Below are positions 1 through 64,000 of a stretch of DNA of 64,000 bases, piece by piece. How positions within the stretch are numbered: position 1 is the first letter of the stretch; every line of letters starts with the position of its first letter. Origin of the DNA: a virus. The translations under genes and the position numbers were made by a program. Below the pieces are notes generated by a model. It was not told where the DNA came from. It ran no database searches and was given only the letters and a program-made list of their open reading frames with translations. The stretch covers positions 18,937 to 82,936 of IMG/VR virus record IMGVR_UViG_3300047321_000170; one strand, written 5' to 3'.

Positions 1-1224
1 CGCCCATTCAGTCCTGCCCCACCACCGGGCCGCAAGGATGCACTGATACGCACACTGAAGATCCAGCTCGGGCTCTCGTGCAACTACAGCTGCGAGTACT
101 GCTCGCAGCGCTTCGTGCCTCACGCGGAGCCAACCGGCCCTTACTCTGTCGACCACTTCATGTCTCGCCTCACCTGGTCCGTCACGCTGGCCGACGATGC
201 CGAAGTCGAGTTCTGGGGTGGTGAGCCGCTGGTCTACTGGAAGACGCTTGTTCCATTGGTGGACGCGCTTCGCATGCGCTACCCGGCGCTGACGCTGAAG
301 ATGATCACGAACGGCTCGCTGCTCGACGCGAACAAGGTCAGCTGGCTGGTCACGAACGGCTTCCATATCGGCCTGTCGCACGATGGCCCCGGTCAGAAGG
401 TGCGCGGTCCTGATCCGCTCGACGAGCCACAGACGCGCGACGCCATCCTCTCGCTGTATCGACGGCTCGCACCGCTGGGGCGCATGTCGTTCAACACGAT
501 GCTGCACAAGGACAACCGGTCGCGCGCGGCAGCGCAGGACTTCTTCGTCAAGCTGACGGGTGACGCGAACGTGCCCATCGGTGAGGGCATGCTGATCGAC
601 GCCTACGACGAAGGCGGCAAGGGCATGTCCATGCTGGATCTGGACGCGCACATCGACTACCGCAAGCAGACCTTCGACGAGCTGCGCGCTGGCCGCGCCG
701 TCAACTTCACGAGCGTTACCGGGAAGATCCATGACTTCGCGGACTCGCTTCAGACGAGCCGCCCCGGCTCCTCGGTCGGCCAGAAGTGCGGCTCGGATCG
801 CAGCGACGTGGTCACCGTGACACTGAACGGCGATGTGCTGACGTGCCAGAATGTGTCGGCAGTCTCGACGGCCCCCAACGGCAAGCCTCACCGAGCGGGC
901 TCCATCGAGAGCATCGACAGCGTAAAACTCGAGTCCTCGCGCCACTGGTCAACACGCGTGAACTGTTCGAGCTGCCCGGTCGTGCAGCTCTGCAAAGGCT
1001 CCTGCATGTTTCTGGAGGGCGACCTCTGGGACGTGACGTGTGAGAGCGCCTACAGCGACAACGTGGTGTTCCTGGCCACCGCCCTGTTCGAGCTGACTGG
1101 CTGCACCCTGAAGACTATCAAGCCGATGACGGGGCACTTGCCCGAGCACCGTCGCAACGTCTTCGGCCCACTCACCACCAAGCGGACCACCACCCGCCAA
1201 CCGATCTGGATCAAACAGCAATGA
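1..1224 (+). CDS. Radical SAM/SPASM-domain protein (5' truncated by window edge)
   Basis: Frame 1 is open from base 1 and contains CNYSCEYC (CxxxCxxC, ~79-102), WGGEP, TNG, and a C-terminal SPASM-like CSSCPVVQLCKGSC. Confidence 0.9.
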   Translation, partial: RPFSPAPPPGRKDALIRTLKIQLGLSCNYSCEYCSQRFVPHAEPTGPYSVDHFMSRLTWSVTLADDAEVEFWGGEPLVYWKTLVPLVDALRMRYPALTLKMITNGSLLDANKVSWLVTNGFHIGLSHDGPGQKVRGPDPLDEPQTRDAILSLYRRLAPLGRMSFNTMLHKDNRSRAAAQDFFVKLTGDANVPIGEGMLIDAYDEGGKGMSMLDLDAHIDYRKQTFDELRAGRAVNFTSVTGKIHDFADSLQTSRPGSSVGQKCGSDRSDVVTVTLNGDVLTCQNVSAVSTAPNGKPHRAGSIESIDSVKLESSRHWSTRVNCSSCPVVQLCKGSCMFLEGDLWDVTCESAYSDNVVFLATALFELTGCTLKTIKPMTGHLPEHRRNVFGPLTTKRTTTRQPIWIKQQ

Positions 1225-1604
1225 ACGAAGCTACCCAAGCCCTCGACCCCCAACCGTTGATCGACGCACTGACGCGCCAGCGCAACGAACAATGCGACCG
1301 TGTCGCGCAAGCTGAGGCCGCGCTCTTCTCGACGCAGGCCGCGCTCCAGCAGACGCTGGCCAACCAGGCGAAGACGCAGTCGATGCTTGACGACACGCTG
1401 GTTGCGATGAAGCAACAGCAGGATCTGCACGCGACCAGTCTGGATGAACGAGAGCGCATCGAAGCCGGTCTGCGCGATCAGATCAAGAGCTTGGAGTCGC
1501 AGCTCGACTCCTACACGCGCGTACCCACAACCGTAGCCGTCTCTGTGGAGATGCCGCCTGAGGCTCCGGCACCGCTGGCCTATCCGGGGTCAATGCCTAC
1601 CTGA
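1221..1604 (+). CDS. Coiled-coil hypothetical protein
   Basis: ATGA overlap with upstream gene; Q/A/L-rich heptads. Confidence 0.75.
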   Translation: MNEATQALDPQPLIDALTRQRNEQCDRVAQAEAALFSTQAALQQTLANQAKTQSMLDDTLVAMKQQQDLHATSLDERERIEAGLRDQIKSLESQLDSYTRVPTTVAVSVEMPPEAPAPLAYPGSMPT

Positions 1605-1631
1605 CACCACCGTGGTTCAGCGTAGTTCATA

Positions 1632-1655
1632 AGGGAACCTAACAGGTTCCCTTTT
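1632..1655 (+). terminator. Intrinsic terminator
   Basis: AAGGGAACCT-AAC-AGGTTCCCTT hairpin ending in TTTT. Confidence 0.7.
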
Positions 1656-1678
1656 GCTTTGCTGTGCGAAGAAACTCT

Positions 1679-1707
1679 TTGTGTTGGGTTTACGCGGCCA
1701 ATAAAAT
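1679..1707 (+). promoter_or_regulatory. Putative sigma70-like promoter for lysis genes
   Basis: TTGTGT-N17-TAAAAT. Confidence 0.45.
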
Positions 1708-1710
1708 TTC

Positions 1711-1736
1711 GGCACTCACCACCACCACAGAGTGCC
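1711..1736 (+). promoter_or_regulatory. CCACCAC-loop leader hairpin upstream of endolysin
   Basis: GGCACTC-ACCACCACCACA-GAGTGCC, 4 nt before ATG 1741. Confidence 0.75.
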
Positions 1737-1740
1737 CCTC

Positions 1741-2271
1741 ATGTCCGTCACATCCGATCAGCTGCGGAAGATCTGGACGCATGCTCCTTCAGTGCGCTGC
1801 GTGTCGTTCGCGCCGCTGCTGAGCAGCGCAATGCAGCGCTTTGGCATCGACACCCCCGAAGAGATCGTCGAGTTCCTGGCTCAAGTCTCGCACGAGTCTG
1901 GCGAAGGCCAGTGGCTCAAGGAGCTGGCCAGCGGCAAGGCCTACGAAGGCCGTAAGGATCTCGGCAACACGCAACCGGGCTGGGGTGTTCTCTACAAAGG
2001 CCGCGGCTTGATCCAATGCACGGGATACACGAACTACGTGCTTATGGGCCATCTGTTGGGCCTAGACCTGATCAACCATCCGGAGCTGCTGGAAGAGCCC
2101 GCTAACGCGTGCTTGAGCGCCGCAGCATTCTGGTGGAACCACCATCTCGATAACCTCGCGTTGAAGAAGGACTTCGTCGGTGTGACGAAGGTCATCAACG
2201 GCGGAACGAACGGCCTCAAGGAGCGTGAAGAGTATCTGGCGCTCGCCCGCGCCGCTCTGGGAGTGAACTGA
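1741..2271 (+). CDS. Endolysin, glycoside hydrolase family 19
   Basis: FLAQVSHES, YKGRGLIQCTG, SAAAFW, TKVINGG motifs. Confidence 0.92.
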   Translation: MSVTSDQLRKIWTHAPSVRCVSFAPLLSSAMQRFGIDTPEEIVEFLAQVSHESGEGQWLKELASGKAYEGRKDLGNTQPGWGVLYKGRGLIQCTGYTNYVLMGHLLGLDLINHPELLEEPANACLSAAAFWWNHHLDNLALKKDFVGVTKVINGGTNGLKEREEYLALARAALGVN

Positions 2272-2681
2272 TGCCACGATCCAGCGACTTCATCGCAAGA
2301 CTAGGCTTCACGACCTACACACTGGTCGTGTGTCTCACTTCCATCTTCTCTAACAACTGGGTGGCGGTTGTGAGTCGGTATAGCGGAGGGGCGGTCTTCT
2401 CGACGCTCCTCCTGCTGACCGGCACGTTGCTGGTGATCGACCTGGTCATCAACGACCTCATGCCCGAGCGGTTCGTTTTCCAATGGGGTTTGAAGTGGCG
2501 TCACTGGGTCTACCCCTGCGTGTCATTTGCCTTCACGTCGCTCCTTTTTATCGCTGAACAAACCTATAAGAGCGTCCCTCTCGACGCCCTCGCGGTCTAC
2601 GGCTCGATGGCCCTTATCGGCGTCGTGCTGAGTTTCCGCAATCTCTTTTCTGAACGGGGTCGAGTGTGCAAAGAACACTAA
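2271..2681 (+). CDS. Membrane protein, holin/antiholin candidate
   Basis: About 4 hydrophobic helices; located in lysis cassette. Confidence 0.65.
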   Translation: MPRSSDFIARLGFTTYTLVVCLTSIFSNNWVAVVSRYSGGAVFSTLLLLTGTLLVIDLVINDLMPERFVFQWGLKWRHWVYPCVSFAFTSLLFIAEQTYKSVPLDALAVYGSMALIGVVLSFRNLFSERGRVCKEH

Positions 2682-3067
2682 GAATCTGGGCGCTCTTGCT
2701 GGCGCTCACCTGGTCCGCAGCGGCCTATGCAGCAACCCATGCACAAGTCGCATTCGGTTCTGACCTGGCCCGCATCCCGATGCTGGCCTATGTCATCACG
2801 ATCGTGCTGAGCGGCATCGGTGGCGCCGCTTCCACGCTTCAGAAGCTGTCGCGCGCCGCAGACCTGTCGCGCTGGCAGCTGGAGGTCGTGAAAGACACCG
2901 TGTCGGCAATCGTCGCGGGCCTGCTCGTGTTCTTCCTGTGCGAGTCGTTCGAGTGGGATTCAGCGCGCGAGGCCTTCGCGATCACGATCGCCGGCTACGG
3001 AAACTCGAAGCTGATCGACCTGATGTTCCGCAACTTCGTGAAGCAACTGCCGGAGCCGAAGCAATGA
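2666..3067 (+). CDS. Putative holin
   Basis: Multiple TM helices; between endolysin and spanins. Confidence 0.7.
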   Translation: MQRTLRIWALLLALTWSAAAYAATHAQVAFGSDLARIPMLAYVITIVLSGIGGAASTLQKLSRAADLSRWQLEVVKDTVSAIVAGLLVFFLCESFEWDSAREAFAITIAGYGNSKLIDLMFRNFVKQLPEPKQ

Positions 3068-3600
3068 GCCTCCAATTCACAGCCATTTGTGCCGCCGTCG
3101 CCGCGTTGGTTGCGGCAGGCGGCAGCTGGTACGTGACCCGCGATGTCTACAAAGCCGACATCGCAGTCATGCAACGCGACGCGGCGACTGCGGCGGAACA
3201 CGCGCAGCAGCATCTCGACAGCGCGCTGGCTTTCGCGCAGACGCAGTCTCAACTCGATCTCAACGCGATCGACCAGAACTACAGGACGAAGATCAATGAA
3301 AAGGATTCTCAGCATCAGCTCGATGTCGCTGCTGTGCGCAACGGCACTCTCCGCTTGCGTGACAGCGCCGCAACCTGCCGCGCCGCAGATGAACAAGTTC
3401 CAACTGGCACCAGTGTCAGCGGAGCTGATGGAGCCGGTGGTGCCGAACTATCGCCTGCGGCTACTGAGTTTCTTCTCGGAGAAGCCGACCGAGCAGACGG
3501 CCAAGCCCTTCGCGTTACAGCCCTCCAGCAAGTAGTCGCTGATGACCGCAAGGTCATCGACGAGCTGGTGCGCAGCTTGATGGGGGTAGCTGCAAAGTGA
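3064..3600 (+). CDS. i-spanin (Rz-like)
   Basis: N-terminal TM, coiled coil, C-terminal EADRAD..ALQ; nested lipoprotein gene. Confidence 0.85.
   Translation: MSLQFTAICAAVAALVAAGGSWYVTRDVYKADIAVMQRDAATAAEHAQQHLDSALAFAQTQSQLDLNAIDQNYRTKINEKDSQHQLDVAAVRNGTLRLRDSAATCRAADEQVPTGTSVSGADGAGGAELSPAATEFLLGEADRADGQALRVTALQQVVADDRKVIDELVRSLMGVAAK
3296..3535 (+). CDS. o-spanin (Rz1-like lipoprotein), nested in +1 frame
   Basis: MKRILSISSMSLLCATALSAC lipobox and Pro-rich mature region inside Rz. Confidence 0.85.
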   Translation: MKRILSISSMSLLCATALSACVTAPQPAAPQMNKFQLAPVSAELMEPVVPNYRLRLLSFFSEKPTEQTAKPFALQPSSK

Positions 3601-4301
3601 CCATCGCTGCTCCGCTCTCAGTCGCGCCTGTCAATCCGGAAGGCCAGCCGATCGTGCTGGTCATCGCGCCGGTCTACAACAATCTCGGAACAAACATGCC
3701 TGTGAAGCTCCTGCATGGAAGTGGTGCGCCGTCTAATGACATCGGTACGGACGGCGACTCCTACATGAACGACGACAACGGATACTTCTACGGGCCGAAA
3801 GCAAACGGCCTGTGGCCGTCTGGCTACTCGCTGAAGGGGAACACCGGGGATCGTGGGCTCGATGGCGCACCGGGCGATCCGGGGCCTGCTGGCCCCAAGG
3901 GCGCTGACGGCGCAGCTGGTCCGCAGGGTCCGAAAGGCGACAGCTTCTATGACGTGTTCACGTACCCGATTCCGGACGTGGCGCCGGGGGCGCATGCCGA
4001 GCTGGACATGACAGGCTCGGTCCCCTCCTTCGGCAAGACCACCGTCATGTTCCAGTCGGTGCGCGTGGTCGTGCAGACGGCCGATCCGTACCGCATCGAG
4101 ATCTGCGAGCGTGACGCGCAGAACGCCGACACGGTGATCTACGCAAGCGCGCCGCAGCTCGACGCTTCGTACCGTGACAGTCGGCCGTTCACTGCGGACA
4201 AGCTCGATCCTGCGAACAAGCTGATCTTCAAGTTCTATAACCAGGCGTCGAGCACGACGATCTCTGGCGCGCAGTTGCGCACTGTCTCGACGGGAGTGTA
4301 A
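3597..4301 (+). CDS. Fibre-associated protein with short collagen-like segment
   Basis: GSGAPSNDIGTDGDSY..YGPK motif plus about 12 Gly-X-Y triplets. Confidence 0.7.
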   Translation: MTIAAPLSVAPVNPEGQPIVLVIAPVYNNLGTNMPVKLLHGSGAPSNDIGTDGDSYMNDDNGYFYGPKANGLWPSGYSLKGNTGDRGLDGAPGDPGPAGPKGADGAAGPQGPKGDSFYDVFTYPIPDVAPGAHAELDMTGSVPSFGKTTVMFQSVRVVVQTADPYRIEICERDAQNADTVIYASAPQLDASYRDSRPFTADKLDPANKLIFKFYNQASSTTISGAQLRTVSTGV

Positions 4302-7235
4302 ATGCGACCACCGTGGGACTCAGTCAACGACTTCCTTCAGATCTACCCCGGTACGCTGAATCAGGGGCTGGACCCGGCGAACCTGCGCGACCAGTTCTTC
4401 CCGGCCAGCGCGTTCGTGCTGAACGAATCTTTCACGCTGCCTGGCGGAACTGGCAAGACTACCGGGGCGTGGTCGTCGGATTCTGGCGACCAGACGATGC
4501 CGGCCGCGCAGATGGAACCTCGCGTCTACTGCACGAAGGGCAAGGCAACGCTCAACTTCAACGGCACATCGCTGGTCCTGCGTATTCAGCTTGACTCGGA
4601 CTGGGGCACTGCCGCGATCTACATCGACGGCAAAGCTCCCAGCACGATGGGTCTGGCTACCGCGCTCGACACGATCAACTGCAACCTCGACACGTCCAGC
4701 TACCCCGGCATGCAGCCGGGAGTGCGTCAGTACATCGACGTGCTGGTGGCAGATGGACTGACACCAGGCCTGCACACGGTCGACCTGTATGCGACGAACG
4801 GCGGGACTACCAAGTACCTGGTGGTCTCGGGTGCGAAGGTACGCTCGTACAACAAGCAGCCGTTCGTGCTCAGCGGCTGGAAAGCAGCTAACCTGAATAC
4901 CGGCAAGCTGACGCTCGCGAACCGTGGTGCGGACGCCGTGCTGAACGTGACGTTGCAGGTTCCGGCGACGTTCAAGCAGGCAAGCGACGGCACCGCCTTC
5001 GCCTCACCGATCGCGGTCGGGAACCTGACGCCTGACTCACAGTTCGACCTCAACTATTCGATCGACGGCTCGGGCCAGCCCGACAACGTCTCGATCCCGC
5101 TGTACCTGTCGGGGCTCTACCGAGATCCAGCTGGCGCCGTCCAAGTGAACACGCCGTTCACCTATGGCATGACCAGCTCCGCGGTCACCTTCGGCCCGCT
5201 CAACGGCTGGTCGTTCGACGCGGATACACCCGATGGTTCCACGCGCGCGATCTCGAATGGCACGGCCAAGACGCTCAGCTTCTTCACGAGCGCAACCTCG
5301 GTGGACTTCACACTCCAGCGCGACAACGGCTGGGGCACAGCATCCGTACTGGTCAACGGCGTCTCGTACGGCACGCTCACGTCCAACGATGCAGTAGGTG
5401 GAGGCTTCCTCGCGGTTCAGACGATCTCTGGTCTGCCGGCTGGTAAGAAGCAGGTTGTCATCTCGACGCTCGGGACAGCAGCTCACCCACTCGTCATCAC
5501 CAAGATCGCTGGTCAGAACAGCGACTGGTACTCGCAGGTTAATGAAACCATCTTCGTCAACTACGCCTTCAGCAACGTACCTCCGTTCGCTGTTGATGCG
5601 GCATGGGCGAAGGACGATGTCGGCGTGACGTGGGTCAATCCCGACACCAGCAAGGTGGATCTCAGCATCCCGCGAGACAGCCGCAATGCAACCGGCGTGC
5701 GCGCGTATGCCCGGTTCCCCACCTTCGCGGTCTACTACCAGAGTGGCAAGCAGGACATCCTCTCCAGCTATGACCTCGTGATCGTGGACCCCAACGGGGT
5801 CTCACGACAGGACGTGCAGGCTCTTCAAGCCAAAGGGATCAAGGTTCTAGGATACGTCTCGTTCGGCGAAGAAGACGGCATCGTGCAGGACATCTACGAT
5901 CCGAACTCGCCGATCGGCCCGTGGAGGGATGACGGCCTGGGCACTGGCGGCTACGCCTCCTACTACAACAAGGGCGGCAACCTGTACGGCGAGCCCACCG
6001 AATGCAATCGCGACCTTCAGCGCACACAAGGCCTGAAGCAGTGCGAGCTGGGCCGCGCCGAATACTTCACGGGTCGCGGTCGATGCAGCCAGGCCTGCAC
6101 GTTCGACAGCCGCGCTGGCTACGTGACGTACAGCGCGGGTGGCAAATGCGGCGGTGGCTTCACGAGCAGCAATAACTGGATTCGTGACGAGTCGGCAGCA
6201 TGCACGAACGGTGACTGCCCCAAGTACACGCCGGTCAACAAGAAGTGCCCGAAGTGGATCGAACCAGATGTGGGTTGGGGGCAGGACTTTTCGCAGACGG
6301 AAGACTTCCCTGACCAGAACGGCATCTGGGGCTCGACGTACATCAACCCGCTCGCGCCAAGGTGGAAGGAGAAACTTCAAACCTTGTACCTTCCGACTGT
6401 GCTCGATGCTGGCGTGAAGTACATCGAAGAGGTCAAGACACTCGTGGCCTATGGCTCGACACAAATGAGCTTCCGTGCCGCCCACTGGCCGATCGACGAT
6501 GCCGAAGAGTTGGTCCTCACCAACGCTGACCGCAGCATCACGTACACGCCGAATCTGCACTTCGGATACGACAAGGCGACCGGCGCGTTCACGATGGACA
6601 ACAACGTTGGCGTGGAAGACTTCGGCTGGCCTCCGCTCGTCGCGGGACAACAGCTGTTGCTCACGTACACGCGCAAAGGCCTGCAATGCGATGGCGTGTT
6701 CATGGACACGGTCGATACGGTTGACATCTACCCGTCCGACGCATTCCAGCAGGCGATGGCTGACATGATCAACAGCCTGTTCGACGAGCGTAAGGCCACC
6801 ACGCCCAAGCTCTTCTGCTCGAACCGTGGCTTCACGATCCTGCCGAAGATCGTCCAGTCGTGTGAGTACGTCATGTTCGAGAGCTGGCTCACGGACTATG
6901 ACTTCGAGAAAGGCGTCTATGGCCCGATCACAGATCCTGAGTCCATCGCGTTCAACAACGGTGTGAAGGCGATGCTCCGTCAGCTGCGGCGTGAGCACAC
7001 CTTCGATGTTCTGTCGTTGAACTACTGCACGAACGGCCCTGCTGGCAACACGCTGCGTCAGTACCTGTATGACACCGACTCGGCGGAAGGCTACATGAGC
7101 TGGTCTTCCGTGATTGAACTCGACGACCCACTCCCGCAGCAGCAGATGCAAACGACTGTCGCCGCCGCGATCCGTTCGAACGTGTGGGCACTGCTGCGCA
7201 GCGGCGGTCTCACTGACGGCCAACCTAATAGCTAA
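4302..7235 (+). CDS. Large polysaccharide depolymerase-like protein (two beta-sandwich domains plus GH114/GH166-like TIM barrel)
   Basis: YDLVIVDP, KVLGYVSFGE, DGVFMDTVD, NRGF, VMFES motifs; repeated WGTA.(I/V).(I/V)(D/N)G beta domains. Confidence 0.7.
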   Translation: MRPPWDSVNDFLQIYPGTLNQGLDPANLRDQFFPASAFVLNESFTLPGGTGKTTGAWSSDSGDQTMPAAQMEPRVYCTKGKATLNFNGTSLVLRIQLDSDWGTAAIYIDGKAPSTMGLATALDTINCNLDTSSYPGMQPGVRQYIDVLVADGLTPGLHTVDLYATNGGTTKYLVVSGAKVRSYNKQPFVLSGWKAANLNTGKLTLANRGADAVLNVTLQVPATFKQASDGTAFASPIAVGNLTPDSQFDLNYSIDGSGQPDNVSIPLYLSGLYRDPAGAVQVNTPFTYGMTSSAVTFGPLNGWSFDADTPDGSTRAISNGTAKTLSFFTSATSVDFTLQRDNGWGTASVLVNGVSYGTLTSNDAVGGGFLAVQTISGLPAGKKQVVISTLGTAAHPLVITKIAGQNSDWYSQVNETIFVNYAFSNVPPFAVDAAWAKDDVGVTWVNPDTSKVDLSIPRDSRNATGVRAYARFPTFAVYYQSGKQDILSSYDLVIVDPNGVSRQDVQALQAKGIKVLGYVSFGEEDGIVQDIYDPNSPIGPWRDDGLGTGGYASYYNKGGNLYGEPTECNRDLQRTQGLKQCELGRAEYFTGRGRCSQACTFDSRAGYVTYSAGGKCGGGFTSSNNWIRDESAACTNGDCPKYTPVNKKCPKWIEPDVGWGQDFSQTEDFPDQNGIWGSTYINPLAPRWKEKLQTLYLPTVLDAGVKYIEEVKTLVAYGSTQMSFRAAHWPIDDAEELVLTNADRSITYTPNLHFGYDKATGAFTMDNNVGVEDFGWPPLVAGQQLLLTYTRKGLQCDGVFMDTVDTVDIYPSDAFQQAMADMINSLFDERKATTPKLFCSNRGFTILPKIVQSCEYVMFESWLTDYDFEKGVYGPITDPESIAFNNGVKAMLRQLRREHTFDVLSLNYCTNGPAGNTLRQYLYDTDSAEGYMSWSSVIELDDPLPQQQMQTTVAAAIRSNVWALLRSGGLTDGQPNS

Positions 7236-7245
7236 CGAGGCACCT

Positions 7246-8337
7246 ATGACAGTTCTCTTCACCGATGGCATGGACAGCTACGCAACTGCTGCCGATGTCG
7301 TGCTTAAGTGGGCCGCTTGCTCGATGGCCTTCGACTCTACTGCTGGCCGCTTCGGCGGTGGCTCGCTGCACGCCGCGGGTGTGACGCCCCAGTCGCTCGC
7401 GACGCCGCTCTTCCCGAGCAACGTCAAGTACGAGACGGTCTTCAACTTCGGCTTCAATTTCAAGTCGGTCGCCACCGACAGCTACGACTCGATCACCGCA
7501 GGCAAGCCGCTCGTCGCACTGCCTAACAACTTGGGCTCGGGCGCCCAGCTCGCAGGCATCCTGTATGTGAATCCGGCCAACGGTGGCGGCAACATCGTCA
7601 TGGGCCTGCTGGGCTCGACGAACCTGGGTCTGCAAGCAGCCGGCCGCGCGAACCTGCTTGATGGACGGCAGCACTGGGTCGAAGTGCAGCTGAAGATCTC
7701 GTCGAACGCAGCGAACGGCATCTGCACGGTCTACGTTGACGGCGTTCAGGACCTGGTCTACACGGGCGCGACGGCGGTGGGCGCGCTCACGTCGCTCAAC
7801 GGCAACGTCAACCTGTGGAACGGCGCACCGAACAACGCGAACGCCCACATCTGGTTCGACGACTTCATGCTCTGGGACACGACCGGCAACGCTGCATTGG
7901 ATCTCACAACCTTCCCGGTTGGTCCGCAGCGCATCGTAACGCTGGACCCGAACGCTGACGGTGACAACATCGACTTCACGCCGAGCGCGGTGGGCACACA
8001 CTTCGGTCTTGTCTCCGGTTCCTACAACTCGGCGAGCTACGTGAGCGACGCGAGCGGTAACACAGGCCATCTTGAACTCTTCAAGTTCCCTGCTCTCCCC
8101 TTCGTGCCGAACGCAATCACCACCCTGGTCCTGAACCTGTTCGGCCAGAACCCTGGCTCGACTGCGCTGAACATTCTGCCGAAGGTGAAGCTCTCGGGCA
8201 CCGTGGCCACGGGCGCGTCAATCAGGCTCTCGAACGGCGTGAACAAGCTCTCGCAGACATCGTTCCCGCGTGACCCGGCAGGCAACGTCTGGGTTCCGGC
8301 GAACGTCAACATCGTCCAAGCCGGCGTGGGTGACTAA
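7246..8337 (+). CDS. Virion protein with lectin/LamG-like beta fold
   Basis: G/N/T-rich; HWVEVQ..VYVDG..WFDDF pattern; SD GAGG. Confidence 0.6.
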   Translation: MTVLFTDGMDSYATAADVVLKWAACSMAFDSTAGRFGGGSLHAAGVTPQSLATPLFPSNVKYETVFNFGFNFKSVATDSYDSITAGKPLVALPNNLGSGAQLAGILYVNPANGGGNIVMGLLGSTNLGLQAAGRANLLDGRQHWVEVQLKISSNAANGICTVYVDGVQDLVYTGATAVGALTSLNGNVNLWNGAPNNANAHIWFDDFMLWDTTGNAALDLTTFPVGPQRIVTLDPNADGDNIDFTPSAVGTHFGLVSGSYNSASYVSDASGNTGHLELFKFPALPFVPNAITTLVLNLFGQNPGSTALNILPKVKLSGTVATGASIRLSNGVNKLSQTSFPRDPAGNVWVPANVNIVQAGVGD

Positions 8338-8891
8338 TGGCCACCGCACTCAAGCGCGTCAGCAAGGTTCAGCAGGAGGTCGTAGCCAGCCAGGCTTCGA
8401 AGCCTGCTGCACGTCAGGTAACCAAGATCTCCGCTGAGCTGGTGCAGACGCTCGGCATCACTGAGGCAGCGGGGCGTGTCAGCAAGGCCCAGGTCGAAGC
8501 CGTGGTCGCGCCGTCCACGCGACCAGCTGCTCGTGCGCTCACGAAGGCGAACCTCGACGTGGTGGCCGCAGCACTGACGGACGCGCCCACGCGGCAAGTG
8601 CGGCGTGCCTACATCGAAGTGCTGTGTTCGCAACAGGAGAAGCTGGTTGTTGGTCTGCCGGATCTGGGCGAGGTCAACCCTTTCCTCGTGAACATGCCGG
8701 TCGTGGCTGTCGTTCGCACAGTGGCCAAAGTCAACGGCCAGGAAGTAGAGACGCCGCTGAATGACTGCAAGCGCGTCTGGTATCGGATGACGGTCACGAA
8801 GAGCAACGGGCAGCAGCTACTGCCTTTTGTCGACGACGAGCCACGGCTGAAGCCTAACCCCACAGGACACGACGAGCCTCAAACGTACTAA
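8337..8891 (+). CDS. Hypothetical protein with five ~20-aa repeats
   Basis: RVSKVQQEVV / QVTKISAELV / RVSKAQVEAV / ALTKANLDVV / QVRRAYIEVL. Confidence 0.7.
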   Translation: MATALKRVSKVQQEVVASQASKPAARQVTKISAELVQTLGITEAAGRVSKAQVEAVVAPSTRPAARALTKANLDVVAAALTDAPTRQVRRAYIEVLCSQQEKLVVGLPDLGEVNPFLVNMPVVAVVRTVAKVNGQEVETPLNDCKRVWYRMTVTKSNGQQLLPFVDDEPRLKPNPTGHDEPQTY

Positions 8892-8898
8892 GCACCAC

Positions 8899-8918
8899 CG
8901 CCCGTCCACCACCGGGCG
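8899..8918 (+). promoter_or_regulatory. CCACCAC-loop leader hairpin
   Basis: CGCCCG-TCCACCAC-CGGGCG. Confidence 0.7.
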
Positions 8919-8936
8919 CCTACAAGGAAATGGATC

Positions 8937-9254
8937 ATGCCAGCTGGCCGCTACAACCTTTTGATCGAGCAAGGCGCAACCTTCCGCCTTCCGTTCATCT
9001 ATCGCGACGTGGGCGGTAATCCCGTCCAGTTCGACAACATGCAGGGCGTGATGACGCTGTTCGATCCGAATGGCACAGTAGTCCTGAAGAAAACATCACC
9101 AGATGGTGTGCGCCTCGCAGTCGCAGGCTCGATCGACATCGAGCTGACGGCGGTCGAGACCGCAGCCCTCTCGGTCGGTGGGACGTATCGCTTCGAGCTG
9201 GTCAACGGCACGGATGTCGATCGGGTGCTCAAGGGAACGTGGAGCCTCGAATGA
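8937..9254 (+). CDS. Small Ig-like fibre adaptor protein (BppU N-terminal-like)
   Basis: YNLLIEQGATF..GSIDIELT..T.AL..YRFEL..RVLKG pattern. Confidence 0.6.
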   Translation: MPAGRYNLLIEQGATFRLPFIYRDVGGNPVQFDNMQGVMTLFDPNGTVVLKKTSPDGVRLAVAGSIDIELTAVETAALSVGGTYRFELVNGTDVDRVLKGTWSLE

Positions 9255-10738
9255 GCGATACCAATCTGGTTGTTGAAGTGCATCCGACGCTGCACAACAC
9301 CGTCGAAGTGCGCGCGGCCTCTAAGGCGGTGGACGTGCTCCCGCAGACGGGCAATCAAGTCGATACACATCCGCTCTCGCCGCTCGTCGAAGTGCGCGCG
9401 CCTGGCCTTCAGGGGCCGAAGGGAGATCCGGGTGATGTCGGCCCGACTGGTCCTGCTGGTGCGCAGGGCGAGCAAGGTCCGGAAGGTCCGCAGGGCGTGC
9501 CGGGTCCGAAGGGCGACGTGGGCGATCACGGGCCGCAGGGCATTCAGGGCGAGAAAGGTGACCCCGGCGCGCAGGGTCCACAGGGCCTTCCCGGTGTAAA
9601 GGGTGACACCGGGCCGCAGGGTTTGCAGGGGCCGAAGGGTGATCAGGGCGACCCTGGCCCGCAGGGGCCGCAAGGCCTGAAGGGCGACAAGGGCGATCAG
9701 GGCGACCAGGGGCCGCAGGGGATTCCGGGTGTGAAGGGTGACACCGGAGCGGCCGGCGCGGCTGGCGCGCAAGGGCCGGTCGGCCCTGCCGGTGCCGATG
9801 GTCTGCAAGGCCCAGCTGGTCCGAAAGGCGACAAGGGTGACCCTGGCGCGCAGGGGCCGCAGGGCGAGGTTGGCCCGATGGGACCGGCAGGCAGCGGTGA
9901 GGGAAGCATCGGCCCGGAGGGGCCGCAGGGTGTGGCCGGCCCGCAGGGGCCGAAGGGCGACACAGGCGACGTGGGACCGGCAGGCGCGCAGGGGCCGCAG
10001 GGTGAACAAGGGCCAGCCGGTGCGGACGGAGCGCAGGGGCCGCAGGGCATCCAGGGCGAGCCGGGTCCGAAGGGCGACACAGGCGCGCAGGGGCCGCAGG
10101 GTATCCAAGGCGAGAAAGGCGACACAGGGGCGCAAGGTCCGCAGGGGCTTCAGGGTCTGAAGGGTGACCAAGGTGACCCCGGTGCGCAAGGGCCGCAAGG
10201 GCTAAAGGGCGACACCGGGGCGCAAGGGCCGCAGGGCTTGAAGGGCGACACCGGGGCGGCAGGCGCGCAGGGCATTCAGGGGCCGCAGGGCACGCAAGGT
10301 GTGCAGGGCGTGAAAGGCGACACGGGCGTGCAGGGACCGCAAGGTGTTGCTGGTCCCACCGGCGCCACCGGCCCGCAAGGGCCGAAGGGTGACCCAGGCG
10401 CTACTGGCCCAGGAGCTATTCCGCTCCCCGGCACGATCGCCACCGCGTCCAAGACACTGGCTCTCACCGATGCGCCCTCCCCGGCCTATCAGGGTGGCGT
10501 GCCGATGAACGTGGCGACGGCGAACACCGTGACCGTCCCGCCGAACGCGAGCGTGGCCTTCCCGGTCGGCACCATGATCATGGTCGGCCAGCTAGGCGCG
10601 GGGCAGACCAGCATCGTGGCCGGATCTGGCGTGACGCTGCGCACCAGCTCGTCGCTGACGCTGCGCGCGCAGTACTCGTGTGCCACGCTCTGGAAGGTGG
10701 ACACCGATACGTGGATGGTGATGGGAGATCTGACGTGA
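9251..10738 (+). CDS. Collagen-like fibre protein
   Basis: More than 100 Gly-X-Y triplets; C-terminal [21 protein letters not shown] domain. Confidence 0.88.
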
Positions 10739-11460
10739 TCCCGGCTGCGTTCCGATACCGCCCGACGATTCCCTCGGGCGGGAGCATTCAGGTCGTCTCG
10801 ACATCGAGCGCGGTCGCTGACGTGGCCGTGGCCAACTCGGGCAACGCGTTCGCCACGCTGCCAGCGCCATCGGGCATCGTCGCGGGGAACCTGCTGTTTG
10901 CGTACGCGGTGTACGACGATTTGAACGCCGTGTCATCCCTCGCGCCTGCCGGTTGGACGGTGCAGCGCGCGTACAACTACTCGACCCACAACAACACCGG
11001 CTTCATAGCCACCTTGTGGAAGATCGCGACCGCCAACGAGCCCGCGAGCTATTCGTTTGGCAGCGCGAGCATCAACACGATCAGCGTGGGGTGCGTTCAG
11101 CTGTCAGGCGTTTCGCAGAGCAACCCGTTCGGCGGGATAGGCCCCACGAATACCAAGATCAACTCGGCCACGACGACCTTCGCGACGCTCACGCGGGCGG
11201 TAGCAGGGCTTGAATTGCTGGTAGCGGGCACGGGCTCCAACTACTCCAGCACTGTCGCGAACGCGTGGACGCCACCCTCTGGATATACCCAGCTGCCCGC
11301 CGTGACGGGCAACTACAACAAGAACAACACGTCCGAGTCGCAGGCGATCTTCGCGGCGTACAACCTCAACGCCCCGGTTGGTGCGACGGGGGCCTTGACC
11401 GGGACTCTCAATAAGGCTTACTACAACGGCACCTTCAATATCTCCTTCAACCCTGCCTGA
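10735..11460 (+). CDS. Fibre tip/receptor-binding-like beta protein
   Basis: GTGA overlap; PSGI.AG.LL, PAGWT, WKIATANEPASY, PPSGYT motifs. Confidence 0.6.
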   Translation: MIPAAFRYRPTIPSGGSIQVVSTSSAVADVAVANSGNAFATLPAPSGIVAGNLLFAYAVYDDLNAVSSLAPAGWTVQRAYNYSTHNNTGFIATLWKIATANEPASYSFGSASINTISVGCVQLSGVSQSNPFGGIGPTNTKINSATTTFATLTRAVAGLELLVAGTGSNYSSTVANAWTPPSGYTQLPAVTGNYNKNNTSESQAIFAAYNLNAPVGATGALTGTLNKAYYNGTFNISFNPA

Positions 11461-11504
11461 TCGCTGTCACTACGCTACGCAATGAGACGCTAAGGAACGC
11501 CCTG

Positions 11505-11519
11505 GACTATACGATAGTC
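11505..11519. promoter_or_regulatory. Palindromic operator, family A
   Basis: GACTATACGATAGTC upstream of xis. Confidence 0.55.
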
Positions 11520-11583
11520 GGGGCGGAAGACTTGCAATTGAGGGAGAGCGCACATACGATGCGCCCTCTGGCCAACCCTCAAC

Positions 11584-11787
11584 ATGGAGCAAACGATGAC
11601 ACCCACCACTGTCACCACGCCCACCCCGAAGCTGTACCGAATTCAAGCCGTCATGCAGCAGCTCAGCGTCTCGCGCGCGACCGTCTATCGTCTCGTGAAC
11701 AACGGCAAGCTGAAGCTGGTCAAGATCGGCGAACGCTCCAGCGGCATCACCGCGGAGAGCGTTGACGCTCTGGTAGCCGGCGCCTAA
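11584..11787 (+). CDS. xis: AlpA-family excisionase
   Basis: LYRIQAVMQQLSVSRATVYRLV HTH; near att site and integrase. Confidence 0.85.
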   Translation: MEQTMTPTTVTTPTPKLYRIQAVMQQLSVSRATVYRLVNNGKLKLVKIGERSSGITAESVDALVAGA

Positions 11788-12101
11788 CCGGACTCCTCTC
11801 TCGGGGGCAGTTTCTCCGCTGCCCCAAGCGGGGCCACTCTCTGTGGCCCCGATCCCAAGAATCCCCGCCTCGACATCTCCTGCATCATCAGCACACGCAG
11901 CTTTTCCAGTGCGACCAGCTGGCCACCCACGTCAACTTCCCAGCAACGCTGCACGACAACCCGATAGCTTTCGACCTCGTCGAACAGCTCGCGCATTCGC
12001 ACGACCTCCAGCACGAGCGCGCGGATCTCGTCTTGAGGGTACGTCCGATACAGGCGTCGCAAGTCCGTCATCGTCGGCGTTCCGAAATCTGGCAATCGCA
12101 T
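11784..12101 (-). CDS. LexA-regulated hypothetical protein
   Basis: 105-aa ORF with SD AAGGA; SOS box immediately upstream. Confidence 0.75.
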   Translation of the reverse strand: MRLPDFGTPTMTDLRRLYRTYPQDEIRALVLEVVRMRELFDEVESYRVVVQRCWEVDVGGQLVALEKLRVLMMQEMSRRGFLGSGPQRVAPLGAAEKLPPREESG

Positions 12102-12116
12102 GGCACTTCCTTAATA

Positions 12117-12132
12117 CTGTACGGATATACAG
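12117..12132. promoter_or_regulatory. LexA (SOS) box
   Basis: TA-CTGT-ACGGATAT-ACAG-TA. Confidence 0.85.
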
Positions 12133-12176
12133 TATCACGAACGCGCGCGGATGCCAGTACACTCGGGCGATTTTGC

Positions 12177-12480
12177 AGCTACCCACCCTTCTGCCCTACC
12201 ACCCCAAAAGTGGGTAGCTAGTCGGGTAGCTAGAGCCTAATTTTACTGGTCTGTTCACCGCAAACCCTTATGCAGCAAGGCTGCGAGAAATTCATGAAGA
12301 TTGCCACCTGCAATCTCCATTGATGTGTTTTAACGTACCGGAGTGTTTCAGGCAATCCCCGGAAAGCCCTGCCCAGCAAGGGTTCGTGTTCCGTAGTGTT
12401 TCATAATGTTTCGCGATACCACGCGAAATATGGGTAGCTAGGTGGGTAGCTAGAGCACGTATAATCGCGCCTAGCTACCC
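12177..12480. repeat. Integrase arm-type repeats of attP
   Basis: GGGTAGCTAG at 12212, 12224, 12432 and 12444; inverted at 12471 and partly at 12177. Confidence 0.8.
12294..12320. other. attP core
   Basis: ATGAAGATTG-CCACCTG-CAATCTCCAT: 9/10 inverted repeat around a 7-bp overlap, between the arm repeats. Confidence 0.75.
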
Positions 12481-12496
12481 ACCACAGAGACCTACG

Positions 12497-13780
12497 ATGG
12501 CGCGTAAAACACATCTTCTGGACGACATCCAGATCCGGCACTGGATCGCCAAGGGCGAGCCGGTCGCCAAGTCAGATGGTGAAGGCCTGACCTTTACCCT
12601 CTCCTCAGCCGGCACCGCGAGCTGGATCTTGCGCTACCGCCGAGGCGGCGGTCGCCGTAAGGAAATCACGATCGGCAACTATCCGGACATGACGCTCGCC
12701 GCGGCCCGAAAGGCTGCTCGTGCCCACCGCGTCGCGGTCGACAATGGGATAGACCCCGCAGCTGAGAAGAAGGTCGAGAAGGCGCGCTCCGTGCTCGCGT
12801 GGACCGTCAACGAGCTGTGCGACGACTACGAGGAGAAGCACCTGGTGGCGCCCCTCTCGAAGTCCACGATCTATTACCGGAAGTGGGACATCAAGAACAT
12901 CATCCGGCCTAAGCTGGGTTCGCTCGAAGTTCGCAAGATCCTGCCTGCTGACATCGTCTACATTCTGGAGAACAGCGGGCGCACCTGGACGGTGAATAAG
13001 CGAATCCTTACATCTATGAAGCAGCTCTTTGGCCATGCGCTAGGGAAGCGGATCATCGACGTGAACCCCGCCTTCGGTATCGAGATGAAGGCACTGTTCG
13101 GCAAACGCCCGCCCGTTCGCAAACGCCTGATGCTCACCGAGGGCGAGCTTCGCAAACTGCTGCCTGGCATTGACAAGAAGATCGGCCGCGAGAACGGCCT
13201 CATGCTGCGCGTGCTGCTGGCTACCTGCGTGCGAACGAACGAGCTGGTCATGGCCCGCAAGCAGTTCATCGATCTGAAGCGCGGCTCCTGGTTCGTACAC
13301 GACGAGTCGGTCAAGACTCGTCAAGGCTTCACCGTCCCGCTGGTTCCTGTCGTCATTGGCTGGATGAAAGAGCTGTACGCCCTGTCCGGAGACTCCGACT
13401 GGCTGTTGCCAGCTCGCAGCAACAAACGCCGCAACCGGCTTGGTGAAACTCATATCGGCAATACCACGCTGTGGGCCGCGATCACGCGAGCGTTCCAATC
13501 TGAGAAGCTGGAGATGCGTCGCTTCACGCCGCACGATACGCGCAGCACCGCCAAAAGCCATATGCGGAATCTGGGCATCTCGAACGAAGTCAGTGAGCTT
13601 GCGCTTAACCACAAGCTCAAAGGTATGGAAGGGATCTATGACGTGCGAGAAGAGATCCCCGAGCGACGCGAGGCGATGGAGATATGGGCGCAGTTCATTG
13701 CAGACTGCTGCGACGGTAAGGAACCGGAAACGGGCCGACCAACGAACGTGGTCGCATTGAGAAGGAAGGCTGCGGCTTGA
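12497..13780 (+). CDS. int: Tyrosine integrase (P4-like, arm-binding N-terminal domain)
   Basis: DGEGL..W..RY..IGNYP..LA.AR N-terminus; catalytic R, HDTR, LNH, Y. Confidence 0.95.
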   Translation: MARKTHLLDDIQIRHWIAKGEPVAKSDGEGLTFTLSSAGTASWILRYRRGGGRRKEITIGNYPDMTLAAARKAARAHRVAVDNGIDPAAEKKVEKARSVLAWTVNELCDDYEEKHLVAPLSKSTIYYRKWDIKNIIRPKLGSLEVRKILPADIVYILENSGRTWTVNKRILTSMKQLFGHALGKRIIDVNPAFGIEMKALFGKRPPVRKRLMLTEGELRKLLPGIDKKIGRENGLMLRVLLATCVRTNELVMARKQFIDLKRGSWFVHDESVKTRQGFTVPLVPVVIGWMKELYALSGDSDWLLPARSNKRRNRLGETHIGNTTLWAAITRAFQSEKLEMRRFTPHDTRSTAKSHMRNLGISNEVSELALNHKLKGMEGIYDVREEIPERREAMEIWAQFIADCCDGKEPETGRPTNVVALRRKAAA

Positions 13781-13781
13781 A

Positions 13782-13808
13782 TAAAAACGCCGGCTATGAG
13801 CCGGCGTG
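13782..13808. terminator. Terminator between convergent genes
   Basis: AAAA-ACGCCGGCT-ATG-AGCCGGCGT. Confidence 0.6.
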
Positions 13809-13810
13809 TC

Positions 13811-14044
13811 TTACTGTGCTGTCTGTTCAATCGGCCAAGGCATTTCCATACCTTCGCGAATGATTACCGCCATCTCGGTAGCTAGAACCAGCCGGATCTC
13901 TGGCGGCAAGTTCAACAGCGGATCTTTGATGTCCCTCCGGTCACACAGATCGTGCAGCACGCCTAGTGCAACGGCGTCCGCTCGATCAACTGGCTTGTGG
14001 CCGCTAAACGGGTACTGAATGCCTCTCGCGATGTCACGGTTCAT
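13811..14044 (-). CDS. Hypothetical protein
   Basis: ORF with GGAGG SD. Confidence 0.7.
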   Translation of the reverse strand: MNRDIARGIQYPFSGHKPVDRADAVALGVLHDLCDRRDIKDPLLNLPPEIRLVLATEMAVIIREGMEMPWPIEQTAQ

Positions 14045-14079
14045 GATTGATCCTCCAAGGTCTTAGCTGTCACTATAGC

Positions 14080-14424
14080 TCACGCTGTCAGCTCCATCAC
14101 GTCAACCAGCGCGCTCTCGAATTCGAACGGCTCGTAGTCGACCAGCTTGATGCCCCACGATCCATCGAGCGGTGGCCAGCCCTCTACCTCCCCGCTGTTG
14201 AACGCTGCCTCCGGGTCCATGCGTTCCACGGACAGCGCCATGAACTCGACGCAGAGCATCGTGAGTACGGCCAGCAGCGCGCTGCCATGCTCGAAGACGC
14301 GGTCTTCCGCTCCGCTCCAGAAGTTGTTCAGCTCGTGGGCCTTCTCGTCGGTCAAGATCGAATGATCGACCTCGACGGTCATGTCGTAGCCATCGGCGTA
14401 CGTCAGCTGGTATTGCTTCTTCAT
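14080..14424 (-). CDS. Hypothetical protein (DUF2528-like)
   Basis: VEVDH..E.NNFW...EGWPPLDGS.GI.L motif. Confidence 0.6.
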   Translation of the reverse strand: MKKQYQLTYADGYDMTVEVDHSILTDEKAHELNNFWSGAEDRVFEHGSALLAVLTMLCVEFMALSVERMDPEAAFNSGEVEGWPPLDGSWGIKLVDYEPFEFESALVDVMELTA

Positions 14425-14651
14425 AGGATCTCCTGCTCGCTCGGCTCGAAGGAGTGATCTTCTTCGAAGCGATACTTCAGCTTACGTTTCCACGCGAACT
14501 CTTCAGCGCGGTCCTTGTTTGAGAACAACCACAGGCCCGCGTGCGGCCCAGTCGGGATGCTGCATCCAACCGCTTCCGGAAACAGCTTTTCGTCGAAGGA
14601 GAAGGCCGGTGTTTTAGGACACACTTCGAACACAATCTCGTTATCGCTCAT
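14421..14651 (-). CDS. Hypothetical protein
   Basis: Coupled ORF. Confidence 0.65.
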   Translation of the reverse strand: MSDNEIVFEVCPKTPAFSFDEKLFPEAVGCSIPTGPHAGLWLFSNKDRAEEFAWKRKLKYRFEEDHSFEPSEQEIL

Positions 14652-14863
14652 GTCGGCTCCTTCGGAACAGTGGTCATGAAACCGTCGAACAGGTCGCGCA
14701 TCTTGTCCTGTACGTGCTCACTGGTGATCACGCTGGACTTCGCGACGATGCGAAGCTGGCGAGGCTGGTTGTTTTTGTCAAAACACTTCGCGCCGAACTC
14801 CCACGAGTGGTTGAGCAAGGCGCGGAAGCGGGCAGCGTCTGCCGCTTCAGATCTGCTGGTCAT
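14648..14863 (-). CDS. Hypothetical protein
   Basis: Coupled ORF; DAARFR motif. Confidence 0.65.
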   Translation of the reverse strand: MTSRSEAADAARFRALLNHSWEFGAKCFDKNNQPRQLRIVAKSSVITSEHVQDKMRDLFDGFMTTVPKEPT

Positions 14864-15177
14864 GGCGTCTCCTTTTCGACGAGACCCAGCGACTGCGAAT
14901 ACTCCAGGAAGTGCTGGACCTTCGCCAGCTTCTTGCTGATGGCCACATGGTCAGGCTGGCCGATGTCGAAGAAGAACTCTCCGTTCGAGACATCACCCAG
15001 GCGCTGCACCATAGCGAGCACGTCATTCAGCTCAGCATAAATCCGTTGTGCGTTCGTCTCAGTGCGCTCCGGGTGACGCTCGCTCAAGCCGAAGTGCGCG
15101 GCCTTCAACGCTATCTGCGCAACTTCTGCTGCTTCCTCGGCGAGCTTCACGAGGTAGTACTGCTGTAGCGTCATCAT
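14860..15177 (-). CDS. MazG-like nucleotide pyrophosphohydrolase
   Basis: LAEEAAEV..K..FG..ELNDV. Confidence 0.7.
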   Translation of the reverse strand: MMTLQQYYLVKLAEEAAEVAQIALKAAHFGLSERHPERTETNAQRIYAELNDVLAMVQRLGDVSNGEFFFDIGQPDHVAISKKLAKVQHFLEYSQSLGLVEKETP

Positions 15178-15413
15178 GGCTTCGCTCCTTGCTTCTTCGC
15201 GTTGTACGCTGCGATCACTTCCTTCTCCTTCTCCTTGTCACGCTTCGGCATCGCGGCCCACGCGAGGTAGTTCTCGCCCAGCTCGCCCGACCACGTACCT
15301 GTGACCAGCACGCAACCGATGGTGAGCAGCATCATCTTTGCGCCGGCATGCTGCGGCTTCTCGTAGATCCACTTAACGTCCGGAGCCGAGACGTAGTCTT
15401 TACCGAGGGTCAT
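15174..15413 (-). CDS. Hypothetical protein
   Basis: Coupled ORF. Confidence 0.65.
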   Translation of the reverse strand: MTLGKDYVSAPDVKWIYEKPQHAGAKMMLLTIGCVLVTGTWSGELGENYLAWAAMPKRDKEKEKEVIAAYNAKKQGAKP

Positions 15414-15583
15414 AGCTTTTGAAATCCTTTAAATTCTGGGATAAGGAGAACCAGCGCTGCCGCCACATCTGCTCGGTCCACTTTTCCGGACCACTTCAGA
15501 AGGCCGTCTGATAGCTTGACCTCAATGGTCACTTCACACGGTCTCGGGTGCGGGCAGGGTGGCGCAATCGTTCCACCTGACAT
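15410..15583 (-). CDS. Small hypothetical protein (57 aa, not in ORF track)
   Basis: MSGGTIAPPCPHPRPC..; fills the gap with coupled ends. Confidence 0.45.
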   Translation of the reverse strand: MSGGTIAPPCPHPRPCEVTIEVKLSDGLLKWSGKVDRADVAAALVLLIPEFKGFQKL

Positions 15584-15790
15584 TCAATCCTCCTGCGGAA
15601 ACGCTGTGCGGCGCGCGTCGTAGCTCACTTCGAGCATCCCTCCGCACACGTTGTCAGTGAACATCTCGCCCTTGAAGTCACCAGCTTGCAGCTCCAGCAG
15701 CCGGTTGCAGTGCGGGCACTTCACGAAGATGTCGTTGCTGTTGCTCTCGCGGTGATACTTCTTCACCCCCAGGATCTCATTGAGGGCCAT
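15584..15790 (-). CDS. Zn-ribbon-like protein
   Basis: CPHC...VCGG. Confidence 0.6.
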   Translation of the reverse strand: MALNEILGVKKYHRESNSNDIFVKCPHCNRLLELQAGDFKGEMFTDNVCGGMLEVSYDARRTAFPQED

Positions 15791-16098
15791 CAGTGCGTCT
15801 CCGTCACGATGGTTTCCGTCTCTTGCCGGTGGCAGTTCTTGCCGCAGCTCACGGTGTACTGACGGTCGGTCGAGACCATGCTGTTCGGGCACTTGGTGAA
15901 GTAGTGATTCGTGTCGCCTACCTTGAACGCGTAGACATCACAACCGTCCTTCTTACGGATGATGTGTGGCTCTCGCTCAGCTGCTTCGCGTGCAGCCTTT
16001 TCCGCCTCGCCCTTCTTGTACCAGTCGGACTCCGAGCAGCTGTACATGCCAAAGACGGCGAGCGCTCCGAGGCTGATAACAATGATGAAGTCTTTCAT
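15790..16098 (-). CDS. Membrane-anchored hypothetical protein
   Basis: N-terminal TM; DGC.VY.F..YFT.C. Confidence 0.65.
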   Translation of the reverse strand: MKDFIIVISLGALAVFGMYSCSESDWYKKGEAEKAAREAAEREPHIIRKKDGCDVYAFKVGDTNHYFTKCPNSMVSTDRQYTVSCGKNCHRQETETIVTETH

Positions 16099-16161
16099 CG
16101 GACACCTAATAAAATTTGGATAACTTTTAGTTGGGTAGATCCCGCCGAAGCGGGATCAACT

Positions 16162-16353
16162 TCAGTCCAGCAATGTATGGCAACGCCCACACTGGTCCCG
16201 AAGCTTCATGCCAGGGAACTTATGGCTCGGACCCGTCTTCCGCGTCTCACGCTTGTGATAGCCGAACAGGCACGTTACGCGCTGCCAGAACGGCATCCCC
16301 TCCGGGAACCAAGGCATTGACTCGTTGCGGCGTGTGATGTCATCTCCGTTCAT
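16162..16353 (-). CDS. Hypothetical protein
   Basis: CLFGYH..CGRC motif. Confidence 0.6.
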   Translation of the reverse strand: MNGDDITRRNESMPWFPEGMPFWQRVTCLFGYHKRETRKTGPSHKFPGMKLRDQCGRCHTLLD

Positions 16354-16949
16354 TGGTCACCCAGCGCGTTGACCTTGTCGAACAGATCGTCGGCCTGCAA
16401 CTCCAGACCGTGAATGTCGCCCTCGACATTGGTGATCACGAAGTCGAACGGCCAGTCGTCGAGCCCGCCTTCGCTGCTGTGGTCCTGCACGGCACGCGGC
16501 ACGCCAGGGCGGTTCACGCGCACGAAGGTCGTCTGCACGTCAGACGCTATGAGGCGGTCGCCTTCTCCGTGCCGATAGCGCCAGTCATCGATCACATAGA
16601 TGCTATGAGGCTCGCTGCGTTCGTCGGCATGAATGCCCGTGACCACGAGGTTCGCCCAGAACAGCGGCGAAATCCTGCGGCCCATGTCGCCCAGCTCGCG
16701 CATCAACCCGCGTGGTGACATACCGAACAGCTCGCGGATAGGTAGGTTCTTCAGGGTCGCGTGGTCGACGATCTTTCGCGCTTCCATCAAGTCGTCCCCA
16801 GCGCTGGCCAACAGAACGGCGGTCATCTCCTTGATCGGAGCAGCAAAGCGCGTGCGCTTTACGCCGTATGTCGAAAGCAGGTAGTTGGCCACGGTGGACT
16901 TGCCGTGACCCATGTCGCCAGATAGCGCAATGATTCGAGGTTTCATCAT
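16350..16949 (-). CDS. Deoxynucleoside monophosphate kinase
   Basis: GDMGHGKST, FAAPIK, DDWRY, HSSE. Confidence 0.88.
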   Translation of the reverse strand: MMKPRIIALSGDMGHGKSTVANYLLSTYGVKRTRFAAPIKEMTAVLLASAGDDLMEARKIVDHATLKNLPIRELFGMSPRGLMRELGDMGRRISPLFWANLVVTGIHADERSEPHSIYVIDDWRYRHGEGDRLIASDVQTTFVRVNRPGVPRAVQDHSSEGGLDDWPFDFVITNVEGDIHGLELQADDLFDKVNALGDQ

Positions 16950-17917
16950 GCCTCCCGACGCGGGTAGATCTCGTCGGCATCCATCGCCGCCTGGACCTGC
17001 GCACGCAGCCCGCTTTTCTGCGATTGCGTCAACGGTTGACTGAAGAACTTCACCATCTCGTCGTGAGTCAACGTGCGTCGCAGCCGACCTCCTGTGTACG
17101 GCGGCAGCACGGCCTCGACTTCCTGACGGTGTTGCTTCCAGCCACGCAGGTTGCCGAAGCGCTCGTTCGCGCCGACAGTCGGCGTTGCCTGGTGCTCTGT
17201 CGGCGAGGCGTGGATTGGCTGGGCGCCGACGAGGCGGTCATAGCGCTCACGCTCCTTTTCGACGGACGGGTTGCCATCGAACGGCGTGTAGCTGATCCGT
17301 GCACAGCGAGCGACCGACAGCTTTTTCTGGTCGTCGAGCGGGAGCGAGCGGCGCTCTTCGGTGAGAACATACGGGAGATGCCATTCGCCCCCGCGCAGCA
17401 CGCGCGGAACGCTCAGCTCGATAGCAACCATGATCTCGATGGCCAGGTCGCGCATCGTGGGATCGGCGTCGGGGTGGCAGCGCAGCAGATCGAAGTTGTC
17501 CCAGTCCGTGCCGCTGAGCAGCGCGTCAACATACTGGTGCGCTTCGGTGACGCGGTTGGCAATCTGCTTGTGCGCGCCGAGCTTCATCATGCTCCAGCTG
17601 ATCGCTGCGGAGAGCTTCGCGTGCGTGCGCCAGAGTGCCTTCACGCCGAACAGACGCAGACCCGTCAGCGCCGCGCCCGCTTGCATGCCAGCCTGGTTGC
17701 TACCCCATTCGCTCGGACAGGCCGGGTCGCTCCAGATCTGCTTGAGCATGGTCTTCACAGGCTTCGCACGCGAGGAACCGGCGTTCTTCGACAGTGCGCG
17801 ATGCGTGTTGACTTCTGCTAGGACGATGCGCGGATAGCGCACCTGAACGGTCGTGAATCGAACACCCGCAAGAGAGATCGAATCTTCGATGACCTTGGCC
17901 AGAATAGTAGGTTTCAT
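16946..17917 (-). CDS. thyX: Flavin-dependent thymidylate synthase
   Basis: EVNTHR.LS.NA.SSR, HKQIANR, ARCARISY, HASPTEH. Confidence 0.9.
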   Translation of the reverse strand: MKPTILAKVIEDSISLAGVRFTTVQVRYPRIVLAEVNTHRALSKNAGSSRAKPVKTMLKQIWSDPACPSEWGSNQAGMQAGAALTGLRLFGVKALWRTHAKLSAAISWSMMKLGAHKQIANRVTEAHQYVDALLSGTDWDNFDLLRCHPDADPTMRDLAIEIMVAIELSVPRVLRGGEWHLPYVLTEERRSLPLDDQKKLSVARCARISYTPFDGNPSVEKERERYDRLVGAQPIHASPTEHQATPTVGANERFGNLRGWKQHRQEVEAVLPPYTGGRLRRTLTHDEMVKFFSQPLTQSQKSGLRAQVQAAMDADEIYPRREA

Positions 17918-17925
17918 CTTCGGTT

Positions 17926-17949
17926 CAGGGCCGGTGGTGGACGGCCCTG
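17926..17949 (-). promoter_or_regulatory. CCACCAC-loop leader hairpin upstream of thyX
   Basis: Minus strand CAGGGCCG-TCCACCAC-CGGCCCTG. Confidence 0.75.
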
Positions 17950-17961
17950 CCTGTTGTCGTT

Positions 17962-18537
17962 TTAGGAGTTGCGTGCGTCGAGACCGCCCTTGTCTGCTCG
18001 TGCTTCAGCAGCGGCGTTCGAGTAGGCATCGGGGAATCGTTCGCGCAGCTTGGCGATGTTCTCTTCCATCACGTCTTCGATGGCGAAGCCCAGTGCGTCG
18101 CATGCGTGCGCTACCGCACAAACGACATTCAGGACACCACGCATAATGGAATCCTTCGACGACGCATCGCTCAAGTTCGGAAGCCCGAAGGCAATAAACC
18201 CGGTCTCGATGGCCAAGCGGAAAGAAACCAGCTTCAACTTCTCCGTGAGCGAATAGCTGTCGAAGTCGTCGAACAGATACTGATACTCGGGAATGTCGAA
18301 CTCCAGAGCGTCACAAGCGATAGCGGCATACCAGAGGGTGTCGCCCAGCTCTTCACGCATGTGCGCGACGAACTCGGGGCTTAGCTTCTTGCCGTAGATC
18401 GCAACCCGTTTCACTGTGGTGGTGAATTCGCCGCTCTCGGTGGCCAGACCGAGGATGGCGTGCTCAAGGCGCAGAAAGGCCGTGGCCAACGGCTTTTCTG
18501 TGCGAAGAGCGAGAGGTACGTATTCTTGAAAGTTCAT
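17962..18537 (-). CDS. MazG-like pyrophosphohydrolase (tandem helical domains)
   Basis: GLATESGE..EELGDTLWY..NIAKL.ERFP. Confidence 0.85.
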   Translation of the reverse strand: MNFQEYVPLALRTEKPLATAFLRLEHAILGLATESGEFTTTVKRVAIYGKKLSPEFVAHMREELGDTLWYAAIACDALEFDIPEYQYLFDDFDSYSLTEKLKLVSFRLAIETGFIAFGLPNLSDASSKDSIMRGVLNVVCAVAHACDALGFAIEDVMEENIAKLRERFPDAYSNAAAEARADKGGLDARNS

Positions 18538-18565
18538 GATGTGGTGGTAGTGGTGGTGGTGAAAT

Positions 18566-18913
18566 TCAATAGGTCTCGGGCGGCGCTGTGAACCACAGCC
18601 GGCGCGCGACGACTTCCTCGACGGGAAAGGCATACTGGATTAGGTAGCCTTCATCCATCTTCTGCATAAGCGTCAACTCCCCCTTGTCATGCTTGATCTT
18701 GCAGATTGCCAATCGTCCAAGATCCGCGTCGGGCCACCGGCGCTCGCCGCGGTTGCGGCGGGCGATGATGTGGGGGTAGTGCTTCGGCTCGCCCCACCCT
18801 GCGAGGGGTAGCTCGCGCATCACTTGGGCAACCCGCTCAACGGTGGTGTCGAGGAGCGTAGCGATGTCGGGCGGGGTGTAGTTCTGATCCAGTAGAGTCT
18901 TTATGTTTTCCAT
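18566..18913 (-). CDS. Hypothetical protein, possible N-terminal HTH
   Basis: YTPPDIATLLDTTVERV. Confidence 0.65.
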   Translation of the reverse strand: MENIKTLLDQNYTPPDIATLLDTTVERVAQVMRELPLAGWGEPKHYPHIIARRNRGERRWPDADLGRLAICKIKHDKGELTLMQKMDEGYLIQYAFPVEEVVARRLWFTAPPETY

Positions 18914-18924
18914 AGGCGGTCAGT

Positions 18925-20958
18925 TCATGCAGCTTCCTTCAGGGGTAGCGTGAAAACGTGATCTGCGATCGGCCGCTTGTGCGTCACAACGATCACCTGT
19001 TTGATGGTCTCCTTCAAACGCTGAAGGCACTCAGCGGTGTAACGGGCGCGCTTCTCGTCCATCGACTCGTCGAACTCGTCGGCCATGAACACAGAGAACA
19101 CACCGTTGGTCAGAACCTGACCGAGACCGATCCGCAAAGCGAGATTGGCCACGGCCTTGCCCGAACCCGACAACGTCTGAACCTGCTGGCCATCGACCGT
19201 GATGTTGAACTCGTCGTCAACGACGATTGAGCTGCGAGCACCACCCGTCATCTGGTTGATCAGCATGGACGCGACCTTGTTCAGCGATGGCACCAGGTAC
19301 GACTTGATGACCACCTTCGCCTCGGCGATCGCAGCCTTGGCGTTTGTCCAATCCGTGGACTGCTCCAGCAGCCCGTCCATCTTCAGCTTGTCCTCCACGT
19401 AGGAGCGCACAGAAGCCTCGTAGGCGCCCTGGGCCTGCTCATAAGCACGCGAGGCCACCAGGCGCTCTTCCAGAGCCACCAGACGCCCTTCTACGGGCTC
19501 CAGCTCCCGGATGCGTGCCTCGCGCTCCTTGAGCTGGGCGAAGAACTGCTCGTACGCGGCTACCTGCGCGCCGTGGGCCAGGAGCGCGCCATCGAACTTC
19601 TGGCGTTCAGCGATGCGCCCCGATTGGTCCGGATTCGCTTTCAGCAGATCGTCCAGCTGCACGATGTTCTTCGCGTTGGCCTCGAACGCCTCGACCTTCT
19701 CAGCGATCTGCTTGACCTTCTCGTCCATCTTGGCCGCGATCTGCTCTTTCTCAGCCGCAACGTCACGCTCCAGCTGCGGAATCGAGTCTTCGAGCTGCTT
19801 CTTCAGATCGACGTTGAACTGGAGAGCGCGCTGCGCGTTCAGGTAGCCAGCCGAATACTGCGACGGCTGGATCTCGATCGCGTCCGCATAGGCGTCCAGC
19901 TCCTCGCTCGCGACCGGCCAGGTGTGCGAGCACTTCGGGCACGAGTGGTGACCCTGTGCCAGCAGCTTCTGCTTCGCCGCCCAACGGGCGTGCTTCTCGT
20001 TGCGGCTGAACTGTTCGTCGATCGCGGCGGTCGTCATCTCCGGCAGCTTCAGCTCGGCCAGCTTCGCGCGGACCTGTGCCAGCTGCTTGGCCGAATACGA
20101 CTCACCATCGAGCTGGGCGGCGAGCTTCAGCAACTCACCCTCGACAGTCGTTTTCTCGCGCATGATCTGCGAGGCATTGCTGTCCGCCAGCTTGCGGGCG
20201 TCGAGCAGCTGCCCGCGGATGTCCTGAAGACTTTGAAGCGTCGCGACCGTCTCGTTGACCTCGCACACGGGCGCCACCGGCTCGGCTGGCTTGTTGGCAA
20301 CCATGCCGCGCAGCTGGTTCAACTCCGTCGCGATCAACACAGCTTCCTGACGCTTCAGCGCCAGCGTCGAGCTGCTTTCGTAGTTCTCCGGGACTTCCGG
20401 CTGGACTGGCTCACGCAAGACGCCCGCGATGCCCTCGGCCTGGCGCGCAAACTTCAGCGCCTGCTCGCCCGCTTCCTTGATCAGATCGTCCAGCACGGCG
20501 AGGCCGACAGTCTGGTCGACGATCTTCTTGCGCTCACCAGGCTTCGCGTCCGACAGAGCTTCGACGGCCCCTTGCATCACTGCGTTGGCCATCGTGAACA
20601 CGCTGTAGTCGTAGCCGAAGATCTCTTTCATCTTCAGGTTGACCGGCTTCGTACCGACCGCAACATCGTGCTCAGCGTTGTCGTTCAGCGGCGCACGAAT
20701 CAGTTTTGCGTTCTTGATCGTGCGGTTGACGCGGTAGCGCTGATCCTTGACGACGAAAGTCAGCGTGACATCGAGCTTCTTATAATCGTCGGCGACACCG
20801 CGCAGCGCGACGCTGCCCCACAGCGCGAACAGAATCATTTCAAGCGTGACCGACTTGCCAGATTCATTCTCACCAGTGATCGCTGTCTGGCCAGCCTGGA
20901 AGTTGAAGACCGAATGCGGATGACGGAAGCCGTTCTTGATGATCAATTGTTCAAGCAT
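18925..20958 (-). CDS. SbcC/Rad50-like ATPase
   Basis: GENESGKS Walker A, coiled coil with CPKC hook, LSGSG, DE Walker B. Confidence 0.9.
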   Translation of the reverse strand: MLEQLIIKNGFRHPHSVFNFQAGQTAITGENESGKSVTLEMILFALWGSVALRGVADDYKKLDVTLTFVVKDQRYRVNRTIKNAKLIRAPLNDNAEHDVAVGTKPVNLKMKEIFGYDYSVFTMANAVMQGAVEALSDAKPGERKKIVDQTVGLAVLDDLIKEAGEQALKFARQAEGIAGVLREPVQPEVPENYESSSTLALKRQEAVLIATELNQLRGMVANKPAEPVAPVCEVNETVATLQSLQDIRGQLLDARKLADSNASQIMREKTTVEGELLKLAAQLDGESYSAKQLAQVRAKLAELKLPEMTTAAIDEQFSRNEKHARWAAKQKLLAQGHHSCPKCSHTWPVASEELDAYADAIEIQPSQYSAGYLNAQRALQFNVDLKKQLEDSIPQLERDVAAEKEQIAAKMDEKVKQIAEKVEAFEANAKNIVQLDDLLKANPDQSGRIAERQKFDGALLAHGAQVAAYEQFFAQLKEREARIRELEPVEGRLVALEERLVASRAYEQAQGAYEASVRSYVEDKLKMDGLLEQSTDWTNAKAAIAEAKVVIKSYLVPSLNKVASMLINQMTGGARSSIVVDDEFNITVDGQQVQTLSGSGKAVANLALRIGLGQVLTNGVFSVFMADEFDESMDEKRARYTAECLQRLKETIKQVIVVTHKRPIADHVFTLPLKEAA

Positions 20959-20968
20959 GTCGTTCTCC

Positions 20969-21988
20969 TTAGACCGTTTCGTTGCGCTTTTCGAGGTACT
21001 TCGTCAGGAGCACGCTGGACGTTTCGGCGGTGACACCATGCTTCGTGAAGCAGCGCGACAGGATGTCCTGCATGTCGAACGATTCCGTTTGCACGGTGAT
21101 GTCCACGAAGTCCTCGCCGTTGTCGGCGATCGGCTGCGTCGTGGTAGCCCACGCATCGAACTCGAAGTCGATCTGCTCACCGGGCTTCAGCCGAACGCGC
21201 ACCGCCTTGTCGTGGAACTGGGTCGGGTCAGCCGCAACCGCCGCGCGCAGCTCTTCGAGCGACAACGTGACGTACGTGTTGTTGTCCGGATCTTCACCGT
21301 GACTGTACGGTTGCATCGAGCCGGGGAACACCACGCGAATGCCGTTGATCATGTCGTCGAACGGGCGGTGATCGTGGCCGCTGACCACCAGCTTGGTGAA
21401 GGGCTTCAGCTCGAATAGCGGCACGGCGTTGTGCGGATTCTCGTCGAACGTCACACGATCCCAATGGCCGACGACGAGATCAAACTCCATGAAGCCGTCT
21501 TTGCTGAGGCCAAGGTCGCGCGCCATCTCCTTCGAGTTGCGGAACGGATGCCACGGCACCACGCCGAGGCGGAACAGACCCGCCTGGATGATCTCGGTAT
21601 CGTCGAGCGAGATGACGATGTTCTGCACGCCGAGGAGCAGCTGATGGAGAAGATCGTAGGAGCTGGCTTTATCTGCGTCGCGCGAGGCGTCATGGTTTCC
21701 ACGCACCAGCACGAAGATCGTGTCCGGACGGGCCACAGCGGCTTTGCGATAAGCCATCGCCACTTCAAGGACGATCTCTGGCGGCACCACGTAGGTGTCG
21801 AAGATGTCGCCGAGGCAGATGTTGACATTCACTTCCGCGTACAGCTCTTCGTTGAACTGCGCAGCGATCGCGGCTTCACGTTCGCCGCGACGGTTCAGCG
21901 GGACACCAGTGAGAAAGTTGCGGCCCCGATGCACGTCGCCGATAAAGCCGACCTTCTGGCCAGCGATTTCCATAATCTTCATGTTCAC
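20969..21988 (-). CDS. SbcD/Mre11-like nuclease
   Basis: GDVH, GDIFD, GNHD, GH.H. Confidence 0.9.
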   Translation of the reverse strand: MNMKIMEIAGQKVGFIGDVHRGRNFLTGVPLNRRGEREAAIAAQFNEELYAEVNVNICLGDIFDTYVVPPEIVLEVAMAYRKAAVARPDTIFVLVRGNHDASRDADKASSYDLLHQLLLGVQNIVISLDDTEIIQAGLFRLGVVPWHPFRNSKEMARDLGLSKDGFMEFDLVVGHWDRVTFDENPHNAVPLFELKPFTKLVVSGHDHRPFDDMINGIRVVFPGSMQPYSHGEDPDNNTYVTLSLEELRAAVAADPTQFHDKAVRVRLKPGEQIDFEFDAWATTTQPIADNGEDFVDITVQTESFDMQDILSRCFTKHGVTAETSSVLLTKYLEKRNETV

Positions 21989-22075
21989 GACCTTGTGAAA
22001 ATCTTGCTGAGGATGAAGATCACCGCGGCGGTGACTACCGCCGCGATGATTACTTCGATCGACTTGCGAATTCGA

Positions 22076-22720
22076 TCAGGCAACGGCATCGACGACATCT
22101 CCGGCTGCTTGCAGCGAAGGATGTTTCGTCGAGTGCTCGCGCACAGCAAACAGCACCTTGATCTGGTGGAACACGTCGAACAGGGCGCTATGGGCGGGGC
22201 CAACGAACGGGATCAGGCGCTCGAACTCGGGAGGGGTCTGCGGCCAGTAGCGGCCACGAATCCACGAGTTCATGTCGTTCGTCTGGCGGAAGTGGAACGG
22301 GTTCTGCACTTCGAACTGCTTGCAGTAACTTTCAATGAACGGATATTCGAAGTGCGACGGCTTCGCCCAGAGGCGCAGCGTGTCGTTGTACGGGTCAGTG
22401 CCGACGCGAGCCCACGTCACGAAGTCCTGCATGACCTTCGCGGGGTTCTCGCTGCGCTGCATGATGCTGGTCAGGATCTCGCGCTTGTCTTTGAGCCACC
22501 AGCTGCGCGTCTCTTCATCGAAGTAGCGCTTGGGCGGCATGATCAGGCAGCGGTCGAAGGTGTCAGGATGGATCTCGCCTGAAGCGAGGTCGAAGCGAAC
22601 GGCGGCGATCTGGATGATGGCGTTCTCGTCGGAGCGAGTACCAGTCGTTTCCAGGTCAACCATGAAATCAAGGCATTTTACGGTCATGTTGGGTGGCCAG
22701 AAGTTGTGAGAAAAGCACAT
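22076..22720 (-). CDS. DEDDh 3'-5' exonuclease
   Basis: VDLET, IQIAAV, HSALFD. Confidence 0.85.
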   Translation of the reverse strand: MCFSHNFWPPNMTVKCLDFMVDLETTGTRSDENAIIQIAAVRFDLASGEIHPDTFDRCLIMPPKRYFDEETRSWWLKDKREILTSIMQRSENPAKVMQDFVTWARVGTDPYNDTLRLWAKPSHFEYPFIESYCKQFEVQNPFHFRQTNDMNSWIRGRYWPQTPPEFERLIPFVGPAHSALFDVFHQIKVLFAVREHSTKHPSLQAAGDVVDAVA

Positions 22721-23132
22721 GGTTCGAGATTCGGTGGTGGTCGATCTCGGCCCACTTCATCGACTTTGTGGTGTTATCGATGATGTGCGACGCGTGGACT
22801 GCATACCAGATTCCATACGACTCTCGCCGGATGAAGAAGTAATAGTCCCCGCCTGCTGCTACTGCCTTGCGTGCTGCGCGCCACTGGTTCTTGGCGATCA
22901 TGCTGAAGGGGAAAGACGGCTCCTTCACCGTGCTCTTCACTTCAGCGTAGAACATGCGGCCTTCCCATGTGACTGTGAAGTCAGAAGGCTGTGCGTCCTT
23001 GATTGCTCGTTGAAGCCCAGTGGCACCGCGCACATGCGCCGTGTCGGTAAGTCGCTCGACTGCTGCGCGCTTACCGAAAGGCGCAAAGAAGGAGATGAAC
23101 TCCTCCTCTGCATCCTTCCAGACTTGCTTCAT
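22668..23132 (-). CDS. Holliday junction resolvase (RecU-like PD-(D/E)XK)
   Basis: PSDF..AEVKS..Q. Confidence 0.75.
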   Translation of the reverse strand: MKQVWKDAEEEFISFFAPFGKRAAVERLTDTAHVRGATGLQRAIKDAQPSDFTVTWEGRMFYAEVKSTVKEPSFPFSMIAKNQWRAARKAVAAGGDYYFFIRRESYGIWYAVHASHIIDNTTKSMKWAEIDHHRISNHVLFSQLLATQHDRKMP

Positions 23133-23199
23133 TTTTTCTTTGACTACGTGGTGGTGGTGTGCATCGATTATATCTAGCTAGTACCTCTAAGGTTCAAGG

Positions 23200-23214
23200 A
23201 ACTAGCTGATAGTT
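23200..23214. promoter_or_regulatory. Palindromic operator, family A (variant)
   Basis: AACTAGCTGATAGTT. Confidence 0.5.
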
Positions 23215-23215
23215 A

Positions 23216-24538
23216 TCACACTACTTTGTCTGTGCGAAAGCGCACGAACACCGGGTTGCGAAGCGACCCTTCGGAGGTCTTCTCCATGTACTCGCATTCG
23301 AGTATCCAGCCCAGCATCTCCTCACGCCGCTCCCAGAACTCGTGGCGTTGTGCGCGCGTATAGCCACCGCCCACGTTGACTCGGAACGAACTACCATCTT
23401 CCAATTTTCCCTCGATGGTGAAACCACCGAGTACGTGCTCGAACTGGCTCTTTTTCTTGCCGTTGTAAAAGCCGACAATGCGCCCTTCTGCCGTGTCCAG
23501 AGGCTTGCCCTTCAACCAATGCGGGCTGCGGCCCCACACATACGGCGCGCGCTTCGCCTTCAGCATGAAGCCCTCGAATCCCTGCGCGAGCGCCAGGTCG
23601 AAGAACGCCTTTACTTCGTCCCGGTTGTTCACGGTCTGCTTGTAGCTCGGCAGGAGCTTGCCGGTCCACTGGAGCCCTTCCTCCGTCTCGACCGCGCAGA
23701 CCTTCTCCAGCGCCGCGTCGAGCAGCTCGCTGCGCTCTTCCTGCGGGCGCACGCAAGTCTGCTGGTCCCACTCCACCTTCGTGAGCCAATCGTAGGCATA
23801 GAAGCGCAGCTGCGAGCGGTCAGCGCCATCCTTCTTGGACTTCGACGTGGCCGTCCAGCTTGGGTGCTTCTCGCCTGGAGCGACCACATGGATCATCAGC
23901 TCGCCGTCTAGCACCATCGGCTGATCGCCGACCAGCGCCTGGCGCAGTGCCTGCATGTCGGCGTCGAACAGCGTGCCCATCCAGTACGTCTGGTCAAGAC
24001 CATCGCGCGAATACCCGACGACCGGCTGGCCGGGGTAGACGAAGACCGCTGTGCGTTGGCCGTCCATCTTGAACTCGATCTGGGCGGGGAACTCTGGGTC
24101 ATGCTCGGCATACTTCTCGGCCAGCATCACGTCGAACACGGGGATCAGGCCGGGGAAGACCTTGTTGATCTCCTTCGCGCCGATGCCCACGCGCAGGTTC
24201 TTGCGCAGCACTGCCGCGAGGTTGTCGGCCGTCTCGACCGAGTATTGCGCCAGCGTGCAGCGAATCACGTCCTTCGCCGCGTTGCCGGTCAGTCGGCGCG
24301 TCGCCAGTGACAGCAGCAGCTGGACGAACTCTTCACCGTTGTCCACGTCCTCGGCGCGGTAGTCATCAGGCAGATCGAAGTCTTTCACCCCGTACGTCAC
24401 GAAAGGCGACAGCGCTGCGACCAGCATCTTCTTGGCAAACTCTTCAGGGTCAGCACCGAGCTTGGTGATAGCTTCGATCTTCTCGTTCTTGCTGCTTGTT
24501 GCCCGGCACTCGGCCATCAGTCGGTTGAAACGTCTCAT
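23216..24538 (-). CDS. ATP-dependent DNA ligase
   Basis: KMDGQR, LDGE, EGFMLK, WLK.K, SLRNP.F. Confidence 0.93.
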   Translation of the reverse strand: MRRFNRLMAECRATSSKNEKIEAITKLGADPEEFAKKMLVAALSPFVTYGVKDFDLPDDYRAEDVDNGEEFVQLLLSLATRRLTGNAAKDVIRCTLAQYSVETADNLAAVLRKNLRVGIGAKEINKVFPGLIPVFDVMLAEKYAEHDPEFPAQIEFKMDGQRTAVFVYPGQPVVGYSRDGLDQTYWMGTLFDADMQALRQALVGDQPMVLDGELMIHVVAPGEKHPSWTATSKSKKDGADRSQLRFYAYDWLTKVEWDQQTCVRPQEERSELLDAALEKVCAVETEEGLQWTGKLLPSYKQTVNNRDEVKAFFDLALAQGFEGFMLKAKRAPYVWGRSPHWLKGKPLDTAEGRIVGFYNGKKKSQFEHVLGGFTIEGKLEDGSSFRVNVGGGYTRAQRHEFWERREEMLGWILECEYMEKTSEGSLRNPVFVRFRTDKVV

Positions 24539-24756
24539 GCTTTCAAGTCCTCTTCTACTGCTGCCTTTGCTTCGGCGACGATACGCACGGCTTCGTCACC
24601 CTCCCCGTTGATCGTCATGAGCCGCGCGATCTCGCGAAGACCCTCTTTCAGCGCTTGCGAATCGTTGACTCTGCTGCCGAACGCCTCACGCGACCTGTAG
24701 CCACTAGCGGTGGCGATGTAGATATCAACTTCGCTGTGTACGATCTTGTTGCTCAT
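24535..24756 (-). CDS. Hypothetical protein
   Basis: Coupled ORF. Confidence 0.65.
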   Translation of the reverse strand: MSNKIVHSEVDIYIATASGYRSREAFGSRVNDSQALKEGLREIARLMTINGEGDEAVRIVAEAKAAVEEDLKA

Positions 24757-27473
24757 GCTGTTGCTTCCTCTTCCTGTTGTGCCTCAGCCGGCATGCCGTC
24801 GAGGATGTAGTCCAGAATCGCCTGGCGCTCTTCACGCGTGGCACGCTTGCCCCAACGGTCTTCCGCGATACACGGCAGACCCTTCTGCATTTCCATCAGC
24901 TCGACCTGGCCGTCAGGGCACTTCTCCTTGTTCCACGGCTGCATGGTCTTGCCGATAGCAAGGGAAGAGTCCAGCTTCAGGTTCTTCATCAAGCCAGCGT
25001 CTTCGATCATCACTTCGTAGAAGTCGTCAAAGAAGTCGATCACTTGCGAGCGCGGCACGCTGTAGATCAGTTCGTCGTGAATCAGCAGATAGAAGCGGGC
25101 GCGGTAGCCACGCTCAGCGATGCGCTGCTTCATGCGGATAATTGCGCGCTTCGCGAGCGCTCCACCGAGACCCTGAACCTTCGCGTTCACGCACTGGTTA
25201 CCAGCGCGGCGATTGATCTTCTTGATCACTGCATCACCGAAGGCTGCGATCGCCGGATCTCCATAAGAAGCGAACTTCTGCTTCATGATGTTGATCCACT
25301 CGTAGGTCGCCTCGAAGCGGTCACGGCGATGGTGATCGGGTAGTTCAACGTAGCCGCGCTCGCGGGCTTCCTCGATCGTGCTGACGCGCCACTCTTCAGC
25401 CACAGAGAACGTCGCGCGGTACTTGTCGACCATCTCCCACATGAACTCGCTCGACCATCCCAGCGCTTCGCCGGTCGTGCCCAGGGCGCCCGAATACCAG
25501 TAGCCGAAGTTCGCCGGCTTGCCGATGTCGGTACGCAGCTGCTTCTTGTTGGGGTTCGACTCGTACTCGTCGTCGGTCAGCCCCATCAGACCCGTCACGG
25601 CTTCCTTGTGCAGATCCTCGTGAGGCCGCTGGCCATAGGCCTTGCGGAACTTCGGATCGTTCGAGTAGTCGCCGATGATCACCAGCTCGACAGCGGACCA
25701 GTCGGCCGACACGAGCACATGCTCTTCGCCTTCAGCATCGTCGTCATCGGCCTCGAAGAAGCCGCGGACATACACCGCCTCGCCGAACTTGCTGAGCTGC
25801 TGGCCATTCGGGTTCTGGCACGAGCTGCGACGTGTCGCCAGCATCGACGACATCTGCGGGTACACACGACCTGTATCGGGATCGACTAGGCACAGGTAAG
25901 GCGTCAGGTACAGCTTCACGCGCTGTGAGATAGAAGCCATCTCCTTGTACGCGCGGAACATGGTCATGCCCGCCTCGTAGCGCTTGATCAGCTCCTGGAG
26001 CGCTGGCAACGTCTTGGCCGACAACTTCAGGTCAGCGCTGACCTCACCAGTCTTCTCGTCGATGCAACCCTTCAGGATCTCGTCGTTGTAGCGTTTGATC
26101 CAGCGACGCTCCAGCTCGACGCGGCAGTCACCATCGCTTTGCGTCTTGCCATCGGCCTGCATATACGAGCCACGCAGCAAGTCATAGATGATCGTCCGCA
26201 TCGGCATGTAGTGGATGAGGTTCACGCCGCTCGACTCTTTCACGCCGCGCTCGATCGCCCAGGCGTTCGATACCGGGCCGCGCGTCTGCATGCACTGCTC
26301 GAAGTCGTCGTCGCTGTCGTCGGACTTCGCCCACTTCTCGATCTGCGTGCGGTACTTCTTGTAGCCTTCGCTTCCCTTCGCAGGATCGAAGTACCACTTG
26401 TCGTACTTGGCCAGCTTCTCGTGTGGCTCCTCGGGGAACGGGAGCAGATCGCGGATCGCAGCCTTCATGGTCCGCAGGCAGCGCGCTTCGTTCTCGCGCT
26501 CCTGATCGCGTCGGGAGAGCACCGCCTTACCGTTCAGCTTGATGCCGTGTTGCCACGCCTTCGAGGCCTCTTCGACGAAAGGCATCTCCTGTTGCATGAA
26601 CGTGTTGAACACGGGCGGGTTCGTCGCCATGATGAAAGCCATCACGCGGTGGAAGAGCTGCAAGCACCAGTAGGCGTCATCGACGCCGTACTCGTAGACC
26701 TCGTCGCCCGTCAGCTGACCCATGTGGGCGCGGCCCCGTAGCGTCTCCTCGAAGGTCGCCATCTTGTAGCCGAACCAGCTGTGGACGGCCCGCTTCAGGT
26801 CGTAGCCGATCTTGATCGACGCGACGTAGCCGTTGTAGCTGTGCGCTGAATCCGACTCCTTCGCGATGACCTTGTAGAGCAGATCTTCCTGGTCCGCGTT
26901 CATGGTCTGGCCAGGCTCGTATCCAGCGAACACGCGCGAGACGGCCGGCAGCAGGCGCTCGATGCCACCGAGTCCCGGTTCGCGGAACCGATCGATGAAG
27001 TAGGTATCCGGCGAGTACGCCGTCACGCACAGCTGCAACGTGCAGATGACGCGTGTGCCGAGATCAAAGCCTGCGGCTTTGGCCATCATCGTCCACTCGA
27101 AGCTCGCGTTGTGGATGACCCAGTACGCGTCGGGCTTCTTCGCGGCCAGCAATGTGAGCGCTTGCGCAAGCGGCACACGGTTCTCGATGTCGGCGTGTGC
27201 GAGGTTGATGTAATACCCATGATGGTTTTCATCCGGGTACAGCGAGAATCCAGTTACGGTCGTGCGGTTCGTGTCGAAGACGAGCTTGGTGTTGCCGCCC
27301 TTCTTGCCTTCGTCGTTGATCTTCATGAGACGGTTCAGACCCTCGTGTCGACGAGAGTCTTCCGTTTCAATGTCGAATCCGATGAACCCCTTGCCCGCAA
27401 CTTCTTCAATGATGCGCGGAGCCAGTTCGGCCCAATTGCGCGCATCAACGAGAACTTTGCGATCGGCTTCCAT
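24753..27473 (-). CDS. Family A DNA polymerase with 3'-5' exonuclease domain
   Basis: FDIET, HNASFE, NPNGQQ, ADWSAVEL, KPANFG..Y, HDEL. Confidence 0.93.
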   Translation of the reverse strand: MEADRKVLVDARNWAELAPRIIEEVAGKGFIGFDIETEDSRRHEGLNRLMKINDEGKKGGNTKLVFDTNRTTVTGFSLYPDENHHGYYINLAHADIENRVPLAQALTLLAAKKPDAYWVIHNASFEWTMMAKAAGFDLGTRVICTLQLCVTAYSPDTYFIDRFREPGLGGIERLLPAVSRVFAGYEPGQTMNADQEDLLYKVIAKESDSAHSYNGYVASIKIGYDLKRAVHSWFGYKMATFEETLRGRAHMGQLTGDEVYEYGVDDAYWCLQLFHRVMAFIMATNPPVFNTFMQQEMPFVEEASKAWQHGIKLNGKAVLSRRDQERENEARCLRTMKAAIRDLLPFPEEPHEKLAKYDKWYFDPAKGSEGYKKYRTQIEKWAKSDDSDDDFEQCMQTRGPVSNAWAIERGVKESSGVNLIHYMPMRTIIYDLLRGSYMQADGKTQSDGDCRVELERRWIKRYNDEILKGCIDEKTGEVSADLKLSAKTLPALQELIKRYEAGMTMFRAYKEMASISQRVKLYLTPYLCLVDPDTGRVYPQMSSMLATRRSSCQNPNGQQLSKFGEAVYVRGFFEADDDDAEGEEHVLVSADWSAVELVIIGDYSNDPKFRKAYGQRPHEDLHKEAVTGLMGLTDDEYESNPNKKQLRTDIGKPANFGYWYSGALGTTGEALGWSSEFMWEMVDKYRATFSVAEEWRVSTIEEARERGYVELPDHHRRDRFEATYEWINIMKQKFASYGDPAIAAFGDAVIKKINRRAGNQCVNAKVQGLGGALAKRAIIRMKQRIAERGYRARFYLLIHDELIYSVPRSQVIDFFDDFYEVMIEDAGLMKNLKLDSSLAIGKTMQPWNKEKCPDGQVELMEMQKGLPCIAEDRWGKRATREERQAILDYILDGMPAEAQQEEEATA

Positions 27474-27475
27474 CG

Positions 27476-27655
27476 TTACTCCTGCGCAGCTTTTTGCGCG
27501 CCGACCAGCGCGATGGCCAGGTTGGCGTGCTCCGGGTGTGCATTGAGCAGATCGTGGAGCTGGTTGGCGAGCCCCCACACCTTCGCCTTGACGATAGGTT
27601 CGAGCTTGCCTATCTCGTCCTCGACGAGCTTCAGTTGATGCTGAGCGATGTTCAT
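27476..27655 (-). CDS. Small hypothetical protein (59 aa, not in ORF track)
   Basis: MNIAQHQLKL..AQE*; leader carries both RNA-target motifs. Confidence 0.6.
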   Translation of the reverse strand: MNIAQHQLKLVEDEIGKLEPIVKAKVWGLANQLHDLLNAHPEHANLAIALVGAQKAAQE

Positions 27656-27680
27656 TGTTTTGATCCGTGGTGGTGGTGAT

Positions 27681-28457
27681 CTACAGCAGGAAATCCTTCA
27701 GAACTTCGTTGAGCACGCGGTCATTGCGCTCTCCGACTACCAGGTTCTTCAGGAGGTCTTCATGGGGCATCTCATAGAAGCCTGTGATCTCCCACATGGC
27801 CTTGAGGACTGCCTCGTTCTCTTTGACCCAAGTGAGAGGCTTCTTACCGAGATTGAAGGAGCCAGCTTCGCTGTCCCAGGACGGGACATAACCCTCGGTG
27901 AAGTATTGGAGCCAGCGCTCGCGGTCGCAGTGTTCCCACGCCTTCTCGCCGAATCCTGGGATGCCTGTGATCTTGTCCGACTTGTCGCCGACGAGCGTCT
28001 TCATGAGGCGCACTTCAGACCACGCGGTGTTGTCGTAGTGGATGTTGTCGCGACCCATGATGTGCGTGTGTACGCCATCACAGGACGCGAGAAAGTCGCC
28101 GTCTGTCGAGTGGATGTTGATGCGGTCTACGAGCGGCCGGTAATGCTTGGCCAGCTGCGTGATCACGTCATCTGCTTCCCAGCCAGCGATCTCCAGCGAC
28201 ATGCAGCGCGTAAAGCGCAGCACCTGCTTGAAGAGGTCCATCGTCTTGTAGAACACATCGGGTGGCGGCACTCGGCCTACCTTATAGCCAGGGTAAATCT
28301 TGCGACGGCGCTCTTTCGAGCCGTGGCCGTCCCAGACCCAGATGATTGTGTCGAACATGGGGAGCATGTTCATTTCATAGAGAACGTCACGGATCGTGCC
28401 GTTCGTCTCGAACTTGACGCGGAACTGGTTGTTCCCGTCGATCAGGTGAAGTGCCAT
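27681..28457 (-). CDS. 5'-3' exonuclease / flap endonuclease
   Basis: IDGNN, YK.GR, EADD, GDKSD.I.GI.GFGEK. Confidence 0.9.
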   Translation of the reverse strand: MALHLIDGNNQFRVKFETNGTIRDVLYEMNMLPMFDTIIWVWDGHGSKERRRKIYPGYKVGRVPPPDVFYKTMDLFKQVLRFTRCMSLEIAGWEADDVITQLAKHYRPLVDRINIHSTDGDFLASCDGVHTHIMGRDNIHYDNTAWSEVRLMKTLVGDKSDKITGIPGFGEKAWEHCDRERWLQYFTEGYVPSWDSEAGSFNLGKKPLTWVKENEAVLKAMWEITGFYEMPHEDLLKNLVVGERNDRVLNEVLKDFLL

Positions 28458-28478
28458 GTGGTCCTCGCGTGGACGTAG

Positions 28479-28512
28479 AAAAAGCCGCGGGCTCTTTCGA
28501 GTCCGCGGCTTC
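28479..28512 (-). terminator. Intrinsic terminator
   Basis: AAGCCGCGG..CCGCGGCTT hairpin with T-run on minus strand. Confidence 0.7.
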
Positions 28513-28528
28513 CGATGACGCTAGGCAG

Positions 28529-29269
28529 TTACGCCGTCGCGCCTTCTTCCTGCTCCACTTCGACGTATTCGCCGAGCGACGCCCAGCACATCACGCCCCA
28601 GGCGTTGCCCGCCTTGTTCGTCATGCGCTTCGACGTGACCTTCACATGCACTTGCGCGCCGATCAGACCTTCCTGCATTACGCGCTGGTAGAAGTCCTGC
28701 CATTCGCGCCAGTTGGTCGTCGAGGTCGCGTAGCCCACGCGTTGACCGGCCTTCGCCAGCACCGTGCCGTCCGGTGCGAGGACATCCTTGATCAGAACCA
28801 TCGGCACGTCAACGGAGCGGTACGGCTTCGCCTTGTTGTCGATGTTCGCAGCCTTGGTGACTGCTTCGTTCCACGAGATGCCCTTGTCCGACTGCACGCC
28901 GTCATACGTCGACCAGTACTGCGCCGGGTTACCGGCCTTGATCGACATCTTCGGCGCGAAGCCGATGCCTTCGGTCATGTCGATGTAGGCTTCGAATTCG
29001 GTGATCAGCTTGTCGCCGGCAGTGCCGATCAACATACCGAATTCTTTCACCTTCGCCCAGACATCGACGTTCATCGCGCCGGTCATGAGCTGGTCCATCG
29101 ACAACTTCTGGCCGGGGGCCGCAACTGCGCCCACTGCGGTCGTACCTACGACTGCGGGAACACCAGCGCCGCCTGCTGCTGCGGCTGCTGCTGCGGAGGG
29201 TGCGGCTGCTGCTGCGATCGCGCCAGCGTTAGCTTGAGCGCGTTCGATTGCTGCTTGGATCGGGTCCAT
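28529..29269 (-). CDS. Putative ssDNA-binding protein
   Basis: Replication-module position; acidic C-terminal tail. Confidence 0.55.
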   Translation of the reverse strand: MDPIQAAIERAQANAGAIAAAAAPSAAAAAAAGGAGVPAVVGTTAVGAVAAPGQKLSMDQLMTGAMNVDVWAKVKEFGMLIGTAGDKLITEFEAYIDMTEGIGFAPKMSIKAGNPAQYWSTYDGVQSDKGISWNEAVTKAANIDNKAKPYRSVDVPMVLIKDVLAPDGTVLAKAGQRVGYATSTTNWREWQDFYQRVMQEGLIGAQVHVKVTSKRMTNKAGNAWGVMCWASLGEYVEVEQEEGATA

Positions 29270-29445
29270 GTAAAAGCTCCAGTTTCATTAGCCAGGTTTC
29301 TGTGTCTTACTGCCCTCGCTGCTAAGGTGGTGGATCTCAGCGGCGAGTTCGAAGATCTTAACTTCGACCTTCTAACTATTCAATCGCATGTATATGCTAC
29401 TTGCGACTGATAGATCCGCTTACGTGCTACTGCGCACATTCATTT

Positions 29446-30888
29446 TCATGAGAAGTCAGCCATAGAGATTTTGCGAGCGTGTGCCTTGCTCTTATCGAAC
29501 ATCTCTTTCTGGTCCTGACGCCGTTGTTCTGACAGCCTGAAGATCTCCTTCGTCGGATCGACCTTGTTTGCCTCAGTAGACTTCTGCTCGATGATCTGCA
29601 TGATCCGCTGGTCAATCGAGTCGCGGTATTCGAGCACGTAGATCAGCAACGCTGTCTCACGCTTTCCACGAATACCTCGGCGATATGCCTGTACGAATGA
29701 GTCATCCATGTAGTTGAGCGAGCAGAAGACCATCACCTTCAGATGGTTCCAGTTAAAGCCAACGCCTGCCGTGTCAGCTGATGCAACCACGCAGTCGAGA
29801 TGCCCAGCGCGGAACGCCTGGTCGATACCAGCTCGGCGTGCAGACGACACCGTGCCGTTGATCAGTCCGACGCGCAGACCCATCGACTTGGCGATTTCAA
29901 CGATGCGCTCCTGCTCGGGGATAAGACACGCGAAGATCGCGATCGGCTCGCCCGACTGCTTGGCATCTGCCAGGTGGATCTTCAAGCGTTCGTCCTTGCC
30001 TGTAGATTCGCCCTTGGCAATACCGAAGGTCTCCGGATGCGACATGATCTGACGGCATCGCATGGCATTGACTGCGGGTGTTGCTCCCTCCAGGAACTCG
30101 TCTTCCAGCTCGACCAGCGCTTCGTCTTCCATCTCCTCGTATGCGACGCGCTGCTTCGGCGACATGTCGCACAGCTCGGTGACAATCACCTTGGCCTCTG
30201 GACCGTGGACTTCAGTGAAGGTATGGCGCACCGCGACGCGGGCCAGCACTGCCGACAACTTCTCGTGGTTGGTCCAACCGATCGTTTCGCCGTTAGCGCC
30301 TTGCAAGCGGTGGTAGCCGAGGAAGCCACCATAGGAGCCATAGAAGCGAGGTTCGATCACTTCGATCGTTGGGTATGCACTGCCGAGATTGCCCTTGATG
30401 ATCGTGCCGGTCATGCCCAGGTAATACTCGATCTGACGCATCGACAAGATCCAGTTCGTCGTGCGGCCGGCATTGTAGCCAGCGTAGCCAAGGTGCAGTT
30501 CGTCAACGACCACGGCGTTCAGCTCGGGCTGATAACTCTTCATCGCCTGCCAGTTATCTGACCACTGCTGGAAGCCCATGATGAAGACTTTGGCTTCACG
30601 GTTCTGCATCTGCCTTTGGCGGCGCTTGCGATCACCATCGACTACCTGGACATCCTTGCTGTTGAAGCGCGTGAACTCCAGGATCTCGTCGCGGTTCTTA
30701 CGCAGTAGCGACATCGGCATGACGAACGCCGTCTTCACGCCGCAGTTGTGCCAGAGGTAGTCCATGTAGACGACCGCACTGCCGGTCTTCTGGCACGCCG
30801 GGTCAGACAAATTGAGGCAGCGCTTGGTCGCGATGTAGAACGCAAGATCGGCGATCTGGTGCTCGCGTAGAGCTTTCTTTTCAGTCAT
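29446..30888 (-). CDS. SF2 (SNF2-like) helicase
   Basis: CQKT, DELH, MTGT, GVGFN, QA..R..R. Confidence 0.88.
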   Translation of the reverse strand: MTEKKALREHQIADLAFYIATKRCLNLSDPACQKTGSAVVYMDYLWHNCGVKTAFVMPMSLLRKNRDEILEFTRFNSKDVQVVDGDRKRRQRQMQNREAKVFIMGFQQWSDNWQAMKSYQPELNAVVVDELHLGYAGYNAGRTTNWILSMRQIEYYLGMTGTIIKGNLGSAYPTIEVIEPRFYGSYGGFLGYHRLQGANGETIGWTNHEKLSAVLARVAVRHTFTEVHGPEAKVIVTELCDMSPKQRVAYEEMEDEALVELEDEFLEGATPAVNAMRCRQIMSHPETFGIAKGESTGKDERLKIHLADAKQSGEPIAIFACLIPEQERIVEIAKSMGLRVGLINGTVSSARRAGIDQAFRAGHLDCVVASADTAGVGFNWNHLKVMVFCSLNYMDDSFVQAYRRGIRGKRETALLIYVLEYRDSIDQRIMQIIEQKSTEANKVDPTKEIFRLSEQRRQDQKEMFDKSKAHARKISMADFS

Positions 30889-31177
30889 TGGTTCTTCTCT
30901 TCTTCAGCTCAGCTTCCATCACTTGAAGACGGCGGCTAATGCGCTGTTTCAGATACCGCTCCAGTTCGGCGTCGAACTCTTGCTCAGCGAACATCTGGGC
31001 GTACTCACCTGTCAGCCCGGTCGGCGGAAGTGGGCGTGGCAGCGCTTCAGTGGGCGTGACCCATCCGTTGCGACGCAGGAATTTGATCGCGTTGTCCAGA
31101 TGCGCGTCGTCCATCTGCACGATAGAGAGTTCGCGCCCATCTCGGGTTCTCCAGACGGTGGGGTCAGGCCTACTCAT
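30881..31177 (-). CDS. Hypothetical protein
   Basis: WRTRDG..M.D.HL.N motif. Confidence 0.65.
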   Translation of the reverse strand: MSRPDPTVWRTRDGRELSIVQMDDAHLDNAIKFLRRNGWVTPTEALPRPLPPTGLTGEYAQMFAEQEFDAELERYLKQRISRRLQVMEAELKKRRTND

Positions 31178-31397
31178 CGTGGGTCTCCTCCATGTCCATT
31201 GCAAAGTTATGCAGCGCTTTCGTCGCCTCTTCAAAGCGACGTTCTGCCTTTCGCAGCTTGCGGTAGGCCTTCACCCACTCCGGGTGCTCGCGTTCGAGAT
31301 CCGGCAGGATCTTCTCGAAGTCAACGAAGCTCTCAGGCTGCTTTTTCTCGGTGTAGTAGCAGAGGCTGAAGAGGTCGCCGGCTTTCAGCTTGCTCAT
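31170..31397 (-). CDS. Hypothetical protein
   Basis: Coupled ORF. Confidence 0.6.
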   Translation of the reverse strand: MSKLKAGDLFSLCYYTEKKQPESFVDFEKILPDLEREHPEWVKAYRKLRKAERRFEEATKALHNFAMDMEETHDE

Positions 31398-31657
31398 GCC
31401 GATCCTCCCGCGTCTGCATGCCGCGCGTCGTGGTAGCTGCACCACGCGTCGGGCGACACCTTGTAGTAGAAGCCGTTGCGATCCTGGATCAGCAGCCGAT
31501 GCTCCATCAGCTTGCCGAGGATCGCTCCAGCGGTGCGGCCATGTGCGTTGGCCATGTCGGCGAGCGACATGCCCGACTCGAAGCGCGCCTTCAGCTGTGC
31601 GCGCTCTTCCGGCGTCCAGGTCGTTCCAGCGTTACTGCGGTTGAAGGTCTCGCTCAT
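31394..31657 (-). CDS. Myb/HTH-like small DNA-binding protein
   Basis: WTPEE..L...G.SLADMA..HGRT.GAI. Confidence 0.65.
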   Translation of the reverse strand: MSETFNRSNAGTTWTPEERAQLKARFESGMSLADMANAHGRTAGAILGKLMEHRLLIQDRNGFYYKVSPDAWCSYHDARHADAGGSA

Positions 31658-31932
31658 TTGTTCTTGCTCCCATCGTTCCAGTCCCACGCTTGCCAGTCGC
31701 CGTTTTCTGGCAGCTCAGCCTTGACCTCGCGACCGGCCCACTTCTCGAAGGCTTCCATGCTCACCTTCGGGTAGCGACGACCGTTGGTGACACTTGGGCT
31801 GTCGTACTGGACCTGCGAACCGAACGAGTCGATCCAGAGAATTTGGCGATCATTCACCAGCGGCCTCAACATTGAGCCGGCAGCGACCGGGCGCTTCGCG
31901 CGCCATACCTGCCCCACCTGGAACTTGCTCAT
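31654..31932 (-). CDS. Hypothetical protein
   Basis: Coupled ORF. Confidence 0.65.
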   Translation of the reverse strand: MSKFQVGQVWRAKRPVAAGSMLRPLVNDRQILWIDSFGSQVQYDSPSVTNGRRYPKVSMEAFEKWAGREVKAELPENGDWQAWDWNDGSKNK

Positions 31933-32648
31933 GCTGCCCTCCCCCGTGCCTGCGGCAGATCCGAAAGCGGATCTTCGCGCCGCGCGTGCCGCTTCAGCAC
32001 CGTCATGCCAAGGGCTTCGAGCGGCAACGAAACGATGTGGCCTTCCTCACCGGCCAGGAGAGCCGTTTGCAGCCGCACAGCGGGCTTGCTGACGATCAGG
32101 TCAGCCGTACCCGTCACGATTACGCGGCGGGCGCTGTAGCGGGCCTGGGAGACGATCTCGTCGAGGATCTTCTGGTGCTTCGGCGTGGCCTGCGTGAGGA
32201 CCAGCGGTTGCACGTTCGTGCGGTCCAGCTCGAAGACCAGGTCCGACATCGAGAAGTGCCATATGCGGCGCACGATCGGCGTGAGCGGGCTGCTCATGCG
32301 CGACAGCGTCAGCAGCGTCAGGTTCAGCTCGTCGTTGGTGTCTTCCACCACGTAGACGCCGGCCTCGTGGTCCTGCTTAGGGATCGGCAGCATGGCCTGG
32401 ACCAACGGGTCGCGCGCAAGCGCCTGAAACTGCTTCCAGTGGATGACATCCGGCACTGGGGCGCCGGTCGGGAACAGGTGGTTGCACATCGCGCGTCTCG
32501 ACGGGACGACCAGGAACGGCGACGGCGCGCGCAGCGACATGAAGTTCTGCACGGAGCGCGCCTGGTGCAGATAGGCGATGCCTTCAGGCGTCCAGTGCAG
32601 GCCATACATCGCCACTTCGATCTTGTTGTTCTGTACTTCTGTATTCAT
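31929..32648 (-). CDS. Hypothetical protein
   Basis: 239-aa coupled ORF. Confidence 0.7.
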   Translation of the reverse strand: MNTEVQNNKIEVAMYGLHWTPEGIAYLHQARSVQNFMSLRAPSPFLVVPSRRAMCNHLFPTGAPVPDVIHWKQFQALARDPLVQAMLPIPKQDHEAGVYVVEDTNDELNLTLLTLSRMSSPLTPIVRRIWHFSMSDLVFELDRTNVQPLVLTQATPKHQKILDEIVSQARYSARRVIVTGTADLIVSKPAVRLQTALLAGEEGHIVSLPLEALGMTVLKRHARREDPLSDLPQARGRAA

Positions 32649-33049
32649 AGCTTGACCAGTTCGTTGAGCGGCTTCTTCGTGTACTGCACGAGATCCATAA
32701 GATCCATGAGCGTCACGTCATAGCGCCCGTGTTCGACAGCGAGCACCTTGTGTGCGGTCCAGCCCAAGCGTTCCGCGCATTCGCGGCGGGTTTGCTTGAG
32801 TTCCAGGACGCGGTGGGTGGCCAGTAGTTCGCCGAGCTTTTCATGCACGCGCGAGAGGGACTTGCGCGGCTGCTTCGGCTGATCGTCGGGGGTCTCTGGC
32901 TTCTTCCGGTTTGCAGCGGTCACGCCTTTGGCGCGCACGATCGCCCTGATCGATGGAACCGATAGGGAGAAGTCGCGCGCGAGCTTCGAGGCGGGAACAC
33001 CGGACGCGTAGAGATCCGCGATCTGTTGATCGCGTTCCTCTTTGCACAT
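32645..33049 (-). CDS. Double-HTH (XRE-like) transcriptional regulator
   Basis: ASKLARDFSLS and RRECAERLG..VLAVEHG; no S24 peptidase domain. Confidence 0.75.
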   Translation of the reverse strand: MCKEERDQQIADLYASGVPASKLARDFSLSVPSIRAIVRAKGVTAANRKKPETPDDQPKQPRKSLSRVHEKLGELLATHRVLELKQTRRECAERLGWTAHKVLAVEHGRYDVTLMDLMDLVQYTKKPLNELVKL

Positions 33050-33056
33050 GGGAAGA

Positions 33057-33284
33057 TCAGACCTTCTGGAAAGGGAAAGTCTGGGGGTTCTTCTTGATCA
33101 GCCGGCTGAAGGTGCTGCCGAACGATTCCGCGGTGGTCAGTTGATCGACCGTGCCTTGATCGACGTTGCTGTACTGATACTCGTCGCCGTTCTTCACGAA
33201 GACGATGTTCAGCTTCTTGTTGTTCGCGTCATAGGCGAACGCCGAGATTTGTGACGAAGTCACAGGTGTGTAGCCAGGTTTCAT
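33057..33284 (-). CDS. KTSC-domain protein
   Basis: SSQI..AYD...L.I.F..G..YQY.NV...AES.GS.F. Confidence 0.85.
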   Translation of the reverse strand: MKPGYTPVTSSQISAFAYDANNKKLNIVFVKNGDEYQYSNVDQGTVDQLTTAESFGSTFSRLIKKNPQTFPFQKV

Positions 33285-33356
33285 GTTTCGATCCAGTAGA
33301 TGAAAGTTATTACAGTAGGACGCTCGGTGGTGGACGTGCGTCTTACCGTATGCTGT

Positions 33357-33629
33357 TTAGATAACTGCCGTGATGTTCTCCTTCTTGACGGGGTGTTCCA
33401 TGTGGACGGAGACGACCGGATGCGTGCGACCGTAGATCGTGAGACAGATCGGATCGCCAGCATTCAGCCGTGCAAGTTCTTCAGGAGTCGGCAACCAGAA
33501 TGAAGAGTAGGCATTCGACTCTTCATCGCGGTGTGCTGGCAGCGTGTGGCACTTGCCGTCTTTCGCCTCGTCCCAGTTAGTGGGTGCGCCGAGCCGCGCG
33601 TTCGTCAGCGTTGTGTCAACGATGTTCAT
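33357..33629 (-). CDS. Hypothetical protein
   Basis: GAP..WD..C..LP..W.PT.EEL..LN.G motif. Confidence 0.7.
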   Translation of the reverse strand: MNIVDTTLTNARLGAPTNWDEAKDGKCHTLPAHRDEESNAYSSFWLPTPEELARLNAGDPICLTIYGRTHPVVSVHMEHPVKKENITAVI

Positions 33630-33847
33630 GCGGTCCTCCCGTGCGCGGCCTTCCAGACGATCCAGTAGCGGTGGACCTCGCTGTTGAGGTAGCCATCGTC
33701 TTTCGGATCACGTTCGAGCGACAGGCCTTCGAGGATTTCCAGCTTCTCGAACACGTCGCGGCGCAGCCAGCCATAGCGGCGCTTCTCGTACTTGCGCCGG
33801 ATCGGCATGGGGAACGGGCTGGCGGGTTGGGGCTGTGCTGTGGTCAT
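33626..33847 (-). CDS. Hypothetical protein
   Basis: Coupled ORF. Confidence 0.6.
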   Translation of the reverse strand: MTTAQPQPASPFPMPIRRKYEKRRYGWLRRDVFEKLEILEGLSLERDPKDDGYLNSEVHRYWIVWKAAHGRTA

Positions 33848-34104
33848 GACGGAACCCTCGTGCGCCGCAGGCGGTCACGCAGACCCTTGAGCTTGTTCTT
33901 CTGCTCTTTGGTCAGCATGTTCGTGTTGAGCAGGTTCTTGACTGCCTTGTTCCACTTCTCGCGGTTGACGGTCTTGGGCTCCGGATCACCCTCTTCGGTG
34001 ATCGCGATCAGCTCCTTGTAGGTGAGCAGCTTCTCGCCGGTCGTCATCATCGCGGTGAACGCGGCGGAAGCCGCGTTAGGCGTGGTGGTCGATTTCGATT
34101 CCAT
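33844..34104 (-). CDS. Basic hypothetical protein
   Basis: Coupled ORF. Confidence 0.6.
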   Translation of the reverse strand: MESKSTTTPNAASAAFTAMMTTGEKLLTYKELIAITEEGDPEPKTVNREKWNKAVKNLLNTNMLTKEQKNKLKGLRDRLRRTRVPS

Positions 34105-34402
34105 TGTGGGTGCTCATGAAGATGCCCACGATCGACGGATCGTCGATTGCTTGTCCGAACCAGTGGCCAGGGTCCAGACGGGCATTGATGATTGTTTTCA
34201 TCTCCTCCCACATCTTCAAGCCTTCATCGTTCCAGAACATGTGGTGGTTGTCCCGGATCGCCTGCTTGAGTCCATGCGGAAGGTACTTTTCTTTCAGCTC
34301 GACGAACGCGTCGATGTCAACTTTTAGCAACACTCCAAGGCCGACATCGACCACGTCACGCATCGCGCCGCTCTCGGCCTGATACACGACGAGTGCGGTC
34401 AT
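34076..34402 (-). CDS. Hypothetical protein
   Basis: Coupled ORF. Confidence 0.6.
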   Translation of the reverse strand: MTALVVYQAESGAMRDVVDVGLGVLLKVDIDAFVELKEKYLPHGLKQAIRDNHHMFWNDEGLKMWEEMKTIINARLDPGHWFGQAIDDPSIVGIFMSTHNGIEIDHHA

Positions 34403-34611
34403 TGCGTCACTACCGCGTTCGGCGGGAACTCGCTCAGCTCGAAGAGATTGAACTTCTCGACTACTTGCAGAGCCTTGAGCGTGTTCATCGTCTTCATCCA
34501 CGCGTCGAGCACGCGTGGGTGATCGAAGTAACGCGTCTGGACTTCTCCCGACGCGTACGTGATAAACATCACGAGCTTGTCACCTGGATAGATGGTCTTT
34601 TCCAACGGCAC
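34399..34611 (-). CDS. Hypothetical protein
   Basis: Coupled ORF. Confidence 0.55.
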   Translation of the reverse strand: MPLEKTIYPGDKLVMFITYASGEVQTRYFDHPRVLDAWMKTMNTLKALQVVEKFNLFELSEFPPNAVVTQ

Positions 34612-35128
34612 GTAAAACCTCCTTGATCATCTCTGGCGGAAAATCCGCCATGTATGGGTGGTTAGCGACATCATCGTAACAACGCGGCTGCGTGACGGCG
34701 AGCAGAGACTCCATCAGCTCCTTGCATTCCTGCCGTTGCTCGGTGCGCGGATCTCCGGTTGGCGTTCCGGCCATGAACATCGCTGCATCCTTATCGCGCA
34801 ATAGCCAGTGATCGGGGTTGCAACACAGGGTGTTGCCGCAACGGTTCACCAGGCGGTACTTCGGCGTCTTCAGGATATGCGGGGTCGACCACTCGTACAC
34901 GATCTTGTGCGGAGCCATGCGCTTGTTCTTTCCCAGCTTCACGAGACCGTAGGGCTTCGTGACGACAGGCTGATAGAACGGCGTACGGTCGCGGGTTCGC
35001 ATCATCTGCAAACGCGGGCCGGCCTTCGTCTTGGCTCCTGTCCAGGGCCAGCAGACGTTAGGCGTTCCGAAGTTGGTGATGCGAGACTTGATGCGATCGA
35101 CGAGCAGCTGAAGCTGTTCCTCGGTCAC
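34580..35128 (-). CDS. HNH (His-Cys box-like) endonuclease, possibly degenerate
   Basis: CWPWTG..YG..H..RCGNTLCCNPDH. Confidence 0.7.
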   Translation of the reverse strand: MTEEQLQLLVDRIKSRITNFGTPNVCWPWTGAKTKAGPRLQMMRTRDRTPFYQPVVTKPYGLVKLGKNKRMAPHKIVYEWSTPHILKTPKYRLVNRCGNTLCCNPDHWLLRDKDAAMFMAGTPTGDPRTEQRQECKELMESLLAVTQPRCYDDVANHPYMADFPPEMIKEVLRAVGKDHLSR

Positions 35129-35223
35129 AGGCCACCTTTGCGGGGCGCAGAAGAAAGGGGTTTCATGTTGACTCCATTGTCAGAATGCTCAAGCGCGGTG
35201 GTGGTCGCGCATCCTACAGATAC

Positions 35224-35256
35224 AAAAAAGCCGCGCCTGGCAGGGCGCGGCTTTTT
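35224..35256. terminator. Bidirectional intrinsic terminator
   Basis: AAAAAAGCCGCGCC..GGCGCGGCTTTTT. Confidence 0.85.
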
Positions 35257-35266
35257 CGGGTACGGC

Positions 35267-35689
35267 TTAGTGCGCCGACTTAGCCAGCGTCGGGATCAGC
35301 TTGAAGTGCTTCGACAGATACGTCAGCACCTGGTCGCCGTGTTCCGCGAGGTTCGACAGCAGCGCTTCTTCGGTGATCGCGGCCGGCAGCGTGCGACCTT
35401 CAGCGACCGTGGTGCCGTCGACAACGACCGGCTCGATCACTTCGGTCTTCGCGCCCTTGAACAACAGGCCGATGGCCTGCTTCAGCGTCGCGGTGCGCTC
35501 GGCGACGAACGCTTCACGGGCCTTCTGTTGAGCCTGGAAGGCGGCTTCTTGTGCCGGGGTCCAGTTGGTCGCGGCCTTCGGTGCGCCGCGCAGTGCGCGA
35601 GGCGTCTTACCGTCATTGCCACCCTTGCTCTTGGCCGGGGCTGCGTTCGTCTTCGTCGTCTTTGCGTTCGTGGTGGTGTTCGTGTCCAT
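35267..35689 (-). CDS. Hypothetical protein with basic N-terminus
   Basis: 140-aa ORF followed by terminator. Confidence 0.7.
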   Translation of the reverse strand: MDTNTTTNAKTTKTNAAPAKSKGGNDGKTPRALRGAPKAATNWTPAQEAAFQAQQKAREAFVAERTATLKQAIGLLFKGAKTEVIEPVVVDGTTVAEGRTLPAAITEEALLSNLAEHGDQVLTYLSKHFKLIPTLAKSAH

Positions 35690-35787
35690 CTTCTAGTTCC
35701 TGGTACAGGTTAAAGAACGTCAGGCCAGTGACGTGGTTTCACCTAGCCCGTGGTGCGGGCCGGGCAGTTTCGATCCGGTATCGGGTA

Positions 35788-36027
35788 TTACAGAGCGCGG
35801 TTGTTCGCCAGCTCGGCGTTGAACACGCGACCGCGAGCAGTATTGCCGCGCAGTTCGTAGGAGACCTTAGCATCCTCGAACTGCTTAGTGATATAGCCGT
35901 GGATTTCAACGCCATCCCATTCAGCAGGCATCACTTCGATTGCCTTTACGACCTTGTCGGTCACCGTCTTCAGGAGGTCTTTAGCGAACTTGCGCTTTTG
36001 GGCCAGGCTCAGCGTCTTCTGTTGCAT
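35788..36027 (-). CDS. Hypothetical protein
   Basis: ORF with AAGGA SD. Confidence 0.65.
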   Translation of the reverse strand: MQQKTLSLAQKRKFAKDLLKTVTDKVVKAIEVMPAEWDGVEIHGYITKQFEDAKVSYELRGNTARGRVFNAELANNRAL

Positions 36028-36249
36028 TTGGTTACAAATCCTTTATAGGTCGTCGATATTACCTTACTAGGTCGCTCTGTGGTGGAAGATTTGACCTTTC
36101 TTTTTGTGCTTAAGACATCCTCTCACACGTTGACCGCCTGCTCAGGATATGTCTTGCGTGAAGGCGTATAACCGCCGACCCGTCTGTACGCTGCACGGCG
36201 TACATCGAAGGTTCGAATTGTAAGATGAAACCTTCAATCTTGGGGCTGC

Positions 36250-36264
36250 AACTATACGATAGTT
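36250..36264. promoter_or_regulatory. Palindromic operator, family A
   Basis: AACTATACGATAGTT. Confidence 0.6.
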
Positions 36265-36305
36265 ACGTTCCTTTCTTCTCGTAAGGTTCGCCACCGCACA
36301 GTCTT

Positions 36306-36488
36306 TCAGATCCCTAATTCTTTTGCCACCAGGGCAACTTCCTCGTCGCTCAATGCGGCGAACTGTTGTATTAGCAGGGTGCTCAAGGCATGCTCATAGC
36401 CGACTGTGCAGGCCTGCACCATCGCGGCAGCAACGAGCGCGGTGCGGATCACTTCAGGTTCACGAAGCATCATGGTCGTATCCTTCAA
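36306..36488 (-). CDS. Small hypothetical protein
   Basis: 60-aa ORF. Confidence 0.5.
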   Translation of the reverse strand: MKDTTMMLREPEVIRTALVAAAMVQACTVGYEHALSTLLIQQFAALSDEEVALVAKELGI

Positions 36489-36529
36489 GAAAGAAGCCGC
36501 CTCGCGGCGGCTTTGATAGATGGGCTACC

Positions 36530-36943
36530 TCACTCGACAGCTGGCTGTAGGTGGATTGAGTCGTCCATTGAGATTCGGTACAGACGCGAGCGCGTCGGGA
36601 TCGTCACAGACACCGTCGAGTCGGCCGCGCCGAGTGCCCGTAGTGAGTTCAGGCCAGCTGTAATGATGTGCTCGCCGGCAGGCAGGTAGACCGTGAGCGC
36701 TTCACGCTGCTCGATCGTCGCCACTTTCGCGCCGTCTACCCAGACAGCCAGCGTTGCCCCTCCCTTTCCAAAGCCGGCATCGCGTACGATCGTCAGGCTC
36801 TGCGCGCCCTCGCGTGGGCTTGTGAGACTCGTCGCCAGGATCTGATCTCTCGGGACGGGCTTCGTTTCGCTCAGTGGCACCAAGCTAGTCGCGCAGCCGG
36901 CAAGTGCGGCGGCAAAGGTGAGCATTATCAGGATGCGGCGCAT
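36530..36943 (-). CDS. Lipoprotein (possible superinfection-exclusion moron)
   Basis: Signal peptide with LAGC lipobox; hairpin terminator at ~36494-36514. Confidence 0.75.
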   Translation of the reverse strand: MRRILIMLTFAAALAGCATSLVPLSETKPVPRDQILATSLTSPREGAQSLTIVRDAGFGKGGATLAVWVDGAKVATIEQREALTVYLPAGEHIITAGLNSLRALGAADSTVSVTIPTRSRLYRISMDDSIHLQPAVE

Positions 36944-37002
36944 TGAATCCCCGTCTTATAGTTGAAAGGATCGAAGTATGCCGCATCATGGTGTCGCTCC
37001 GC

Positions 37003-37782
37003 TCAGTCAAGGAAGAAGTGGCCGTTCTCTTCGGTGAATCCGTTATGCCGCAGATCCCCTTCCCAGTAGTGCTCCCAGTCGATGTAGCCGAACATCGGAT
37101 GCTGGTCGTCGATCAGCCCGGTCTCGACGGCCCAGTCCATCGCGAAGTCCTTTACGCTGTCCCAGTGGCCGCGATATGCGTCGCGGAACTTGTCGACCGA
37201 CGCGTCCTTGAGGTCGCCGCTCTGGCATGTATTGACCCAGATCATAAAGGCTTCCATCTCTTCGTCGCTGTCCAGCTCGCCGAGCACTTCCTCGATCTTC
37301 GCGATCTCGGACAGCGGCGTGTACTCGCCGATCAGCCCGTTCGGGTAGCCTTCGTGATCGTGGATCGCGTACTCCTCTGACGAGGGCAACTTGCCTGCCC
37401 CGTGGCAGCGCTCGCACACCTTGACCTCGATGTTCTCGCCGGCCTGGAACGCCTCCAGCGCGGCAAGGCGTGTCGCGCCCACGTAGTTCATCGCGTCGAG
37501 GTCCTGCTCAGCCACCCAGCGACCATCGGCCAGCATGCGGGCGTTCCAGCCCTTCGTCTCGATGGCGTTGTCCAGCTGCTCTTCGAGTGTGTTGTCCCCC
37601 TCGCAGTCGGGGCACGTCACCAGCACGTTCGGGAAGCGGCTGGTCAATAAGACCTTGTCTCGTACTTCCTCGTACAGCTCGTCGGCGTCCATGCCTTCGG
37701 TGTCGATCCAGGTGCCATGCAGAACGCCGTTGTTGTACGACGCAAGACAGGCCACATAAATGCGGCGGTCGGTTGTAGTCAT
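37003..37782 (-). CDS. ardA: ArdA-family antirestriction protein with inserted Zn-finger segment
   Basis: IYVACLASYNNG.LHG.W, EYAIHD.EG, YRG.W, YIDWE; very acidic. Confidence 0.88.
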   Translation of the reverse strand: MTTTDRRIYVACLASYNNGVLHGTWIDTEGMDADELYEEVRDKVLLTSRFPNVLVTCPDCEGDNTLEEQLDNAIETKGWNARMLADGRWVAEQDLDAMNYVGATRLAALEAFQAGENIEVKVCERCHGAGKLPSSEEYAIHDHEGYPNGLIGEYTPLSEIAKIEEVLGELDSDEEMEAFMIWVNTCQSGDLKDASVDKFRDAYRGHWDSVKDFAMDWAVETGLIDDQHPMFGYIDWEHYWEGDLRHNGFTEENGHFFLD

Positions 37783-37931
37783 GATGTGGTGGTGATGTTA
37801 GGTACAGACGGGCAGACAGAGCGCGGGGCCAGCCGCTTCTCTGTGAGCTATGGAATTGGGGGCTGCGGGTATGAAAACAGCGCGCCTCAGCGCGCTGTTC
37901 TTGCTGCTATTCGGTGCTGCGATTCTCCGGC

Positions 37932-38150
37932 TTACAGGTTTGTAGCCATCGAGTTGTGCAACGTTTCGCGCTCGTCTGCGGCGACTTGCGTGCTGAGGCG
38001 GGTCTTGCGGTTCTTCAGGCCCGCGACCTTTGCAGCCCAGTGCTCTTGAGCGGCTTGCGCTTCGAGCAGTTCGAGTTCGCACTCGCGCAGTTGGTGCTTC
38101 GCTTCCGCTTTCGGGTTTTTGAAATTAAACAGGCTGGCCAGATAACGCAT
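37932..38150 (-). CDS. Hypothetical coiled-coil protein
   Basis: ORF with SD. Confidence 0.65.
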   Translation of the reverse strand: MRYLASLFNFKNPKAEAKHQLRECELELLEAQAAQEHWAAKVAGLKNRKTRLSTQVAADERETLHNSMATNL

Positions 38151-38181
38151 GATTGATCCTTCAATGTGGTGGTGGTGGTGA

Positions 38182-38406
38182 TTACAACGGTGCTTCTACG
38201 GCCTGCTGCTCTGACGTGATCTGGAATCCGCACTCGCGCATCCAGTCGAGGGCGATGTTCGCCCAGTCAGTTGTTCCGAGTTCCCAACCGAACAGCTCTT
38301 CGAGCTTTTCGATCGGCGTCATAGCCAGGATCTGCCTGTCCTGGCTCATGTCGGTCTCGTCAAGGTTGCGTCGTTGACGCAGGATCTGCAAAACGTCGAG
38401 TCGCAT
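38182..38406 (-). CDS. Hypothetical protein
   Basis: ORF with SD. Confidence 0.6.
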   Translation of the reverse strand: MRLDVLQILRQRRNLDETDMSQDRQILAMTPIEKLEELFGWELGTTDWANIALDWMRECGFQITSEQQAVEAPL

Positions 38407-38412
38407 GCCGCC

Positions 38413-38649
38413 TCACTTGAGGTAGTGCTGAATGATGCCCATTGCGACGATGACCGTGAAGCCGAGGCCGTACAGCTTGTTACTCAGACGCGACTCCATC
38501 AGCTCAAGATCCTTCTTCGTGGCTACCTGATCCACGAGCGCTTCATTGAGACTTTCGGCCAAGGCTTCAGCCTGTTCGCGGGTCATCGAACCTTTGTCCT
38601 GCATCTTTCTTGCGAACTTCAGGGTGTCGATCATTGTTGGTTCCCTCAT
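38413..38649 (-). CDS. DUF1640-like membrane protein
   Basis: DTLKFA..G...EQAEA..VATK.DL plus C-terminal TM. Confidence 0.75.
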   Translation of the reverse strand: MREPTMIDTLKFARKMQDKGSMTREQAEALAESLNEALVDQVATKKDLELMESRLSNKLYGLGFTVIVAMGIIQHYLK

Positions 38650-38688
38650 TTCCTTTTCACCATTCTAGAACTTTCCGCAGCTCGGCAG

Positions 38689-39369
38689 CTATTGTTGATA
38701 GACCAGGTTGTCGTCGCCGAGATACAGGTCAACATTGCCCGCGCTCTTCGCCGCCGCAGTGAGCGCGTCGCGCACGTCCTGCGGCAGCTCGTTGCGGTCC
38801 CAGAAGCCGGTGCCGTGGCCGGCGCGTGTCAGCCAGAAGTCGTGACCGGCGCGCTCGGCCGTGTAGCCGTTGACTTGCAGCGCGGCGAGCAGTTGCGGCT
38901 CTGCGAAGTCGCAGAAGTCCTTGCACTCTTCGCGAAACGTGGTACGCGTCTCGTCGGCCGGTTCGTACTCGTCGAGACTGACAGTTGTCTCGCCATCGTC
39001 ATCAACGACGACATCTGTGCTCGACCACAGCGCGGCGGTCTCGTAGCCCTGGACGAAGTCGTCGAACCACAGCTCACGCGGGGTCTCGACGATCTCGACG
39101 TTCGGGTACTCGGCGCGGACAGCCTCCAGAGCCTCCCAGCGGTCCTTGGCACGCAGGAAGAACTCCACGTCACCCTCAACCTCGACAGCCCGCCACAGCG
39201 GCTCTCCTGCGCCCCAGTACGCCCCTCCCGCGTCATAGTCGCCGTCGACGAACGGGATATGGTGGACGACGAGCTTGATCGCGCCTTCGCGATCCCCGTC
39301 AGTGTGCGTGTCGGGGCGACCCATTGGGGCGCCGCGTGCGCTGCCTACTTCGGTGAGTGCTCGGATCAT
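38689..39369 (-). CDS. Acidic early hypothetical protein
   Basis: GAPMGR, YD.GGAYWG, GHDFWLTR.GHG.GFWD motifs. Confidence 0.75.
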   Translation of the reverse strand: MIRALTEVGSARGAPMGRPDTHTDGDREGAIKLVVHHIPFVDGDYDAGGAYWGAGEPLWRAVEVEGDVEFFLRAKDRWEALEAVRAEYPNVEIVETPRELWFDDFVQGYETAALWSSTDVVVDDDGETTVSLDEYEPADETRTTFREECKDFCDFAEPQLLAALQVNGYTAERAGHDFWLTRAGHGTGFWDRNELPQDVRDALTAAAKSAGNVDLYLGDDNLVYQQ

Positions 39370-39860
39370 TGCGGGCCTCCAAGCTCGTCGGGCACGTCCA
39401 CTTCTTCGCGGAAAGTCGAGGCCACGTAGCAGCGCATGGCTGCGATCTTCGCGGTCGGTCCATACGTCACGCTGGCCACGTAGAACTGATACATCGCGTC
39501 ATGCTGCTGATGCTCGGTCGATTCGGACCAGGATTGTTGCCCGCGCTCGGCGCACCACACGGGGATACGGACATCGTTGGTATAGCCCTGCGCGTCCTTG
39601 CCCCAGTCGTCATCGCTGCGAATGATGCTGATGCCTTCGCGCTCGATGATGTCCATCGCCTGCAAGCTGTCGACGGACGGGCAGAAGCGGTGGAAGTGCG
39701 GCGCGGAGCCGGGGTGGTTCTCGCGCTCGATCCACGCTGGCGTCGTCGCTTCGACGCGGCAAATCTTCACGACACGGTCTTCCTTCCACTGCTTGTTGAG
39801 TGCAGCGGCTACAGCCCAGTCAAGCGCCGCGCCGAGCAAGTCTTTAGTTTTGATCTTCAT
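39366..39860 (-). CDS. NinX/DUF2591-like protein
   Basis: L.G.ALDWAVA..PS..IIERE.I..GPT..IAAMRCYV. Confidence 0.75.
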   Translation of the reverse strand: MKIKTKDLLGAALDWAVAAALNKQWKEDRVVKICRVEATTPAWIERENHPGSAPHFHRFCPSVDSLQAMDIIEREGISIIRSDDDWGKDAQGYTNDVRIPVWCAERGQQSWSESTEHQQHDAMYQFYVASVTYGPTAKIAAMRCYVASTFREEVDVPDELGGPQ

Positions 39861-39864
39861 GTTT

Positions 39865-40197
39865 TTAGTCCGAGTAGCGTGCTTCACGAATTCGATTGCC
39901 TTCGACGAGATCGCCCCAGCAGCCGACCGTCATGTTCAGGCCGTGAAAGAGGATCGTCGTTGCGTAGGTGTCGCCGGCATTGCAGTAGTACACGTCGTAG
40001 CCGGTGCTGCGATGCACGCCCAGGAACTCGACGCCATACGTTTCGATCAGCTTGTCGATCTGGTCGCGCGCATCTTTGCGGTTCGTGACTGTCTTCCAGA
40101 CCTTGCGCACCTGCGCGGCGATCTGAGGCGTGACATCCTTGATCTCTTGCAGCCGCTTGCTCGAAGCGGCGCGGCGGTCGTTGATGTGGGCCATCAC
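39865..40197 (-). CDS. Hypothetical protein
   Basis: YCNAGDTY.TT..WGD motif. Confidence 0.7.
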   Translation of the reverse strand: MMAHINDRRAASSKRLQEIKDVTPQIAAQVRKVWKTVTNRKDARDQIDKLIETYGVEFLGVHRSTGYDVYYCNAGDTYATTILFHGLNMTVGCWGDLVEGNRIREARYSD

Positions 40198-40427
40198 TCG
40201 CCTCGCTCGATCTTGATGATCGGATACTTCAGCGTCAGCACATCGTCGTGCTTAGTGATGATCGCGAGGGCCATGCCGACCTTGAGGTCCGGGTAATCAA
40301 GGAGGGTCGTGCCGTTCCACAGATCTGCCTGGAATGGCTGACTGTCCATGACTTTGCCGTCTTCGTCTATCGTCCAGCGGAGAAAGTCCTGGCCGTGGTC
40401 TTCGAACTCAATGCGGGTGGTAGTCAT
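40194..40427 (-). CDS. Hypothetical protein
   Basis: FEDHGQDFL.W..PFQ motif. Confidence 0.65.
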   Translation of the reverse strand: MTTTRIEFEDHGQDFLRWTIDEDGKVMDSQPFQADLWNGTTLLDYPDLKVGMALAIITKHDDVLTLKYPIIKIERGE

Positions 40428-40726
40428 CACTCGTCGTCCTCGTCTTTGACGGGGACCATGCGCTTGCCGGCGAAGTGCTCGTCGAGCGTCGCCTTCACTT
40501 CCTTCGCGGCGTCGCGCCAGGCAAGCGGGTGGATAAGGCCGTTGTTGCCGATCTGCTCGACGGCTTCTTCGTCGGTCAGCTTGGCGACTTTGTCGGCGTG
40601 CTTCGCCAGCGCGTCCATGATGAAGAGCTGGGAGATAGGACCGCACTTCGCGAATTCCATCAACTCGGTGATGGTCTCAGTGTTCGTTGCGTTACGCATT
40701 TGCTTTTGCTTTTGCTTCTTGGCCAT
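40427..40726 (-). CDS. Hypothetical protein
   Basis: Start MAKKQ; leader has a 14-nt match to the predicted sRNA loop. Confidence 0.65.
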   Translation of the reverse strand: MAKKQKQKQMRNATNTETITELMEFAKCGPISQLFIMDALAKHADKVAKLTDEEAVEQIGNNGLIHPLAWRDAAKEVKATLDEHFAGKRMVPVKDEDDE

Positions 40727-40777
40727 GATTACTCTGTGGTGGTGAGTGAGTGATGATGGAATGTTCAAAGTTAACAT

Positions 40778-41005
40778 TCAGAAGAGCTGGATTTCAGCTC
40801 CGTGCAGCTTGTGTTGCAGGCACTGCTGTGTAGCCCACTGCTCGGTTTCTTCGAGCGTGAACCAGTCGCGGCGACGCGTCTCGCGGCAATAGTCGCGGAT
40901 GACTCCATCGTTGTTCTTGATCTTGAACACGACTTGCCAGTTATTGTTCTTCCGCCATTCGGCGGTCAGGTCTTCGTCGGTGAAGCGACGTGTGATTTCA
41001 GGCAT
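40778..41005 (-). CDS. Hypothetical protein
   Basis: AGGAG SD. Confidence 0.6.
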   Translation of the reverse strand: MPEITRRFTDEDLTAEWRKNNNWQVVFKIKNNDGVIRDYCRETRRRDWFTLEETEQWATQQCLQHKLHGAEIQLF

Positions 41006-41013
41006 GTTCGCTC

Positions 41014-41307
41014 CTAGTCGTTCCAGACGAGATAACGCTGGGCGCAATTGCCACAGGTTTCGAGGCTGGGACTGTTCCCCTCCGGGCTGATGACGTGAGG
41101 TAGAGTCCGAGCGCCACACAGCAGGCACGTTGTCGGCTGATCCCCGGCGAGTATGTCGCGCACAGGCTCATTCGATCTGTTGGCGCGGTCGGACAGGTCC
41201 TTGCCAAGGGCACGTTGCCGGTCCATCGAGGTCTTGCTCCACGTATGGTCGGCGGGTAGCTCAGGACGCCGTGTCAGGCTTAGCAGCTTCTTGATCCAGT
41301 TCTTCAC
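41014..41307 (-). CDS. Hypothetical Zn-finger protein
   Basis: CLLC..CGNC. Confidence 0.55.
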   Translation of the reverse strand: MKNWIKKLLSLTRRPELPADHTWSKTSMDRQRALGKDLSDRANRSNEPVRDILAGDQPTTCLLCGARTLPHVISPEGNSPSLETCGNCAQRYLVWND

Positions 41308-41549
41308 TTCTTCCCCTCAAGTTGAACAGTCAGACACTCGTCATACTTCTTGCCGAGATAGTGGAACGCGCGACCGCGCGTCCACTTCGTTCGCACACGC
41401 CACCAACGGCTGTTCCACAGCACGAGGTAGTACGGCTCTTCTTGCTCGTTCACGGGCAAGATGTATTGCACCTGGACGCGTGTTGTGCAGAAGCTGTCGA
41501 ACGAAGTGCCGTCGAGCGTGCGGCACTTCGTATGAACCCAGGCTTTCAT
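41304..41549 (-). CDS. Hypothetical protein
   Basis: Coupled ORF. Confidence 0.5.
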   Translation of the reverse strand: MKAWVHTKCRTLDGTSFDSFCTTRVQVQYILPVNEQEEPYYLVLWNSRWWRVRTKWTRGRAFHYLGKKYDECLTVQLEGKK

Positions 41550-41890
41550 GCGCGCACCCAATAGGTCTCGTCGCTGAAGCTGACTTCCTTGTAGTCCTGC
41601 TTCAGCGCGTCAGCGGCTTTGGTCCAGTCGATGTAGTCATACGGCCAGCCGCTGACATTGCCCATGCCCGAGGCGTAGTCTTCGCACCACTTCTCAAAGT
41701 GGTGGTCAGCGATCAGGGTCCACTCATCGCAGCTCCCGGTTGCGCTGTCGCCTTCGTCGAGCAGATCCGTCAGGTCTTTCAGAAGCTGCGCGTCATTTCC
41801 GTCACACGTCTCCTTGACCTGATCGGCCTGCTCACCAATCGCGGCGATGATGTCGCTGCGAGTGATGATTCGTTGTCCGGTGTCGATCAT
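41546..41890 (-). CDS. Acidic protein, possible antirestriction/DNA mimic
   Basis: WP..YIDW.KAA..L.QDY, resembling the ArdA C-terminal motif. Confidence 0.55.
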   Translation of the reverse strand: MIDTGQRIITRSDIIAAIGEQADQVKETCDGNDAQLLKDLTDLLDEGDSATGSCDEWTLIADHHFEKWCEDYASGMGNVSGWPYDYIDWTKAADALKQDYKEVSFSDETYWVRA

Positions 41891-42378
41891 TTCGATTCCC
41901 CGTTGAGAATGCGTACAGCCTTGTTGTATTCGACGCGCTCCGGTGCCCACTCTTCGTAGGGCTCTTCAAAGCGCGGCTTGAGCTGGTCGAGCGCCCACGT
42001 CAGCACCTGTTCGAGCTGCCAGATCCGATAGCGCAGCTGCTCCTTCTCGCTCTCTTCGCGTTCGAGCGTGTGCCGCACAGACTCGGCCTCTTCCTTCGTC
42101 AGGAACTCGTCGCTGTACACGCCACCGCCGCGATGGCGGCTGACGCGGAAGCGTGGTATCGAACCTTCACGCTGCAACGTCTCGACAACAAACGGGCAAT
42201 GGTTATACGTCGCCGGCTTGAGCTTCGACTGGAACTTGTGCTCGCGGTTGACGCACTCGACGATGTGCTTCGCGTCGGCCTCTTCCATGTCGCTCGCGAC
42301 CAGCATGTCGTTGGCGTCGAAGATCTGGCTGTAGTTGCCTTTTGCTGCCCAGTTCCAAGGCAGCTTCTTCACTTCCAT
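41887..42378 (-). CDS. Hypothetical protein
   Basis: GGAGG SD; PW..DA..IV.CVN motif. Confidence 0.65.
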   Translation of the reverse strand: MEVKKLPWNWAAKGNYSQIFDANDMLVASDMEEADAKHIVECVNREHKFQSKLKPATYNHCPFVVETLQREGSIPRFRVSRHRGGGVYSDEFLTKEEAESVRHTLEREESEKEQLRYRIWQLEQVLTWALDQLKPRFEEPYEEWAPERVEYNKAVRILNGESK

Positions 42379-42746
42379 ATTTCCTCCAATTGGTCTTTGT
42401 AGATCTCAAGGATTGCGGCGTGATTCTTGATGTCGCCTTCCTTGTACACGTAGCGGATCAGCTCCTTGATCATCCGCATGTCATGGATCAAGGAGCTGTA
42501 ATAGTCGGGACCGTTGTCGCTGAAGCGGGCGCCTGTGCAGATGCCCGCGTTTCCATCGAAGTGCAGCCGCAGCACATAGCACTCGACCTCTTCACCTTTG
42601 AAGTACGACAGGCGATCCCACGGGCCGACGATCAGCCGGTCGGCCGCGATGAAGCGCTCCATGACTTCGGTCTTCACCTTGATCATTCGATCCGTGTTGT
42701 GATGCGGCTCGAACTTCCACTCGCGACCGAACTTGTCCGTGTGCAT
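42369..42746 (-). CDS. Hypothetical protein
   Basis: ORF in tight early cluster. Confidence 0.65.
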   Translation of the reverse strand: MHTDKFGREWKFEPHHNTDRMIKVKTEVMERFIAADRLIVGPWDRLSYFKGEEVECYVLRLHFDGNAGICTGARFSDNGPDYYSSLIHDMRMIKELIRYVYKEGDIKNHAAILEIYKDQLEEIWK

Positions 42747-42747
42747 G

Positions 42748-43065
42748 TCACTCCTCCTTCAGGATGAAGCCGCAGTAAGCGGTGTCTTTCACGATGATCG
42801 CCGGGTGGCCGTAGCCTTCCGGCCCGCTCGTCGTCGCTTCGAGCGTGTGATCGGCCCAGCGCTGCCAGCCAGTTAGCTCTTGCGAGGTCTCGTAAGACTC
42901 CTGATCGACGAACTCGATGGTCAACGTGTGCAGCCACTCGAAGTGGAAGATGCCGTTGATTTCGAAGCTCTTGTCTTTCGCCGCGTCGTTGATAGCGTCA
43001 GACTCGGCTTCAGTCAGGCCTTGAGGGTACGGGAACGGGTAGCCGTTCAGAAGGATCAGCCGCAT
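42748..43065 (-). CDS. Hypothetical protein
   Basis: ORF in tight early cluster. Confidence 0.65.
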   Translation of the reverse strand: MRLILLNGYPFPYPQGLTEAESDAINDAAKDKSFEINGIFHFEWLHTLTIEFVDQESYETSQELTGWQRWADHTLEATTSGPEGYGHPAIIVKDTAYCGFILKEE

Positions 43066-43433
43066 GATTCGTTGTTCTCCTCTTCATACTTCAACCACAC
43101 CCACGCTTGCACGAAGCAGCCTTCGTCACCACGCGAGACGAGTGCACCATCGTCGATCTCGATGTTGTCGTCGGAGCCAATCGCATAATTGTCGCGAGCG
43201 GCCTCGATCTCGGCGGGCGTCGCGCGCTCTTCTTCAGGCTTCACGATGTAAGCCATCGTGTCGCACTCAGGGCAGCGGCCGGCCGGCGACGGATCACCAG
43301 GCGTGAGCGAACAGTCGTCGATGTCCTTGAGATCGGAGAACACGCCTTTCCAGTCGCAGTCATCACAATGGCAACGAGCGTCGTCCGCGATGCCGTCGAT
43401 GGACGCGGTGTAGGTGAAAAATCGATCGCTCAT
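43056..43433 (-). CDS. Acidic Zn-binding hypothetical protein
   Basis: CDDC.W..P.G.CPEC. Confidence 0.65.
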   Translation of the reverse strand: MSDRFFTYTASIDGIADDARCHCDDCDWKGVFSDLKDIDDCSLTPGDPSPAGRCPECDTMAYIVKPEEERATPAEIEAARDNYAIGSDDNIEIDDGALVSRGDEGCFVQAWVWLKYEEENNESCG

Positions 43434-43912
43434 AGGTATTTCCTTTTCACTGCTTCAACAACACGATCACAGGTCGCCACGTCGAACCATCCGATGTGGC
43501 ATACATCGACGCTTGCGAGGCCCAGCATCTTGGCGAGCCAGGCATAGGCCTCCTTGCGCGTCATCAAGCGTGTCTGCCACAGCGGGTTGAATGCCGCCTT
43601 CGCTCGCTTGCGTGCCTCGCGTGTCGGCGCATCGGCGAGAGTGCCCAGTGGTATTCCGGTGAACGGGTGCAGCCCTACATACGCGCCGCATCCGCCGCAC
43701 AGAAACGCCCAAGGCCATTCGCCGTAGGGTCGGCCGTAGATCTCCTCGTTGTTGACGATCGAGACACTGCCAGGGCAGTACGGACAGGTCGTGGGCTGCG
43801 GCAACGGGTTCGTGACTCGTGCCGTCGCGCGCCGAGACGGATTCCACGGCGTCTTGCCACCGCTTGCGCGGTCAAACGCTTCTTGCATCGCGTTCATGGT
43901 CAGTGCGTTCAT
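43430..43912 (-). CDS. DUF3268-like zinc-finger protein
   Basis: CPYC..IYG..C..C.AYVG.H..PLGTLAD..CHIG.F. Confidence 0.8.
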   Translation of the reverse strand: MNALTMNAMQEAFDRASGGKTPWNPSRRATARVTNPLPQPTTCPYCPGSVSIVNNEEIYGRPYGEWPWAFLCGGCGAYVGLHPFTGIPLGTLADAPTREARKRAKAAFNPLWQTRLMTRKEAYAWLAKMLGLASVDVCHIGWFDVATCDRVVEAVKRKYL

Positions 43913-44178
43913 CCGTTGAGCCTCGCGTTGTCGTAGGCGAAGCTCTGCGCGTCGTCGATGTCCGTGTTGAACGGACAGATCACTTCGTAGACGCTGACGG
44001 AGTAGCCAGCACGGTGGTCGATGTTGGCCTGCTCGTCACGGTCATCGACAAACGAGAACAGCTTGACGACGAGATCGCCGTTGTTGCGGTTCTTCGACTC
44101 GACCGCGTGGAAGATGACGGTCTCGTCACTGCGCATGTCTATCGCCGAGAGCTTGGCGATGTAGCGGTTGAGGCTCAT
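43909..44178 (-). CDS. Hypothetical protein
   Basis: GAGGAG SD; coupled. Confidence 0.6.
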   Translation of the reverse strand: MSLNRYIAKLSAIDMRSDETVIFHAVESKNRNNGDLVVKLFSFVDDRDEQANIDHRAGYSVSVYEVICPFNTDIDDAQSFAYDNARLNG

Positions 44179-44411
44179 GCCTGCTCCTCGATAAGTGCAG
44201 GACTGCACGTATCGACGTGCTCGTCGGTGTGGAAGATGACTTCAACGCGTTGCATACGCGCGACGAAGAACTCTTTCTGGACGTAGCCGCTGCCGCCCTT
44301 GTTTGCTTCCTGCTTGGCGTGGGCGATCGCGTTCTTCGAAGATGCGAACTCACGCGCTCGATAAGCACCCGTCTTGGTGGTGATGCGGGTGCGATAGATC
44401 GGTTTGCTCAT
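44175..44411 (-). CDS. Hypothetical protein
   Basis: Coupled ORF. Confidence 0.6.
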   Translation of the reverse strand: MSKPIYRTRITTKTGAYRAREFASSKNAIAHAKQEANKGGSGYVQKEFFVARMQRVEVIFHTDEHVDTCSPALIEEQA

Positions 44412-44611
44412 GACGTTTTGTTTTCCAGTTGCTCGATGCGTTTCAGCGCCTGTTCGAGTCTTGATTCAAGTTGACCGACATAGTCGGCGAGCCAGAGCAC
44501 ACCTTCCTGAGTCTGTGCAATGCGCTCGCCTTCAGTGAGGTCACGTATGGTCACAGTGAGGACGCCGCCCGTGAGCGGATCACGGGCGCGACCTCTGCGT
44601 TCGCGGGGCAT
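44408..44611 (-). CDS. Hypothetical protein
   Basis: Coupled ORF. Confidence 0.55.
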   Translation of the reverse strand: MPRERRGRARDPLTGGVLTVTIRDLTEGERIAQTQEGVLWLADYVGQLESRLEQALKRIEQLENKTS

Positions 44612-44613
44612 GC

Positions 44614-45177
44614 TCAGTCATCCGTCATAACGTCGCGCTCGGCCCAGAACTGAGCTTTAGCGGCTTCATGCGCGTCTTCTTCAGCCTCGCGCTTCTCTTC
44701 TTCCTTCGCCTGATACTCGCGCTCGCGATCCGCAGCGTGTTCAGCCATGCTGTCCGCGGCGTAGGCCGCTGACATCTCTTCGTCGTAGACGTGGTAGCTG
44801 ACCTCACTAGCCATACCCTCGCCCATGCTCCAACCTGCAAGCCATCCGCGACCATGTGGCAACGCCAGCACTAGGCCGCGGATCTTCGCGTCCTGATAGT
44901 CATCGCAGTACCAGCCGGTGTGGTGGATTCGCGTAGCAATGTCGTCGCACCACTTCCAGCGCAGCTGGAACGGATTGCCGCCGCTGTCGGACAGGTAGAA
45001 GCCGATACCATCGGTGTTGTTGGGCGTCGGCGATCCGTAGTAGCCGCTCGTGCAGCAGCGCTTTGCTTCTTGCACGCGCTTCGGCAGCGGGCCGCGCGGA
45101 AGCGACCATTGCCACTTCGGGAAGTTGAAACCTGCGAACGTGAACTCGGTCTCGAGTTTTCGTGTCATCGACTTCAT
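44614..45177 (-). CDS. Hypothetical protein
   Basis: HTGWY.D..RG.V..LPHG motif. Confidence 0.7.
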   Translation of the reverse strand: MKSMTRKLETEFTFAGFNFPKWQWSLPRGPLPKRVQEAKRCCTSGYYGSPTPNNTDGIGFYLSDSGGNPFQLRWKWCDDIATRIHHTGWYCDDYQDAKIRGLVLALPHGRGWLAGWSMGEGMASEVSYHVYDEEMSAAYAADSMAEHAADREREYQAKEEEKREAEEDAHEAAKAQFWAERDVMTDD

Positions 45178-45470
45178 CGCGCCACTCCATTCGCCGAGTA
45201 CAAGGCCTCCGACAGATCCCCTCCGTACAGGGTGGGGTTCTTTGTGTTAAAGCCAGGCGGTCGGCGGTCGCTGCGATTGCGCATAGAGAGAAACGCAGCA
45301 TGACCGCGCACTTCGGATGCACTGATCTCGGCGCGCTTTGCCAACGCGTCAGAAAACGTGCCGACGAACTCGTCGTTGTAATAGGTTCGCGAGCCCATCG
45401 CGATAGCGACAGATCCGATCTCCTGCTTTGCCGGGTAGAGGGTGATGCGGAACTGGTAGGTCTTAGCCAT
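45174..45470 (-). CDS. Hypothetical protein
   Basis: Coupled ORF. Confidence 0.55.
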   Translation of the reverse strand: MAKTYQFRITLYPAKQEIGSVAIAMGSRTYYNDEFVGTFSDALAKRAEISASEVRGHAAFLSMRNRSDRRPPGFNTKNPTLYGGDLSEALYSANGVAR

Positions 45471-45828
45471 TCTGGTTCCCCTCTTCTTCCTCGGATAACT
45501 GGACGCCCAACTTCTTCGCCAGATCCAGCGCTTTCTCGCGGATCTCAACCGTGCTCAACGGCGCCGTGTAGTTGTTGAACTCGCCATTGCGGCTGTAGCA
45601 GTCAAGCAGCTCGGCCATGAAGTCAGCGAGTTCGCCGAGCACGTCATCAGCGCACACGGCTTCGATGTCAGCGATTCGCGCGGTCATCTCTACGCGATCC
45701 TCGTCCGTGTAGTGACGCCGCTCTTCATTCTCCATGCGTGACAGGTCGTCGCGCAGCGAGGCCAGCAGTTCCTCCTGCATGTAAGAATGAGCTTCACTGA
45801 CGCTCGCAAAAAATTGAAGTGCAGTCAT
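45463..45828 (-). CDS. Acidic hypothetical protein
   Basis: GGAG SD. Confidence 0.65.
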   Translation of the reverse strand: MTALQFFASVSEAHSYMQEELLASLRDDLSRMENEERRHYTDEDRVEMTARIADIEAVCADDVLGELADFMAELLDCYSRNGEFNNYTAPLSTVEIREKALDLAKKLGVQLSEEEEGNQNG

Positions 45829-45934
45829 GGTTTAACTCCCGGCCCGAGTTCGGCCCAATCCGTGATCAAGTGATAGTTGCATTCGCAGACCCAGCCTTCG
45901 CTGAGGCTGACGCCGCAGCAGCACGGGTTGTACT

Positions 45935-46312
45935 TCAGTCGCTTTTCTGGCAGCTGTCGCACTTCCCGATCTGCGAGTCTTCGAGGGGTTCGTTGCAGTC
46001 GTCGCAGTGCTCGCGCGAGGACTCGTCGGAGCCGTACGCTGATTGAATCTTTTCGTTTGTATGAGCGCATGTAAGCTCCGTGTCTTCCCAATTGATGTCC
46101 ATCGCGATCACGAACCAACCGCTGCTTTTGTCGCGGGTGATGATCGCGTCCCGAATCAAGTCCGCGTTTTCCTGTGCTGCCTTGAACGACAGAGGTTCAC
46201 AGTCGTGGCAAAGGAAGTAATGCGGGTAGCCACCGGGCCATGCGTATGGCCCGATGTCCAGCGCCTTGTTGAAGTCAAAGACGTGGCGGATGTTCATGTC
46301 GACCTTCTCCAA
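45935..46312 (-). CDS. Hypothetical Cys-rich protein
   Basis: YAWPGGYP..NWED..I.SAY motif. Confidence 0.65.
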   Translation of the reverse strand: MEKVDMNIRHVFDFNKALDIGPYAWPGGYPHYFLCHDCEPLSFKAAQENADLIRDAIITRDKSSGWFVIAMDINWEDTELTCAHTNEKIQSAYGSDESSREHCDDCNEPLEDSQIGKCDSCQKSD

Positions 46313-46414
46313 TACGACCAGCCATAGCCGCGCTGCACACGACAGTGCAGCGTGTTAGAGAACCCGCCGCGTTCGTAGAACTCGCGGCGGCTGATTCGCA
46401 GGTAACCGAGCACG

Positions 46415-46723
46415 TCAGTGGCTGGTGTAGATGACCGAACCTTCGAACTGCGCATCGACCGTGACCTTCCCGTTGTAGTCACGGCGAACGTTCCAGATGG
46501 TGGCGCCGGTTTCGATCTCGAATTCGCGCAGCATGGCTTCCATCTTCAGGCCGAGCAGTTGAGCTGCGGTCTTGATCTCACGAGCGTGGTACGGAGCAGG
46601 CGCTTCGTTCTTGACTATCGTGAGCGCCGGTTGGGTGTTGGGTGTATCTGCGCTGTAGGCTTCGACGAGAGCGTCGGCAGCGGATTGTTGTGCGGGGCCA
46701 GCGTTGACGGTGGTGGTCGTCAT
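46415..46723 (-). CDS. Hypothetical protein
   Basis: GAGGA SD. Confidence 0.65.
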   Translation of the reverse strand: MTTTTVNAGPAQQSAADALVEAYSADTPNTQPALTIVKNEAPAPYHAREIKTAAQLLGLKMEAMLREFEIETGATIWNVRRDYNGKVTVDAQFEGSVIYTSH

Positions 46724-46740
46724 GATTTGATCCTCAAAAT

Positions 46741-46755
46741 GTGCAGTGACTGCAC
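46741..46755. promoter_or_regulatory. Palindrome, family B
   Basis: GTGCAG-TGA-CTGCAC. Confidence 0.55.
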
Positions 46756-46781
46756 GTTGTGGTGGTGAAGGTGAAACGTGT

Positions 46782-46973
46782 TTAGTCCGGGGCGTGGCTG
46801 TACTTCTCGAACAGTTCGGGCCAGGTCTGTTCGATCTTTCGACGGTTGGTGGAATCAGCGACGGTGTAAATGTCGCCGAGCTTGGAAGAGAAGCCGCTGC
46901 CGTGGCGCATCATCTTTTGGGCGATGGTCGTCTTCTCTTCCGCTGTCATGTCATCGACAAAGCGCCGGGTCAT
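46782..46973 (-). CDS. Hypothetical protein
   Basis: GSGF...L...AD.TN...I...WPE motif. Confidence 0.65.
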   Translation of the reverse strand: MTRRFVDDMTAEEKTTIAQKMMRHGSGFSSKLGDIYTVADSTNRRKIEQTWPELFEKYSHAPD

Positions 46974-47428
46974 TGCTTGTTCTCCTTGCGCAGCTTTGCT
47001 GCTTTACGTGCGCGCTTCGCTTTAGCTGCTGCGATGCGCTCAAGATCGTGGTGTGTGAGTGGCGGCTCGACATAAGTCGTTGCCTTGACCGAACGGTCGC
47101 GCGGCTTCAGCAGACGGTCGATGACTGACAGATCCGGCAACACAGGCAAAGCCATCTCGTCGAGCAGCACTGTCTTGCCACCTTCAAAGCCCAAGCGCAC
47201 AGCCTCAAGCGAGCTGCGATAGCGCGGACCAGCGCCGACGACGATGGGATCATCACGGCGCACCACATCAACGTCGATGCCTTGGGCCTTGAAGTCTTTG
47301 ACGATGCCTTCGAACAGCTGCTCCTGATCTGCGAAGATTGCGATTCGGGTCTCACGCCGCAAATCTTGCAGTTCACCGACTGGCTCGCCGTCGATGTAGG
47401 CTTGAAAACGAACGTTGTTGTCGCTCAT
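46970..47428 (-). CDS. Hypothetical protein
   Basis: Coupled ORF; basic C-terminus. Confidence 0.65.
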   Translation of the reverse strand: MSDNNVRFQAYIDGEPVGELQDLRRETRIAIFADQEQLFEGIVKDFKAQGIDVDVVRRDDPIVVGAGPRYRSSLEAVRLGFEGGKTVLLDEMALPVLPDLSVIDRLLKPRDRSVKATTYVEPPLTHHDLERIAAAKAKRARKAAKLRKENKQ

Positions 47429-47648
47429 GCTGTTAGTCCTTTCCCATTGAGCGCCTTGACCACACGTTCATCGCCTGAGCGTGTGATGCAATCAAGGTCA
47501 TCCGTGTAACCAAGTCGGCGAAGGCGCTCGAAGTCGTGGCTCGCGGTGCCGCACACAACCGCGCTAACGGGCGAACCTCGATACAGCGCCATGAGGATAA
47601 TCATCTGGTTACAGGTGAGTCGTAAGTCGCTCACGTCGCTCACGTCGC

Positions 47649-47918
47649 TCACGTCGCCACCGCTTCTTCCACGGTGTACGTGTAGCGTGCCGAGCCGAGC
47701 TTGCCGTCCATCGCGATGACGATCCCGCATTGCGCAGCGAGACGATCGATGAAGTCTTCGAAGCTGTAGAAGTTGCGCGTATCCACGTTCTCGATCATGA
47801 GTTCTTCGAGCACAACGTGAATAGCGGGGCCAGCGTAGGAAACTCGCTTCTTCATATCCGCGATCATGTCGCCGAAGAAGTGGAAGTAACCGATCTCTTC
47901 TTTCGTGGTGGTGGACAC
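47649..47918 (-). CDS. Hypothetical protein
   Basis: AAGGA SD, GTG start. Confidence 0.55.
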   Translation of the reverse strand: MSTTTKEEIGYFHFFGDMIADMKKRVSYAGPAIHVVLEELMIENVDTRNFYSFEDFIDRLAAQCGIVIAMDGKLGSARYTYTVEEAVAT

Positions 47919-47935
47919 GAGTTCTTGATCCTTTG

Positions 47936-48247
47936 TTAGTGGTGAGTGATTCGCAGCTTTGGAATGACAGCGTCATTCGCGGCCGGCGCTTCGAACTTCT
48001 TCCAGCGCTCAACCTTGGGGATCGGGCAACGCTTCTGCACGACACGCACGATGCGCGCTGCTACCTCGCGCTCTTCGGGAGTGAGCCTGTCGAACCCTTT
48101 GCCGGTGCGAACGTCGCACATAGCCAGTGGATAGCTGGTTGGGAGCGCGAAAAACGCTTGATACAAGACGATGATCTCGACCTCCATCATCTCTTCCTCA
48201 GTCATTCCAAGCACTTTCAACACGAGCTGCGGGTTGGGGTTTGCCAT
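47936..48247 (-). CDS. Hypothetical protein
   Basis: AGGAGG SD. Confidence 0.65.
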   Translation of the reverse strand: MANPNPQLVLKVLGMTEEEMMEVEIIVLYQAFFALPTSYPLAMCDVRTGKGFDRLTPEEREVAARIVRVVQKRCPIPKVERWKKFEAPAANDAVIPKLRITHH

Positions 48248-48269
48248 GCTCCCTCCTAAGTTCGAAAAC

Positions 48270-48473
48270 CTACGAGCTACGACGAACGACTATCTTGTCG
48301 TCGAACTTGTCGTGGGTGATCAGGGTTTCGCGCACGTATTGAGCCGTGCAGTTGCGGTTGTAATAGACGGTGTCAATCTTCTCGACACCAAGAAACACAT
48401 CCCAGCCGATATGTGCAGTGGCTGCACTTACCTGCTGGCCTCGAACCAGTGAAAGCGATTTGCGAAGCATCAT
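48270..48473 (-). CDS. Hypothetical protein
   Basis: IDTVYY..YVR.TL..HD motif. Confidence 0.6.
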   Translation of the reverse strand: MMLRKSLSLVRGQQVSAATAHIGWDVFLGVEKIDTVYYNRNCTAQYVRETLITHDKFDDKIVVRRSS

Positions 48474-48487
48474 GTTGGACTGGTCTC

Positions 48488-48778
48488 CTATGCGAACAGC
48501 GGTTCGAGCGGCATGTGCATCGACGCGTCGCTGAACTGTTTGAGATGACTCATGAGAACGCGCGGGTTCTGGCGATTGGCCAGCATCACACGCAGCACGT
48601 TGTCGATGGTCTTGAGTGTTGCGTCGTCGGTGACTGCGCCGTGCTCAGCTGCATAGAGCTTGAGCATCAACGTGCGCAGTCGAGCGGGAATCGCGGTGTT
48701 GACTTCATGCGCCGCGCACTCGGCCATCGTGTCGAACACGAGACCGTCGCAGGAGCGGTAGCGTTTGAGTTCACGCAT
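48488..48778 (-). CDS. Hypothetical protein
   Basis: N-terminus LKRY...DG.V....A..HE resembles the neighbouring gene. Confidence 0.6.
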   Translation of the reverse strand: MRELKRYRSCDGLVFDTMAECAAHEVNTAIPARLRTLMLKLYAAEHGAVTDDATLKTIDNVLRVMLANRQNPRVLMSHLKQFSDASMHMPLEPLFA

Positions 48779-49118
48779 TGCCAGCCTCTTGCGGCAGCGC
48801 GTTGAAGCCCTTCTCAACGAGGATGTGGTTAGCCGTCTCGCGGCTGCGAATGCGCTGATCCATCTCGTTGACCGCTTCGGCGTTTTCGAGGAAGTCCGAC
48901 AGGATCTCGATCACGTTCTGCGCGTCTCCCATGATGGCTTCAGCGATGGCGTTCGCCGTGTGATCGCTCAACTCGGCGATGCACTTCTCCTTGATCAGCT
49001 TCCCCAGTTGCTTCGGGATCGCGGTGAAGTATTCGTGGCGAATGGCCAGCTCGTGTTCGTTATGCACCACGCCGTCGCGAGTTTCGTAGCGCTTGAGGGT
49101 CTTCAGATGCTTGTTCAT
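48771..49118 (-). CDS. Hypothetical protein
   Basis: LKRYETRDGVVH..HE. Confidence 0.65.
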   Translation of the reverse strand: MNKHLKTLKRYETRDGVVHNEHELAIRHEYFTAIPKQLGKLIKEKCIAELSDHTANAIAEAIMGDAQNVIEILSDFLENAEAVNEMDQRIRSRETANHILVEKGFNALPQEAGNA

Positions 49119-49251
49119 TAGTCTTGATCCTGAGATTGGAGTTGGTACAGGAACGGCAGCGAGTCAAGCGACGAATCGAGTTCGCGCAAGTGCTCACCGA
49201 CCAGTTCGGCCAGTGTTTCAAAGCTCATGGGTTAGTTCGTGGTGGTGTTAA

Positions 49252-49265
49252 GTGCAGTGCTGCAC
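49252..49265. promoter_or_regulatory. Palindrome, family B
   Basis: GTGCAG-TG-CTGCAC. Confidence 0.55.
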
Positions 49266-49432
49266 GTTTCAGGCGACGACGCCCAGAATGCTTTCCGGAT
49301 GCAGGAAACGACCGCCGCCGATGAAGACGATGCCGCTTCTCTCGCCAATGCGCACGATCACAGCAGTCTTCTCGACGCCATACGACATGTAGCGCACGGT
49401 CTGTCCTACCTTGTACTGGCTCGTCGCTCCGC

Positions 49433-49831
49433 TCATGCTGCGATCTCCTGCGTCAACGCGTGGTGATACACGTCATGCAGGTAGGTCTTGATGTCGTTGC
49501 GGTTGCGGCCCGTGATCTTGATGACCGCGCCCCATTCGAGCGATGGCGTGACGATGACTTTGTGCTCGGTCCAGCCGTCATACATCCCCACGTCATTCAT
49601 GTGGTGGAAGTCGGCTTGAAAGACCAGCTTGTTGGATTTGCACTCGTGCGCCAGCAGCTTTGTGCCTGCGTCGATACCAGAGCCGCTAGGCAGCGGCTTG
49701 AGCATGGCGTCGAGGCGTTCTTCGTGCATGTCGATGCACGAACGCTGCGAGTCGTTAGCTGAAGGGGATTTACAACGCTCGATGGTGGCGAGCTGACGAG
49801 CAATCGCCTGATAAAGCGGTTGAGGTTTCAT
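49433..49831 (-). CDS. Hypothetical protein
   Basis: LPSGSGID.G..FHHMN..G.YDGWTEH..TG.N motif. Confidence 0.75.
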   Translation of the reverse strand: MKPQPLYQAIARQLATIERCKSPSANDSQRSCIDMHEERLDAMLKPLPSGSGIDAGTKLLAHECKSNKLVFQADFHHMNDVGMYDGWTEHKVIVTPSLEWGAVIKITGRNRNDIKTYLHDVYHHALTQEIAA

Positions 49832-49961
49832 TGCATGTTTCCGTGGTGGTGGAAGTTTTGATCCTCCAGGAGCCTCTTGGCGGGGCTCCCGGCACTGCGG
49901 GTGCTACCTTGGTACTACTGACGGCCGGCCAGGGCCACCAACGGGCTGTATTCCAGCCCAA

Positions 49962-50438
49962 TCATCCCAACTGCTTGAGCAGGACCGTGCCAACGAGTCC
50001 TGCTACTGCTCCAATGCCTGCTACGAGACCGATGATCCGGTCCCAACGATCAGCGCTGCGCTGCTGCGGCATCGACAGATTCACGACGACGCTGAAGTCG
50101 CGCGTCGGTGTCGCTATCGCTATCGCTGTCGCGCGTCGCAGTCGCTGCGGCAGATATCGCTCGACCGTGAATTCCGCATGGCGTAGCGATTTGTGCAGCT
50201 CTGCACTTTCCGTCGCTGTCGCTGTCGCTTGTCGCAGTCGCTGCTCCAGGTTGGAGCGGGTTGGCGGTGCGGGGGTAGCGCCATACGCAACGACCATGTT
50301 CTGGATCGTGGTGTACTCGACCACAGCAGCGCGGTTAGCCAGCAGTACGGCGGGAGCTACCCGCAGATCGCTCGCTGCAACCAGGGTTGCGTTGTTCGAG
50401 TGGTGCAAGAATACAGGTTTACGGACGGCAGTTTTCAT
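49962..50438 (-). CDS. Hypothetical membrane-anchored protein
   Basis: C-terminal TM; internal QRLR.ATA repeat. Confidence 0.5.
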   Translation of the reverse strand: MKTAVRKPVFLHHSNNATLVAASDLRVAPAVLLANRAAVVEYTTIQNMVVAYGATPAPPTRSNLEQRLRQATATATESAELHKSLRHAEFTVERYLPQRLRRATAIAIATPTRDFSVVVNLSMPQQRSADRWDRIIGLVAGIGAVAGLVGTVLLKQLG

Positions 50439-50449
50439 TTGTGGTGGTG

Positions 50450-51023
50450 AACTATCAGATAGTTGTGATGATTTCGCTCGCGGGCCAGCGCGGGGCTCAA
50501 AAACGGTGCAGGAATAGACTTTCCAAATCCTTTTTCTATAGTTAAATAAAACTATCTGATAGTTGGAGTCCTCACTCGTGGATCGATTTTTAAAGTCTAT
50601 TCAACCAACCTCTTCTCTTCTTGAATGGGGAATTGGAAGGAAGAAAAAGAAGAGAATAGGAAAAGCTAAGTGCTTGAAACGCAAAGCCAAAAGCTCCACA
50701 AACCACAACTATCTGATAGTTTGCGTTCGGCGCTCGATCCTACCCGTGGTCGGACTGGCCGCTCCGATTGGTATGCAAGTGGGCTCTCTGTGGAAGCGAT
50801 CTGTAATGTGGAGTTATCCACAGCTTTGAGGCCGGCCGGTTACGCCTTGGACCTTTTGCCCACTGGTGGAACAACGCTACCCCTCCACCGCCCATCCCGC
50901 ATTGCGCACATCACTAGCCGCTCAACTATCTGATAGTGCAGTTCTGCACCTTGACATTTGCCAAGGAGCCGTATTCCGCAACACTAACTATCCGATAGTT
51001 GCGCCCACAACTATCTGATAATT
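50450..51023. repeat. Cluster of six family-A palindromes in a largely non-coding, partly AT-rich region
   Basis: AACTATC(A/T/C)GATAGTT-type copies at 50450, 50550, 50707, 50924, 50986 and 51009. Confidence 0.8.
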
Positions 51024-51439
51024 GGCGCGATGTGATCTCGCACGCGAGCGCCCCACGCTTCGGCCAATTGCCCCAGCGCATCCTTCACGCCGCTGCTCCT
51101 CCAACGCTCGGCGCGCTCCCGCTCCTGCTCCTGCTGCTCGGCTACACGAGCCCGCTTACGGGTCAGCTTGCGCTCCACATGCGAGCTATAGACGCGTGTC
51201 TCAGGAGCCGGAGCGGTAGCGGGCGCCCAGGGCTCATAGCGCGCCCACTGCGGTAGCTCGTCCAGTTCCATATCACCGTTCTCGACGCAGGCCCAGAGCA
51301 TCGCGATGGTGGCCAGGCGTTCCGCGCGCTCGCCGTGTTGCTGATCAAAGTCGAGCTGCACCGCATACGCCCGTTGCGCATCAACCCCTGCCGTGATGGC
51401 CTTCGTATAGTTGCTGATGGTTGGATCGAGATAACGCAT
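51011..51439 (-). CDS. Hypothetical early protein
   Basis: AGGAG SD; family-B palindrome at 51458. Confidence 0.6.
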   Translation of the reverse strand: MRYLDPTISNYTKAITAGVDAQRAYAVQLDFDQQHGERAERLATIAMLWACVENGDMELDELPQWARYEPWAPATAPAPETRVYSSHVERKLTRKRARVAEQQEQERERAERWRSSGVKDALGQLAEAWGARVRDHIAPIIR

Positions 51440-51666
51440 GGTCAATCTCCTGAAAAGGTGCAGAACTGCACTTTGTCCGGTATCAAGTCGGCGCGGCCTA
51501 TAGGAGACCTGAATTACGCCACGTCAACCGCTGCGCTCGAACGCTACAGCGGCACAATCAGGCGTTCTCGCTTGACGGTGCGGACGACTCACAATCCGCA
51601 CGAGCAAACGCGCCCCTTATACATACAGCACAGCACGACCGGCCTCTCAGCCAGTCGCGTTTGCCG

Positions 51667-52368
51667 TTACGCTGCGGTCAGTGCGGGGAACGCCGCCAGT
51701 TCCGCCAGTTCCGCCAGCATGGCGCGGGCGTACTCTTTGCGCTGTGCTTCGGACATGTTCGCCAACACTTGACGCGTCAGTGTCACGAAGTCGCCCACTG
51801 TATCGATGCTTGCGCGCACCGATTCAACCGGCGCCCCCGTTTCGTCAAGCGCTTTCTGGGGCGCGGGCGATTCAACCGGGCCAGCATCTTTAGGCGTCTT
51901 TTCTTTCGGCTTTTTCTCGCTAGTCGGTTTGCTGAAACCGAATTCAGCGAAGAGTGCGTCCGTGCTGTGGCATTGCAGGCTAAAGAGCCATGCCTTAACG
52001 ATCGCGGCCGCGTCTTTATCGTCCGCTGCGTTCAACACTTCCACGACTTGCAACCCCTTGGTTGCCGCTTGCTTGCAAATGCCTACGGCTTTTTCGACAT
52101 AACGCTTAGCGGTGCCCATGCATGCATCCGCCAGTGTTGCGCGCGCCACTTCGTCCAGTGCGTCCCATGCTTTTGCGCCCTGACGTTGCGCCGCCAGTTC
52201 AAACGCGACGGGGCGCGTATTGTTCGTGGCAAAACCGCGTTCTGCGAACGAACCTTGACGCAGATAGACCGCGACCAATGCAGAGTAAGCGCCGCCTACA
52301 ACCGACTTTTCCGCCGTGACAATTGCTTTAACGGCAAACTTGATTTGTTCGATAGTCGGAACGTTCAT
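51667..52368 (-). CDS. Ala/Lys-rich first early-gene candidate
   Basis: GGAG SD; downstream of two family-B palindromes. Confidence 0.7.
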   Translation of the reverse strand: MNVPTIEQIKFAVKAIVTAEKSVVGGAYSALVAVYLRQGSFAERGFATNNTRPVAFELAAQRQGAKAWDALDEVARATLADACMGTAKRYVEKAVGICKQAATKGLQVVEVLNAADDKDAAAIVKAWLFSLQCHSTDALFAEFGFSKPTSEKKPKEKTPKDAGPVESPAPQKALDETGAPVESVRASIDTVGDFVTLTRQVLANMSEAQRKEYARAMLAELAELAAFPALTAA

Positions 52369-52420
52369 TGTAGAAACTCCAGTGATAAGCGCTTATGTGT
52401 GCGCTGATTAGCCAGTATGT

Positions 52421-52479
52421 AAAGTGCAGTTCTGCACTTTTCTTTTTCCCCTTGCTAAAAGTGCAGACGCTGCACTTTT
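52421..52479. promoter_or_regulatory. Two extended family-B palindromes
   Basis: AAAGTGCAGTTCTGCACTTT and AAAAGTGCAGACGCTGCACTTTT. Confidence 0.7.
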
Positions 52480-52509
52480 GCGCGGGCTATGGGCGCATGC
52501 ACCCATAGC

Positions 52510-52531
52510 GGGCGTGGTGGTGGACACGCCC
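52510..52531 (-). promoter_or_regulatory. CCACCAC-loop hairpin near the 5' end of the early leftward transcript
   Basis: Minus strand GGGCGTG-TCCACCAC-CACGCCC. Confidence 0.7.
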
Positions 52532-52697
52532 TGCTTCGCTCTCCCTTGCGGGATTAGTAACACTATACCTAGATATTATTAGAGGGGGAAGCGAGAAGAA
52601 TCCGATTACCCGAAAACCAGTCATTTTAAAATTTCCGATTTTCTTATATAGGTATAGTATTATCAAAATTCACCGCCACAGCCCCATCCCCTGCCCT

Positions 52698-53261
52698 ATG
52701 TCCCAAGATAAATTCACCCGAGACCAATTCACCGTCGAGCTTGCGAGAGAGTGGTTTGCCTACGATGCTGAAGCCGGCGTAGTAATCAGGATCAAGAATC
52801 CTAAGAAGGGTCCGCAGACGGCCGGCACGCGAGCCGGAGCGCCTCATAAAGCGAGTGGCATGCGCCAGGTCATCTTTCGTGGCGTGAGCGTCTATGAGCA
52901 GCAGCTCGTCTGGGCGCTATGCAAGGGAGCGTGGCCGACATCCAAGCTCAGGTTCAAAGACGGCGACCCTCTCAACTGTCGAATTGAGAACTTGTGTGGG
53001 GCAACGAATACAGCAGATGATTACAAGGCGTTACAGTCCAAGACTGTCAGGGAATCCTTACCCCTCTCTGGCGTAATTCCTACCTCAAGTGGGAAGTTCA
53101 AGGCTCAAATTTTCCGAGAGCGGATGATCTATCTAGGCACGTTCGATACTCCTGAGAGTGCAAGTGCGGCATACCTGACAGCCAAGTCAGTCCTTCATGA
53201 TCCGCTTAATAGAGGGAAATCGACAGTTGAGCTACTTGAGGGACTACCAAAACTGGGTTAA
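52698..53261 (+). CDS. HNH-AP2 protein with degenerate HNH active site
   Basis: G.WP..(LRF)KDGD.LNCRIENL; AP2-like GV..GKFKAQI..YLGTFDT.E.AS.AY. Confidence 0.8.
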   Translation: MSQDKFTRDQFTVELAREWFAYDAEAGVVIRIKNPKKGPQTAGTRAGAPHKASGMRQVIFRGVSVYEQQLVWALCKGAWPTSKLRFKDGDPLNCRIENLCGATNTADDYKALQSKTVRESLPLSGVIPTSSGKFKAQIFRERMIYLGTFDTPESASAAYLTAKSVLHDPLNRGKSTVELLEGLPKLG

Positions 53262-53318
53262 GGAAACCTTAAAGCCAAGTTTTGAGAGGTTGACTTTAGA
53301 GTTTGGTAGCTCCAACCC

Positions 53319-53347
53319 TTGCAAACGCACCTCAAGATGTTTATAGT
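53319..53347 (+). promoter_or_regulatory. sigma70 promoter for predicted sRNA
   Basis: TTGCAA-N17-TATAGT. Confidence 0.75.
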
Positions 53348-53351
53348 TCCG

Positions 53352-53520
53352 TCTCAAGTGCTGCGTGATCTGTGGTGGTGAGCGCAGCAGCAGAGATGTC
53401 ATGTCTCTGTCACGACTGAGGGGTGGCCAGCTCCAAAGTCAACCGTCCTAGACGGTAGTTTTGATCCATTGTAGAAGCTCAAAAGCCCCACCGACTAGCT
53501 ATCGGCGGGGCTTTTCCTTT
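53352..53520 (+). ncRNA. Predicted structured antisense sRNA with GUGGUGGUG loop
   Basis: Promoter and terminator with no convincing ORF between them; hairpins at 53360-53388, 53391-53409 and 53442-53456; complementary to repeated leader motifs. Confidence 0.7.
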
Positions 53521-53522
53521 TT
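53481..53522 (+). terminator. Intrinsic terminator (possibly bidirectional)
   Basis: AAAAGCCCCACCGA-CTAGCTA-TCGGCGGGGCTTTT followed by CCTTTTT. Confidence 0.85.
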
Positions 53523-53550
53523 CAGCCTGAGAATCTAGGGCTGAACTCCA

Positions 53551-53578
53551 AGACTACTGTGTTTACATACAGCGTCAA
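53551..53578 (-). promoter_or_regulatory. Leftward sigma70 promoter with LexA box as spacer
   Basis: Minus strand TTGACG-CTGTATGTAAACACAG-TAGTCT. Confidence 0.75.
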
Positions 53579-53609
53579 TACTTGTACTCCTTGTTGAACA
53601 CCTGCAGGT

Positions 53610-56129
53610 CTAGGCGGTGACGGGCTGCTCTCCAGAATGGTCCTTCGTCGTACTCGACGTACTCCCCGCTCCCACAAGTGTGAGGTTCTTGTACTCGACA
53701 GACTGGCCTCCCATCGGGGTTTGCTCGATCGTAAGTTTGAATCCGAACTCGGTAGCCAATTCCCTCATCTTTGCTCTGAACTGAGTCGATCCAACAGGCC
53801 GCGCAGATCCCGGCCCGACGCAGAAGGACCAATATGCCTGATAGAGCTTCGTTTCCGGTACGGATGTGGGGGTCGAAGTCTTCGACCCAGCGGACTCCTC
53901 TTGTTGGAGAGCGAGAATCCGCACTTTCCCGCTCTCCATGAGAAAAAAACGTACGCTGTTGTTCAGGTTCGCTACTTCACGCATGATCTGGGAGTGCGAA
54001 GTCGGGATCGTGAACTCGTTCGTGAGCTTCAGTCGTGACATCGCCTGCACTGCCCACGCAACGATGGCCTCACGCTCTTCAACCACGATGGCATCACCGA
54101 GATCCAGCCGACGCTCCGACGCTTTCACCGGACGGTTAAATTGGAGTACGAGCCATCTCCGATTGAACCCTTCCGATGTATCTTCCGTGCGCGGGTAGTG
54201 ATTCGACGCAAACCAATGCGTACAGATAGGGTTGAACCGGAAAATTTGCCCGCCCTTCATCTGTCCGGACATCTCAGCGCCGTCGATGATGTCCTTGAAC
54301 TTCTGGCCATCGACAGTCTTCTTCTCGCTCAGCTCACCAGCCACGTTGATGATCTTTTCGAACATTTGCGTCGGCAAAAACTTGTCGCTCCACTCGTTAG
54401 GAGGCACCGCGGAACGAGCTGTGTCTGGCACAAGCGCCTGTGCGATCTTCAACAGCTGTGATTTCCCTGACTTCGGAGCGCCTTGCAGCAAAATCGCACG
54501 TTGATAACGCGGTCCAAGACCGAAAAGCGTAACTGCCAAGGCTTCTTGGAGAGCCTGAATCTTGGCCTCGCAATCCTCGTCTTCACCCCAACTCTTCCTC
54601 AGAAAATCGAAAAACATCGTCGAATGACCAGCCGCTTCCGGCAAATAGCGGAACGGAAGCGTGTACGTCATGCCGTAACCCTGGTCATGCGGCAGCAATT
54701 TGAGGTCTTCCGTGAGAAAACCGTTCGCGAAGTTGACGCCCTTAACATCAATCGACTTAATTCCCTGTGTCATGAGCATTTTCATGACTTGAGAGACGCC
54801 GCGAATGTCGTTGAACTTCTTGCAGGCCGCGAGATGCCCATAATCAGAGCTGATCCGGGACATGATGTATTGGTCGTCCACCTTCTCCCAATGTGAACCG
54901 GCCCATTTCCACACGAACCCATTATGAGCGCGCACGGCATACAGCTGCTCCAGGTCTTTAATCACCGCGCGAGCGATCTCAGACTGGTCCTGGCCTTTGA
55001 TCTCGCCCATGCGCAGCTCTTTGATACGCGCTTTTAGGCTGGAAACACGAATTCCCATGCCAGCAGTCTGCGCGATGAACTCAAGCAGCCGGTCCTCTTC
55101 CAGCTTATTCAAAGTCGATGTGGTCGCAACCTTTTGCAACGCCTTGTCGACCGATGTTGCTCGACCCGGTGACTCCTTCGGATAGCGCTCAAACTCGTCA
55201 ATCAGGAACTGTTTCAAGTCCTCGAACGACCACTCCTCCTGCTCCTTCGTGATCTCAAGCCCCCACGACTCCTTCTCGGCGTCCGTCATGCCCTCGTCCC
55301 AGCCGGTCGGCAGCACCTTCTGCTTCTCGAACACGTCTCGCTGGAGGAACTTCAGCATGTTGCGGATGTGCTTATCCACATCGATAGGGTCGCCCGCGAC
55401 GTTCTCCACGAAGTCAGCTGCGTACGCCTGAAGCATGCCGATGGCTTCCTTCAATGTGCGATCGCCGCGGATCACCGCGTAAGCGAACAGTCCTGCGCGC
55501 TCAGTCAGGCTCGTGTCGCGCGAGCCCGCCGAAGCATAGTCCACCACGCGCGTCCAACCAGAGTGCGACAGCTCGACGCCGGCCTCGGTGAGCGCGGCGC
55601 GCAGCAGAACCTCGATGTTCTCGTCGAGCGGCTGGAGATTCTTGTGAACGTCAACCAGGTCGCAGTTAGCCTGGTACGGCAGCTGCGTGTCCGGATGGAT
55701 CGACGGCGGCAGCACCGACTGCGTGCGAGCCGACAGCATTTCGCAGATCGTCTGCCCGCTGGTGTTCTTGATCCGGAAGGTCTTCAGGCCCGAGTAGCGA
55801 TACGCGAGCATGACGCCCTTCTTGCCGATGCGGCGCCAAGGAGAAACCGGCAACAGCTGCTCGATCACGTTCATCAACCGCACGTCTTCCGTGTCGATGT
55901 CCATCATCACGATGCCCGACTGCGGGCCGAGCACGATGCCGATGTTCGAGTCGCGGCACTGCTCAATCCAGCTGGCCTGTTGCTCAGGCTCGACCGGATG
56001 ATCGAAGTAACGCGACCAGTCGTTCGGGATAGGCTTCTTTTCGCGCGGGTACAGCGGAATCACTGGCAGGCCGGCCGCGTAGTAGCGCGGCGCGGTCTCA
56101 GCGAAGATGGGGAGGCGTTCGATCTTCAT
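53610..56129 (-). CDS. Bifunctional primase-polymerase / D5-like SF3 helicase
   Basis: PVIPL..KKP, NIGI, DID, PPSIHP; GAPKSGKS Walker A, ASN, RRW. Confidence 0.9.
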   Translation of the reverse strand: MKIERLPIFAETAPRYYAAGLPVIPLYPREKKPIPNDWSRYFDHPVEPEQQASWIEQCRDSNIGIVLGPQSGIVMMDIDTEDVRLMNVIEQLLPVSPWRRIGKKGVMLAYRYSGLKTFRIKNTSGQTICEMLSARTQSVLPPSIHPDTQLPYQANCDLVDVHKNLQPLDENIEVLLRAALTEAGVELSHSGWTRVVDYASAGSRDTSLTERAGLFAYAVIRGDRTLKEAIGMLQAYAADFVENVAGDPIDVDKHIRNMLKFLQRDVFEKQKVLPTGWDEGMTDAEKESWGLEITKEQEEWSFEDLKQFLIDEFERYPKESPGRATSVDKALQKVATTSTLNKLEEDRLLEFIAQTAGMGIRVSSLKARIKELRMGEIKGQDQSEIARAVIKDLEQLYAVRAHNGFVWKWAGSHWEKVDDQYIMSRISSDYGHLAACKKFNDIRGVSQVMKMLMTQGIKSIDVKGVNFANGFLTEDLKLLPHDQGYGMTYTLPFRYLPEAAGHSTMFFDFLRKSWGEDEDCEAKIQALQEALAVTLFGLGPRYQRAILLQGAPKSGKSQLLKIAQALVPDTARSAVPPNEWSDKFLPTQMFEKIINVAGELSEKKTVDGQKFKDIIDGAEMSGQMKGGQIFRFNPICTHWFASNHYPRTEDTSEGFNRRWLVLQFNRPVKASERRLDLGDAIVVEEREAIVAWAVQAMSRLKLTNEFTIPTSHSQIMREVANLNNSVRFFLMESGKVRILALQQEESAGSKTSTPTSVPETKLYQAYWSFCVGPGSARPVGSTQFRAKMRELATEFGFKLTIEQTPMGGQSVEYKNLTLVGAGSTSSTTKDHSGEQPVTA

Positions 56130-56683
56130 ACGGTCTCTTCTGTGGTGGGGTCAGTCGCGCCATCGTCAGCTGCTGCTGAACGGGCCAGGACGCTCCTGAG
56201 TCGATCCATAACGTCCGTACGCTGGTCAGGCGACAGGACTTCTTCCATGATCGTGAGCACGGTGTCCTGGAAGTCTTTGATCTGCTTGACTCCCAGCGCG
56301 CGCTCGCGAGCATTCACAAGACGTTCGAGCAAACTGGTCGCGGTGCGGAAATAGGCCATCCGCTCCGTTTGATCCGACTGCCCGATGGTCTTGCCGTAGG
56401 CTTTCAGCTCCGTGAAGACTGAGTGCAAGTCTCCAGCGAGCGTGCTGTCAATTTCATCCTCCGATACGGGGGCTGAGACAGGCGGTTTCTCGGTTGACTC
56501 TTCTTTTTCCTCCCTTGATCCGTTGCCGAACGCGATAGCACGGTCAATGATGTTCTTGAACTGTGCGTCATAGGGACAATCAGGACTACGGAGGTACAGG
56601 ACATCCTCACTGGCCAGAGTGAGAATCGTCTTGACAGCCCACGTAGCGTGGTCCGTCAGATCGGGATAGTGGTAGTCGCTCAT
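56126..56683 (-). CDS. Hypothetical protein, possible terminase small subunit
   Basis: Helical 185-aa protein adjacent but divergent to terminase large subunit. Confidence 0.5.
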   Translation of the reverse strand: MSDYHYPDLTDHATWAVKTILTLASEDVLYLRSPDCPYDAQFKNIIDRAIAFGNGSREEKEESTEKPPVSAPVSEDEIDSTLAGDLHSVFTELKAYGKTIGQSDQTERMAYFRTATSLLERLVNARERALGVKQIKDFQDTVLTIMEEVLSPDQRTDVMDRLRSVLARSAAADDGATDPTTEETV

Positions 56684-56748
56684 GGGTTCTCTCGTCGGGA
56701 GGGGCAAGAATATGCGCTTCCGCACAGAAGGAAAATGAAAATCAGCGC

Positions 56749-56763
56749 GACTATCAGATAAAA
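56749..56763. promoter_or_regulatory. Family-A operator variant in divergent promoter region
   Basis: GACTATCAGATAAAA. Confidence 0.45.
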
Positions 56764-56848
56764 ACCGAGAACTATCGTCTGCTTACGCACATACATTTTT
56801 TCTTTGTGTTGCGCCGACGCCTAACTGAGAATAGCGCCTGCTAAACAG

Positions 56849-58633
56849 GTGTCCTCAGTGAATAACCAGTACCTCCAGACTCTCCTCGATCGCGCGGCGA
56901 ATCGCTGGTCCAATGACCGGGCGACGATGACCTATGGCGACTGGATGTGTGAGAACACGACCCTGCGCGACCGGAAGTTCAGCTTCGCGCGCTATCCGTT
57001 CCAGAAGGCGATCGCCGACGACATGAGCCCGTCGCTCGATTGCATCAAGCCCTCACAGGTCGGCCTCACCGAGCTTCAGATCCGCAAGACGCTGGCCTTC
57101 ATCGCGCGTCAGCGCGGCGTGAACGTGATCTACACGCTGCCCGACGAGAAGATGATGGAGCGGATCGCCAAGGGCCGTATCCGCCCCCTGGTGGACGAGG
57201 AAAAGGTCTTCAACCTGGAGTCGATCGGCGGTGGCAAGCCAACCCGCACGAACGAAATCATCCAAGTCGGCAAGAGCTTCATGTACGTCACCGCAGCCGG
57301 CGAAGGCGCGGCGACCTCGATCTCGGCCGACATGGTCGTGAACGACGAAGTGGACTTGACCGATCAGTCGATCCTCGCCCTCTTCCAGTCCCGGCTCCAA
57401 GGCTCGGACTACCGTATCGCGCACCGCTTCTCGACGCCGACGCACACCGACTTCGGCATCGACCAGACATTCAAGATCACCGACCAGATGGAGTACATGC
57501 TCAAGTGCTCCCACTGCAACCACCGGCAGATCCCGGACTTCGACAAGAAGTTCGTGCATCTCCCCGGCCTCGGTGACAAGGAATTCGAGGAGATCGACCA
57601 GTCGATGATCGACTCGGGCACGATCGACCTCAGCACCGCCTCAATCCGCTGCGAGCACTGCGGCGGGCTGCTCAACCTGGGCGACCACGCGAACCGTGAG
57701 TGGGTCGCCAAGTATCCGCAGCGCAAGGACCGGCGCGGCTACCGCGTACGCCCGTTCTCGACCGAACGGCTCGATGTCCGCTACATCATCAACCAGCTGT
57801 TCGAATACAAGCGACTGAACTTCATCCGCGGCTGGTACAACACCGTGCTCGGGCGCTCGTACACGGGCGGCGACCAGCGCTTGACCGACGCGGACATCGA
57901 GCGCGCCTTCACCGGCGACATGTTCAAGCGCCCACCGATCCCCGGCCTGCCCGCGTGGATCGGCATCGACATGGGCGCAACCTGCCACATCGTCGTCGGT
58001 CAGGGCTATGACGTGAACTCGATCCAGGTCCGCGAGTTCATCACCGTGCCGGCTGCGCGCCTGGTCGAAGAGCTGCAACGGATCTGCGCCGAATACCGCG
58101 TGGTCGCAGGCTCCTGCGACCGCCACCCGTACACGCCGACCGCCGAAGCCGCGCGCGACGTGACCTATGGCCGCGTTCTGCCTAACGAGTATCGCGGCCA
58201 GAAGGAAATCAACCTGATCAAAGACGCAGCGGGCGAAGTCCTGTACATGCAGTCCAACCGGACCATGTTGCTGGACGAAGTCTCGCGCGTCGTGCGCCTT
58301 GGGCGCATCAAGTTCTCGGGATACGGCACGCAGAAGTCCGTGATCTTCGAGCACCTGAAAGACATGGTTCGCAATGAGGAACCTGAGAAAGAAGCCGAGT
58401 GGAAGAAGCTGAACGGCAACGACCACTACTTCCACGCCCTTGGCTTCATGTTGAGTGCCGTAAAGCTGCATACGACAAACGCCTCGGCTCTGTTCAACAC
58501 CGAAGTACGAAGCGTCATCGCCATCGCGGGCGCCGACATGGGCATGAACAAGACCCCGAGCCTGGTCCAGAACACCACCACCACGAAGAAACAGATCTAT
58601 GGCCAAGCCCCAAGCAACATCATCCTCTTCTAA
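56849..58633 (+). CDS. Terminase large subunit (GpA-like)
   Basis: KPSQVGLTE, DEVD, FSTPT, CSHC/CEHC, GIDMG, NDHYFHA. Confidence 0.92.
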   Translation: MSSVNNQYLQTLLDRAANRWSNDRATMTYGDWMCENTTLRDRKFSFARYPFQKAIADDMSPSLDCIKPSQVGLTELQIRKTLAFIARQRGVNVIYTLPDEKMMERIAKGRIRPLVDEEKVFNLESIGGGKPTRTNEIIQVGKSFMYVTAAGEGAATSISADMVVNDEVDLTDQSILALFQSRLQGSDYRIAHRFSTPTHTDFGIDQTFKITDQMEYMLKCSHCNHRQIPDFDKKFVHLPGLGDKEFEEIDQSMIDSGTIDLSTASIRCEHCGGLLNLGDHANREWVAKYPQRKDRRGYRVRPFSTERLDVRYIINQLFEYKRLNFIRGWYNTVLGRSYTGGDQRLTDADIERAFTGDMFKRPPIPGLPAWIGIDMGATCHIVVGQGYDVNSIQVREFITVPAARLVEELQRICAEYRVVAGSCDRHPYTPTAEAARDVTYGRVLPNEYRGQKEINLIKDAAGEVLYMQSNRTMLLDEVSRVVRLGRIKFSGYGTQKSVIFEHLKDMVRNEEPEKEAEWKKLNGNDHYFHALGFMLSAVKLHTTNASALFNTEVRSVIAIAGADMGMNKTPSLVQNTTTTKKQIYGQAPSNIILF

Positions 58634-60185
58634 GGGCGTCGGAGGGGCGATCGGCTCCATGCTCGCCGTCATCCTGCCGCGCACACGCGCCGCGGGCAAA
58701 GGTTCGTCGATGCCGGGGACGTTCAACCCAGCCTCGCCAGACCAGATCCTCTCGATGCCGGCGTATCGGGACCACCTTACTGACATCTTCTCTACTCGCT
58801 CGTCCAGTGACTCCCGAGCGCTTATCAAGACCCTGTTTCAGCAAGATCCGGACATGTCGGCCGCAGTCAACGCGTACCTGACCGTCTCCAACACGGACAT
58901 GGTAGCGATCGCCTATGACGTGAACGGCATGATCGACCGGCAGGCCCAGCAGATTCTGAATCAGGTCATGGAGTCGTACGACACGCGCTTCGACTACACG
59001 AAGGGCTTCGACTTCCGCCCCTCCTGGAAGGAGCTGGCCGAGAACTTCCGCTACATGCTGCTGGCCAGCGGCTCGCTGCCTGTCGAGATGGTGCTGTCCA
59101 AGACGTTCACGCCTCAAGAGTTCCGGATCATCGACCCGAAGACGCTTAACTGGAAGGAGACGCAACCCGGCGTCAAGAACCCTATCCAGAAGACGAGCGA
59201 CGGCAAGGAGATCGACCTGGCCATCCCGACCTTCTTCGTCAAGTTCTTCCGGCGTGATCCGACGAGCCTTTACACCTACTCGCCCTTCGTCTCGACGATC
59301 AACACCATCGCCGCGCGTCAACAGGTCATCAACGACCTGTACCGGATCATGCAGCTGACGGGCTACCCCCGCATGGAGGTAAAGATCGTCGAGGAAGTGG
59401 TGACGAAGAACGCCCCACTGGAGGTCAAGGCAGACCCCGAGAAGCTGAAGACCTACGTCGCGTCCATTCTCGGCTCGCTTAGCACGCAGATCTCCAACAT
59501 CCGCCCTGATCAAGCGTTCGTCCATACGGATGCTTCTGAGATCAGCATGATCAACGACAAGAACCCAGGCATGGCCCTGGACATCTCGAAGATCATCGAC
59601 ACGCTCAACTCGCAGAACCAAGCTGGCTTGCGGATCATGGGCACGATCATCGGTCGAGGCAATGCCGGTGTGAACACCGCGTCGGTCGAGGCACGAATCT
59701 TCAGCATGATCGCGGAAGAGCTGAACCAACCTATCGCGGATTTGTTCGCCGACATGCTAACGCTGGCCATTCGCCTGCAAGGTTCGCAGTCGCGCGTGCG
59801 TGTGAAGTTCAAGCCCGTCGAGCTGCGCCCGATGACGGAACTGGAGCCGCAGCTCACGATGCGTCAGGCGCGACTGAAGTCCGACCTGTCGCTCGGCATC
59901 ATCACCGACGACGAGTACTGCCTTGAGATGTACGGTCGCCTCAGCGCGGACGGTGCTGTGCAGCTCAGCGGCACGAACTTCATGCCGGGGACCAACGTAC
60001 AGGTGCAAGCGCAACTCGACGCGGCAGCAGCTGCAAACACGGACCAGACTAACTCGAACAGCAAGACAAGCAAGGCCGATCCGAGTTCGAACGCGAAGAA
60101 GGTCAGCCCCAATTCTGACCCGCTCGGAAAGAGTCTTGCACCGAAGGGTGGGAAGGGAGCGAGCGGCAATAACGTGAAGCCCTAA
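58599..60185 (+). CDS. Portal protein
   Basis: 528 aa, directly after terminase. Confidence 0.8.
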   Translation: MAKPQATSSSSKGVGGAIGSMLAVILPRTRAAGKGSSMPGTFNPASPDQILSMPAYRDHLTDIFSTRSSSDSRALIKTLFQQDPDMSAAVNAYLTVSNTDMVAIAYDVNGMIDRQAQQILNQVMESYDTRFDYTKGFDFRPSWKELAENFRYMLLASGSLPVEMVLSKTFTPQEFRIIDPKTLNWKETQPGVKNPIQKTSDGKEIDLAIPTFFVKFFRRDPTSLYTYSPFVSTINTIAARQQVINDLYRIMQLTGYPRMEVKIVEEVVTKNAPLEVKADPEKLKTYVASILGSLSTQISNIRPDQAFVHTDASEISMINDKNPGMALDISKIIDTLNSQNQAGLRIMGTIIGRGNAGVNTASVEARIFSMIAEELNQPIADLFADMLTLAIRLQGSQSRVRVKFKPVELRPMTELEPQLTMRQARLKSDLSLGIITDDEYCLEMYGRLSADGAVQLSGTNFMPGTNVQVQAQLDAAAAANTDQTNSNSKTSKADPSSNAKKVSPNSDPLGKSLAPKGGKGASGNNVKP

Positions 60186-60262
60186 AAACTCTTTGACTCT
60201 TGTTTAGCCCATCGAAATAATACGGGCTACTTTCACCAGGTGGTCCTAAACGCACCAACGTC

Positions 60263-61387
60263 ATGCCGAAGAGCGTTCCAATCACACCGCGGATTCAAAA
60301 CCTGATCGCCCAGAACAACGGCGGTGAGGTCGTTGACTACAGCCAGATCGTAGTCTTCGAGGCGTCGGTGCTGAACACTCGCCCGCTGTCGAAACCCGGC
60401 TCTATCTTTGATAAGGGCCGCGTCACGGACGACACGCTCAAGCAGATGTCAACGTACCTGAACAGCGGTGGTTTCGTGCCGCTTCAGACGTTGCATCCTA
60501 ACGGGGACGAGCTGCCGCTCGGCCGCTTCTTCTACGGTGAAGTGCTGCCCTCCACGCTCGGCGACGGCTCGACGGAACTGGTCTGCCTCTTCTACCTGCC
60601 GCGCACCGACGAGAACGTCACGAAGCTGGATAACGGCATCATCGACGAAGTCAGCGTTGGCTTCGTAGGCCAACAGCTTCTCTGCTCGGAGTGCGGCTGG
60701 GACTATCGCGGTCCCGATGCCACGCTGCTGAACTTCTTCGACCGCGTCTGCGCTAACGACCACACGCTCGGCACCGATGGCACCTATCTGAAGATCAACG
60801 GCCTCGACCGCTGGACCGAAACCTCCCTCGTGTCGAAGGGTGCCGCGCACAACGCAAAGATCATGGGCCGTGCTAAACAGCGGCTCGGCCAGGAGCAGTA
60901 CGAGCGCCTGGCGGCTTCGGGTATCGCTCCCGAGCAAATTTTGTTGACTGCTACCACAACCGATACCCGGAGTAAGAAAAAGATGGATAAGGAAATGATC
61001 GAGATGGTCAACCAGCTCGCAGAGCTGAAGGCCGACGCAAAGCATCACAACATCGCACTGACGGCCAAGGACGGCGAGATCGCCACCCTGAAGGCGTCGG
61101 TCGAAGCCAAGGACGCTGAAATCGCGAAGCTGAAGGAAGGTACGGAGCTGAAAGACGCGACGACCAAGCTGACCGAAGCAGAGGGCAAGGTCACCGAGCT
61201 GACCGCCTCGAAAGAATCCGCAGACGCGAAGATCGCTGAACTCGAAGCGAAACTCAGCACGGCGGAAACACAAGTCGCTGCGTTGCAAGCGGGCGCCGGT
61301 AACGGTGGTCGCGGCAACGGTGCAGGCGGCGAATCCGTGACGTTGTCGGCCTCGAACGCTGCGTTCAAGGCTGCACCGCGTCGTTAA
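60263..61387 (+). CDS. Prohead protease-scaffold
   Basis: H..ELP.G, EVSVG, CSECG..C..H, ETSLV..GA; C-terminal coiled coil. Confidence 0.8.
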   Translation: MPKSVPITPRIQNLIAQNNGGEVVDYSQIVVFEASVLNTRPLSKPGSIFDKGRVTDDTLKQMSTYLNSGGFVPLQTLHPNGDELPLGRFFYGEVLPSTLGDGSTELVCLFYLPRTDENVTKLDNGIIDEVSVGFVGQQLLCSECGWDYRGPDATLLNFFDRVCANDHTLGTDGTYLKINGLDRWTETSLVSKGAAHNAKIMGRAKQRLGQEQYERLAASGIAPEQILLTATTTDTRSKKKMDKEMIEMVNQLAELKADAKHHNIALTAKDGEIATLKASVEAKDAEIAKLKEGTELKDATTKLTEAEGKVTELTASKESADAKIAELEAKLSTAETQVAALQAGAGNGGRGNGAGGESVTLSASNAAFKAAPRR

Positions 61388-61411
61388 TCACTCGCAACCC
61401 GAGAGGAAAGC

Positions 61412-61822
61412 ATGAGCAATGTAATCGGCAACGGAGTTTCGCTTCGTGGCATGTACCACGACGAATTCCAGTACCCGTTCCTGCTCGCTGCCGGGATCAC
61501 CAAAGCCGATGAAGGCAAAGCTGTTACTCCGGATGCGAGTGCGGCGAACACGGTGAAGCTGGCTGGCGACGGCGATCAGATCATCGGTCGCCTGGAAGTG
61601 GTCGAAATCCGCATCCAGGAAGGCATCAACATCGGTACGGTCTCGATCCAGGGTGGTCTCGACTACCCGTTGAAGGCTGCTGAAGCTGCACTCGTCAACG
61701 GCGACCGCGTCGTCGGCGGCGGCAGCGGCACGATCCGCAAAGCAGCCGCGGGCGTGTACTCGGCCTTCATGGCGACGGGCGAAACCAGCCCGAGCGGCAA
61801 CCCGGTAGTGATCAAAGCCTAA
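61412..61822 (+). CDS. Head decoration protein
   Basis: Small Gly/Ala-rich protein between scaffold and capsid. Confidence 0.7.
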   Translation: MSNVIGNGVSLRGMYHDEFQYPFLLAAGITKADEGKAVTPDASAANTVKLAGDGDQIIGRLEVVEIRIQEGINIGTVSIQGGLDYPLKAAEAALVNGDRVVGGGSGTIRKAAAGVYSAFMATGETSPSGNPVVIKA

Positions 61823-61833
61823 CTCTGCTGCTC

Positions 61834-61934
61834 GCCCACCACCGGGCCGCAGGAACTGGCTGAAGTACCCCGCGCGCGACACCGTCCACCACCGGCCGCG
61901 CGCGGCAGACGAACAAAACTCTTTGGATCAAAAC
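61834..61934 (+). promoter_or_regulatory. Capsid leader with two CCACCAC hairpins and TGGATCAAAAC
   Basis: GCCC-ACCACC-GGGC; CCG-TCCACCAC-CGG within CCGCGCGCG/CGCGCGCGG; TGGATCAAAAC at 61924-61934. Confidence 0.7.
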
Positions 61935-63122
61935 ATGGCCGATCTGATCGATATCAAGCGTGAAGCACCCGAAGTAGTGCTTAGCAATCTGCGTCCGGAC
62001 GACGCGAGCGACCAAGGCCGCTCGATCCTCGCCGGTCAAAAGCTGGTTCGCCTCGCGGCGGAAACCGGCCTCAACCTGCGTGACTACCTCACGCTCGCGA
62101 TCGACCCGCGCAAAGCCGAGCAACCGGCTCGCTTCGAAGGCCTCAACGGCTATGAAGCAGCGCTGTCGTACCTGAACCTGCCGGTTAAGCAAGACCTCGA
62201 AAACGGCGTGCTCCTGCAAGCCGCGAGCGAGACGTTCCAGACCTATCCGGGTACGCGCGCAATGTTCCCGGAAGTGATGGACGATGTGCTGCGCTGGCGC
62301 AACCGTCAGGACCAGCTGGAATCGGTCGGCCCGCTGCTCGCGCAATCGCGCACGATCAGCGGCACCGAGATGATCTCGACCTTCGTCGACGACGACAGCG
62401 CAGAGCGCGGTACGCAGTCGGTCGCTGAATTCGGCCGCGTGCCGGTTCGCACGATCCGTACGTCGCAGTCCAGCGTCGGCATCTTCAAGCACGGCTCGGG
62501 CTACCGTACTTCGTACGAGTTCAACCGCCGCGCTTCGCTTGACATCATGACGCCGTTTGCGGCGCGCGTGGGTCGCGAGCTGGAAATCTCAAAGGTGCGC
62601 GCAGCAACGGGCATCCTGATCAACGGCGACGGCATCAACGCCGCAGCCCCGGTGGTTAAGGTCAGCCAGTTCGGCGGCGACGGCACGAAGGCGTTCTCGA
62701 CGAACTACAAGGCTCTGGCCAAGTGGCTCATGTCGCGCGCCAAAGCTGGCTACCCGATCGACACGATCGTCGGCAACTACGACATGTTCGTCGAGCTGCT
62801 GTTCATGTTCCAGCCGGTCGTGGGTCTGGGCACGACCACGGACATTCAGGCGCTCGTCGCACAAGGCACGCCGAAGATCAACACAAGCCTGCCGATTCTG
62901 AACAAGTCGGTGGACTTCGTGCTGTCGTCTTCGATGCCGGAAGGTCAGCTGCTGGGCATGACGAAGGACGAAACGCTCGAAGAGCTGATCGAAGCTGGCT
63001 CGAACATCTCGGAAAACGAGCGTTCGATCCTGAACCAGTCGATCACGTACGTGCGTACCGAAAACACCGGCTACAAGCTCGCGTTCGGCGACACGCGCCA
63101 GATCCTCGACACCACGCAGTAA
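61935..63122 (+). CDS. Major capsid protein
   Basis: About 395 aa after scaffold and decoration genes; V.E...P..K.G...SYE pattern; followed by terminator. Confidence 0.85.
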   Translation: MADLIDIKREAPEVVLSNLRPDDASDQGRSILAGQKLVRLAAETGLNLRDYLTLAIDPRKAEQPARFEGLNGYEAALSYLNLPVKQDLENGVLLQAASETFQTYPGTRAMFPEVMDDVLRWRNRQDQLESVGPLLAQSRTISGTEMISTFVDDDSAERGTQSVAEFGRVPVRTIRTSQSSVGIFKHGSGYRTSYEFNRRASLDIMTPFAARVGRELEISKVRAATGILINGDGINAAAPVVKVSQFGGDGTKAFSTNYKALAKWLMSRAKAGYPIDTIVGNYDMFVELLFMFQPVVGLGTTTDIQALVAQGTPKINTSLPILNKSVDFVLSSSMPEGQLLGMTKDETLEELIEAGSNISENERSILNQSITYVRTENTGYKLAFGDTRQILDTTQ

Positions 63123-63139
63123 GTCGAGTCGGCTGAAAC

Positions 63140-63171
63140 AAAAAGCCCGCCCCTCACGGGCGGGCTTTTTT
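63140..63171 (+). terminator. Intrinsic terminator
   Basis: AAAAAGCCCGCCC-TCAC-GGGCGGGCTTTTTT. Confidence 0.88.
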
Positions 63172-63172
63172 C

Positions 63173-63550
63173 ATGAACCCCGCGGATACCCACATGAAAG
63201 TCATCGCACACACCACTGGCTCTTTCCAGCTGCTCGACAACCTCAGCGGCGACCACATTCCACACCACCGCCCCGCAGTGGTCACGAAGACCTCTTTCCT
63301 CACCCAGCGACTCGCGGTTGAGCAAGTGAAGTTCGTCACCGAAGTGCCGGATGCGGCCACCGATGCCGAGTTCGCAAAGCACTGGGCAGAAAGCGACCAC
63401 GACCTCGAACTCGCTGTGGAGTCATTCCTCGCAACCTTCGAACAACCGGAGGCTGAGTCGGACCAGGAACCGGGCGCCGGTACTGAACCGGGCGCGGACA
63501 ACGCCCCGGCGCGCGCACCGCGTGGCGCGAAGAAGTCTGCTGCTGAGTAA
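63173..63550 (+). CDS. Hypothetical head-associated protein
   Basis: ORF after capsid gene. Confidence 0.65.
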   Translation: MNPADTHMKVIAHTTGSFQLLDNLSGDHIPHHRPAVVTKTSFLTQRLAVEQVKFVTEVPDAATDAEFAKHWAESDHDLELAVESFLATFEQPEAESDQEPGAGTEPGADNAPARAPRGAKKSAAE

Positions 63551-63555
63551 ATGGC

Positions 63556-63717
63556 ATGAAGACGCTGGCAGTCATCGGCGCCGTCCTCGCGGCGTACCAA
63601 ATCGGCTACATCGTCGCGCATATGACGGTGGCGACGGAGTGCCGGCGTCTCGGTGCTTTCTATGTCGGCAAGAGCATCTTTAAGTGTATCGAGATCAAGG
63701 ATAAGAAAGCACCATGA
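63556..63717 (+). CDS. Small membrane protein (53 aa)
   Basis: MKTLAVIGAV..ECRRLG.FYVG..FKC. Confidence 0.55.
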   Translation: MKTLAVIGAVLAAYQIGYIVAHMTVATECRRLGAFYVGKSIFKCIEIKDKKAP

Positions 63718-64000
63718 AATGGTTCCAAGCTGGTGAAGACCTCACCTTCGACATCGAGCTGATCGTCGGCGGCGTCCCCACGCAGCCCGACGCCGGCACC
63801 GTCACGGCCACCGTGCGCGACCAGACGGGCCAGGTCGTCGCCGGCTTGGACCATAAGCCGATCACCGTGCCGGGGACGACCGCGTCGATCTCCGTGCCGG
63901 CCGGCGCCAACGCGATCGCGAGCGAAACCGAATCCCGGTACGTGACGCTCTCCTACATCGCGGGCGGTCAGAGCCGCCAACAGCACGCTGCCTATAGCCT
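63714..64000 (+). CDS. Head-completion/adaptor protein (3' truncated)
   Basis: ATGA overlap; MKWFQAGEDLTFD.. open to the window end. Confidence 0.6.
   Translation, partial: MKWFQAGEDLTFDIELIVGGVPTQPDAGTVTATVRDQTGQVVAGLDHKPITVPGTTASISVPAGANAIASETESRYVTLSYIAGGQSRQQHAAYS

Follow-up and report, generated by a model that had tools for sequence, protein, structure and literature searches.

A strand-oriented CCACCAC element at phage start regions, a probable target of a candidate phage-encoded small RNA

Which function is served by the heptamer CCACCAC, repeated beside genes throughout the 64,000-nt stretch of phage DNA analysed here (the window)? The exact heptamer matches 52 times in the window, against a mean of 7.36 in 100 dinucleotide shuffles (sd 2.71, maximum 12), which bears out the enrichment claimed in an earlier sequence-only reading. 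According to our tally against the gene layout, 49 of the 52 matches are carried by the strand of the local gene, the exceptions being those at 8559, 32345 and 55541; the strand thus flips with gene direction, as had been claimed. Among the 27 positions listed in that reading, 26 fall 0-3 nt from an exact CCACCAC, and at its 1171 site the exact heptamer is replaced by the same repeat minus one letter (CACCACCA). Over the whole phage genome (82.9 kb) there are 54 sense and 7 antisense CCACCAC, and ACCACCAC, with 37 sense and no antisense occurrences, is the top strand-skewed 8-mer.

The matches are located preferentially at the beginning of genes, the starts being taken throughout from our crude gene caller. 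Non-coding DNA, which by the same caller makes up 9.9% of the phage genome, is touched by 31 of the 54 sense matches and by none of the seven antisense clusters, and 26 of 41 sense clusters have a candidate start within -40 to +30. The codon-preserving control suggested by the sequence-only reading was run with 300 synonymous shuffles: mid-gene matches did not differ significantly from expectation (12 against 9.7), while the first 36 nt of genes held 8 against 4.1 expected, a value reached in a fraction of 0.027 of the shuffles, and the last 50 nt held 3 against 1.2. As mid-gene sequence stands at background and start regions stand above it, the excess belongs to leaders and start regions, not to coding sequence. 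Start-proximal sites just inside coding sequences, at 11603, 34082, 35670, 46710 and 47905, were absent from the earlier list; the deep-gene matches at 19, 6796, 18416, 41699, 44920 and 49601 are probably background.

The phage is of the Burkholderia temperate type. In the 8.6-Mb genome of B. paludis, which carries a related prophage of about 79 kb, 10 of the 31 matches to ACCACCACCAC and 9 of the 42 matches to ACCACCAC-N0-12-ATG lie within that prophage; outside it, the motif in the chromosome is at about control level, with no excess. The CCACCAC element is phage-specific.

It also behaves as an RNA element. All nine hairpins named in the sequence-only reading have a loop of 8-12 nt containing the motif when folded to the minimum free energy (MFE) structure, although two of them, at 52514 and 61886, miss a strict criterion (loop of at most 13 nt, stem of at least 4 bp). 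Under this criterion, in a test that omits two clusters longer than 13 nt, 14 of 39 sites form closed hairpins where flank shuffles predict 1.77, a count of 14 being reached in none of 20,000 simulations. The predicted unpaired probability of the sites averages 0.84. At the proximal site in the capsid leaders of nine relatives the loop NCCACCAC is constant on stems of varying sequence; compensatory changes affect 6 of the 10 consensus pairs, and it is the sense strand that carries the G-U pairs. About one third of the sites are hairpin-displayed, in true kissing geometry, and most are linear, at the position of a Shine-Dalgarno (SD) sequence.

A putative partner is encoded in the window itself, at 53354-53512 on the plus strand, where a candidate small RNA (sRNA) exposes an exact complement of the motif in the loop of its first hairpin. 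The covariance model matches the window and loci in 13 relatives, with an identical loop in all 13 model matches. The alignment has 96.3% paired cells and compensatory changes in 14 of its 25 pairs, a level that none of 500 shuffles attained, and RNAalifold gives -29.0 kcal/mol on the plus strand and -17.5 on the minus, on which the plus-strand G-U pairs become A-C. Both promoter hexamer regions are kept in the 12-sequence alignment, in which the stem of the terminator covaries and is bordered on either side by T-runs; this terminator is possibly the true 3′ end of the sRNA. No Rfam family matches the sRNA or the window. Discovery of the sRNA was not independent of the motif, because the locus was noticed partly through the motif on its minus strand.

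Complementarity between the loop UGAUCUGUGGUGGUGAG and the sites spans 7-14 contiguous nt, with at least 9 nt at 23 of 40 sites and a maximum of 14; nine hairpin sites have just 7. Beyond the repeat, the flanks of the sites track the sRNA loop, with TCA 5′ of the motif and AGA 3′ of it, and the non-repeat AGA extension is found at five sites (CCACCACAGA in each). Exact 8-mer complements of this loop occur in 21 of 115 TIRs, in 0 of 115 antisense TIRs and in at most 5 of 115 mid-gene windows. By RNAduplex energy with the loop, TIRs could not be told from controls: the count at -16 kcal/mol was 38 for TIRs, 18 for antisense and 25 for mid-gene, and shuffled seeds gave a mean of 22.3 and a maximum of 42.

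Motif and sRNA also occur together. Sense and antisense CCACCAC number 54/7, 55/10, 46/19, 38/10 and 46/10 in five sRNA-positive genomes, and 3/14 (G006) and 13/19 (JWF) in two genomes without the sRNA; among the genomes examined the excess is confined to the carriers, which form one clade, so that the co-occurrence is effectively a single evolutionary event. The motif is kept at 15/20, 15/18 and 20/21 orthologous genes in G002, G004 and G005, and appears at only 5/45, 4/48 and 3/52 orthologues of genes that lack it; G003, with the sRNA and 46 sense matches, keeps it at just 3 of 13 orthologous TIRs, and the sRNA-less relatives at 0/9 and 1/13. The suggestion that the sites are kissing-loop targets of the sRNA is thereby strengthened, by the exact complement and by the co-occurrence, with the kissing geometry itself limited to about one third of the sites.

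Start regions that carry the motif are poor in SD sequences. Of 18 motif TIRs 3 have an SD 4-mer, compared with 56 of the 97 other genes (Fisher p = 0.0017), and duplexes with the anti-SD average -2.0 kcal/mol in the former and -5.3 in the latter (p = 3.5e-5); in four relatives the corresponding fractions are 2/11, 1/6, 1/10 and 1/14 for motif TIRs and 32/82, 44/112, 44/98 and 38/82 for other genes. Hence CCACCAC usually stands in for the SD sequence at the starts that bear it. Such a shortage of SD sequences argues for the element helping initiation, something that repression alone does not account for. The 16S rRNA of a relative of the B. paludis host ends in a canonical 3′ tail and lacks GTGGTG, so direct pairing with rRNA is unsupported.

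We therefore favour, as the probable explanation, that the CCACCAC sites are C/A-rich initiation elements targeted, and probably silenced in the manner of GcvB, by the phage sRNA; the enhancer half of the model is drawn by analogy. We infer that the sRNA is transcribed and pairs with the sites. In the model, the extended element (T)CACCACCAC(AGA) would act in cis on the phage's own mRNAs, at the leaders or start codons of some 25-30 genes, out of about 115, in both the early and the structural arm. Being G-free, it would stay single-stranded, and local stems would display it in 8-nt loops at about one third of the sites. The partner would be an sRNA of about 115-160 nt, with its own sigma-70-like promoter and convergent with the primase operon, whose 17-nt apical loop would form 7-nt loop-loop kissing contacts at hairpin sites and pair over 9-14 nt at linear ones. 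The element would support SD-independent initiation, and the paired sRNA would cover it together with the landing zone of the 30S subunit; through this occlusion one constitutive phage RNA could keep the translation of many phage genes low, those for integrase, primase, portal and capsid among them. It might do so in the lysogen, for example, or serve as a timer. Repression is somewhat preferred to activation as the effect of the sRNA. If the model is true, a single phage RNA controls the translation of many genes of its own phage.

Table 1. CCACCAC sites and elements of the candidate sRNA locus in the window
Feature	Position	Strand	Details
Hairpin-loop site	1187..1193	+	27 nt 5′ of ATG 1221; then GGATCAAAC; within 3′ end of upstream gene
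Hairpin-loop site	1719..1728	+	7-bp stem, 12-nt loop; 12 nt complementary to sRNA loop; following gene 179 aa (start GTG 1732 or ATG 1741), positional counterpart of JWF endolysin gene
Hairpin-loop site	8906..8912	+	6-bp stem, 8-nt loop; 24 nt 5′ of ATG 8937
Hairpin-loop site, excisionase-like ORF 11584-11787	11603..11609	+	codons 7-9
Integrase site CCACCACAGA	12479..12485	+	11 nt 5′ of ATG 12497; TATAATCG box ahead
Hairpin-loop site	17934..17940	-	8-bp stem, 8-nt loop; 16 nt 5′ of ATG 17917
Two adjacent runs, MazG-like gene	18541..18559	-	3 nt 5′ of ATG 18537
Hairpin-loop site, exonuclease-like gene	22734..22740	-	13 nt 5′ of ATG 22720
Linear site	23148..23157	-	15 nt 5′ of ATG 23132; ~10 nt past TATAAT box
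Site TCACCACCACCAC, directly followed by GGATCAAAACAATG	27667..27676	-	5′ of short ORF ahead of DNA polymerase gene
Hairpin-loop site	29327..29333	-	long stem, 9-nt loop; 57 nt 5′ of ATG 29269
Hairpin-loop site	33327..33333	-	42 nt 5′ of ATG 33284, which GGATCGAAAC precedes
Coding-start site	34082..34088	-	codons 6-8, ORF 33844-34104
Hairpin-loop site	34241..34247	-	9-bp stem; adjoins ATG; gene assignment uncertain
Hairpin-loop site	35198..35204	-	5-bp stem, 8-nt loop; 31 nt 5′ of ATG ~35166
Coding-start site	35670..35676	-	codons 5-8, ORF 35267-35689
Site CCACCACAGA	36079..36085	-	51 nt 5′ of ATG 36027
Linear site, ArdA-like antirestriction gene	37786..37792	-	3 nt 5′ of ATG 37782
CCACCACCACCAC run	38166..38178	-	15 nt 5′ of ATG 38150
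Best linear site	40736..40742	-	14 contiguous nt CTCACCACCACAGA complementary to sRNA loop; 9 nt 5′ of ATG 40726
Hairpin-loop site	46710..46716	-	codons 3-5, ORF 46415-46723
Linear site TCACCACCACA	46759..46765	-	35 nt 5′ of ATG 46723
Site in 8-nt loop	47905..47914	-	codons 2-5, ORF 47649-47918
Linear site	49239..49245	-	10 nt 5′ of ATG 49228
Linear site	49843..49852	-	11 nt 5′ of ATG 49831; GGATCAAAAC ahead
Linear site TCACCACCACA	50441..50447	-	2 nt 5′ of ATG 50438
Hairpin-loop site	52514..52523	-	7-bp stem, 8-nt loop; regulatory intergenic region adjoining early leftward operon
Predicted sigma-70-like promoter of sRNA	53319..53347	+	TTGCAA, 17 nt, TATAGT; consensus scan
Candidate trans-acting sRNA core	53354..53466	+	four covarying hairpins; 5′ end inferred from promoter, 3′ end uncertain
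sRNA hairpin 1 loop UGAUCUGUGGUGGUGAG	~53366-53382	+	17 nt, invariant across 12 aligned sequences
sRNA tail GUUUUGAUC	~53458-53466	+	invariant
Putative bidirectional intrinsic terminator	53480..53512	.	common to sRNA (+) and primase operon (-); from sequence reading
Primase linear site CCACCACAGA	56142..56148	-	12 nt 5′ of ATG 56129; translationally coupled junction; kept in G002, G004 and G005 orthologues
Portal linear site	58575..58584	+	14 nt 5′ of ATG 58599; within 3′ end of terminase gene; without SD
Capsid-leader distal hairpin-loop site	61836..61842	+	major capsid; 8-nt loop
Capsid-leader proximal hairpin-loop site	61886..61892	+	~30-42 nt 5′ of start; then GGATCAAAACATG

An unlikely alternative is a protein-binding site, either boxB-like, as also raised by the sequence-only reading, or RegA-like, in which a phage or host protein would bind single-stranded or loop CCACCAC for activation, repression or antitermination, the complementary sRNA being a secondary modulator or a coincidence. 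A constant loop on variable stems marks protein-recognised hairpins too, most phage proteins have no known family (5 of 10 without a Pfam match, 5 of 10 without a PHROG match), and the specificity of the motif for the phage implies a phage factor. However, no candidate protein was found in three families and 30 of about 115 proteins examined, and the six-frame genome contains no NusG-, ProQ/FinO- or Hfq-like domain. This explanation accounts neither for the flanks that track the sRNA loop nor for a conserved RNA showing the exact complement, and boxB/nut sites occur once per early operon before terminators, unlike the approximately 30 sites found here, many of them at coupled junctions; it is thus less supported than the sRNA.

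The element could also act by itself as an SD-independent enhancer or standby site, its G-free, C/A-rich run keeping the start open in a GC-rich genome or binding ribosomal protein S1, with no trans-acting phage factor. The depletion of SD at motif TIRs in five genomes, the high predicted unpaired probability, the presence of the motif just downstream of start codons and the precedent of ACA motifs as known enhancers (PMC3879156) agree with such a role. It is nevertheless improbable: a function of structure alone needs no exact 7-9-mer and does not predict closed 8-nt loops 30-80 nt 5′ of the start, the host does not use the motif, and sRNA-less relatives translate the orthologues without it. 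Finally, a polar DNA signal (a Chi-like or packaging motif, an ops-like non-template hairpin, or a promoter or initial-transcribed element), which would suit the strand switch with gene direction and end-measured polarity if the genome end lies near the terminase gene, as well as two sites 10-14 nt past TATAAT boxes, is very improbable, as the motif is about 60-fold concentrated in non-coding leaders with mid-gene density at background, lies within translationally coupled junctions where a promoter is not expected, has stem G-U pairs on the sense strand, shows no excess in the host chromosome, unlike a Chi motif, and belongs to a phage without a NusG/RfaH-like domain.

The model of an initiation element silenced by an sRNA has precedents. 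GcvB and its C/A-rich targets were reportedly described by Sharma et al. in 2007. According to PMC3879156, a G/U-rich segment of GcvB pairs with C/A-rich elements in or upstream of the RBS of many mRNAs, and translation-enhancing ACA motifs are silenced at the yifK and dppA target sites; the likeness would extend to an element that promotes initiation and an sRNA that silences it. The phage system differs in that: (i) the phage encodes the regulator as well as every recognised target, all known from sequence alone; (ii) CCACCAC replaces the SD sequence, whereas the GcvB element accompanies it; (iii) one third of the sites are in hairpin loops, and (iv) a closed 17-nt loop holds the seed, which in GcvB is a linear stretch.

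Small structured phage RNAs that act in trans on their own phage's transcripts through short loop complements are represented by c4 of P1/P7, whose loops pair around a ribosome-binding site and block it (PMC12197685), and by the CI RNA of P4, which causes premature termination (PMC4825925). On these accounts a single mRNA is the target of c4, CI has two complementary sites, and each of the two RNAs arises by processing of the very transcript that it regulates. Here, by contrast, about 30 sites are dispersed over the two arms of the genome, and the sRNA would be made from a predicted promoter of its own. The phage sRNA is set apart from c4 and CI by their descriptions, without an Rfam match. 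The SAS/ESAS of Cluster K mycobacteriophages is, according to PMC3203893, an asymmetric repeat placed in one orientation a few nt from many starts and nearly absent from the host genome, which its authors consider a possible binding site for an RNA or protein of either host or phage. It resembles CCACCAC in being phage-specific, in one orientation and at many start codons. However, it includes AGGAG, the core of the SD, is found only in the non-structural half of the genome and has inverted repeats that do not support an RNA hairpin, whereas CCACCAC lacks an SD, occupies both arms, and has covarying hairpins and an identifiable complementary RNA. In Xanthomonas sX13, according to PMC3771888, C-rich loop motifs pair with G-rich motifs near starts; as here, an apical-loop motif is complementary to a start-enriched motif, which in the sX13 system can itself be an enhancer, and repression by sX13 needs both. 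The polarity is reversed, the C-rich motif being in the sX13 sRNA, and the Hfq-independent sX13 regulon is chromosomal, whereas the regulon proposed here would be phage-borne.

The source virus record carries terminal repeats and is estimated to be complete at 82,936 bp, of which the window takes up bases 18937-82936. Achromobacter phage JWF is the nearest named phage, with 72% nucleotide identity over the primase gene; closer to it than JWF are a Burkholderia paludis MSh1 prophage and IMG/VR records of 78-83 kb, of which several are classified as proviruses. The provirus-classed relatives and the MSh1 prophage point to a temperate siphovirus of Burkholderia-type hosts. Gene starts and the non-coding fraction (9.9% of the genome) were taken from our own rough gene caller. 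The main features are collected in the table. At least five copies of the palindrome GTGCAG-N2-3-CTGCAC are placed in or beside intergenic leaders of the early leftward region, and the set looks like an operator or 'stoperator' series for a DNA-binding protein. The 105-aa gene, located immediately downstream of a LexA-type box, may be an SOS-controlled gene of the antirepressor type.

Location of the features discussed in the text (window positions, except for the last line)
Feature	Position	Strand	Remarks
Terminase, portal, capsid	56.8-64 kb	+	
Tail genes and integrase	1-13.8 kb	+	
Long leftward block	14-56.7 kb	-	DNA polymerase A, ligase, SMC-like protein, helicase, primase
Conserved non-coding stretch	between primase operon and HNH endonuclease gene	+	holds candidate sRNA
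Candidate sRNA	53354-53466/53512	+	
Invariant sRNA tail	53458-53466		
HNH endonuclease ORF	52698-53261	+	Pfam HNH_3, E = 2e-8; strand opposite to neighbours
TTGACG/TAGTCT promoter	53551-53578	-	
LexA-type box CTGT-N8-ACAG	53557-53572		in spacer of TTGACG/TAGTCT promoter
LexA-type box CTGTACGGATATACAG	12117-12132		second box; near-consensus, within TACTGT...ACAGTA
105-aa gene	11784-12101	-	no known family; between excisionase-like and integrase genes
GTGCAG-N2-3-CTGCAC	36406-52475		10 copies of 14-15 bp, e.g. 46741, 49252, 50936, 51458, 52424, 52461
TAGCTAG adjoining TATAATCG boxes	12435-12477, 23165-23181		upstream of integrase and 23132 gene
Further TAGCTAG	12215-12233, 13879		integrase region
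TAGCTAG	53495		loop of sRNA/primase terminator, conserved in relatives
GGATC(A/G)AAAC	1208, 27654, 33282, 46726, 49852, 61925		2-8 nt before several ATGs, capsid included
GGGCCGCAGGG repeats	9530-10280		
499-aa tail protein gene	9239-10738		contains collagen-like repeat
(ACC)n run of ~47 nt	G003:C1:69464-69510	gene strand	uninterrupted; relative, locus L069

The window contains 52 copies of CCACCAC, whereas 100 shuffles gave a mean of 7.36 (sd 2.71) and never more than 12. Of the 27 positions at which the sequence-only reading had placed it, 26 lie within 0-3 nt of an exact match, the exception being position 1171, which reads CACCACCA. The strand follows gene direction, as had been claimed: over the whole genome 54 matches are sense and 7 antisense, and ACCACCAC, the most strand-skewed 8-mer, is found 37 times in sense and never in antisense. 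Non-coding DNA is touched by 31 of the 54 sense matches and by no antisense cluster, and 26 of the 41 sense clusters fall in the -40..+30 interval around a candidate start codon. The motif also withstands the codon-preserving background that the same reading had set as a test of refutation. In 300 synonymous-codon shuffles the mid-gene count was at expectation (12 versus 9.7) and only the first 36 nt of genes were somewhat enriched (8 versus 4.1 expected); hence, leaders and start regions are the source of the signal. For a self-overlapping repeat of this kind, Markov k-mer statistics of maximal order gave no information.

The full element reads (T)CACCACCAC, often followed by AGA, and its 3' end is located from 0 to ~90 nt from the start codon. 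It follows promoter-like TATAAT boxes at 12479 and 23148, lies within translationally coupled junctions (primase, portal and 1187) and in some genes occupies the first codons, where it is read Thr-Thr-Thr. TAGCTAG, found at several places in the genome, is possibly a promoter or binding motif specific to the phage. The GGGCCGCAGGG repeats (GGGCCGCA is found 21 times in sense and once in antisense genome-wide) were rejected as a regulatory motif, being Gly-Pro-Gln codons of the collagen-like repeat in the tail protein gene.

All nine hairpins named in the sequence-only reading are recovered, as predicted structures, in the form described there. Considering all tested mRNA sites, 14 of 39 hold the motif in a closed loop of at most 13 nt on a stem of at least 4 bp, a strict criterion for which flank shuffles give 1.77 sites and none of 20,000 simulations reaches 14; the remaining 25 are not in closed loops of that size. 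The mean predicted unpaired probability of the sites is 0.84. Sites are thus accessible, and they are concentrated where pairing could affect initiation. The major capsid gene is preceded by two tandem hairpins, whose stem sequences differ among nine relatives while the loop, NCCACCAC, is constant and G-U pairs occur on the sense strand. Variable stems, a fixed loop and sense-strand G-U pairs are the mark of an RNA element with a loop that something recognises.

A partner for that loop would be encoded in the same genome. The conserved stretch next to the primase operon holds, in order on the + strand, a TTGCAA-17-TATAGT promoter, four hairpins, the invariant GUUUUGAUC and a bidirectional terminator. 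The first hairpin exposes an invariant 17-nt loop, UGAUCUGUGGUGGUGAG, that contains the exact complement of the leader element with its flanks and is closed by an 8-bp covarying stem. Among 12 distinct sequences, pairing holds in 96.3% of cells and compensatory changes are seen at 14 of 25 pairs, figures favoured by the fitting of the alignment to the covariance model; no shuffle reaches the observed pairing values, and slid controls collapse. An independent RNAalifold run favours the + strand, with -29.0 kcal/mol as opposed to -17.5 for the - strand, in which G-U pairs turn into A-C. Promoter, G-U pairs and energies together suggest transcription from the + strand. Hence, the genome that carries the sites also carries a complementary RNA gene with predicted promoter, predicted terminator and conserved structure. 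Rfam gave no family at the gathering threshold, nor any near match with E relaxed to 10.

The covariance model detects a single copy in the window, matches 13 loci of relatives and gives no match in JWF or in G006, a more distant record. The related prophage of B. paludis MSh1 carries the sRNA at G001:C1:222459-222580. All 13 model matches share one and the same loop sequence, so that only presence or absence co-varies with the motif. A search for variant-loop homologues, carried out with a loop-free pattern over the viral collection, gave 36 stretches; 25 of these did not belong to relatives already known, and none of the 25 was matched by the model. The promoter with the LexA-type box in its spacer would be directed antisense across the sRNA gene; among 10 aligned relatives it occurs in none but the window, L016 and L015, and it was rejected as a conserved part of the system. 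The HNH ORF lies in a stretch of lower GC (0.547), with the early regulatory region on one side and the sRNA gene on the other.

Sites are complementary to the sRNA loop over 7-14 contiguous nt, with at least 9 nt at 23 of 40, and at five the match includes the non-repeat extension AGA; at hairpin sites complementarity is 7 nt, just the loop. According to the predicted folds, the complementary bases would be displayed in hairpin loops on both partners at the 14 closed-loop sites, the geometry of a loop-loop contact. Over the length of the sRNA, exact 8-mer complements peak at loop 1 (21 of 115 translation initiation regions, TIRs, versus none in antisense and at most 5 mid-gene). A second, smaller peak falls at the invariant tail (9 of 115 versus at most 1 in controls), which is complementary to the GGATCAAAAC preceding several ATGs. 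In RNAduplex comparisons only the tail differed from its controls, with 34 of 115 TIRs at -16 kcal/mol versus 9 antisense and 16 mid-gene (shuffled seeds: mean 5.1, maximum 18). For loops 1 and 3 it did not separate TIRs from antisense, mid-gene or shuffled-seed controls, and this test of the loops was dropped because the GC-rich background is too strong. The GGATC(A/G)AAAC sequences near ATGs are the complement of the invariant sRNA tail, GUUUUGAUC. Loop 3 (GGUGGCCAGC) was rejected as a third seed: its complement, CTGGCCACC, occurs 11 times in sense and once in antisense, yet 7 of the 11 are in-frame Leu-Ala-Thr codons deep in genes, so the bias was taken to be mainly codon usage, and the remaining four include the sRNA locus.

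Motif and sRNA are also found together across genomes. The five sRNA-positive genomes, which form one clade, have 38-55 sense matches, whereas the sRNA-negative G006 and JWF have 3 sense and 14 antisense, and 13 sense and 19 antisense, respectively. Among the sRNA-positive relatives, orthologous genes retain the motif in 15 of 20 cases in G002, 15 of 18 in G004 and 20 of 21 in G005, and it stands at orthologues of motif-less genes in only 5 of 45, 4 of 48 and 3 of 52; G003 has it at only 3 of 13 orthologous sites despite 46 sense matches. Orthologues of motif genes carry it in none of 9 cases in G006 and in 1 of 13 in JWF, where start regions often show ordinary GGAG- or AGGA-type sites. The element could instead be read by a protein. 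This is unlikely, since no candidate protein emerged from the three domain families sought (no NusG domain in the six-frame genome, and no ProQ/FinO or Hfq domain detected in the phage) and the matches of the motif flanks to the sRNA loop would be left unexplained.

Many genes of the phage have ordinary AGGAG-type sites. A Shine-Dalgarno (SD) 4-mer precedes only 3 of the 18 genes with the motif in -40..-1, versus 56 of 97 others (p = 0.0017), and predicted generic anti-SD pairing is weaker at motif genes (-2.0 versus -5.3 kcal/mol). Motif TIRs are SD-poor in four relatives too (2 of 11, 1 of 6, 1 of 10 and 1 of 14). As 16S is absent from the B. paludis draft assembly, that of a relative of this host was used. 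It has a canonical 3' tail ending in GGATCACCTCCTTT, to which the motif has no complementarity, and five internal GGTGG; GTGGTG is nowhere in it, and direct pairing of the motif with rRNA was rejected. Therefore, the motif is not an alternative SD. GGATCA lies just 5' of the anti-SD in this 16S. In the 8.6-Mb B. paludis genome the prophage holds 10 of 31 ACCACCACCAC and 9 of 42 ACCACCAC-N0-12-ATG matches; outside it both are about at control level, with no host excess. A C/A-rich leader might enhance initiation autonomously, with no partner RNA. We regard this as improbable, because it accounts neither for the exact sequence nor for the distant hairpins, nor for the absence of the motif from sRNA-less relatives.

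Taking into account the precedents of GcvB (PMC3879156) and sX13 (PMC3771888), we propose by analogy an enhancer-and-silencing mechanism. In the model, the G-free element would support SD-independent initiation and serve as landing site of the sRNA loop. Hairpin sites would form a kissing complex with the sRNA and linear sites an extended duplex, and the paired sRNA would block the 30S landing zone. A lock in the lysogen would be in keeping with the constitutive-looking promoter of the sRNA and with the site on the integrase leader. The sRNA could be neutralized by convergent transcripts that run on from the primase operon, or by the SOS-box promoter of the window, L016 and L015.

An activating role may still be considered, as even the capsid gene is without an SD. 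The sRNA would then be a trans-acting initiation adaptor, a private SD for the phage: genes with CCACCAC in place of an SD would be translated only when paired with the loop, another invariant part docking on the 30S. One example would be the UGAUCC tail, whose complement, GGAUCA, stands directly before the anti-SD of the 16S used here. Such an adaptor, which we think rather improbable, would create a translation channel closed to host mRNAs and would account for a missing SD even at the major capsid gene.

Signals acting on DNA are very unlikely, being contradicted by the concentration in leaders and by the sites at coupled junctions, with no NusG-like protein encoded. A genome with lambda-type nut/boxB antitermination has one or two such sites, placed where early operons begin and accompanied by boxA and an N-like protein; here there are ~30 sites, coupled gene junctions included. 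Chi-like polar motifs make no distinction between coding and non-coding DNA and are in excess in the host chromosome, unlike CCACCAC, which has most of its sense matches in the small non-coding fraction, is at background mid-gene and shows no host excess. Non-template-strand hairpins of the ops/RfaH type recruit a NusG paralogue, a domain missing from the six-frame phage genome.

Returning to silencing by the sRNA, the parts are known: sRNAs with the seed in a loop, and C/A-rich enhancers as targets. GcvB silences translation-enhancing ACA motifs at its target sites (PMC3879156). Targets of this type are C/A-rich elements that stimulate translation and are silenced by a G/U-rich segment of the sRNA, and CCACCAC fits them in composition, position and complementarity. 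The c4 RNA of P1 and P7 and the CI RNA of P4 act on transcripts of their own phage (PMC12197685 and PMC4825925). Known phage sRNAs have one or a few targets each, by our reading of a 2025 review (PMC12197685). Here one phage RNA appears to be matched to a motif ahead of about a quarter of the phage genes, early and late. The arrangement, a phage-borne regulon of ~30 self-targets on both arms with SD replacement and loop display, was not found in the literature searched, as judged from titles and abstract openings, none of which dealt with the motif. If true, it would constitute a genome-wide RNA layer of phage gene control, as a lysogeny lock, a timer or a private initiation signal, in a system compact enough (one loop and one 7-mer) to be tested directly by compensatory mutations. 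A further comparison is the Start-Associated Sequence of Cluster K mycobacteriophages, in which an SD core lies within the repeat, 3-7 bp from the start. CCACCAC does not belong to that family, since 15 of 18 motif TIRs lack an SD and the spacing to the start is from 0 to ~90 nt. What reads the Cluster K sequences was left open (PMC3203893), and the motif and sRNA described here would offer a concrete, testable answer to that kind of question.

Follow-up and report, generated by a model that had tools for sequence, protein, structure and literature searches.

A conserved, structured RNA gene in a temperate Burkholderia-type phage carries a loop complementary to a motif at many phage start codons

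Introduction

The 64,000-nt stretch analysed here (the window) belongs to a ~83-kb temperate Burkholderia-type phage, and at 53319-53522 (+) an initial annotation had proposed a stand-alone RNA with a loop antisense to a motif in the leaders of many phage genes. The locus raises the question of whether a phage may encode a single small RNA directed at genes from all of its functional modules. To our knowledge, the known phage antisense RNAs (C4, CI, OOP, and sar) each control one operon, and the known multi-target small RNAs are host RNAs. The explanation favoured here, with moderate confidence, is a multi-target base-pairing RNA resembling GcvB, probably a repressor of translation and possibly linked to lysogeny.

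An independent, structured RNA gene

Judged from sequence analysis, 53319-53522 (+) is a genuine non-coding RNA gene, conserved and structured, with a transcript of ~165 nt. The promoter and the strong terminator were recovered where they had been annotated (Table 1) and delimit an independent transcription unit, the terminator being intrinsic and ending in a U-tail. The conserved promoter ends ~7 nt ahead of the predicted RNA start (~53354) and was kept in the same place in all 12 homologues (-35, TTGnnn/TTTACC; -10, TAnAnT), with spacer sequences that diverge although the spacing is 17 nt throughout. Double changes were present in 7 of the 13 terminator pairs in the homologue alignment, and the T-run was on the + strand in 12/12 homologues, while the A-run required for use on the minus strand was absent from one clade. 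The stated lack of a convincing open reading frame (ORF) was also borne out, as the sole + strand ORF encodes 28 aa and is interrupted by stop codons in the homologues, leaving no conserved ORF. No tRNA or tmRNA was found within the 64-kb window, and a search for RNA-seq runs containing this phage returned none. The RNA gene occurs as a single copy per genome; an apparent second copy in G001 and G008, where the RNA model matched the antisense of the major capsid leader, was rejected as that antisense.

The fold had a z-score of -3.96 (single sequence), and a consensus structure of four helices was kept in 12 homologues, with 93.5% of cells paired and 17 pairs with changes on both sides (matched by 0/500 shuffles; slid controls, ≤52%). 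As 13% of the paired cells are G-U, only the + strand fits. The hairpin suggested around the loop proved to be helix P1, which was paired in 100% of cells with compensatory changes in 3/8 pairs (stem variants CTGCG/CGCAG, CTTCA/TGAAG, CTTGA/TCAAG, and CTTCG/CGAAG), while the loop GAUCUGUGGUGGUGA was unchanged in 12/12 homologues. The P2 hairpin was found in every homologue, was poorly aligned, and was left out of the consensus structure. Helix P3 was paired in 95% of cells, with double changes in 3/5 pairs and a U-G retained in 12/12. Just ahead of the terminator, an invariant GUUU(U/C)GAUC is unpaired in the consensus structure. Overall, the RNA would display two conserved single-stranded segments, the P1 loop (seed 1) and the segment containing the invariant, unpaired GUUUUGAUC (seed 2).

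Table 1. Coordinates of the RNA gene, the adjoining LexA-type box, and candidate target leaders in the window
Feature	Position	Strand	Description	Basis or remark
Promoter	53319-53347	+	Sigma-70-type; TTGCAA (53319-53324), N17, TATAGT (53342-53347)	Promoter scan
Helix P1	53359-53389	+	Stem 53359-53366 / 53382-53389; 15-nt apical loop 53367-53381, GAUCUGUGGUGGUGA (seed 1)	
Helix P2	53390-53410	+	Hairpin of variable sequence	Single-sequence fold
Helix P3	53414-53440	+	Conserved GGUGGCCAGC; loop GGCCA 53425-53429	
Helix P4	53442-53456	+	ACCGUC / GACGGU	Compensatory changes in 4/5 pairs
Seed 2	53458-53467	+	Single-stranded GUUUUGAUCC; putative seed, U-rich Hfq-type module, or both	
Terminator	53485-53522	+	Intrinsic; stem 53485-53494 / 53502-53511, conserved loop UAGCUA, T-run to 53522	
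LexA-type box	53555-53572		TACTGT-N8-ACAG, inside minus-strand promoter-like TTGACG-N16-TAGTCT	
Candidate target	40733-40746	-	Full 14-nt complement of seed 1, ATG 9 nt downstream	Duplex -31.6 kcal/mol
Candidate target	27657-27676	-	Tandem seeds, AUCACCACCACCACGGAUCAAAACA-AUG	-28.9 (seed 1), -15.1 (seed 2) kcal/mol
Candidate target	49843-49864	-	Both seeds; GGAUCAAAAC then CCACCACCACGG, ahead of ATG at 49831	
Major capsid leader	61886-61934	+	CCACCAC hairpin loop 61886-61892; UGGAUCAAAAC at ribosome site 61924-61934	
Primase leader	56142-56151	-	CCACCACAGA, 12 nt before ATG, within end of upstream gene	
Integrase leader	12479-12488	+	CCACCACAGA	
Endolysin (GH19) leader	1715-1731	+	CUCACCACCACCACAGA	Kept in G001, G003, G004
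Leader	37786-37795	-	AUCACCACCACAUC-AUG, without Shine-Dalgarno	
Leader	50441-50451	-	UUCACCACCACAA-AUG, without Shine-Dalgarno	
Leader	38166-38181	-	(CAC)n run, ATG at 38150	
Hairpin copy	17934-17940	-	cagggccg-UCCACCAC-cggcccug, 16 nt before ATG	
Hairpin copy	8906-8912	+	cgcccg-UCCACCAC-cgggcg	
Hairpin copy	33327-33333	-	Upstream of 33284	Stems differ in G003 and G001
Hairpin copy	35198-35204	-	gcgcg-ACCACCAC-cgcgc	
Hairpin copy	52514-52523	-	gggcgug-UCCACCAC-cacgccc	

A heptamer at phage start regions

The heptamer CCACCAC occurs in 61 copies in the genome, compared to ~7 for composition-matched permuted heptamers, almost always on the mRNA strand and with only six antisense copies inside genes. 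More than half of the copies (37/61) lie ≤40 nt upstream of a candidate start codon, corresponding to about 25–30 distinct leaders, in agreement with the ~25 originally proposed to carry the loop complement on the sense strand. In all five complete genomes analysed, density in start regions was 15–31x that of gene interiors, and G001–G004 had the same pattern. The copy at 53372, in the RNA gene, was upheld as the only intergenic copy within the window oriented against the local genes. Beyond the heptamer core, the flanks of the leader copies also match the loop (A at -1, C at -2, a purine at +7, and G at +8), and the +7 purine is A or G, either of which pairs with U. The motif was retained at orthologous leaders despite diverging flanks, and in some orthologues it immediately follows the ATG, a placement consistent with a ribosome-footprint window and not with the fixed spacing of a Shine-Dalgarno (SD) sequence. 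Some copies occupy an 8-nt hairpin loop; such hairpin display applied to 14/61 copies against a null rate of 7.6%, and the stems covary between genomes, including that at 17934, which is altered yet still paired in G003 (caggggcg/cgucccug) and G001.

Many asymmetric sites, co-oriented with transcription and spread genome-wide, are also a property of the stoperators of the cluster A phages (the sites of L5 gp71), and GGTGG occurs in L5-type stoperators as well. It is nonetheless very unlikely that CCACCAC is a double-stranded DNA repressor site of this type, imposing an orientation-dependent block on transcription, with the copy in the RNA gene as just another site. The two share asymmetry, co-orientation with transcription, and genome-wide spread, and the CCACCAC copies are mostly intergenic, but stoperators are repressor DNA sites with neither a tie to start codons nor RNA structure. 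The position of CCACCAC was not independent of start codons, which it follows even within upstream coding sequence and just past the ATG, and the motif occupies RNA-type hairpin loops with covarying stems and G-U pairs. Further, the likely phage operators are different palindromes (GTGCAG-N3-CTGCAC), and the motif is not accompanied by a fixed promoter-like element. A role as a promoter element in its own right was rejected, as no conserved element was found at a fixed upstream distance.

A second alternative, also unlikely though less so than a repressor site, is that CCACCAC is foremost a cis-acting mRNA signal, either an element for SD-independent initiation or standby, or a site bound by a host or phage RNA-binding protein, with the RNA loop having some other job or exerting a marginal modulation. 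SD tetramers were present in 20% of motif-bearing leaders versus 44% (P = 1e-4), and the motif often takes the place of the SD; this depletion suggests that the motif has a cis role of its own needing no RNA partner. That the motif can abut the ATG or follow it directly points the same way, as does the occurrence of linear copies alongside copies in hairpin loops, a combination resembling CsrA-type sites. Comparable proteins are CsrA, which binds GGA motifs, and T4 RegA, which binds start regions. Single-change variants of the motif gave no sign of RNA pairing, with no preference for wobble-compatible changes, but this comparison was uninformative, and JWF had the same pattern. Against this alternative, no candidate protein was identified, and the invariant 15-nt loop is the exact complement, with matching flanks, of the most enriched start-region heptamer of the genome, a coincidence unlikely by chance (roughly 10 positions x 4^-7).

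Complementarity between the RNA and the leaders

Sites complementary to the loop were enriched for both the 17-mer (5 matches compared to 0.14 expected) and the 11-mer (13 compared to 0.96). When the whole RNA was scanned for complementarity of ≥8 nt to start regions, two peaks only were recovered, at seed 1 and seed 2, the two conserved single-stranded segments, and this confinement likewise argues against a purely cis-acting signal. Seed 1 matched 16.5% of start regions and ~1% of internal windows, and seed 2 matched 5–10% and 0.3–0.6%, respectively, such that seed complementarity was enriched at the start regions of several mRNAs; helix P3 had no enriched complementarity to start regions in the same scan. 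Contiguous-complementarity profiles were used in place of duplex energies, which did not separate start regions from internal windows for the loop; long interior loops inflate the GC-rich background.

The individual matches reported for the loop were all found, namely the 14/14 complement at 40733-40746, the 15-nt complement with one G-U at 27661-27675, and complements of 10–12 nt at the endolysin, integrase, primase, and 36076 (Table 1). The primase leader motif was kept in 13/14 relatives with the RNA gene, among diverging flanks and with a degenerate copy in L010. At the level of sequence, every prediction of the initial annotation was borne out, including an invariant loop and a motif enriched at gene starts, in support of the proposal that one small RNA addresses many gene classes.

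Seed 2 is predicted to pair with GGAUCAAAAC at 27657, 49855, and 61925, and both target types occur together in three leaders. At the capsid leader, 11–15 contiguous pairs with seed 2 were found in 4/5 genomes, with an advantage of cognate over non-cognate seed-2/capsid pairs that was only partial, cognate pairs not always being the better. As seed 2 is U-rich plus UCC, part of its match to A-rich ribosome sites that contain GGA would follow from composition. No seed-2 targets were found in G002.

A fixed host target would also explain the invariance of the loop. The SD-like GGUGGUGA could form 7/8 pairs with the 16S anti-SD, with one U-U mismatch, and the phage leaders (AUCACCACC compared to the 16S 3' end, AUCACCUCC) might then be decoys for a loop directed at the 16S anti-SD or at host mRNAs. 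The resemblance is one of sequence only, the mismatch weakens the pairing, and the exact placement of the motifs at phage start codons would be left unexplained; a host target is most improbable.

Relatives and lysogeny

Co-occurrence of the RNA and the motif in relatives was found throughout the clade: both were present in all seven of its complete genomes (OWN, G001–G004, G007, and G008), and both the RNA and the motif enrichment were absent from six outgroup phages (JWF, 2-1, Lumi, Seuss, G005, and G006). Because neither the RNA nor the motif extends beyond this clade, their co-occurrence counts as a single evolutionary event. A search for loop variants, which would reveal loop-motif covariation, found none, the loop being identical in all 12 homologues. 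A metagenome scan for such variants returned two fragments, both without the region, and one distant phage, which lacks the RNA, was gained from a profile scan of viral contigs. Of three matches in a scan of the genome collection, two (L032 and L034) were rejected as chance.

The phage encodes an integrase, and its relatives are proviruses. Burkholderia paludis MSh1 harbours one of these, with a homologue scoring 187 bits. Two LexA-type boxes were found in the window (0.03 expected), one of which abuts the RNA gene, and a link between the RNA and lysogeny is possible because of this adjacency. The surrounding minus-strand promoter-like site is directed back into the RNA gene; it is weak and was not called by the promoter scan. 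Among the relatives, only the closest two, L016 and L017, retain the RNA-adjacent box. Searches of PHROGs and Pfam assigned no function to the LexA-box gene or to the neighbouring early genes.

Comparison with known systems

The C4 RNA of P1/P7 and the CI RNA of P4 are structured phage RNAs of 70–170 nt, with exposed loops that pair with repeated complementary sequences in transcripts and that keep lytic functions off in the lysogen. The RNA described here shares the structured form and a loop complementary to repeated phage transcript sequences. Unlike the C4 and CI RNAs, which RNase P cuts from the transcript they control and act on two sites in one operon, it would be made from a stand-alone gene, and its complements are not a few repeats within its own operon but ~25–30 start regions in all modules and both genome arms. 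No Rfam family matched the window at the gathering threshold, and the nine sub-threshold hits (E ≤ 10) at 53250-53620 yielded no family either; C4, raised as a possible relative, was not matched even at E = 10. The highest-scoring of the nine (sodF sRNA; 26 bits, minus strand) spans the terminator only and was rejected.

Among host RNAs, Xanthomonas sX13 uses repeated C-rich loop motifs to recognise a G-rich motif near the ribosome sites of many mRNAs. The recognition of a short complementary motif near many ribosome sites by a loop motif is shared, but sX13 is a host RNA of opposite base composition and unrelated sequence.

On these comparisons, the phage RNA falls outside the C4/CI families and its predicted working mode is more like that of GcvB, though neither its sequence nor its structure matched the GcvB Rfam family. 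GcvB, an Hfq-dependent multi-target RNA of enterobacteria, silences translation-enhancing ACA or C/A-rich elements beside ribosome sites (PMC3879156). Both RNAs have their own promoter and intrinsic terminator, a conserved G/U-rich single-stranded seed set against C/A-rich elements near the ribosome sites of many mRNAs, and a regulon, in the phage a predicted one, defined by a shared short motif. They differ in that the phage RNA comes from a phage gene and would act on the genes of that phage, that its seed is displayed in a hairpin loop, and that its predicted target is a fixed heptamer, often in the SD place and sometimes itself in a hairpin loop.

The start-associated sequences (SAS) of the cluster K mycobacteriophages, which have been contrasted with stoperators (PMC3203893), are short asymmetric motifs lying a few nucleotides from 13–19 start codons; they all have the same orientation, belong to a single phage group, and have a function not yet established (PMC3203893, PMC11373665). 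CCACCAC is likewise asymmetric, near many start codons, and in one orientation. The SAS contain the SD core AGGAG and are restricted to non-structural genes, whereas CCACCAC lacks an SD core and occurs in every module. In cluster K, a single reverse SAS copy is not at a gene start; in Adephagia, it occupies the apical loop of a conserved hairpin that lies within a non-coding gap. Late transcription starts in this region, and no separate RNA gene is defined there. Loop-target covariation was not found in cluster K phages: Ekdilam has a degenerate loop with canonical SAS, and Keshu keeps all of its SAS copies without the antisense hairpin, an observation that also favours a cis-acting signal.

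Proposed mode of action and implications

In the favoured explanation, host RNA polymerase would transcribe 53354-53522 (+) from the sigma-70-type promoter, the intrinsic terminator would end the RNA, and the fold would expose the P1 loop, holding GUGGUGGUG, and GUUUUGAUCC. In vivo, the loop would pair over 8–14 bp with a C/A-rich element, (C)ACCACCAC(R)(G), on the mRNA strand, between about -40 and +15 relative to the start codons of ~25–30 phage genes (early, primase, integrase, endolysin, tail, portal, and capsid), and seed 2 may add pairing with GGAUCAAAAC-type ribosome sites, most clearly at the major capsid gene. Some copies of the element are linear and others sit in short hairpin loops, which would permit loop-loop (kissing) contact. 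The element itself is probably an unstructured SD-independent initiation or enhancer element in SD-less leaders, and the RNA, by masking it, would keep the 30S subunit from binding, in the manner of GcvB at C/A-rich (ACA) enhancers.

The RNA could instead activate translation, by opening motif hairpins or by recruiting the ribosome to SD-less leaders. Such leaders require some aid, pairing would remodel the hairpins that hold a subset of the motifs, and helix P3 contains purine-rich GAGG/GGUGG stretches. However, the SD-like stretch of P3 is not conserved (GUGGCCAGC alone is), the hairpins with the motif in their loop do not sequester the start codon, and many linear sites fall within codons 2–5 or stop 0–3 nt short of the ATG, where a 10–14 bp duplex should block the 30S subunit. 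Activation is distinctly unlikely, and repression remains the preferred direction.

The most likely role of a repressing RNA would be that of a threshold filter, preventing the translation of leaky lytic messages in the lysogen or in early infection. In the nearest relatives, SOS induction may relieve this filter through a putative LexA-controlled promoter antisense into the RNA gene.

Translation throughout the phage genome is thus probably adjusted by a single small RNA. If so, its regulon would comprise between roughly one quarter and one third of the genes of the phage, reached through a dedicated motif at the start codon, and a second question follows, namely how SD-less messages bearing the motif are translated in a host that normally uses the SD. 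More speculatively, and with little likelihood, CCACCAC could be a true SD substitute set by the phage RNA, forming a private layer of translation control that turns SD-less messages on and off and times every gene class, and the same logic, a motif at start codons with one antisense copy held in the hairpin loop of a non-coding transcript, might serve unrelated temperate phages such as the cluster K mycobacteriophages. The system is compact, consisting of one 165-nt RNA and one heptamer, with a cultured lysogen of a close relative in Burkholderia paludis MSh1, and may point to an explanation of the cluster K start-associated sequences, which have been unexplained since 2011.

A structured RNA gene beside the primase gene

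The virus record (82,936 bp with direct terminal repeats; the window is its bases 18937-82936) encodes a tyrosine integrase, and the phage is therefore classed as a temperate siphovirus with a Burkholderia-like host. The sequence appears to come from a metagenome of the rhizosphere. Proviruses occur among its close relatives, including one in Burkholderia paludis MSh1, and its primase DNA is ~71% identical to that of Achromobacter phage JWF.

Features of the RNA locus and LexA-type boxes (window positions)
Feature	Position	Strand	Description
HNH endonuclease gene	52698-53261	+	Pfam HNH_3
Gap holding the RNA gene			348 nt, between the HNH endonuclease gene and the primase gene end
Promoter of RNA gene	53319-53347	+	TTGCAA-N17-TATAGT
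First hairpin of RNA	53359-53366 / 53382-53389	+	8-bp stem, loop GAUCUGUGGUGGUGA
Further hairpins, then GC-rich terminator	T-run end 53522	+	
LexA-type box 1	53555-53572		TACTGTGTTTACATACAG; 33 nt past the RNA terminator
Primase gene	53610-56129	-	3' end facing the gap
LexA-type box 2	12115-12134		TACTGTACGGATATACAGTA; perfect palindrome

The elements described for the RNA gene in the initial annotation (promoter, loop hairpin, terminator and the lack of a convincing ORF) are all present; the single + strand ORF has 28 codons and is interrupted by stops in the homologues. The predicted fold is more stable than those of shuffled sequences (z = -3.96). Homologues were found at the same site, downstream of the primase gene, in the B. 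paludis prophage and in eleven contigs of IMG/VR. In all 12, -35 and -10 elements stand at one shared position, separated by a 17-nt spacer of differing sequence, and a + strand T-run comes after the terminator. The alignment of the 12 sequences shows an identical loop (GATCTGTGGTGGTGAG) throughout, while its stem carries compensatory variants (CTGCG/CGCAG, CTTCA/TGAAG, CTTGA/TCAAG, CTTCG/CGAAG). Covariation was assessed over four helices in the 12 sequences using five measures, 500 shuffles and a slid-partner control: 93.5% of cells were paired and 17 of 31 pairs had changes on both sides, with no shuffle matching the alignment on any measure and pairing falling to 34-52% when partners were slid. 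G-U pairs (~13% of paired cells) would be A-C mismatches on the opposite strand, thus the + strand is the folding strand. The covariance model derived from these aligned sequences recovered one copy per genome (122-190 bits), and we regard the RNA gene as established with very little doubt. An Rfam search of the region returned no match, hence the RNA belongs neither to the C4/CI families, with which the initial annotation had proposed to compare it, nor to the GcvB family.

Other conserved features of the RNA are a GGCCA loop (53425-53429) within GGUGGCCAGC, the terminator loop UAGCUA (53496-53501) and the single-stranded GUUUUGAUCC. The GGCCA and UAGCUA loops are self-complementary and could act in RNA dimerisation or protein binding; complementarity of these loops to start regions was not found. 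The HNH endonuclease gene, which has atypical codon use and a low GC content (52%), lies 5' of the RNA gene in all homologues. Because the RNA promoter falls within the 3' end of the HNH gene in one clade, the RNA might additionally be a 3' UTR product of that gene.

CCACCAC copies track start codons

Matches to the loop complement exceed chance, with five for the 17-mer at up to three mismatches (0.14 expected) and 13 for its 11-mer core (0.96 expected), 11 of the latter on the minus strand, which carries the majority of genes. The whole genome holds 61 copies of CCACCAC, compared to 1-12 for each of 19 composition-matched permutations, a control that leaves out the overlapping register CACCACC. 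Of the copies, 32 fall in intergenic DNA, which makes up 12% of the genome; within genes, 23 are on the sense strand and only six are antisense. Candidate starts lie at most 40 nt downstream of 37 copies, and start regions (-40 to +20) are 15-31x as dense in the motif as gene interiors in all five complete clade genomes (JWF, 4x). Beyond the core, the flanks also agree with the loop (A at -1, C at -2, G at +8), and position +7 is a purine at 35 of 49 sites, A and G both pairing with the loop U.

Orthologous genes retain the motif while its surroundings diverge, as in the primase leader, located within the end of the upstream gene, and in several orthologues it stands directly 3' of the ATG, read ACC-ACC-AC. 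Such positional freedom near the start codon is more in keeping with masking of the ribosome footprint than with a fixed, Shine-Dalgarno (SD)-like spacing. A role as part of a promoter is disfavoured, as no element was conserved at a constant distance upstream of the motif sites. In one relative (G002), the leader motif of the 38150 orthologue is expanded into a microsatellite of ~16 CAC repeats before one gene (G002:C1:69464-69511).

SD tetramers occur in 20% of motif-bearing leaders versus 44% of others (odds ratio 0.32, P = 1e-4), so the motif often occupies the place of the SD. This depletion leaves room for a reading in which the motif serves mainly as a cis element or protein-binding site and the RNA plays a secondary part or none; so does a wobble test in which one-off motif variants displayed no wobble-compatible preference and JWF gave the same pattern. 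We consider this reading rather unlikely.

Stems of at least 4 bp flank 14 of the 61 copies (null, 7.6%), placing NCCACCAC in an 8-nt loop, and these stems vary among genomes with pairing kept (GGGCCG/CGGCCC vs GGGGCG/CGUCCC; CCCG/CGGG vs CCCUG/CAGGG). Such RNA-type hairpins, together with the tracking of start codons, are a poor fit to a DNA-level, stoperator-like site, a reading that is very improbable; the likely operators are other palindromes. These palindromes, GTGCAG-N3-CTGCAC (46741-46755, 48413-48427 and 52461-52475, with similar copies near 49255, 51460 and 52400), adjoin early-gene leaders, often beside a CCACCAC copy, and are likely to be operators for a phage repressor.

Two seeds complementary to start regions

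Each position of each genome's own RNA was scanned for Watson-Crick complementarity of at least 8 nt to start regions, with internal coding windows as the control. Only two peaks emerged along the RNA, and its complementarity to start regions is non-random at two independent seeds. The first, in the loop (RNA positions 22-31), reached 16.5% of start regions in the phage's own genome versus 0.6-1.3% of internal windows, with similar values in G001, G003 and G004 and ~8% in G002. The second (UUUUGAUCC) reached 4-10% versus 0.1-0.9% in four of five genomes. Its partner, GGAUCAAAAC, occurs three times outside the RNA gene (27657, 49855 and 61925), each time at a ribosome site and beside a CCACCAC copy. 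The clearest double target is the leader of the major capsid gene, where (U)GGAUCAAAAC stands at the start codon and a hairpin loop ~30 nt further upstream displays CCACCAC; in G001 and G008, the antisense strand of the leader is itself a weak covariance-model match. Contiguous pairing between the second seed and the cognate capsid start region spans 11, 13, 15 and 12 bp in four genomes and is absent in G002, and since cognate pairs are not always the best, the covariation is only suggestive. Either in addition to pairing or in place of it, the second seed may serve as a U-rich, Hfq-type module adjoining the terminator. A host target for the RNA, for example the 16S anti-SD, is an idea suggested by sequence resemblance and seems extremely improbable.

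At 27578-27681, a short ORF starts from the ATG at 27646, directly after a double target site and in a different frame from the DNA polymerase ORF, itself called from GTG 27578. Candidate readings are a different true polymerase start, a small upstream gene or a frameshift.

Distribution among relatives and the cluster K parallel

The RNA and motif enrichment occur together in seven complete genomes (this phage, G001-G004, G007 and G008), and motif enrichment is absent from six relatives that lack a model match (JWF, 2-1, Lumi, Seuss, G005 and G006); the JWF copies are mostly antisense to genes. Relatives that keep the leader motif and lack the RNA, named in the initial annotation as pointing to a protein-binding site, were not found among these genomes. 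As all carriers belong to one clade, the co-occurrence counts as a single gain.

The closest known counterpart of the motif is the start-associated sequences (SAS) of cluster K mycobacteriophages, the function of which is still unknown (PMC3203893, PMC11373665) and for which a single reverse-oriented copy away from gene starts has been described (PMC3203893). In Mycobacterium phage Adephagia (JF704105), a long hairpin (~19 bp) carries the sole reverse SAS (58,683-58,694; L075:33683-33695) in its apical loop, GGCCUCCUAUCCCC. Genes 92 and 93 are separated here by a non-coding gap of 432 nt, which holds the hairpin and in which late transcription is reported to start. Conservation of the hairpin extends to 137 cluster K records, with pairing retained in diverged members. 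Keshu keeps 17 SAS without the reverse-SAS loop, and in Ekdilam the loop is degenerate while the SAS are canonical; the parallel is therefore a lead rather than support.

A model for control of phage start regions

The evidence best supports a model in which the RNA acts in trans by base pairing and would bind the start regions of many phage messages through two seeds. The initial proposal of one sRNA addressing many gene classes is supported at the level of complementarity, with sites at ~25-30 start regions in all modules, while regulation itself is predicted from sequence. Provided that pairing occurs, repression appears somewhat more probable than activation. Many of the linear motif sites fall in codons 2-5 or reach to within 0-3 nt of the ATG, and a duplex of 10-14 bp in such a place should keep the 30S subunit from binding. 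Repression is likewise favoured by the precedent of GcvB, the nearest RNA in its way of working, whose G/U-rich seed silences C/A-rich ACA elements, sequences that enhance translation in their own right and are not tightly constrained in position (PMC3879156). By analogy, CCACCAC would serve this phage as a C/A-rich initiation element of its own, with the RNA as the off-switch; an activating RNA is, overall, a distinctly unlikely account.

Given its host-type promoter, the RNA would be expected during lysogeny as well as within the first minutes after infection, and with ~30 target sites the lytic burst of transcription would titrate it, giving a threshold. Removal by SOS is a further inference. 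The window contains two LexA-type boxes (0.03 expected), of which TACTGTGTTTACATACAG lies within a weak minus-strand promoter-like site (TTGACG-N16-TAGTCT) directed back into the RNA gene, from which SOS induction could drive an antisense transcript that removes the RNA; the arrangement is retained in the two closest relatives only. The second box precedes a 105-aa minus-strand ORF (11784-12101) that adjoins the integrase gene, had no match in Pfam or PHROG searches and could be an SOS-controlled antirepressor-type gene.

In likely biological role, the RNA resembles the immunity RNAs of P1, P7 and P4. Those RNAs act on two sites within one operon, in contrast to the breadth of start regions matched here. 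The novelty would lie in a phage-encoded, multi-target base-pairing sRNA aimed at the phage's own dedicated start-codon motif.

Follow-up and report, generated by a model that had tools for sequence, protein, structure and literature searches.

A small RNA encoded in the window (the whole stretch of viral DNA analysed here, 64,000 nt) is probably a trans antisense RNA with two pairing sites, which keeps ribosomes from loading onto many mRNAs of the phage itself; neither the transcript nor repression has been observed. That a single RNA throttles a whole gene set is probable because the RNA and its leader tags changed together in one relative. The sequence data show the fold of the RNA and its conservation, a complementarity confined to gene leaders on the mRNA strand, co-variation between the RNA and its targets, and the co-occurrence of RNA and tags. 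An earlier note on this DNA had claimed that a second antisense segment of the RNA matches a second leader motif, and this observation was confirmed as real. About 10 genes, that of the major capsid protein included, have GGAUCAAAAC ending 1-6 nt ahead of their start codon, and the core of the segment, GUUUUGAUCC, is complementary to this motif.

The RNA gene and its predicted fold

The features of the locus are as follows.

52698-53261, + strand: HNH endonuclease gene (Pfam HNH_3, E = 2e-8)
53319-53347, + strand: sigma-70-like promoter, TTGCAA at 53319-53324, 17-nt spacer, TATAGT at 53342-53347
53352-53522, + strand: conserved structured small RNA of about 170 nt; 5' end inferred from the promoter, unmapped
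53359-53366 pairing with 53382-53389, + strand: hairpin P1, with the 15-nt loop GAUCUGUGGUGGUGA at 53367-53381
53372-53378, + strand: seed 1, GUGGUGG, within the P1 loop
53420-53434, + strand: hairpin P3, with invariant GUGGCCAGC at 53423-53431
53442-53456, + strand: hairpin P4, directly 5' of seed 2; four of its five pairs compensatory
53457-53470, + strand: seed 2, AGUUUUGAUCCAUU, with its core GUUUUGAUCC at 53458-53467
53457-53480, + strand: predicted single-stranded linker of 24 nt, seed 2 being its first part
53481-53522, + strand: intrinsic terminator and U-rich tail; stem 53481-53493 with 53503-53515, loop ACUAGCUAU
53610-56129, - strand: DNA primase gene, convergent with the RNA gene

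Judged from its sequence, this appears to be an uncatalogued phage RNA gene with its own promoter and terminator. Its transcript was not observed, and the sequencing runs containing the stretch, one of which is its probable source, were of rhizosphere and soil DNA only, with no RNA run among them. Relatives were retrieved via the DNA primase gene, and 14 homologous RNA loci were found in a group of soil and Burkholderia phages, the prophage of Burkholderia paludis MSh1 included. The covariance model (R1) scored 163 bits at 53352-53522 and was present as a single copy in each related genome; it matched G000-G005 and the MSh1 prophage (copy around G006:C1:222476), one copy per genome, with 118-184 bits, and further matches were recorded in L004, L010, L012-L014 and L018. 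A 16-mer scan of genome contigs returned mostly chance matches, among which only B. paludis MSh1 (L109) was a homolog according to the model; B. anthina (L088), also considered as a carrier, was ruled out by the same model. Two scans of metagenome contigs yielded no full homolog (no match in one; 16 matches in the other, none of which passed the model). Likewise, no Rfam family reached its gathering score over the whole window. When the threshold was relaxed to E up to 10 on 53280-53600, no C4 appeared, the best match being sodF_sRNA on the terminator (26 bits for a cutoff of 46).

The -35 TTG and the -10 TAnAnT were invariant in 12 homologs, and each of the six genomes with the RNA had the HNH gene as its immediate upstream neighbour. 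The four helices were paired in 93.5% of alignment cells against 34-52% in slid controls, and 17 of the 31 pairs were compensatory. P1 (helix 1) was 100% paired with three compensatory pairs, and its 15-nt loop was the same in 12/12 homologs; the terminator (helix 4) counted seven compensatory pairs and kept its U tail. Seed 2 was unpaired in the consensus fold (mean unpaired probability 0.40-0.74 across 12 homologs) and contained the conserved GUUUYGAUC.

An integrase gene was present only in G000, G002 and G005, so the RNA, also carried by integrase-less G001, G003 and G004, is not tied to integrase-bearing genomes, nor is it purely a lysogeny silencer. LexA boxes were restricted to the G000/G005 subclade and therefore do not belong to the system in general.

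Leader motifs complementary to the RNA

Gene starts and leader zones rest on a heuristic codon-usage gene caller, which misses small or atypical genes such as the HNH gene; it replaced simple proximity to raw-ORF starts because the background of the latter was high (12-16%) in this GC-rich DNA. When all 7-mers of the RNA were scanned, leader-enriched complements were found for two segments only, the GUGGUGG loop (L1) and seed 2. The complement of the invariant P3 element showed no such enrichment (CTGGCCA, 4/44 in leader zones), and no target was found for it. In G000, 34 of 60 CCACCAC copies lay in leader zones, as did 7 of 22 GGATCAA copies where about one was expected (zones being 4.4% of the sequence; p=3e-5). 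What sets GGATCAA apart is its position and its strand. The seed-2 complement reached 10/23 in G005 (p=4e-9) and 7/13 in G002, and G001 displayed its own variant in 4/6 and 6/23; G003 and G004 retained the seed and had few matching leaders (3/12 and 4/15).

Over six genomes, GGATCRAA occurred in sense leader zones in 23 of 64 cases, against 1/64 for its complement, and in 25 of the 39 copies located in leaders its 3' end stood 1-6 nt ahead of the start codon. For CCACCAC the corresponding figures were 161/350 and 4/350, with positions mostly between -16 and 0 or between +11 and +20. Raw abundance was less informative: GGATCAA occurred 21 times in the window against 6.4 in shuffles, nine of these copies lying just before starts, and the raw excess is mostly coding bias since sibling words were equally common genome-wide (GGATCAA 23, AGATCAA 27, CGATCAA 26, GGATCGA 30). 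A duplexfold energy scan of called leaders against 20 shuffled seeds did not discriminate at the thresholds applied in G000, either for seed 2 (14 leaders vs a shuffled mean of 13.8) or for the L1 loop seed (85 vs 87.2), and a small table of cognate and non-cognate energies for capsid leaders displayed modest differences only.

The tags followed the RNA. CCACCAC-type words ranked first among leader 7-mers in each of the six genomes that carry the RNA, and neither CCACCAC (3/32, 0/35 and 1/17) nor the seed-2 tag was enriched in leaders of the RNA-less relatives JWF, 2-1 and G008. In about 30 leaders CCACCAC has taken the place of the SD, and this exchange is confined to genomes with the RNA. 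The earlier note would have been refuted by GGATCAA being equally common in host RBS spacers; this did not prove to be the case in MSh1 and B. anthina. The pattern GGATCAAN{2,6}ATG had 51 matches in the 8.6-Mb genome of B. paludis MSh1, six of them within 31 kb of the RNA gene, and the exact 13-mer GGATCAAAACATG was found four times in the MSh1 prophage, once elsewhere and never in B. anthina. On the evidence of these genome sequences, the leader tag is not shared by Burkholderia RBSs in general and is rare in host genomes.

The leaders matched by seed 2 in the window are listed below.

1208-1214, + strand: leader of the 127-aa gene 1221-1604; CCACCAC-loop hairpin, then GGAUCAAAC
8929-8937, + strand: leader of the 105-aa gene 8937-9254; AAUGGAUCA abutting AUG, CCACCAC-loop hairpin upstream
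14047-14053, - strand: leader of the 77-aa gene 13811-14044; GGAGGAUCAAUC, then AUG
27657-27666, - strand: leader of the small gene upstream of DNA polymerase; CACCACCACCAC-GGAUCAAAAC-A-AUG, start 27655
33285-33294, - strand: leader of the KTSC-domain gene 33057-33284; GGAUCGAAAC, then AUG; one G.U with seed 2
38153-38159, - strand: leader of the 72-aa gene 37932-38150; (CAC)n run, GGAUCAAUC, AUG
46727-46733, - strand: leader of the 102-aa gene 46415-46723; GGAUCAAAUC, then AUG; CCACCAC upstream and at +8
47925-47931, - strand: leader of the 89-aa gene 47649-47918; GGAUCAAGAACUC, GUG, then CCACCACCAC
49124-49130, - strand: leader of the 115-aa gene 48771-49118; GGAUCAAGACUA, then AUG
49854-49864, - strand: leader of the 132-aa gene 49433-49831; GGAUCAAAACU (11 nt), then CCACCACCAC
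61924-61937, + strand: leader of the major capsid gene; UGGAUCAAAAC, then AUG; 11-nt match to seed 2

All positions given in the earlier note checked out, one of them off by 1 nt. The seed-2 segment AGTTTTGATCCATT was found again at 53457-53470 on the + strand, as were TGGATCAAAAC at 61924-61934, adjoining the capsid ATG at 61935, the 11-nt GGATCAAAACT at 49864-49854 and the 10-nt GGATCAAAAC at 27666-27657 (both on the - strand), and AATGGATCA at 8929-8937, which abuts its ATG. Further GGATCAA copies had been placed near starts; those at 14047, 38153, 47925 and 49124 are correct (2-6 nt before the starts), and the one given as 46726 really lies at 46727. CCACCAC had been claimed to lie close by in seven of the nine leaders then recorded, and it does. 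Two leaders were missing from that set, namely 1208-1214 (ATG 1221) and a G-variant, GGATCGAAAC, at 33294-33285 (ATG 33284).

Few of the seed-2 target proteins could be named by PHROGs and Pfam. The capsid protein shares 73% identity with the major head protein of JWF; in its leader, CCACCAC (61886-61892) sits upstream in a hairpin loop, and the orthologous leaders read GGATCGAAAC in G001 and GGATCAGAAC in G004, while the G003 capsid gene displays an ordinary SD. The G001 orthologs of the 127-aa gene (1221-1604) and of the small gene preceding DNA polymerase also have GGATCGAAAC in their leaders. No ortholog of the 77-aa gene (13811-14044) was found among the relatives compared.

CCACCAC was often located in the loop of a small GC hairpin, which makes loop-loop kissing possible for seed 1. 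In the six genomes, copies lay in a hairpin loop (stem of at least four pairs) in 16/50 (G000), 11/46, 11/50, 9/51, 10/44 and 12/46 cases, against 5/39 (G000), 8/61, 4/43, 5/59, 6/56 and 8/58 for control words; the capsid, T1 and T7 leaders are examples. Orthologous CCACCAC stems co-vary by eye, these hairpins are without U-tracts, and many tags stand in unstructured leaders. The order of the two seeds in the RNA is opposite to that of a colinear duplex with most leaders.

Co-variation of seed 2 and rival explanations

In G001, seed 2 reads GUUUCGAUCC, a U-to-C change, and six orthologous leaders of this genome (T1, capsid, T4, T5, T6 and T8) changed from GGATCAA to GGATCGA. The A:G ratio of the leaders was 10:1 in G000 vs 1:7 in G001 (Fisher p=0.0012), and one G001 leader, an exception, kept GGATCAAAC-ATG. 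The C-type RNA has a match of at least 9 nt in seven leaders of its own genome and in only 0-3 leaders in other genomes. U-type genomes also carry the G-variant targets GGATCGAAAC, GGATCAGAAC and GGATCAGGAC; this is a wobble asymmetry in which U-type RNAs would tolerate G in their targets. The G001 lineage thus represents a natural compensatory-mutation experiment for seed 2, resting on a single variant lineage (G001 and fragment L005). The same test is impossible for seed 1, which is invariant. Together with the conservation of a segment predicted unpaired in 12 homologs, and with its being, apart from the GUGGUGG loop, the only one whose complement is leader-enriched, this matched change supports the pairing of the second segment with the second leader motif.

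These data bear on whether the second segment is functional at all. The GUGGUGG loop could act alone, GUUUUGAUCC being a conserved spacer or a chaperone-binding stretch whose complementarity to leaders is incidental; the leader motif would then be a weak GGA SD followed by an A-rich spacer, or the RNA segment would be a relic of a leader ancestral to the RNA gene. GGATCAA being no commoner than its sibling words genome-wide, the few seed-2 targets in G003 and G004, the non-discriminating energy scan and, in G002, an opposite strand of the seed that resembles a leader with ATG all agree with such a reading. It is nonetheless improbable, as six orthologous leaders display A-to-G exactly where the RNA displays U-to-C, the C-type seed matches the leaders of its own genome only, and the motif is missing from leaders of RNA-less relatives and rare in host genomes. 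The feature might also act on the opposite strand or as DNA, as a tag copy before a tiny ORF or as a site bound by a protein, tag copies drifting together because a common protein reads them. The minus strand indeed reads ATGGATCAAAAC..., where an ORF of 19 codons opens in the window, the terminator has approximate symmetry, and a promoter-like site with LexA box points into the minus strand in G000 and G005. Yet this small ORF, tried as the feature itself, was rejected since neither its frame nor its length is conserved (19 codons in G000, 14 in G002 and 6 in G001). The conserved promoter fits the + strand, U.G pairs found in 10/12 and 12/12 sequences are compatible with this strand only, and it also folds better (z of -3.7 vs -2.5 for the minus strand). 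A protein site would not be expected to show A or G opposite U and only G opposite C, and the tags are strictly specific to the mRNA strand; we consider an opposite-strand or DNA function hardly credible.

Other rivals accept the RNA-RNA pairing and differ in its outcome, which could be activation or licensing of SD-less CCACCAC leaders, stabilisation or processing of the mRNA, or a decoy effect. The replacement of the SD by CCACCAC in many leaders, only in RNA-bearing genomes, resembles dependence rather than mere repressibility and is not easily explained by a pure brake, and the presence of the RNA in integrase-less genomes points the same way. On the other hand, the seed-2 pairing spans -10 to -1 and reaches into the AUG in G001, G002 and G004, and CCACCAC lies mostly inside the 30S footprint. 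Moreover, target RBS regions are predicted to be largely unstructured, which leaves no inhibitory fold that the RNA could open, nor is an anti-antisense logic visible. An outcome other than repression is accordingly unlikely, without being negligible. A bolder variant is a phage-private initiation code, in which the RNA would be a trans-acting adaptor, a surrogate anti-SD docking CCACCAC-tagged mRNAs to ribosomes; the phage would then selectively translate its own messages. UGAUCC of the RNA is complementary to GGAUCA directly before the anti-SD in Burkholderia 16S rRNA (GGATCACCTCCTT was found). We regard this adaptor function as very doubtful.

Under the antisense repression that we favour, the RNA would be transcribed from its own sigma-70-type promoter and end at the intrinsic terminator. 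Its 15-nt apical loop would present GUGGUGG to CCACCAC within about -20 to +20 of many starts, possibly by loop-loop kissing, and the single-stranded stretch GUUUUGAUCC, which immediately precedes the terminator, would pair with GGAUCRAAAC, the motif that fills the spacer from a weak GGA Shine-Dalgarno to the AUG. The RNA, bound at either site or at both, would sit inside the 30S footprint and is thereby inferred to block translation initiation, perhaps followed by mRNA decay. Such ribosome occlusion, already inferred in the earlier note, is geometrically plausible because pairing covers -10 to -1, and the AUG too in three lineages; it remains an untested inference. The brake would apply to the capsid gene and several small early genes and, via CCACCAC alone, to ArdA, endolysin, integrase, primase and portal genes.

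Relation to known regulatory RNAs and significance

The c4 RNA is processed from the transcript of its target's operon and has a single target, the antirepressor operon. The phage RNA differs in having its own promoter and terminator between the HNH and primase genes, no match to Rfam C4, at least ten dispersed target leaders (1208-61934), at least 30 for the loop seed, and an occurrence that extends to integrase-less genomes. For P1/P7, c4 is described as a trans-acting phage RNA of which two short segments pair around the RBS and block translation, and c4 RNA and target as co-varying between related phages, leading to heteroimmunity (PMC12197685). Both have a counterpart here, in two predicted exposed segments with complements at target RBSs and in co-variation between relatives (G001 U-to-C, six leaders A-to-G). 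The two-seed resemblance to P1 C4 drawn in the earlier note consequently holds as an analogy and not as kinship.

GcvB uses a G/U-rich single-stranded region to bind C/A-rich elements that lie within or close to the RBS of numerous mRNAs. The likeness lies in a G/U-rich seed facing C/A-rich RBS tags and in a regulon defined by a motif; GcvB, however, belongs to the host and regulates host transporter mRNAs; with GcvB the phage RNA shares no sequence or structural homology, and the phage has a second seed and a CA-rich tag that occurs only in RNA-carrying genomes. A conserved intrinsic terminator with U tail after a single-stranded seed (linker 53457-53480) recalls Hfq-type sRNAs, and no homology to a described sRNA family was detected with Rfam (whole window and 53280-53600). 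Two-site recognition with loop-loop contacts near the RBS is known from OxyS-fhlA and CopA/CopT. The 15-nt loop of the phage RNA is comparable, as may be the CCACCAC copies that sit in hairpin loops, whereas those systems have one target each; for the phage RNA kissing is only inferred, and seed 2 is linear. The CI RNA of P4, a small immunity RNA, is complementary to two sites in the transcripts of its phage and acts by premature transcription termination in one operon, unlike the present case of start-codon sites in many genes, where the target hairpins lack U-tracts. A global role is mentioned for GcvB, and VpdS of vibriophage VP882 and PreS of lambda are described as phage-encoded trans-acting Hfq-associated sRNAs that target mainly host RNAs and not tagged leaders of their own (PMC12197685). 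Our best reading of these comparisons is that the phage RNA would work like P1 c4, OxyS and GcvB and yet stand outside those families.

No description of this RNA or of the CCACCAC leader tag was found in the literature searched, which was seen in part and without supplementary files. To our knowledge, the known phage antisense RNAs (c4, sar, OOP and CI) each control one neighbouring operon, and the known phage trans-acting sRNAs have mostly been described on host RNAs. The RNA family considered here, as yet uncatalogued, seems to address tagged messages of its own phage via two separate seeds; among these messages are those of anti-restriction genes, of small early genes and of the major capsid protein. 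Burkholderia paludis MSh1 is a cultured lysogen carrying the RNA and is available for testing. If this is confirmed, global control of a phage's gene programme by RNA would count as a normal layer of regulation, and seed variation would provide a simple basis for heteroimmunity between relatives.

The RNA locus and its structure

The putative small RNA (about 170 nt, 53352-53522, + strand) lies in a 348-bp gap between two genes:

52698-53261, + strand, HNH endonuclease gene (Pfam HNH_3)
53610-56129, - strand, primase gene, convergent, its 3' end towards the RNA gap

The window covers bases 18937-82936 of G000, a phage genome of 82,936 bp in a single contig whose probable source is a rhizosphere metagenome. 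In each of the six RNA-bearing genomes (G000, analysed here, and G001 to G005), the RNA gene directly follows the HNH gene. The named relatives of G000, Achromobacter siphophages JWF and 2-1, match it only in the primase gene (73-77% DNA identity). In both, an HNH gene adjoins the primase gene and the gap is missing; JWF displays two HNH genes at the corresponding place and no RNA. Among the six, an integrase is confined to G000, G002 and G005, so lysogeny alone does not account for the RNA.

The stretch that separates the RNA terminator from the primase stop holds a LexA-type box CTGT-N8-ACAG (CTGTGTTTACATACAG, 53557-53572). This box is enclosed by a promoter-like TTGACG...TAGTCT on the minus strand, from which transcription would run antisense across the RNA gene. 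The box also occurs in G005 and the related locus L014, and is absent from G001-G004. A second, AT-rich LexA-type box (CTGTACGGATATACAG, 12117-12132) is found immediately 5' of a 105-aa gene of no family (11784-12101, -), neighboured by an AlpA/excisionase-like gene (11584-11787) and a tyrosine integrase gene (12497-13780).

Sixteen related IMG/VR loci were fetched with the primase protein as query, and a homolog of the gap sequence was present in 12 of them. Conserved in their alignment are TTG in the -35 box and TAnAnT in the -10 box. The stem of hairpin P1 co-varies around an invariant 15-nt loop, L1 (GAUCUGUGGUGGUGA), followed 3' by the variable P2, P3 with its invariant GUGGCCAGC, P4, a linker opening with GUUUYGAUC and the terminator (alignment and consensus fold). 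Pairing reached 93.5% of cells in the four named helices, with compensatory changes in 17 of 31 pairs, versus 34-52% in controls whose partners were slid by 1-3 columns. U.G pairs in 10/12 and 12/12 sequences are compatible with the + strand only, and fold quality on 147 nt was z -3.7 for this strand against -2.5 for the other. Searched with a covariance model, the six complete genomes G000-G005 and a contig of Burkholderia paludis MSh1 each gave a single strong copy (118-184 bits); further copies came from loci L004, L010, L012-L014 and L018. As far as sequence comparison can tell, this is a genuine conserved RNA structure; its transcription is inferred only. In the terminator loop (53494-53502), (A)YYAGCUAYC with its palindrome UAGCUA is almost invariant while the stem co-varies, which is unusual for a simple terminator.

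Seed 2 and the tagged leaders

Loop L1 carries seed 1 (GUGGUGG, target CCACCAC). The earlier note had placed a second antisense segment, seed 2 (AGTTTTGATCCATT), at 53457-53470, complementary to nine leaders of which seven also carry CCACCAC nearby. Segment, matches and the seven in nine were all found, with 46727 in place of 46726 for one GGATCAA. The last two leaders below were absent from that note.

61924-61934, capsid leader match TGGATCAAAAC, adjoining the capsid ATG
49864-49854, - strand, leader match GGATCAAAACT
27666-27657, - strand, leader match GGATCAAAAC
8929-8937, leader match AATGGATCA
14047, 38153, 46727, 47925 and 49124, GGATCAA 2-6 nt before a start
1208-1214, further GGATCAA leader, ATG at 1221
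33294-33285, further variant leader GGATCGAAAC, KTSC gene, ATG at 33284

The proposal would have failed if the segment were buried. Predicted folds do not indicate this, since the consensus fold leaves 53457-53480 unpaired between P4 and the terminator and GUUUYGAUC has a mean unpaired probability of 0.40-0.74 (12 homologs). The RNAs of G001, G002 and G004 carry AUGUUUYGAUC, with which the duplex would reach into the AUG.

The raw excess of GGATCAA over shuffles (21 vs 6.4) is largely codon bias (whole-genome counts were 23, vs 27 for AGATCAA, 26 for CGATCAA and 30 for GGATCGA); the true signal is the position and strand of the word. Genes were called by a codon-usage model, and the reverse complement of each 7-mer of the RNA was counted in leader zones (-45 to +12 around called starts, sense strand; 3.8-4.5% of both strands). 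Only two peaks emerged, the L1 loop (CCACCAC, 34/60 in G000, about 2.7 expected) and the seed-2 segment, for which the enrichment expected from the earlier note was obtained (GGATCAA, 7/22 in G000, p=3e-5). The second peak recurred in G005 (10/23), G002 (TCAAAAC 6/10, ATCAAAA 7/13) and, with its own variant, G001 (4/6 and 6/23), and was weak in G003 (3/12) and G004 (4/15). Over the six genomes, sense zones held 23/64 GGATCRAA and 161/350 CCACCAC, against 1/64 and 4/350 for the complements. The complement of the P3 loop was not leader-enriched (CTGGCCA, 4/44 in leader zones; no P3 peak); this GUGGCCAGC stretch (53423-53431) is invariant in 12/12 homologs and contains the self-complementary UGGCCA.

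Of 39 GGATCRA occurrences in leaders, 25 had their 3' end 1-6 nt ahead of the start codon, and CCACCAC formed two clusters, one from -16 to 0 and one from +11 to +20 (six genomes); by these positions both tags fall inside the 30S-covered region. The downstream cluster indicates that the tag is sometimes written into the first codons: in 21 genes it is read ACC-ACC-ACC (Thr runs), for instance at 46712-46718 and 47905-47914 (- strand).

Many leaders displayed both tags, as a GC hairpin with a (U)CCACCAC loop, GGAUCRAAAC 10-40 nt on and then AUG (capsid, T1, T7 and 8937). CCACCAC occupied a hairpin loop in 16/50 cases in G000 versus 5/39 for control words, with similar ratios in the other five genomes, which makes loop-loop kissing with L1 plausible but not shown. 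CCACCAC without the second tag marks, among others, the ArdA, GH19 endolysin, exonuclease, integrase, primase and portal genes. The leader of the ArdA antirestriction gene (37003-37782, -; Pfam E = 8e-28) reads CACCACCACATC-ATG, without Shine-Dalgarno. In G003 (L030-L034), the ortholog of gene 37932-38150 displays an expanded tag, with five copies of CCACCACCA in tandem ahead of the start.

Covariation between RNA and leaders

The key result, at the sequence level and from a single variant lineage only, is that seed and leaders co-vary. Seed 2 reads GUUUCGAUCC (C-type) in G001 and fragment L005, versus GUUUUGAUCC (U-type), and the G001 orthologs of GGATCAA leaders of G000 (capsid gene, T1, T4, T5, T6, T8) carry GGATCGA. 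Motif-bearing leaders displayed A:G ratios of 10:1 in G000 and 1:7 in G001 at this position (Fisher p=0.0012). The sole G in G000 and G005 is that of the KTSC leader, where wobble with U is possible; G.U pairing also accommodates the G004 capsid leader GGATCAGAAC and one G003 leader GGATCAGGAC, while G is the only base tolerated opposite C in the RNA. The A/G exceptions are as RNA pairing would predict. When seeds were set against the leaders of their own and of the other genomes, requiring 9 or more contiguous pairs with no more than one G.U, the C-type seed matched seven of its own leaders versus 0-3 in each of the other five genomes; U-type seeds match G001 leaders too. One G001 leader is an exception and retains GGATCAAAC-ATG.

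Relatives, hosts and proposed mode of action

RNA and tags co-occur. CCACCAC, CACCACC or ACCACCA topped an unbiased leader 7-mer search in 6/6 RNA-bearing genomes, with GGATCAA at rank five in G005 and GATCAAA at rank six in G002. The covariance model did not find the RNA in JWF (filters off), 2-1 or G008, a further relative; in these, CCACCAC was not leader-enriched (3/32, 0/35 and 1/17, respectively), GGATCRAA was in leaders in 0/5, 0/4 and 1/10 cases, and top leader words were SD-like. Nor was the tag a common host RBS spacer, which the earlier note held would refute it, on counts from two Burkholderia, neither of them known to be the host of G000. The 8.6-Mb genome of B. paludis MSh1 has 51 GGATCAAN{2,6}ATG matches, six of them in the prophage at most 31 kb from the RNA gene (C1:222476); of the five exact copies of GGATCAAAACATG, four are in the prophage. 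In B. anthina there were 45 matches and no exact 13-mer.

GcvB directs a GU-rich seed against CA-rich leaders, and OxyS-fhlA involves kissing at two sites. The RNA resembles both in these respects, its own kissing being inferred, and belongs to neither, nor to c4. The likeness to P1 c4 drawn in the earlier note extends to a pair of exposed segments, a target at the RBS and covariation among related phages (P1/P7 c4, PMC12197685), not to membership: Rfam gave no family match at either threshold used. Literature searches, supplementary material excluded, returned no description of the RNA or of the CCACCAC leader tag.

The sign of the effect and its timing are inferred. An activator or adaptor, rather than a ribosome-occluding brake, would fit the swap of SD for CCACCAC, seen only in genomes with the RNA, at least as well; the weak predicted folding of the RBS parts of the leaders argues against activation by unfolding. 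Against occlusion count an energy scan that failed to discriminate, the few seed-2 targets in G003 and G004, and the restriction of the covariation to one variant lineage. On balance we lean, with reserve, towards a two-site trans antisense RNA: pairing at tags inside the 30S-covered region would keep ribosomes from loading onto those of the phage's own mRNAs that bear the tags.
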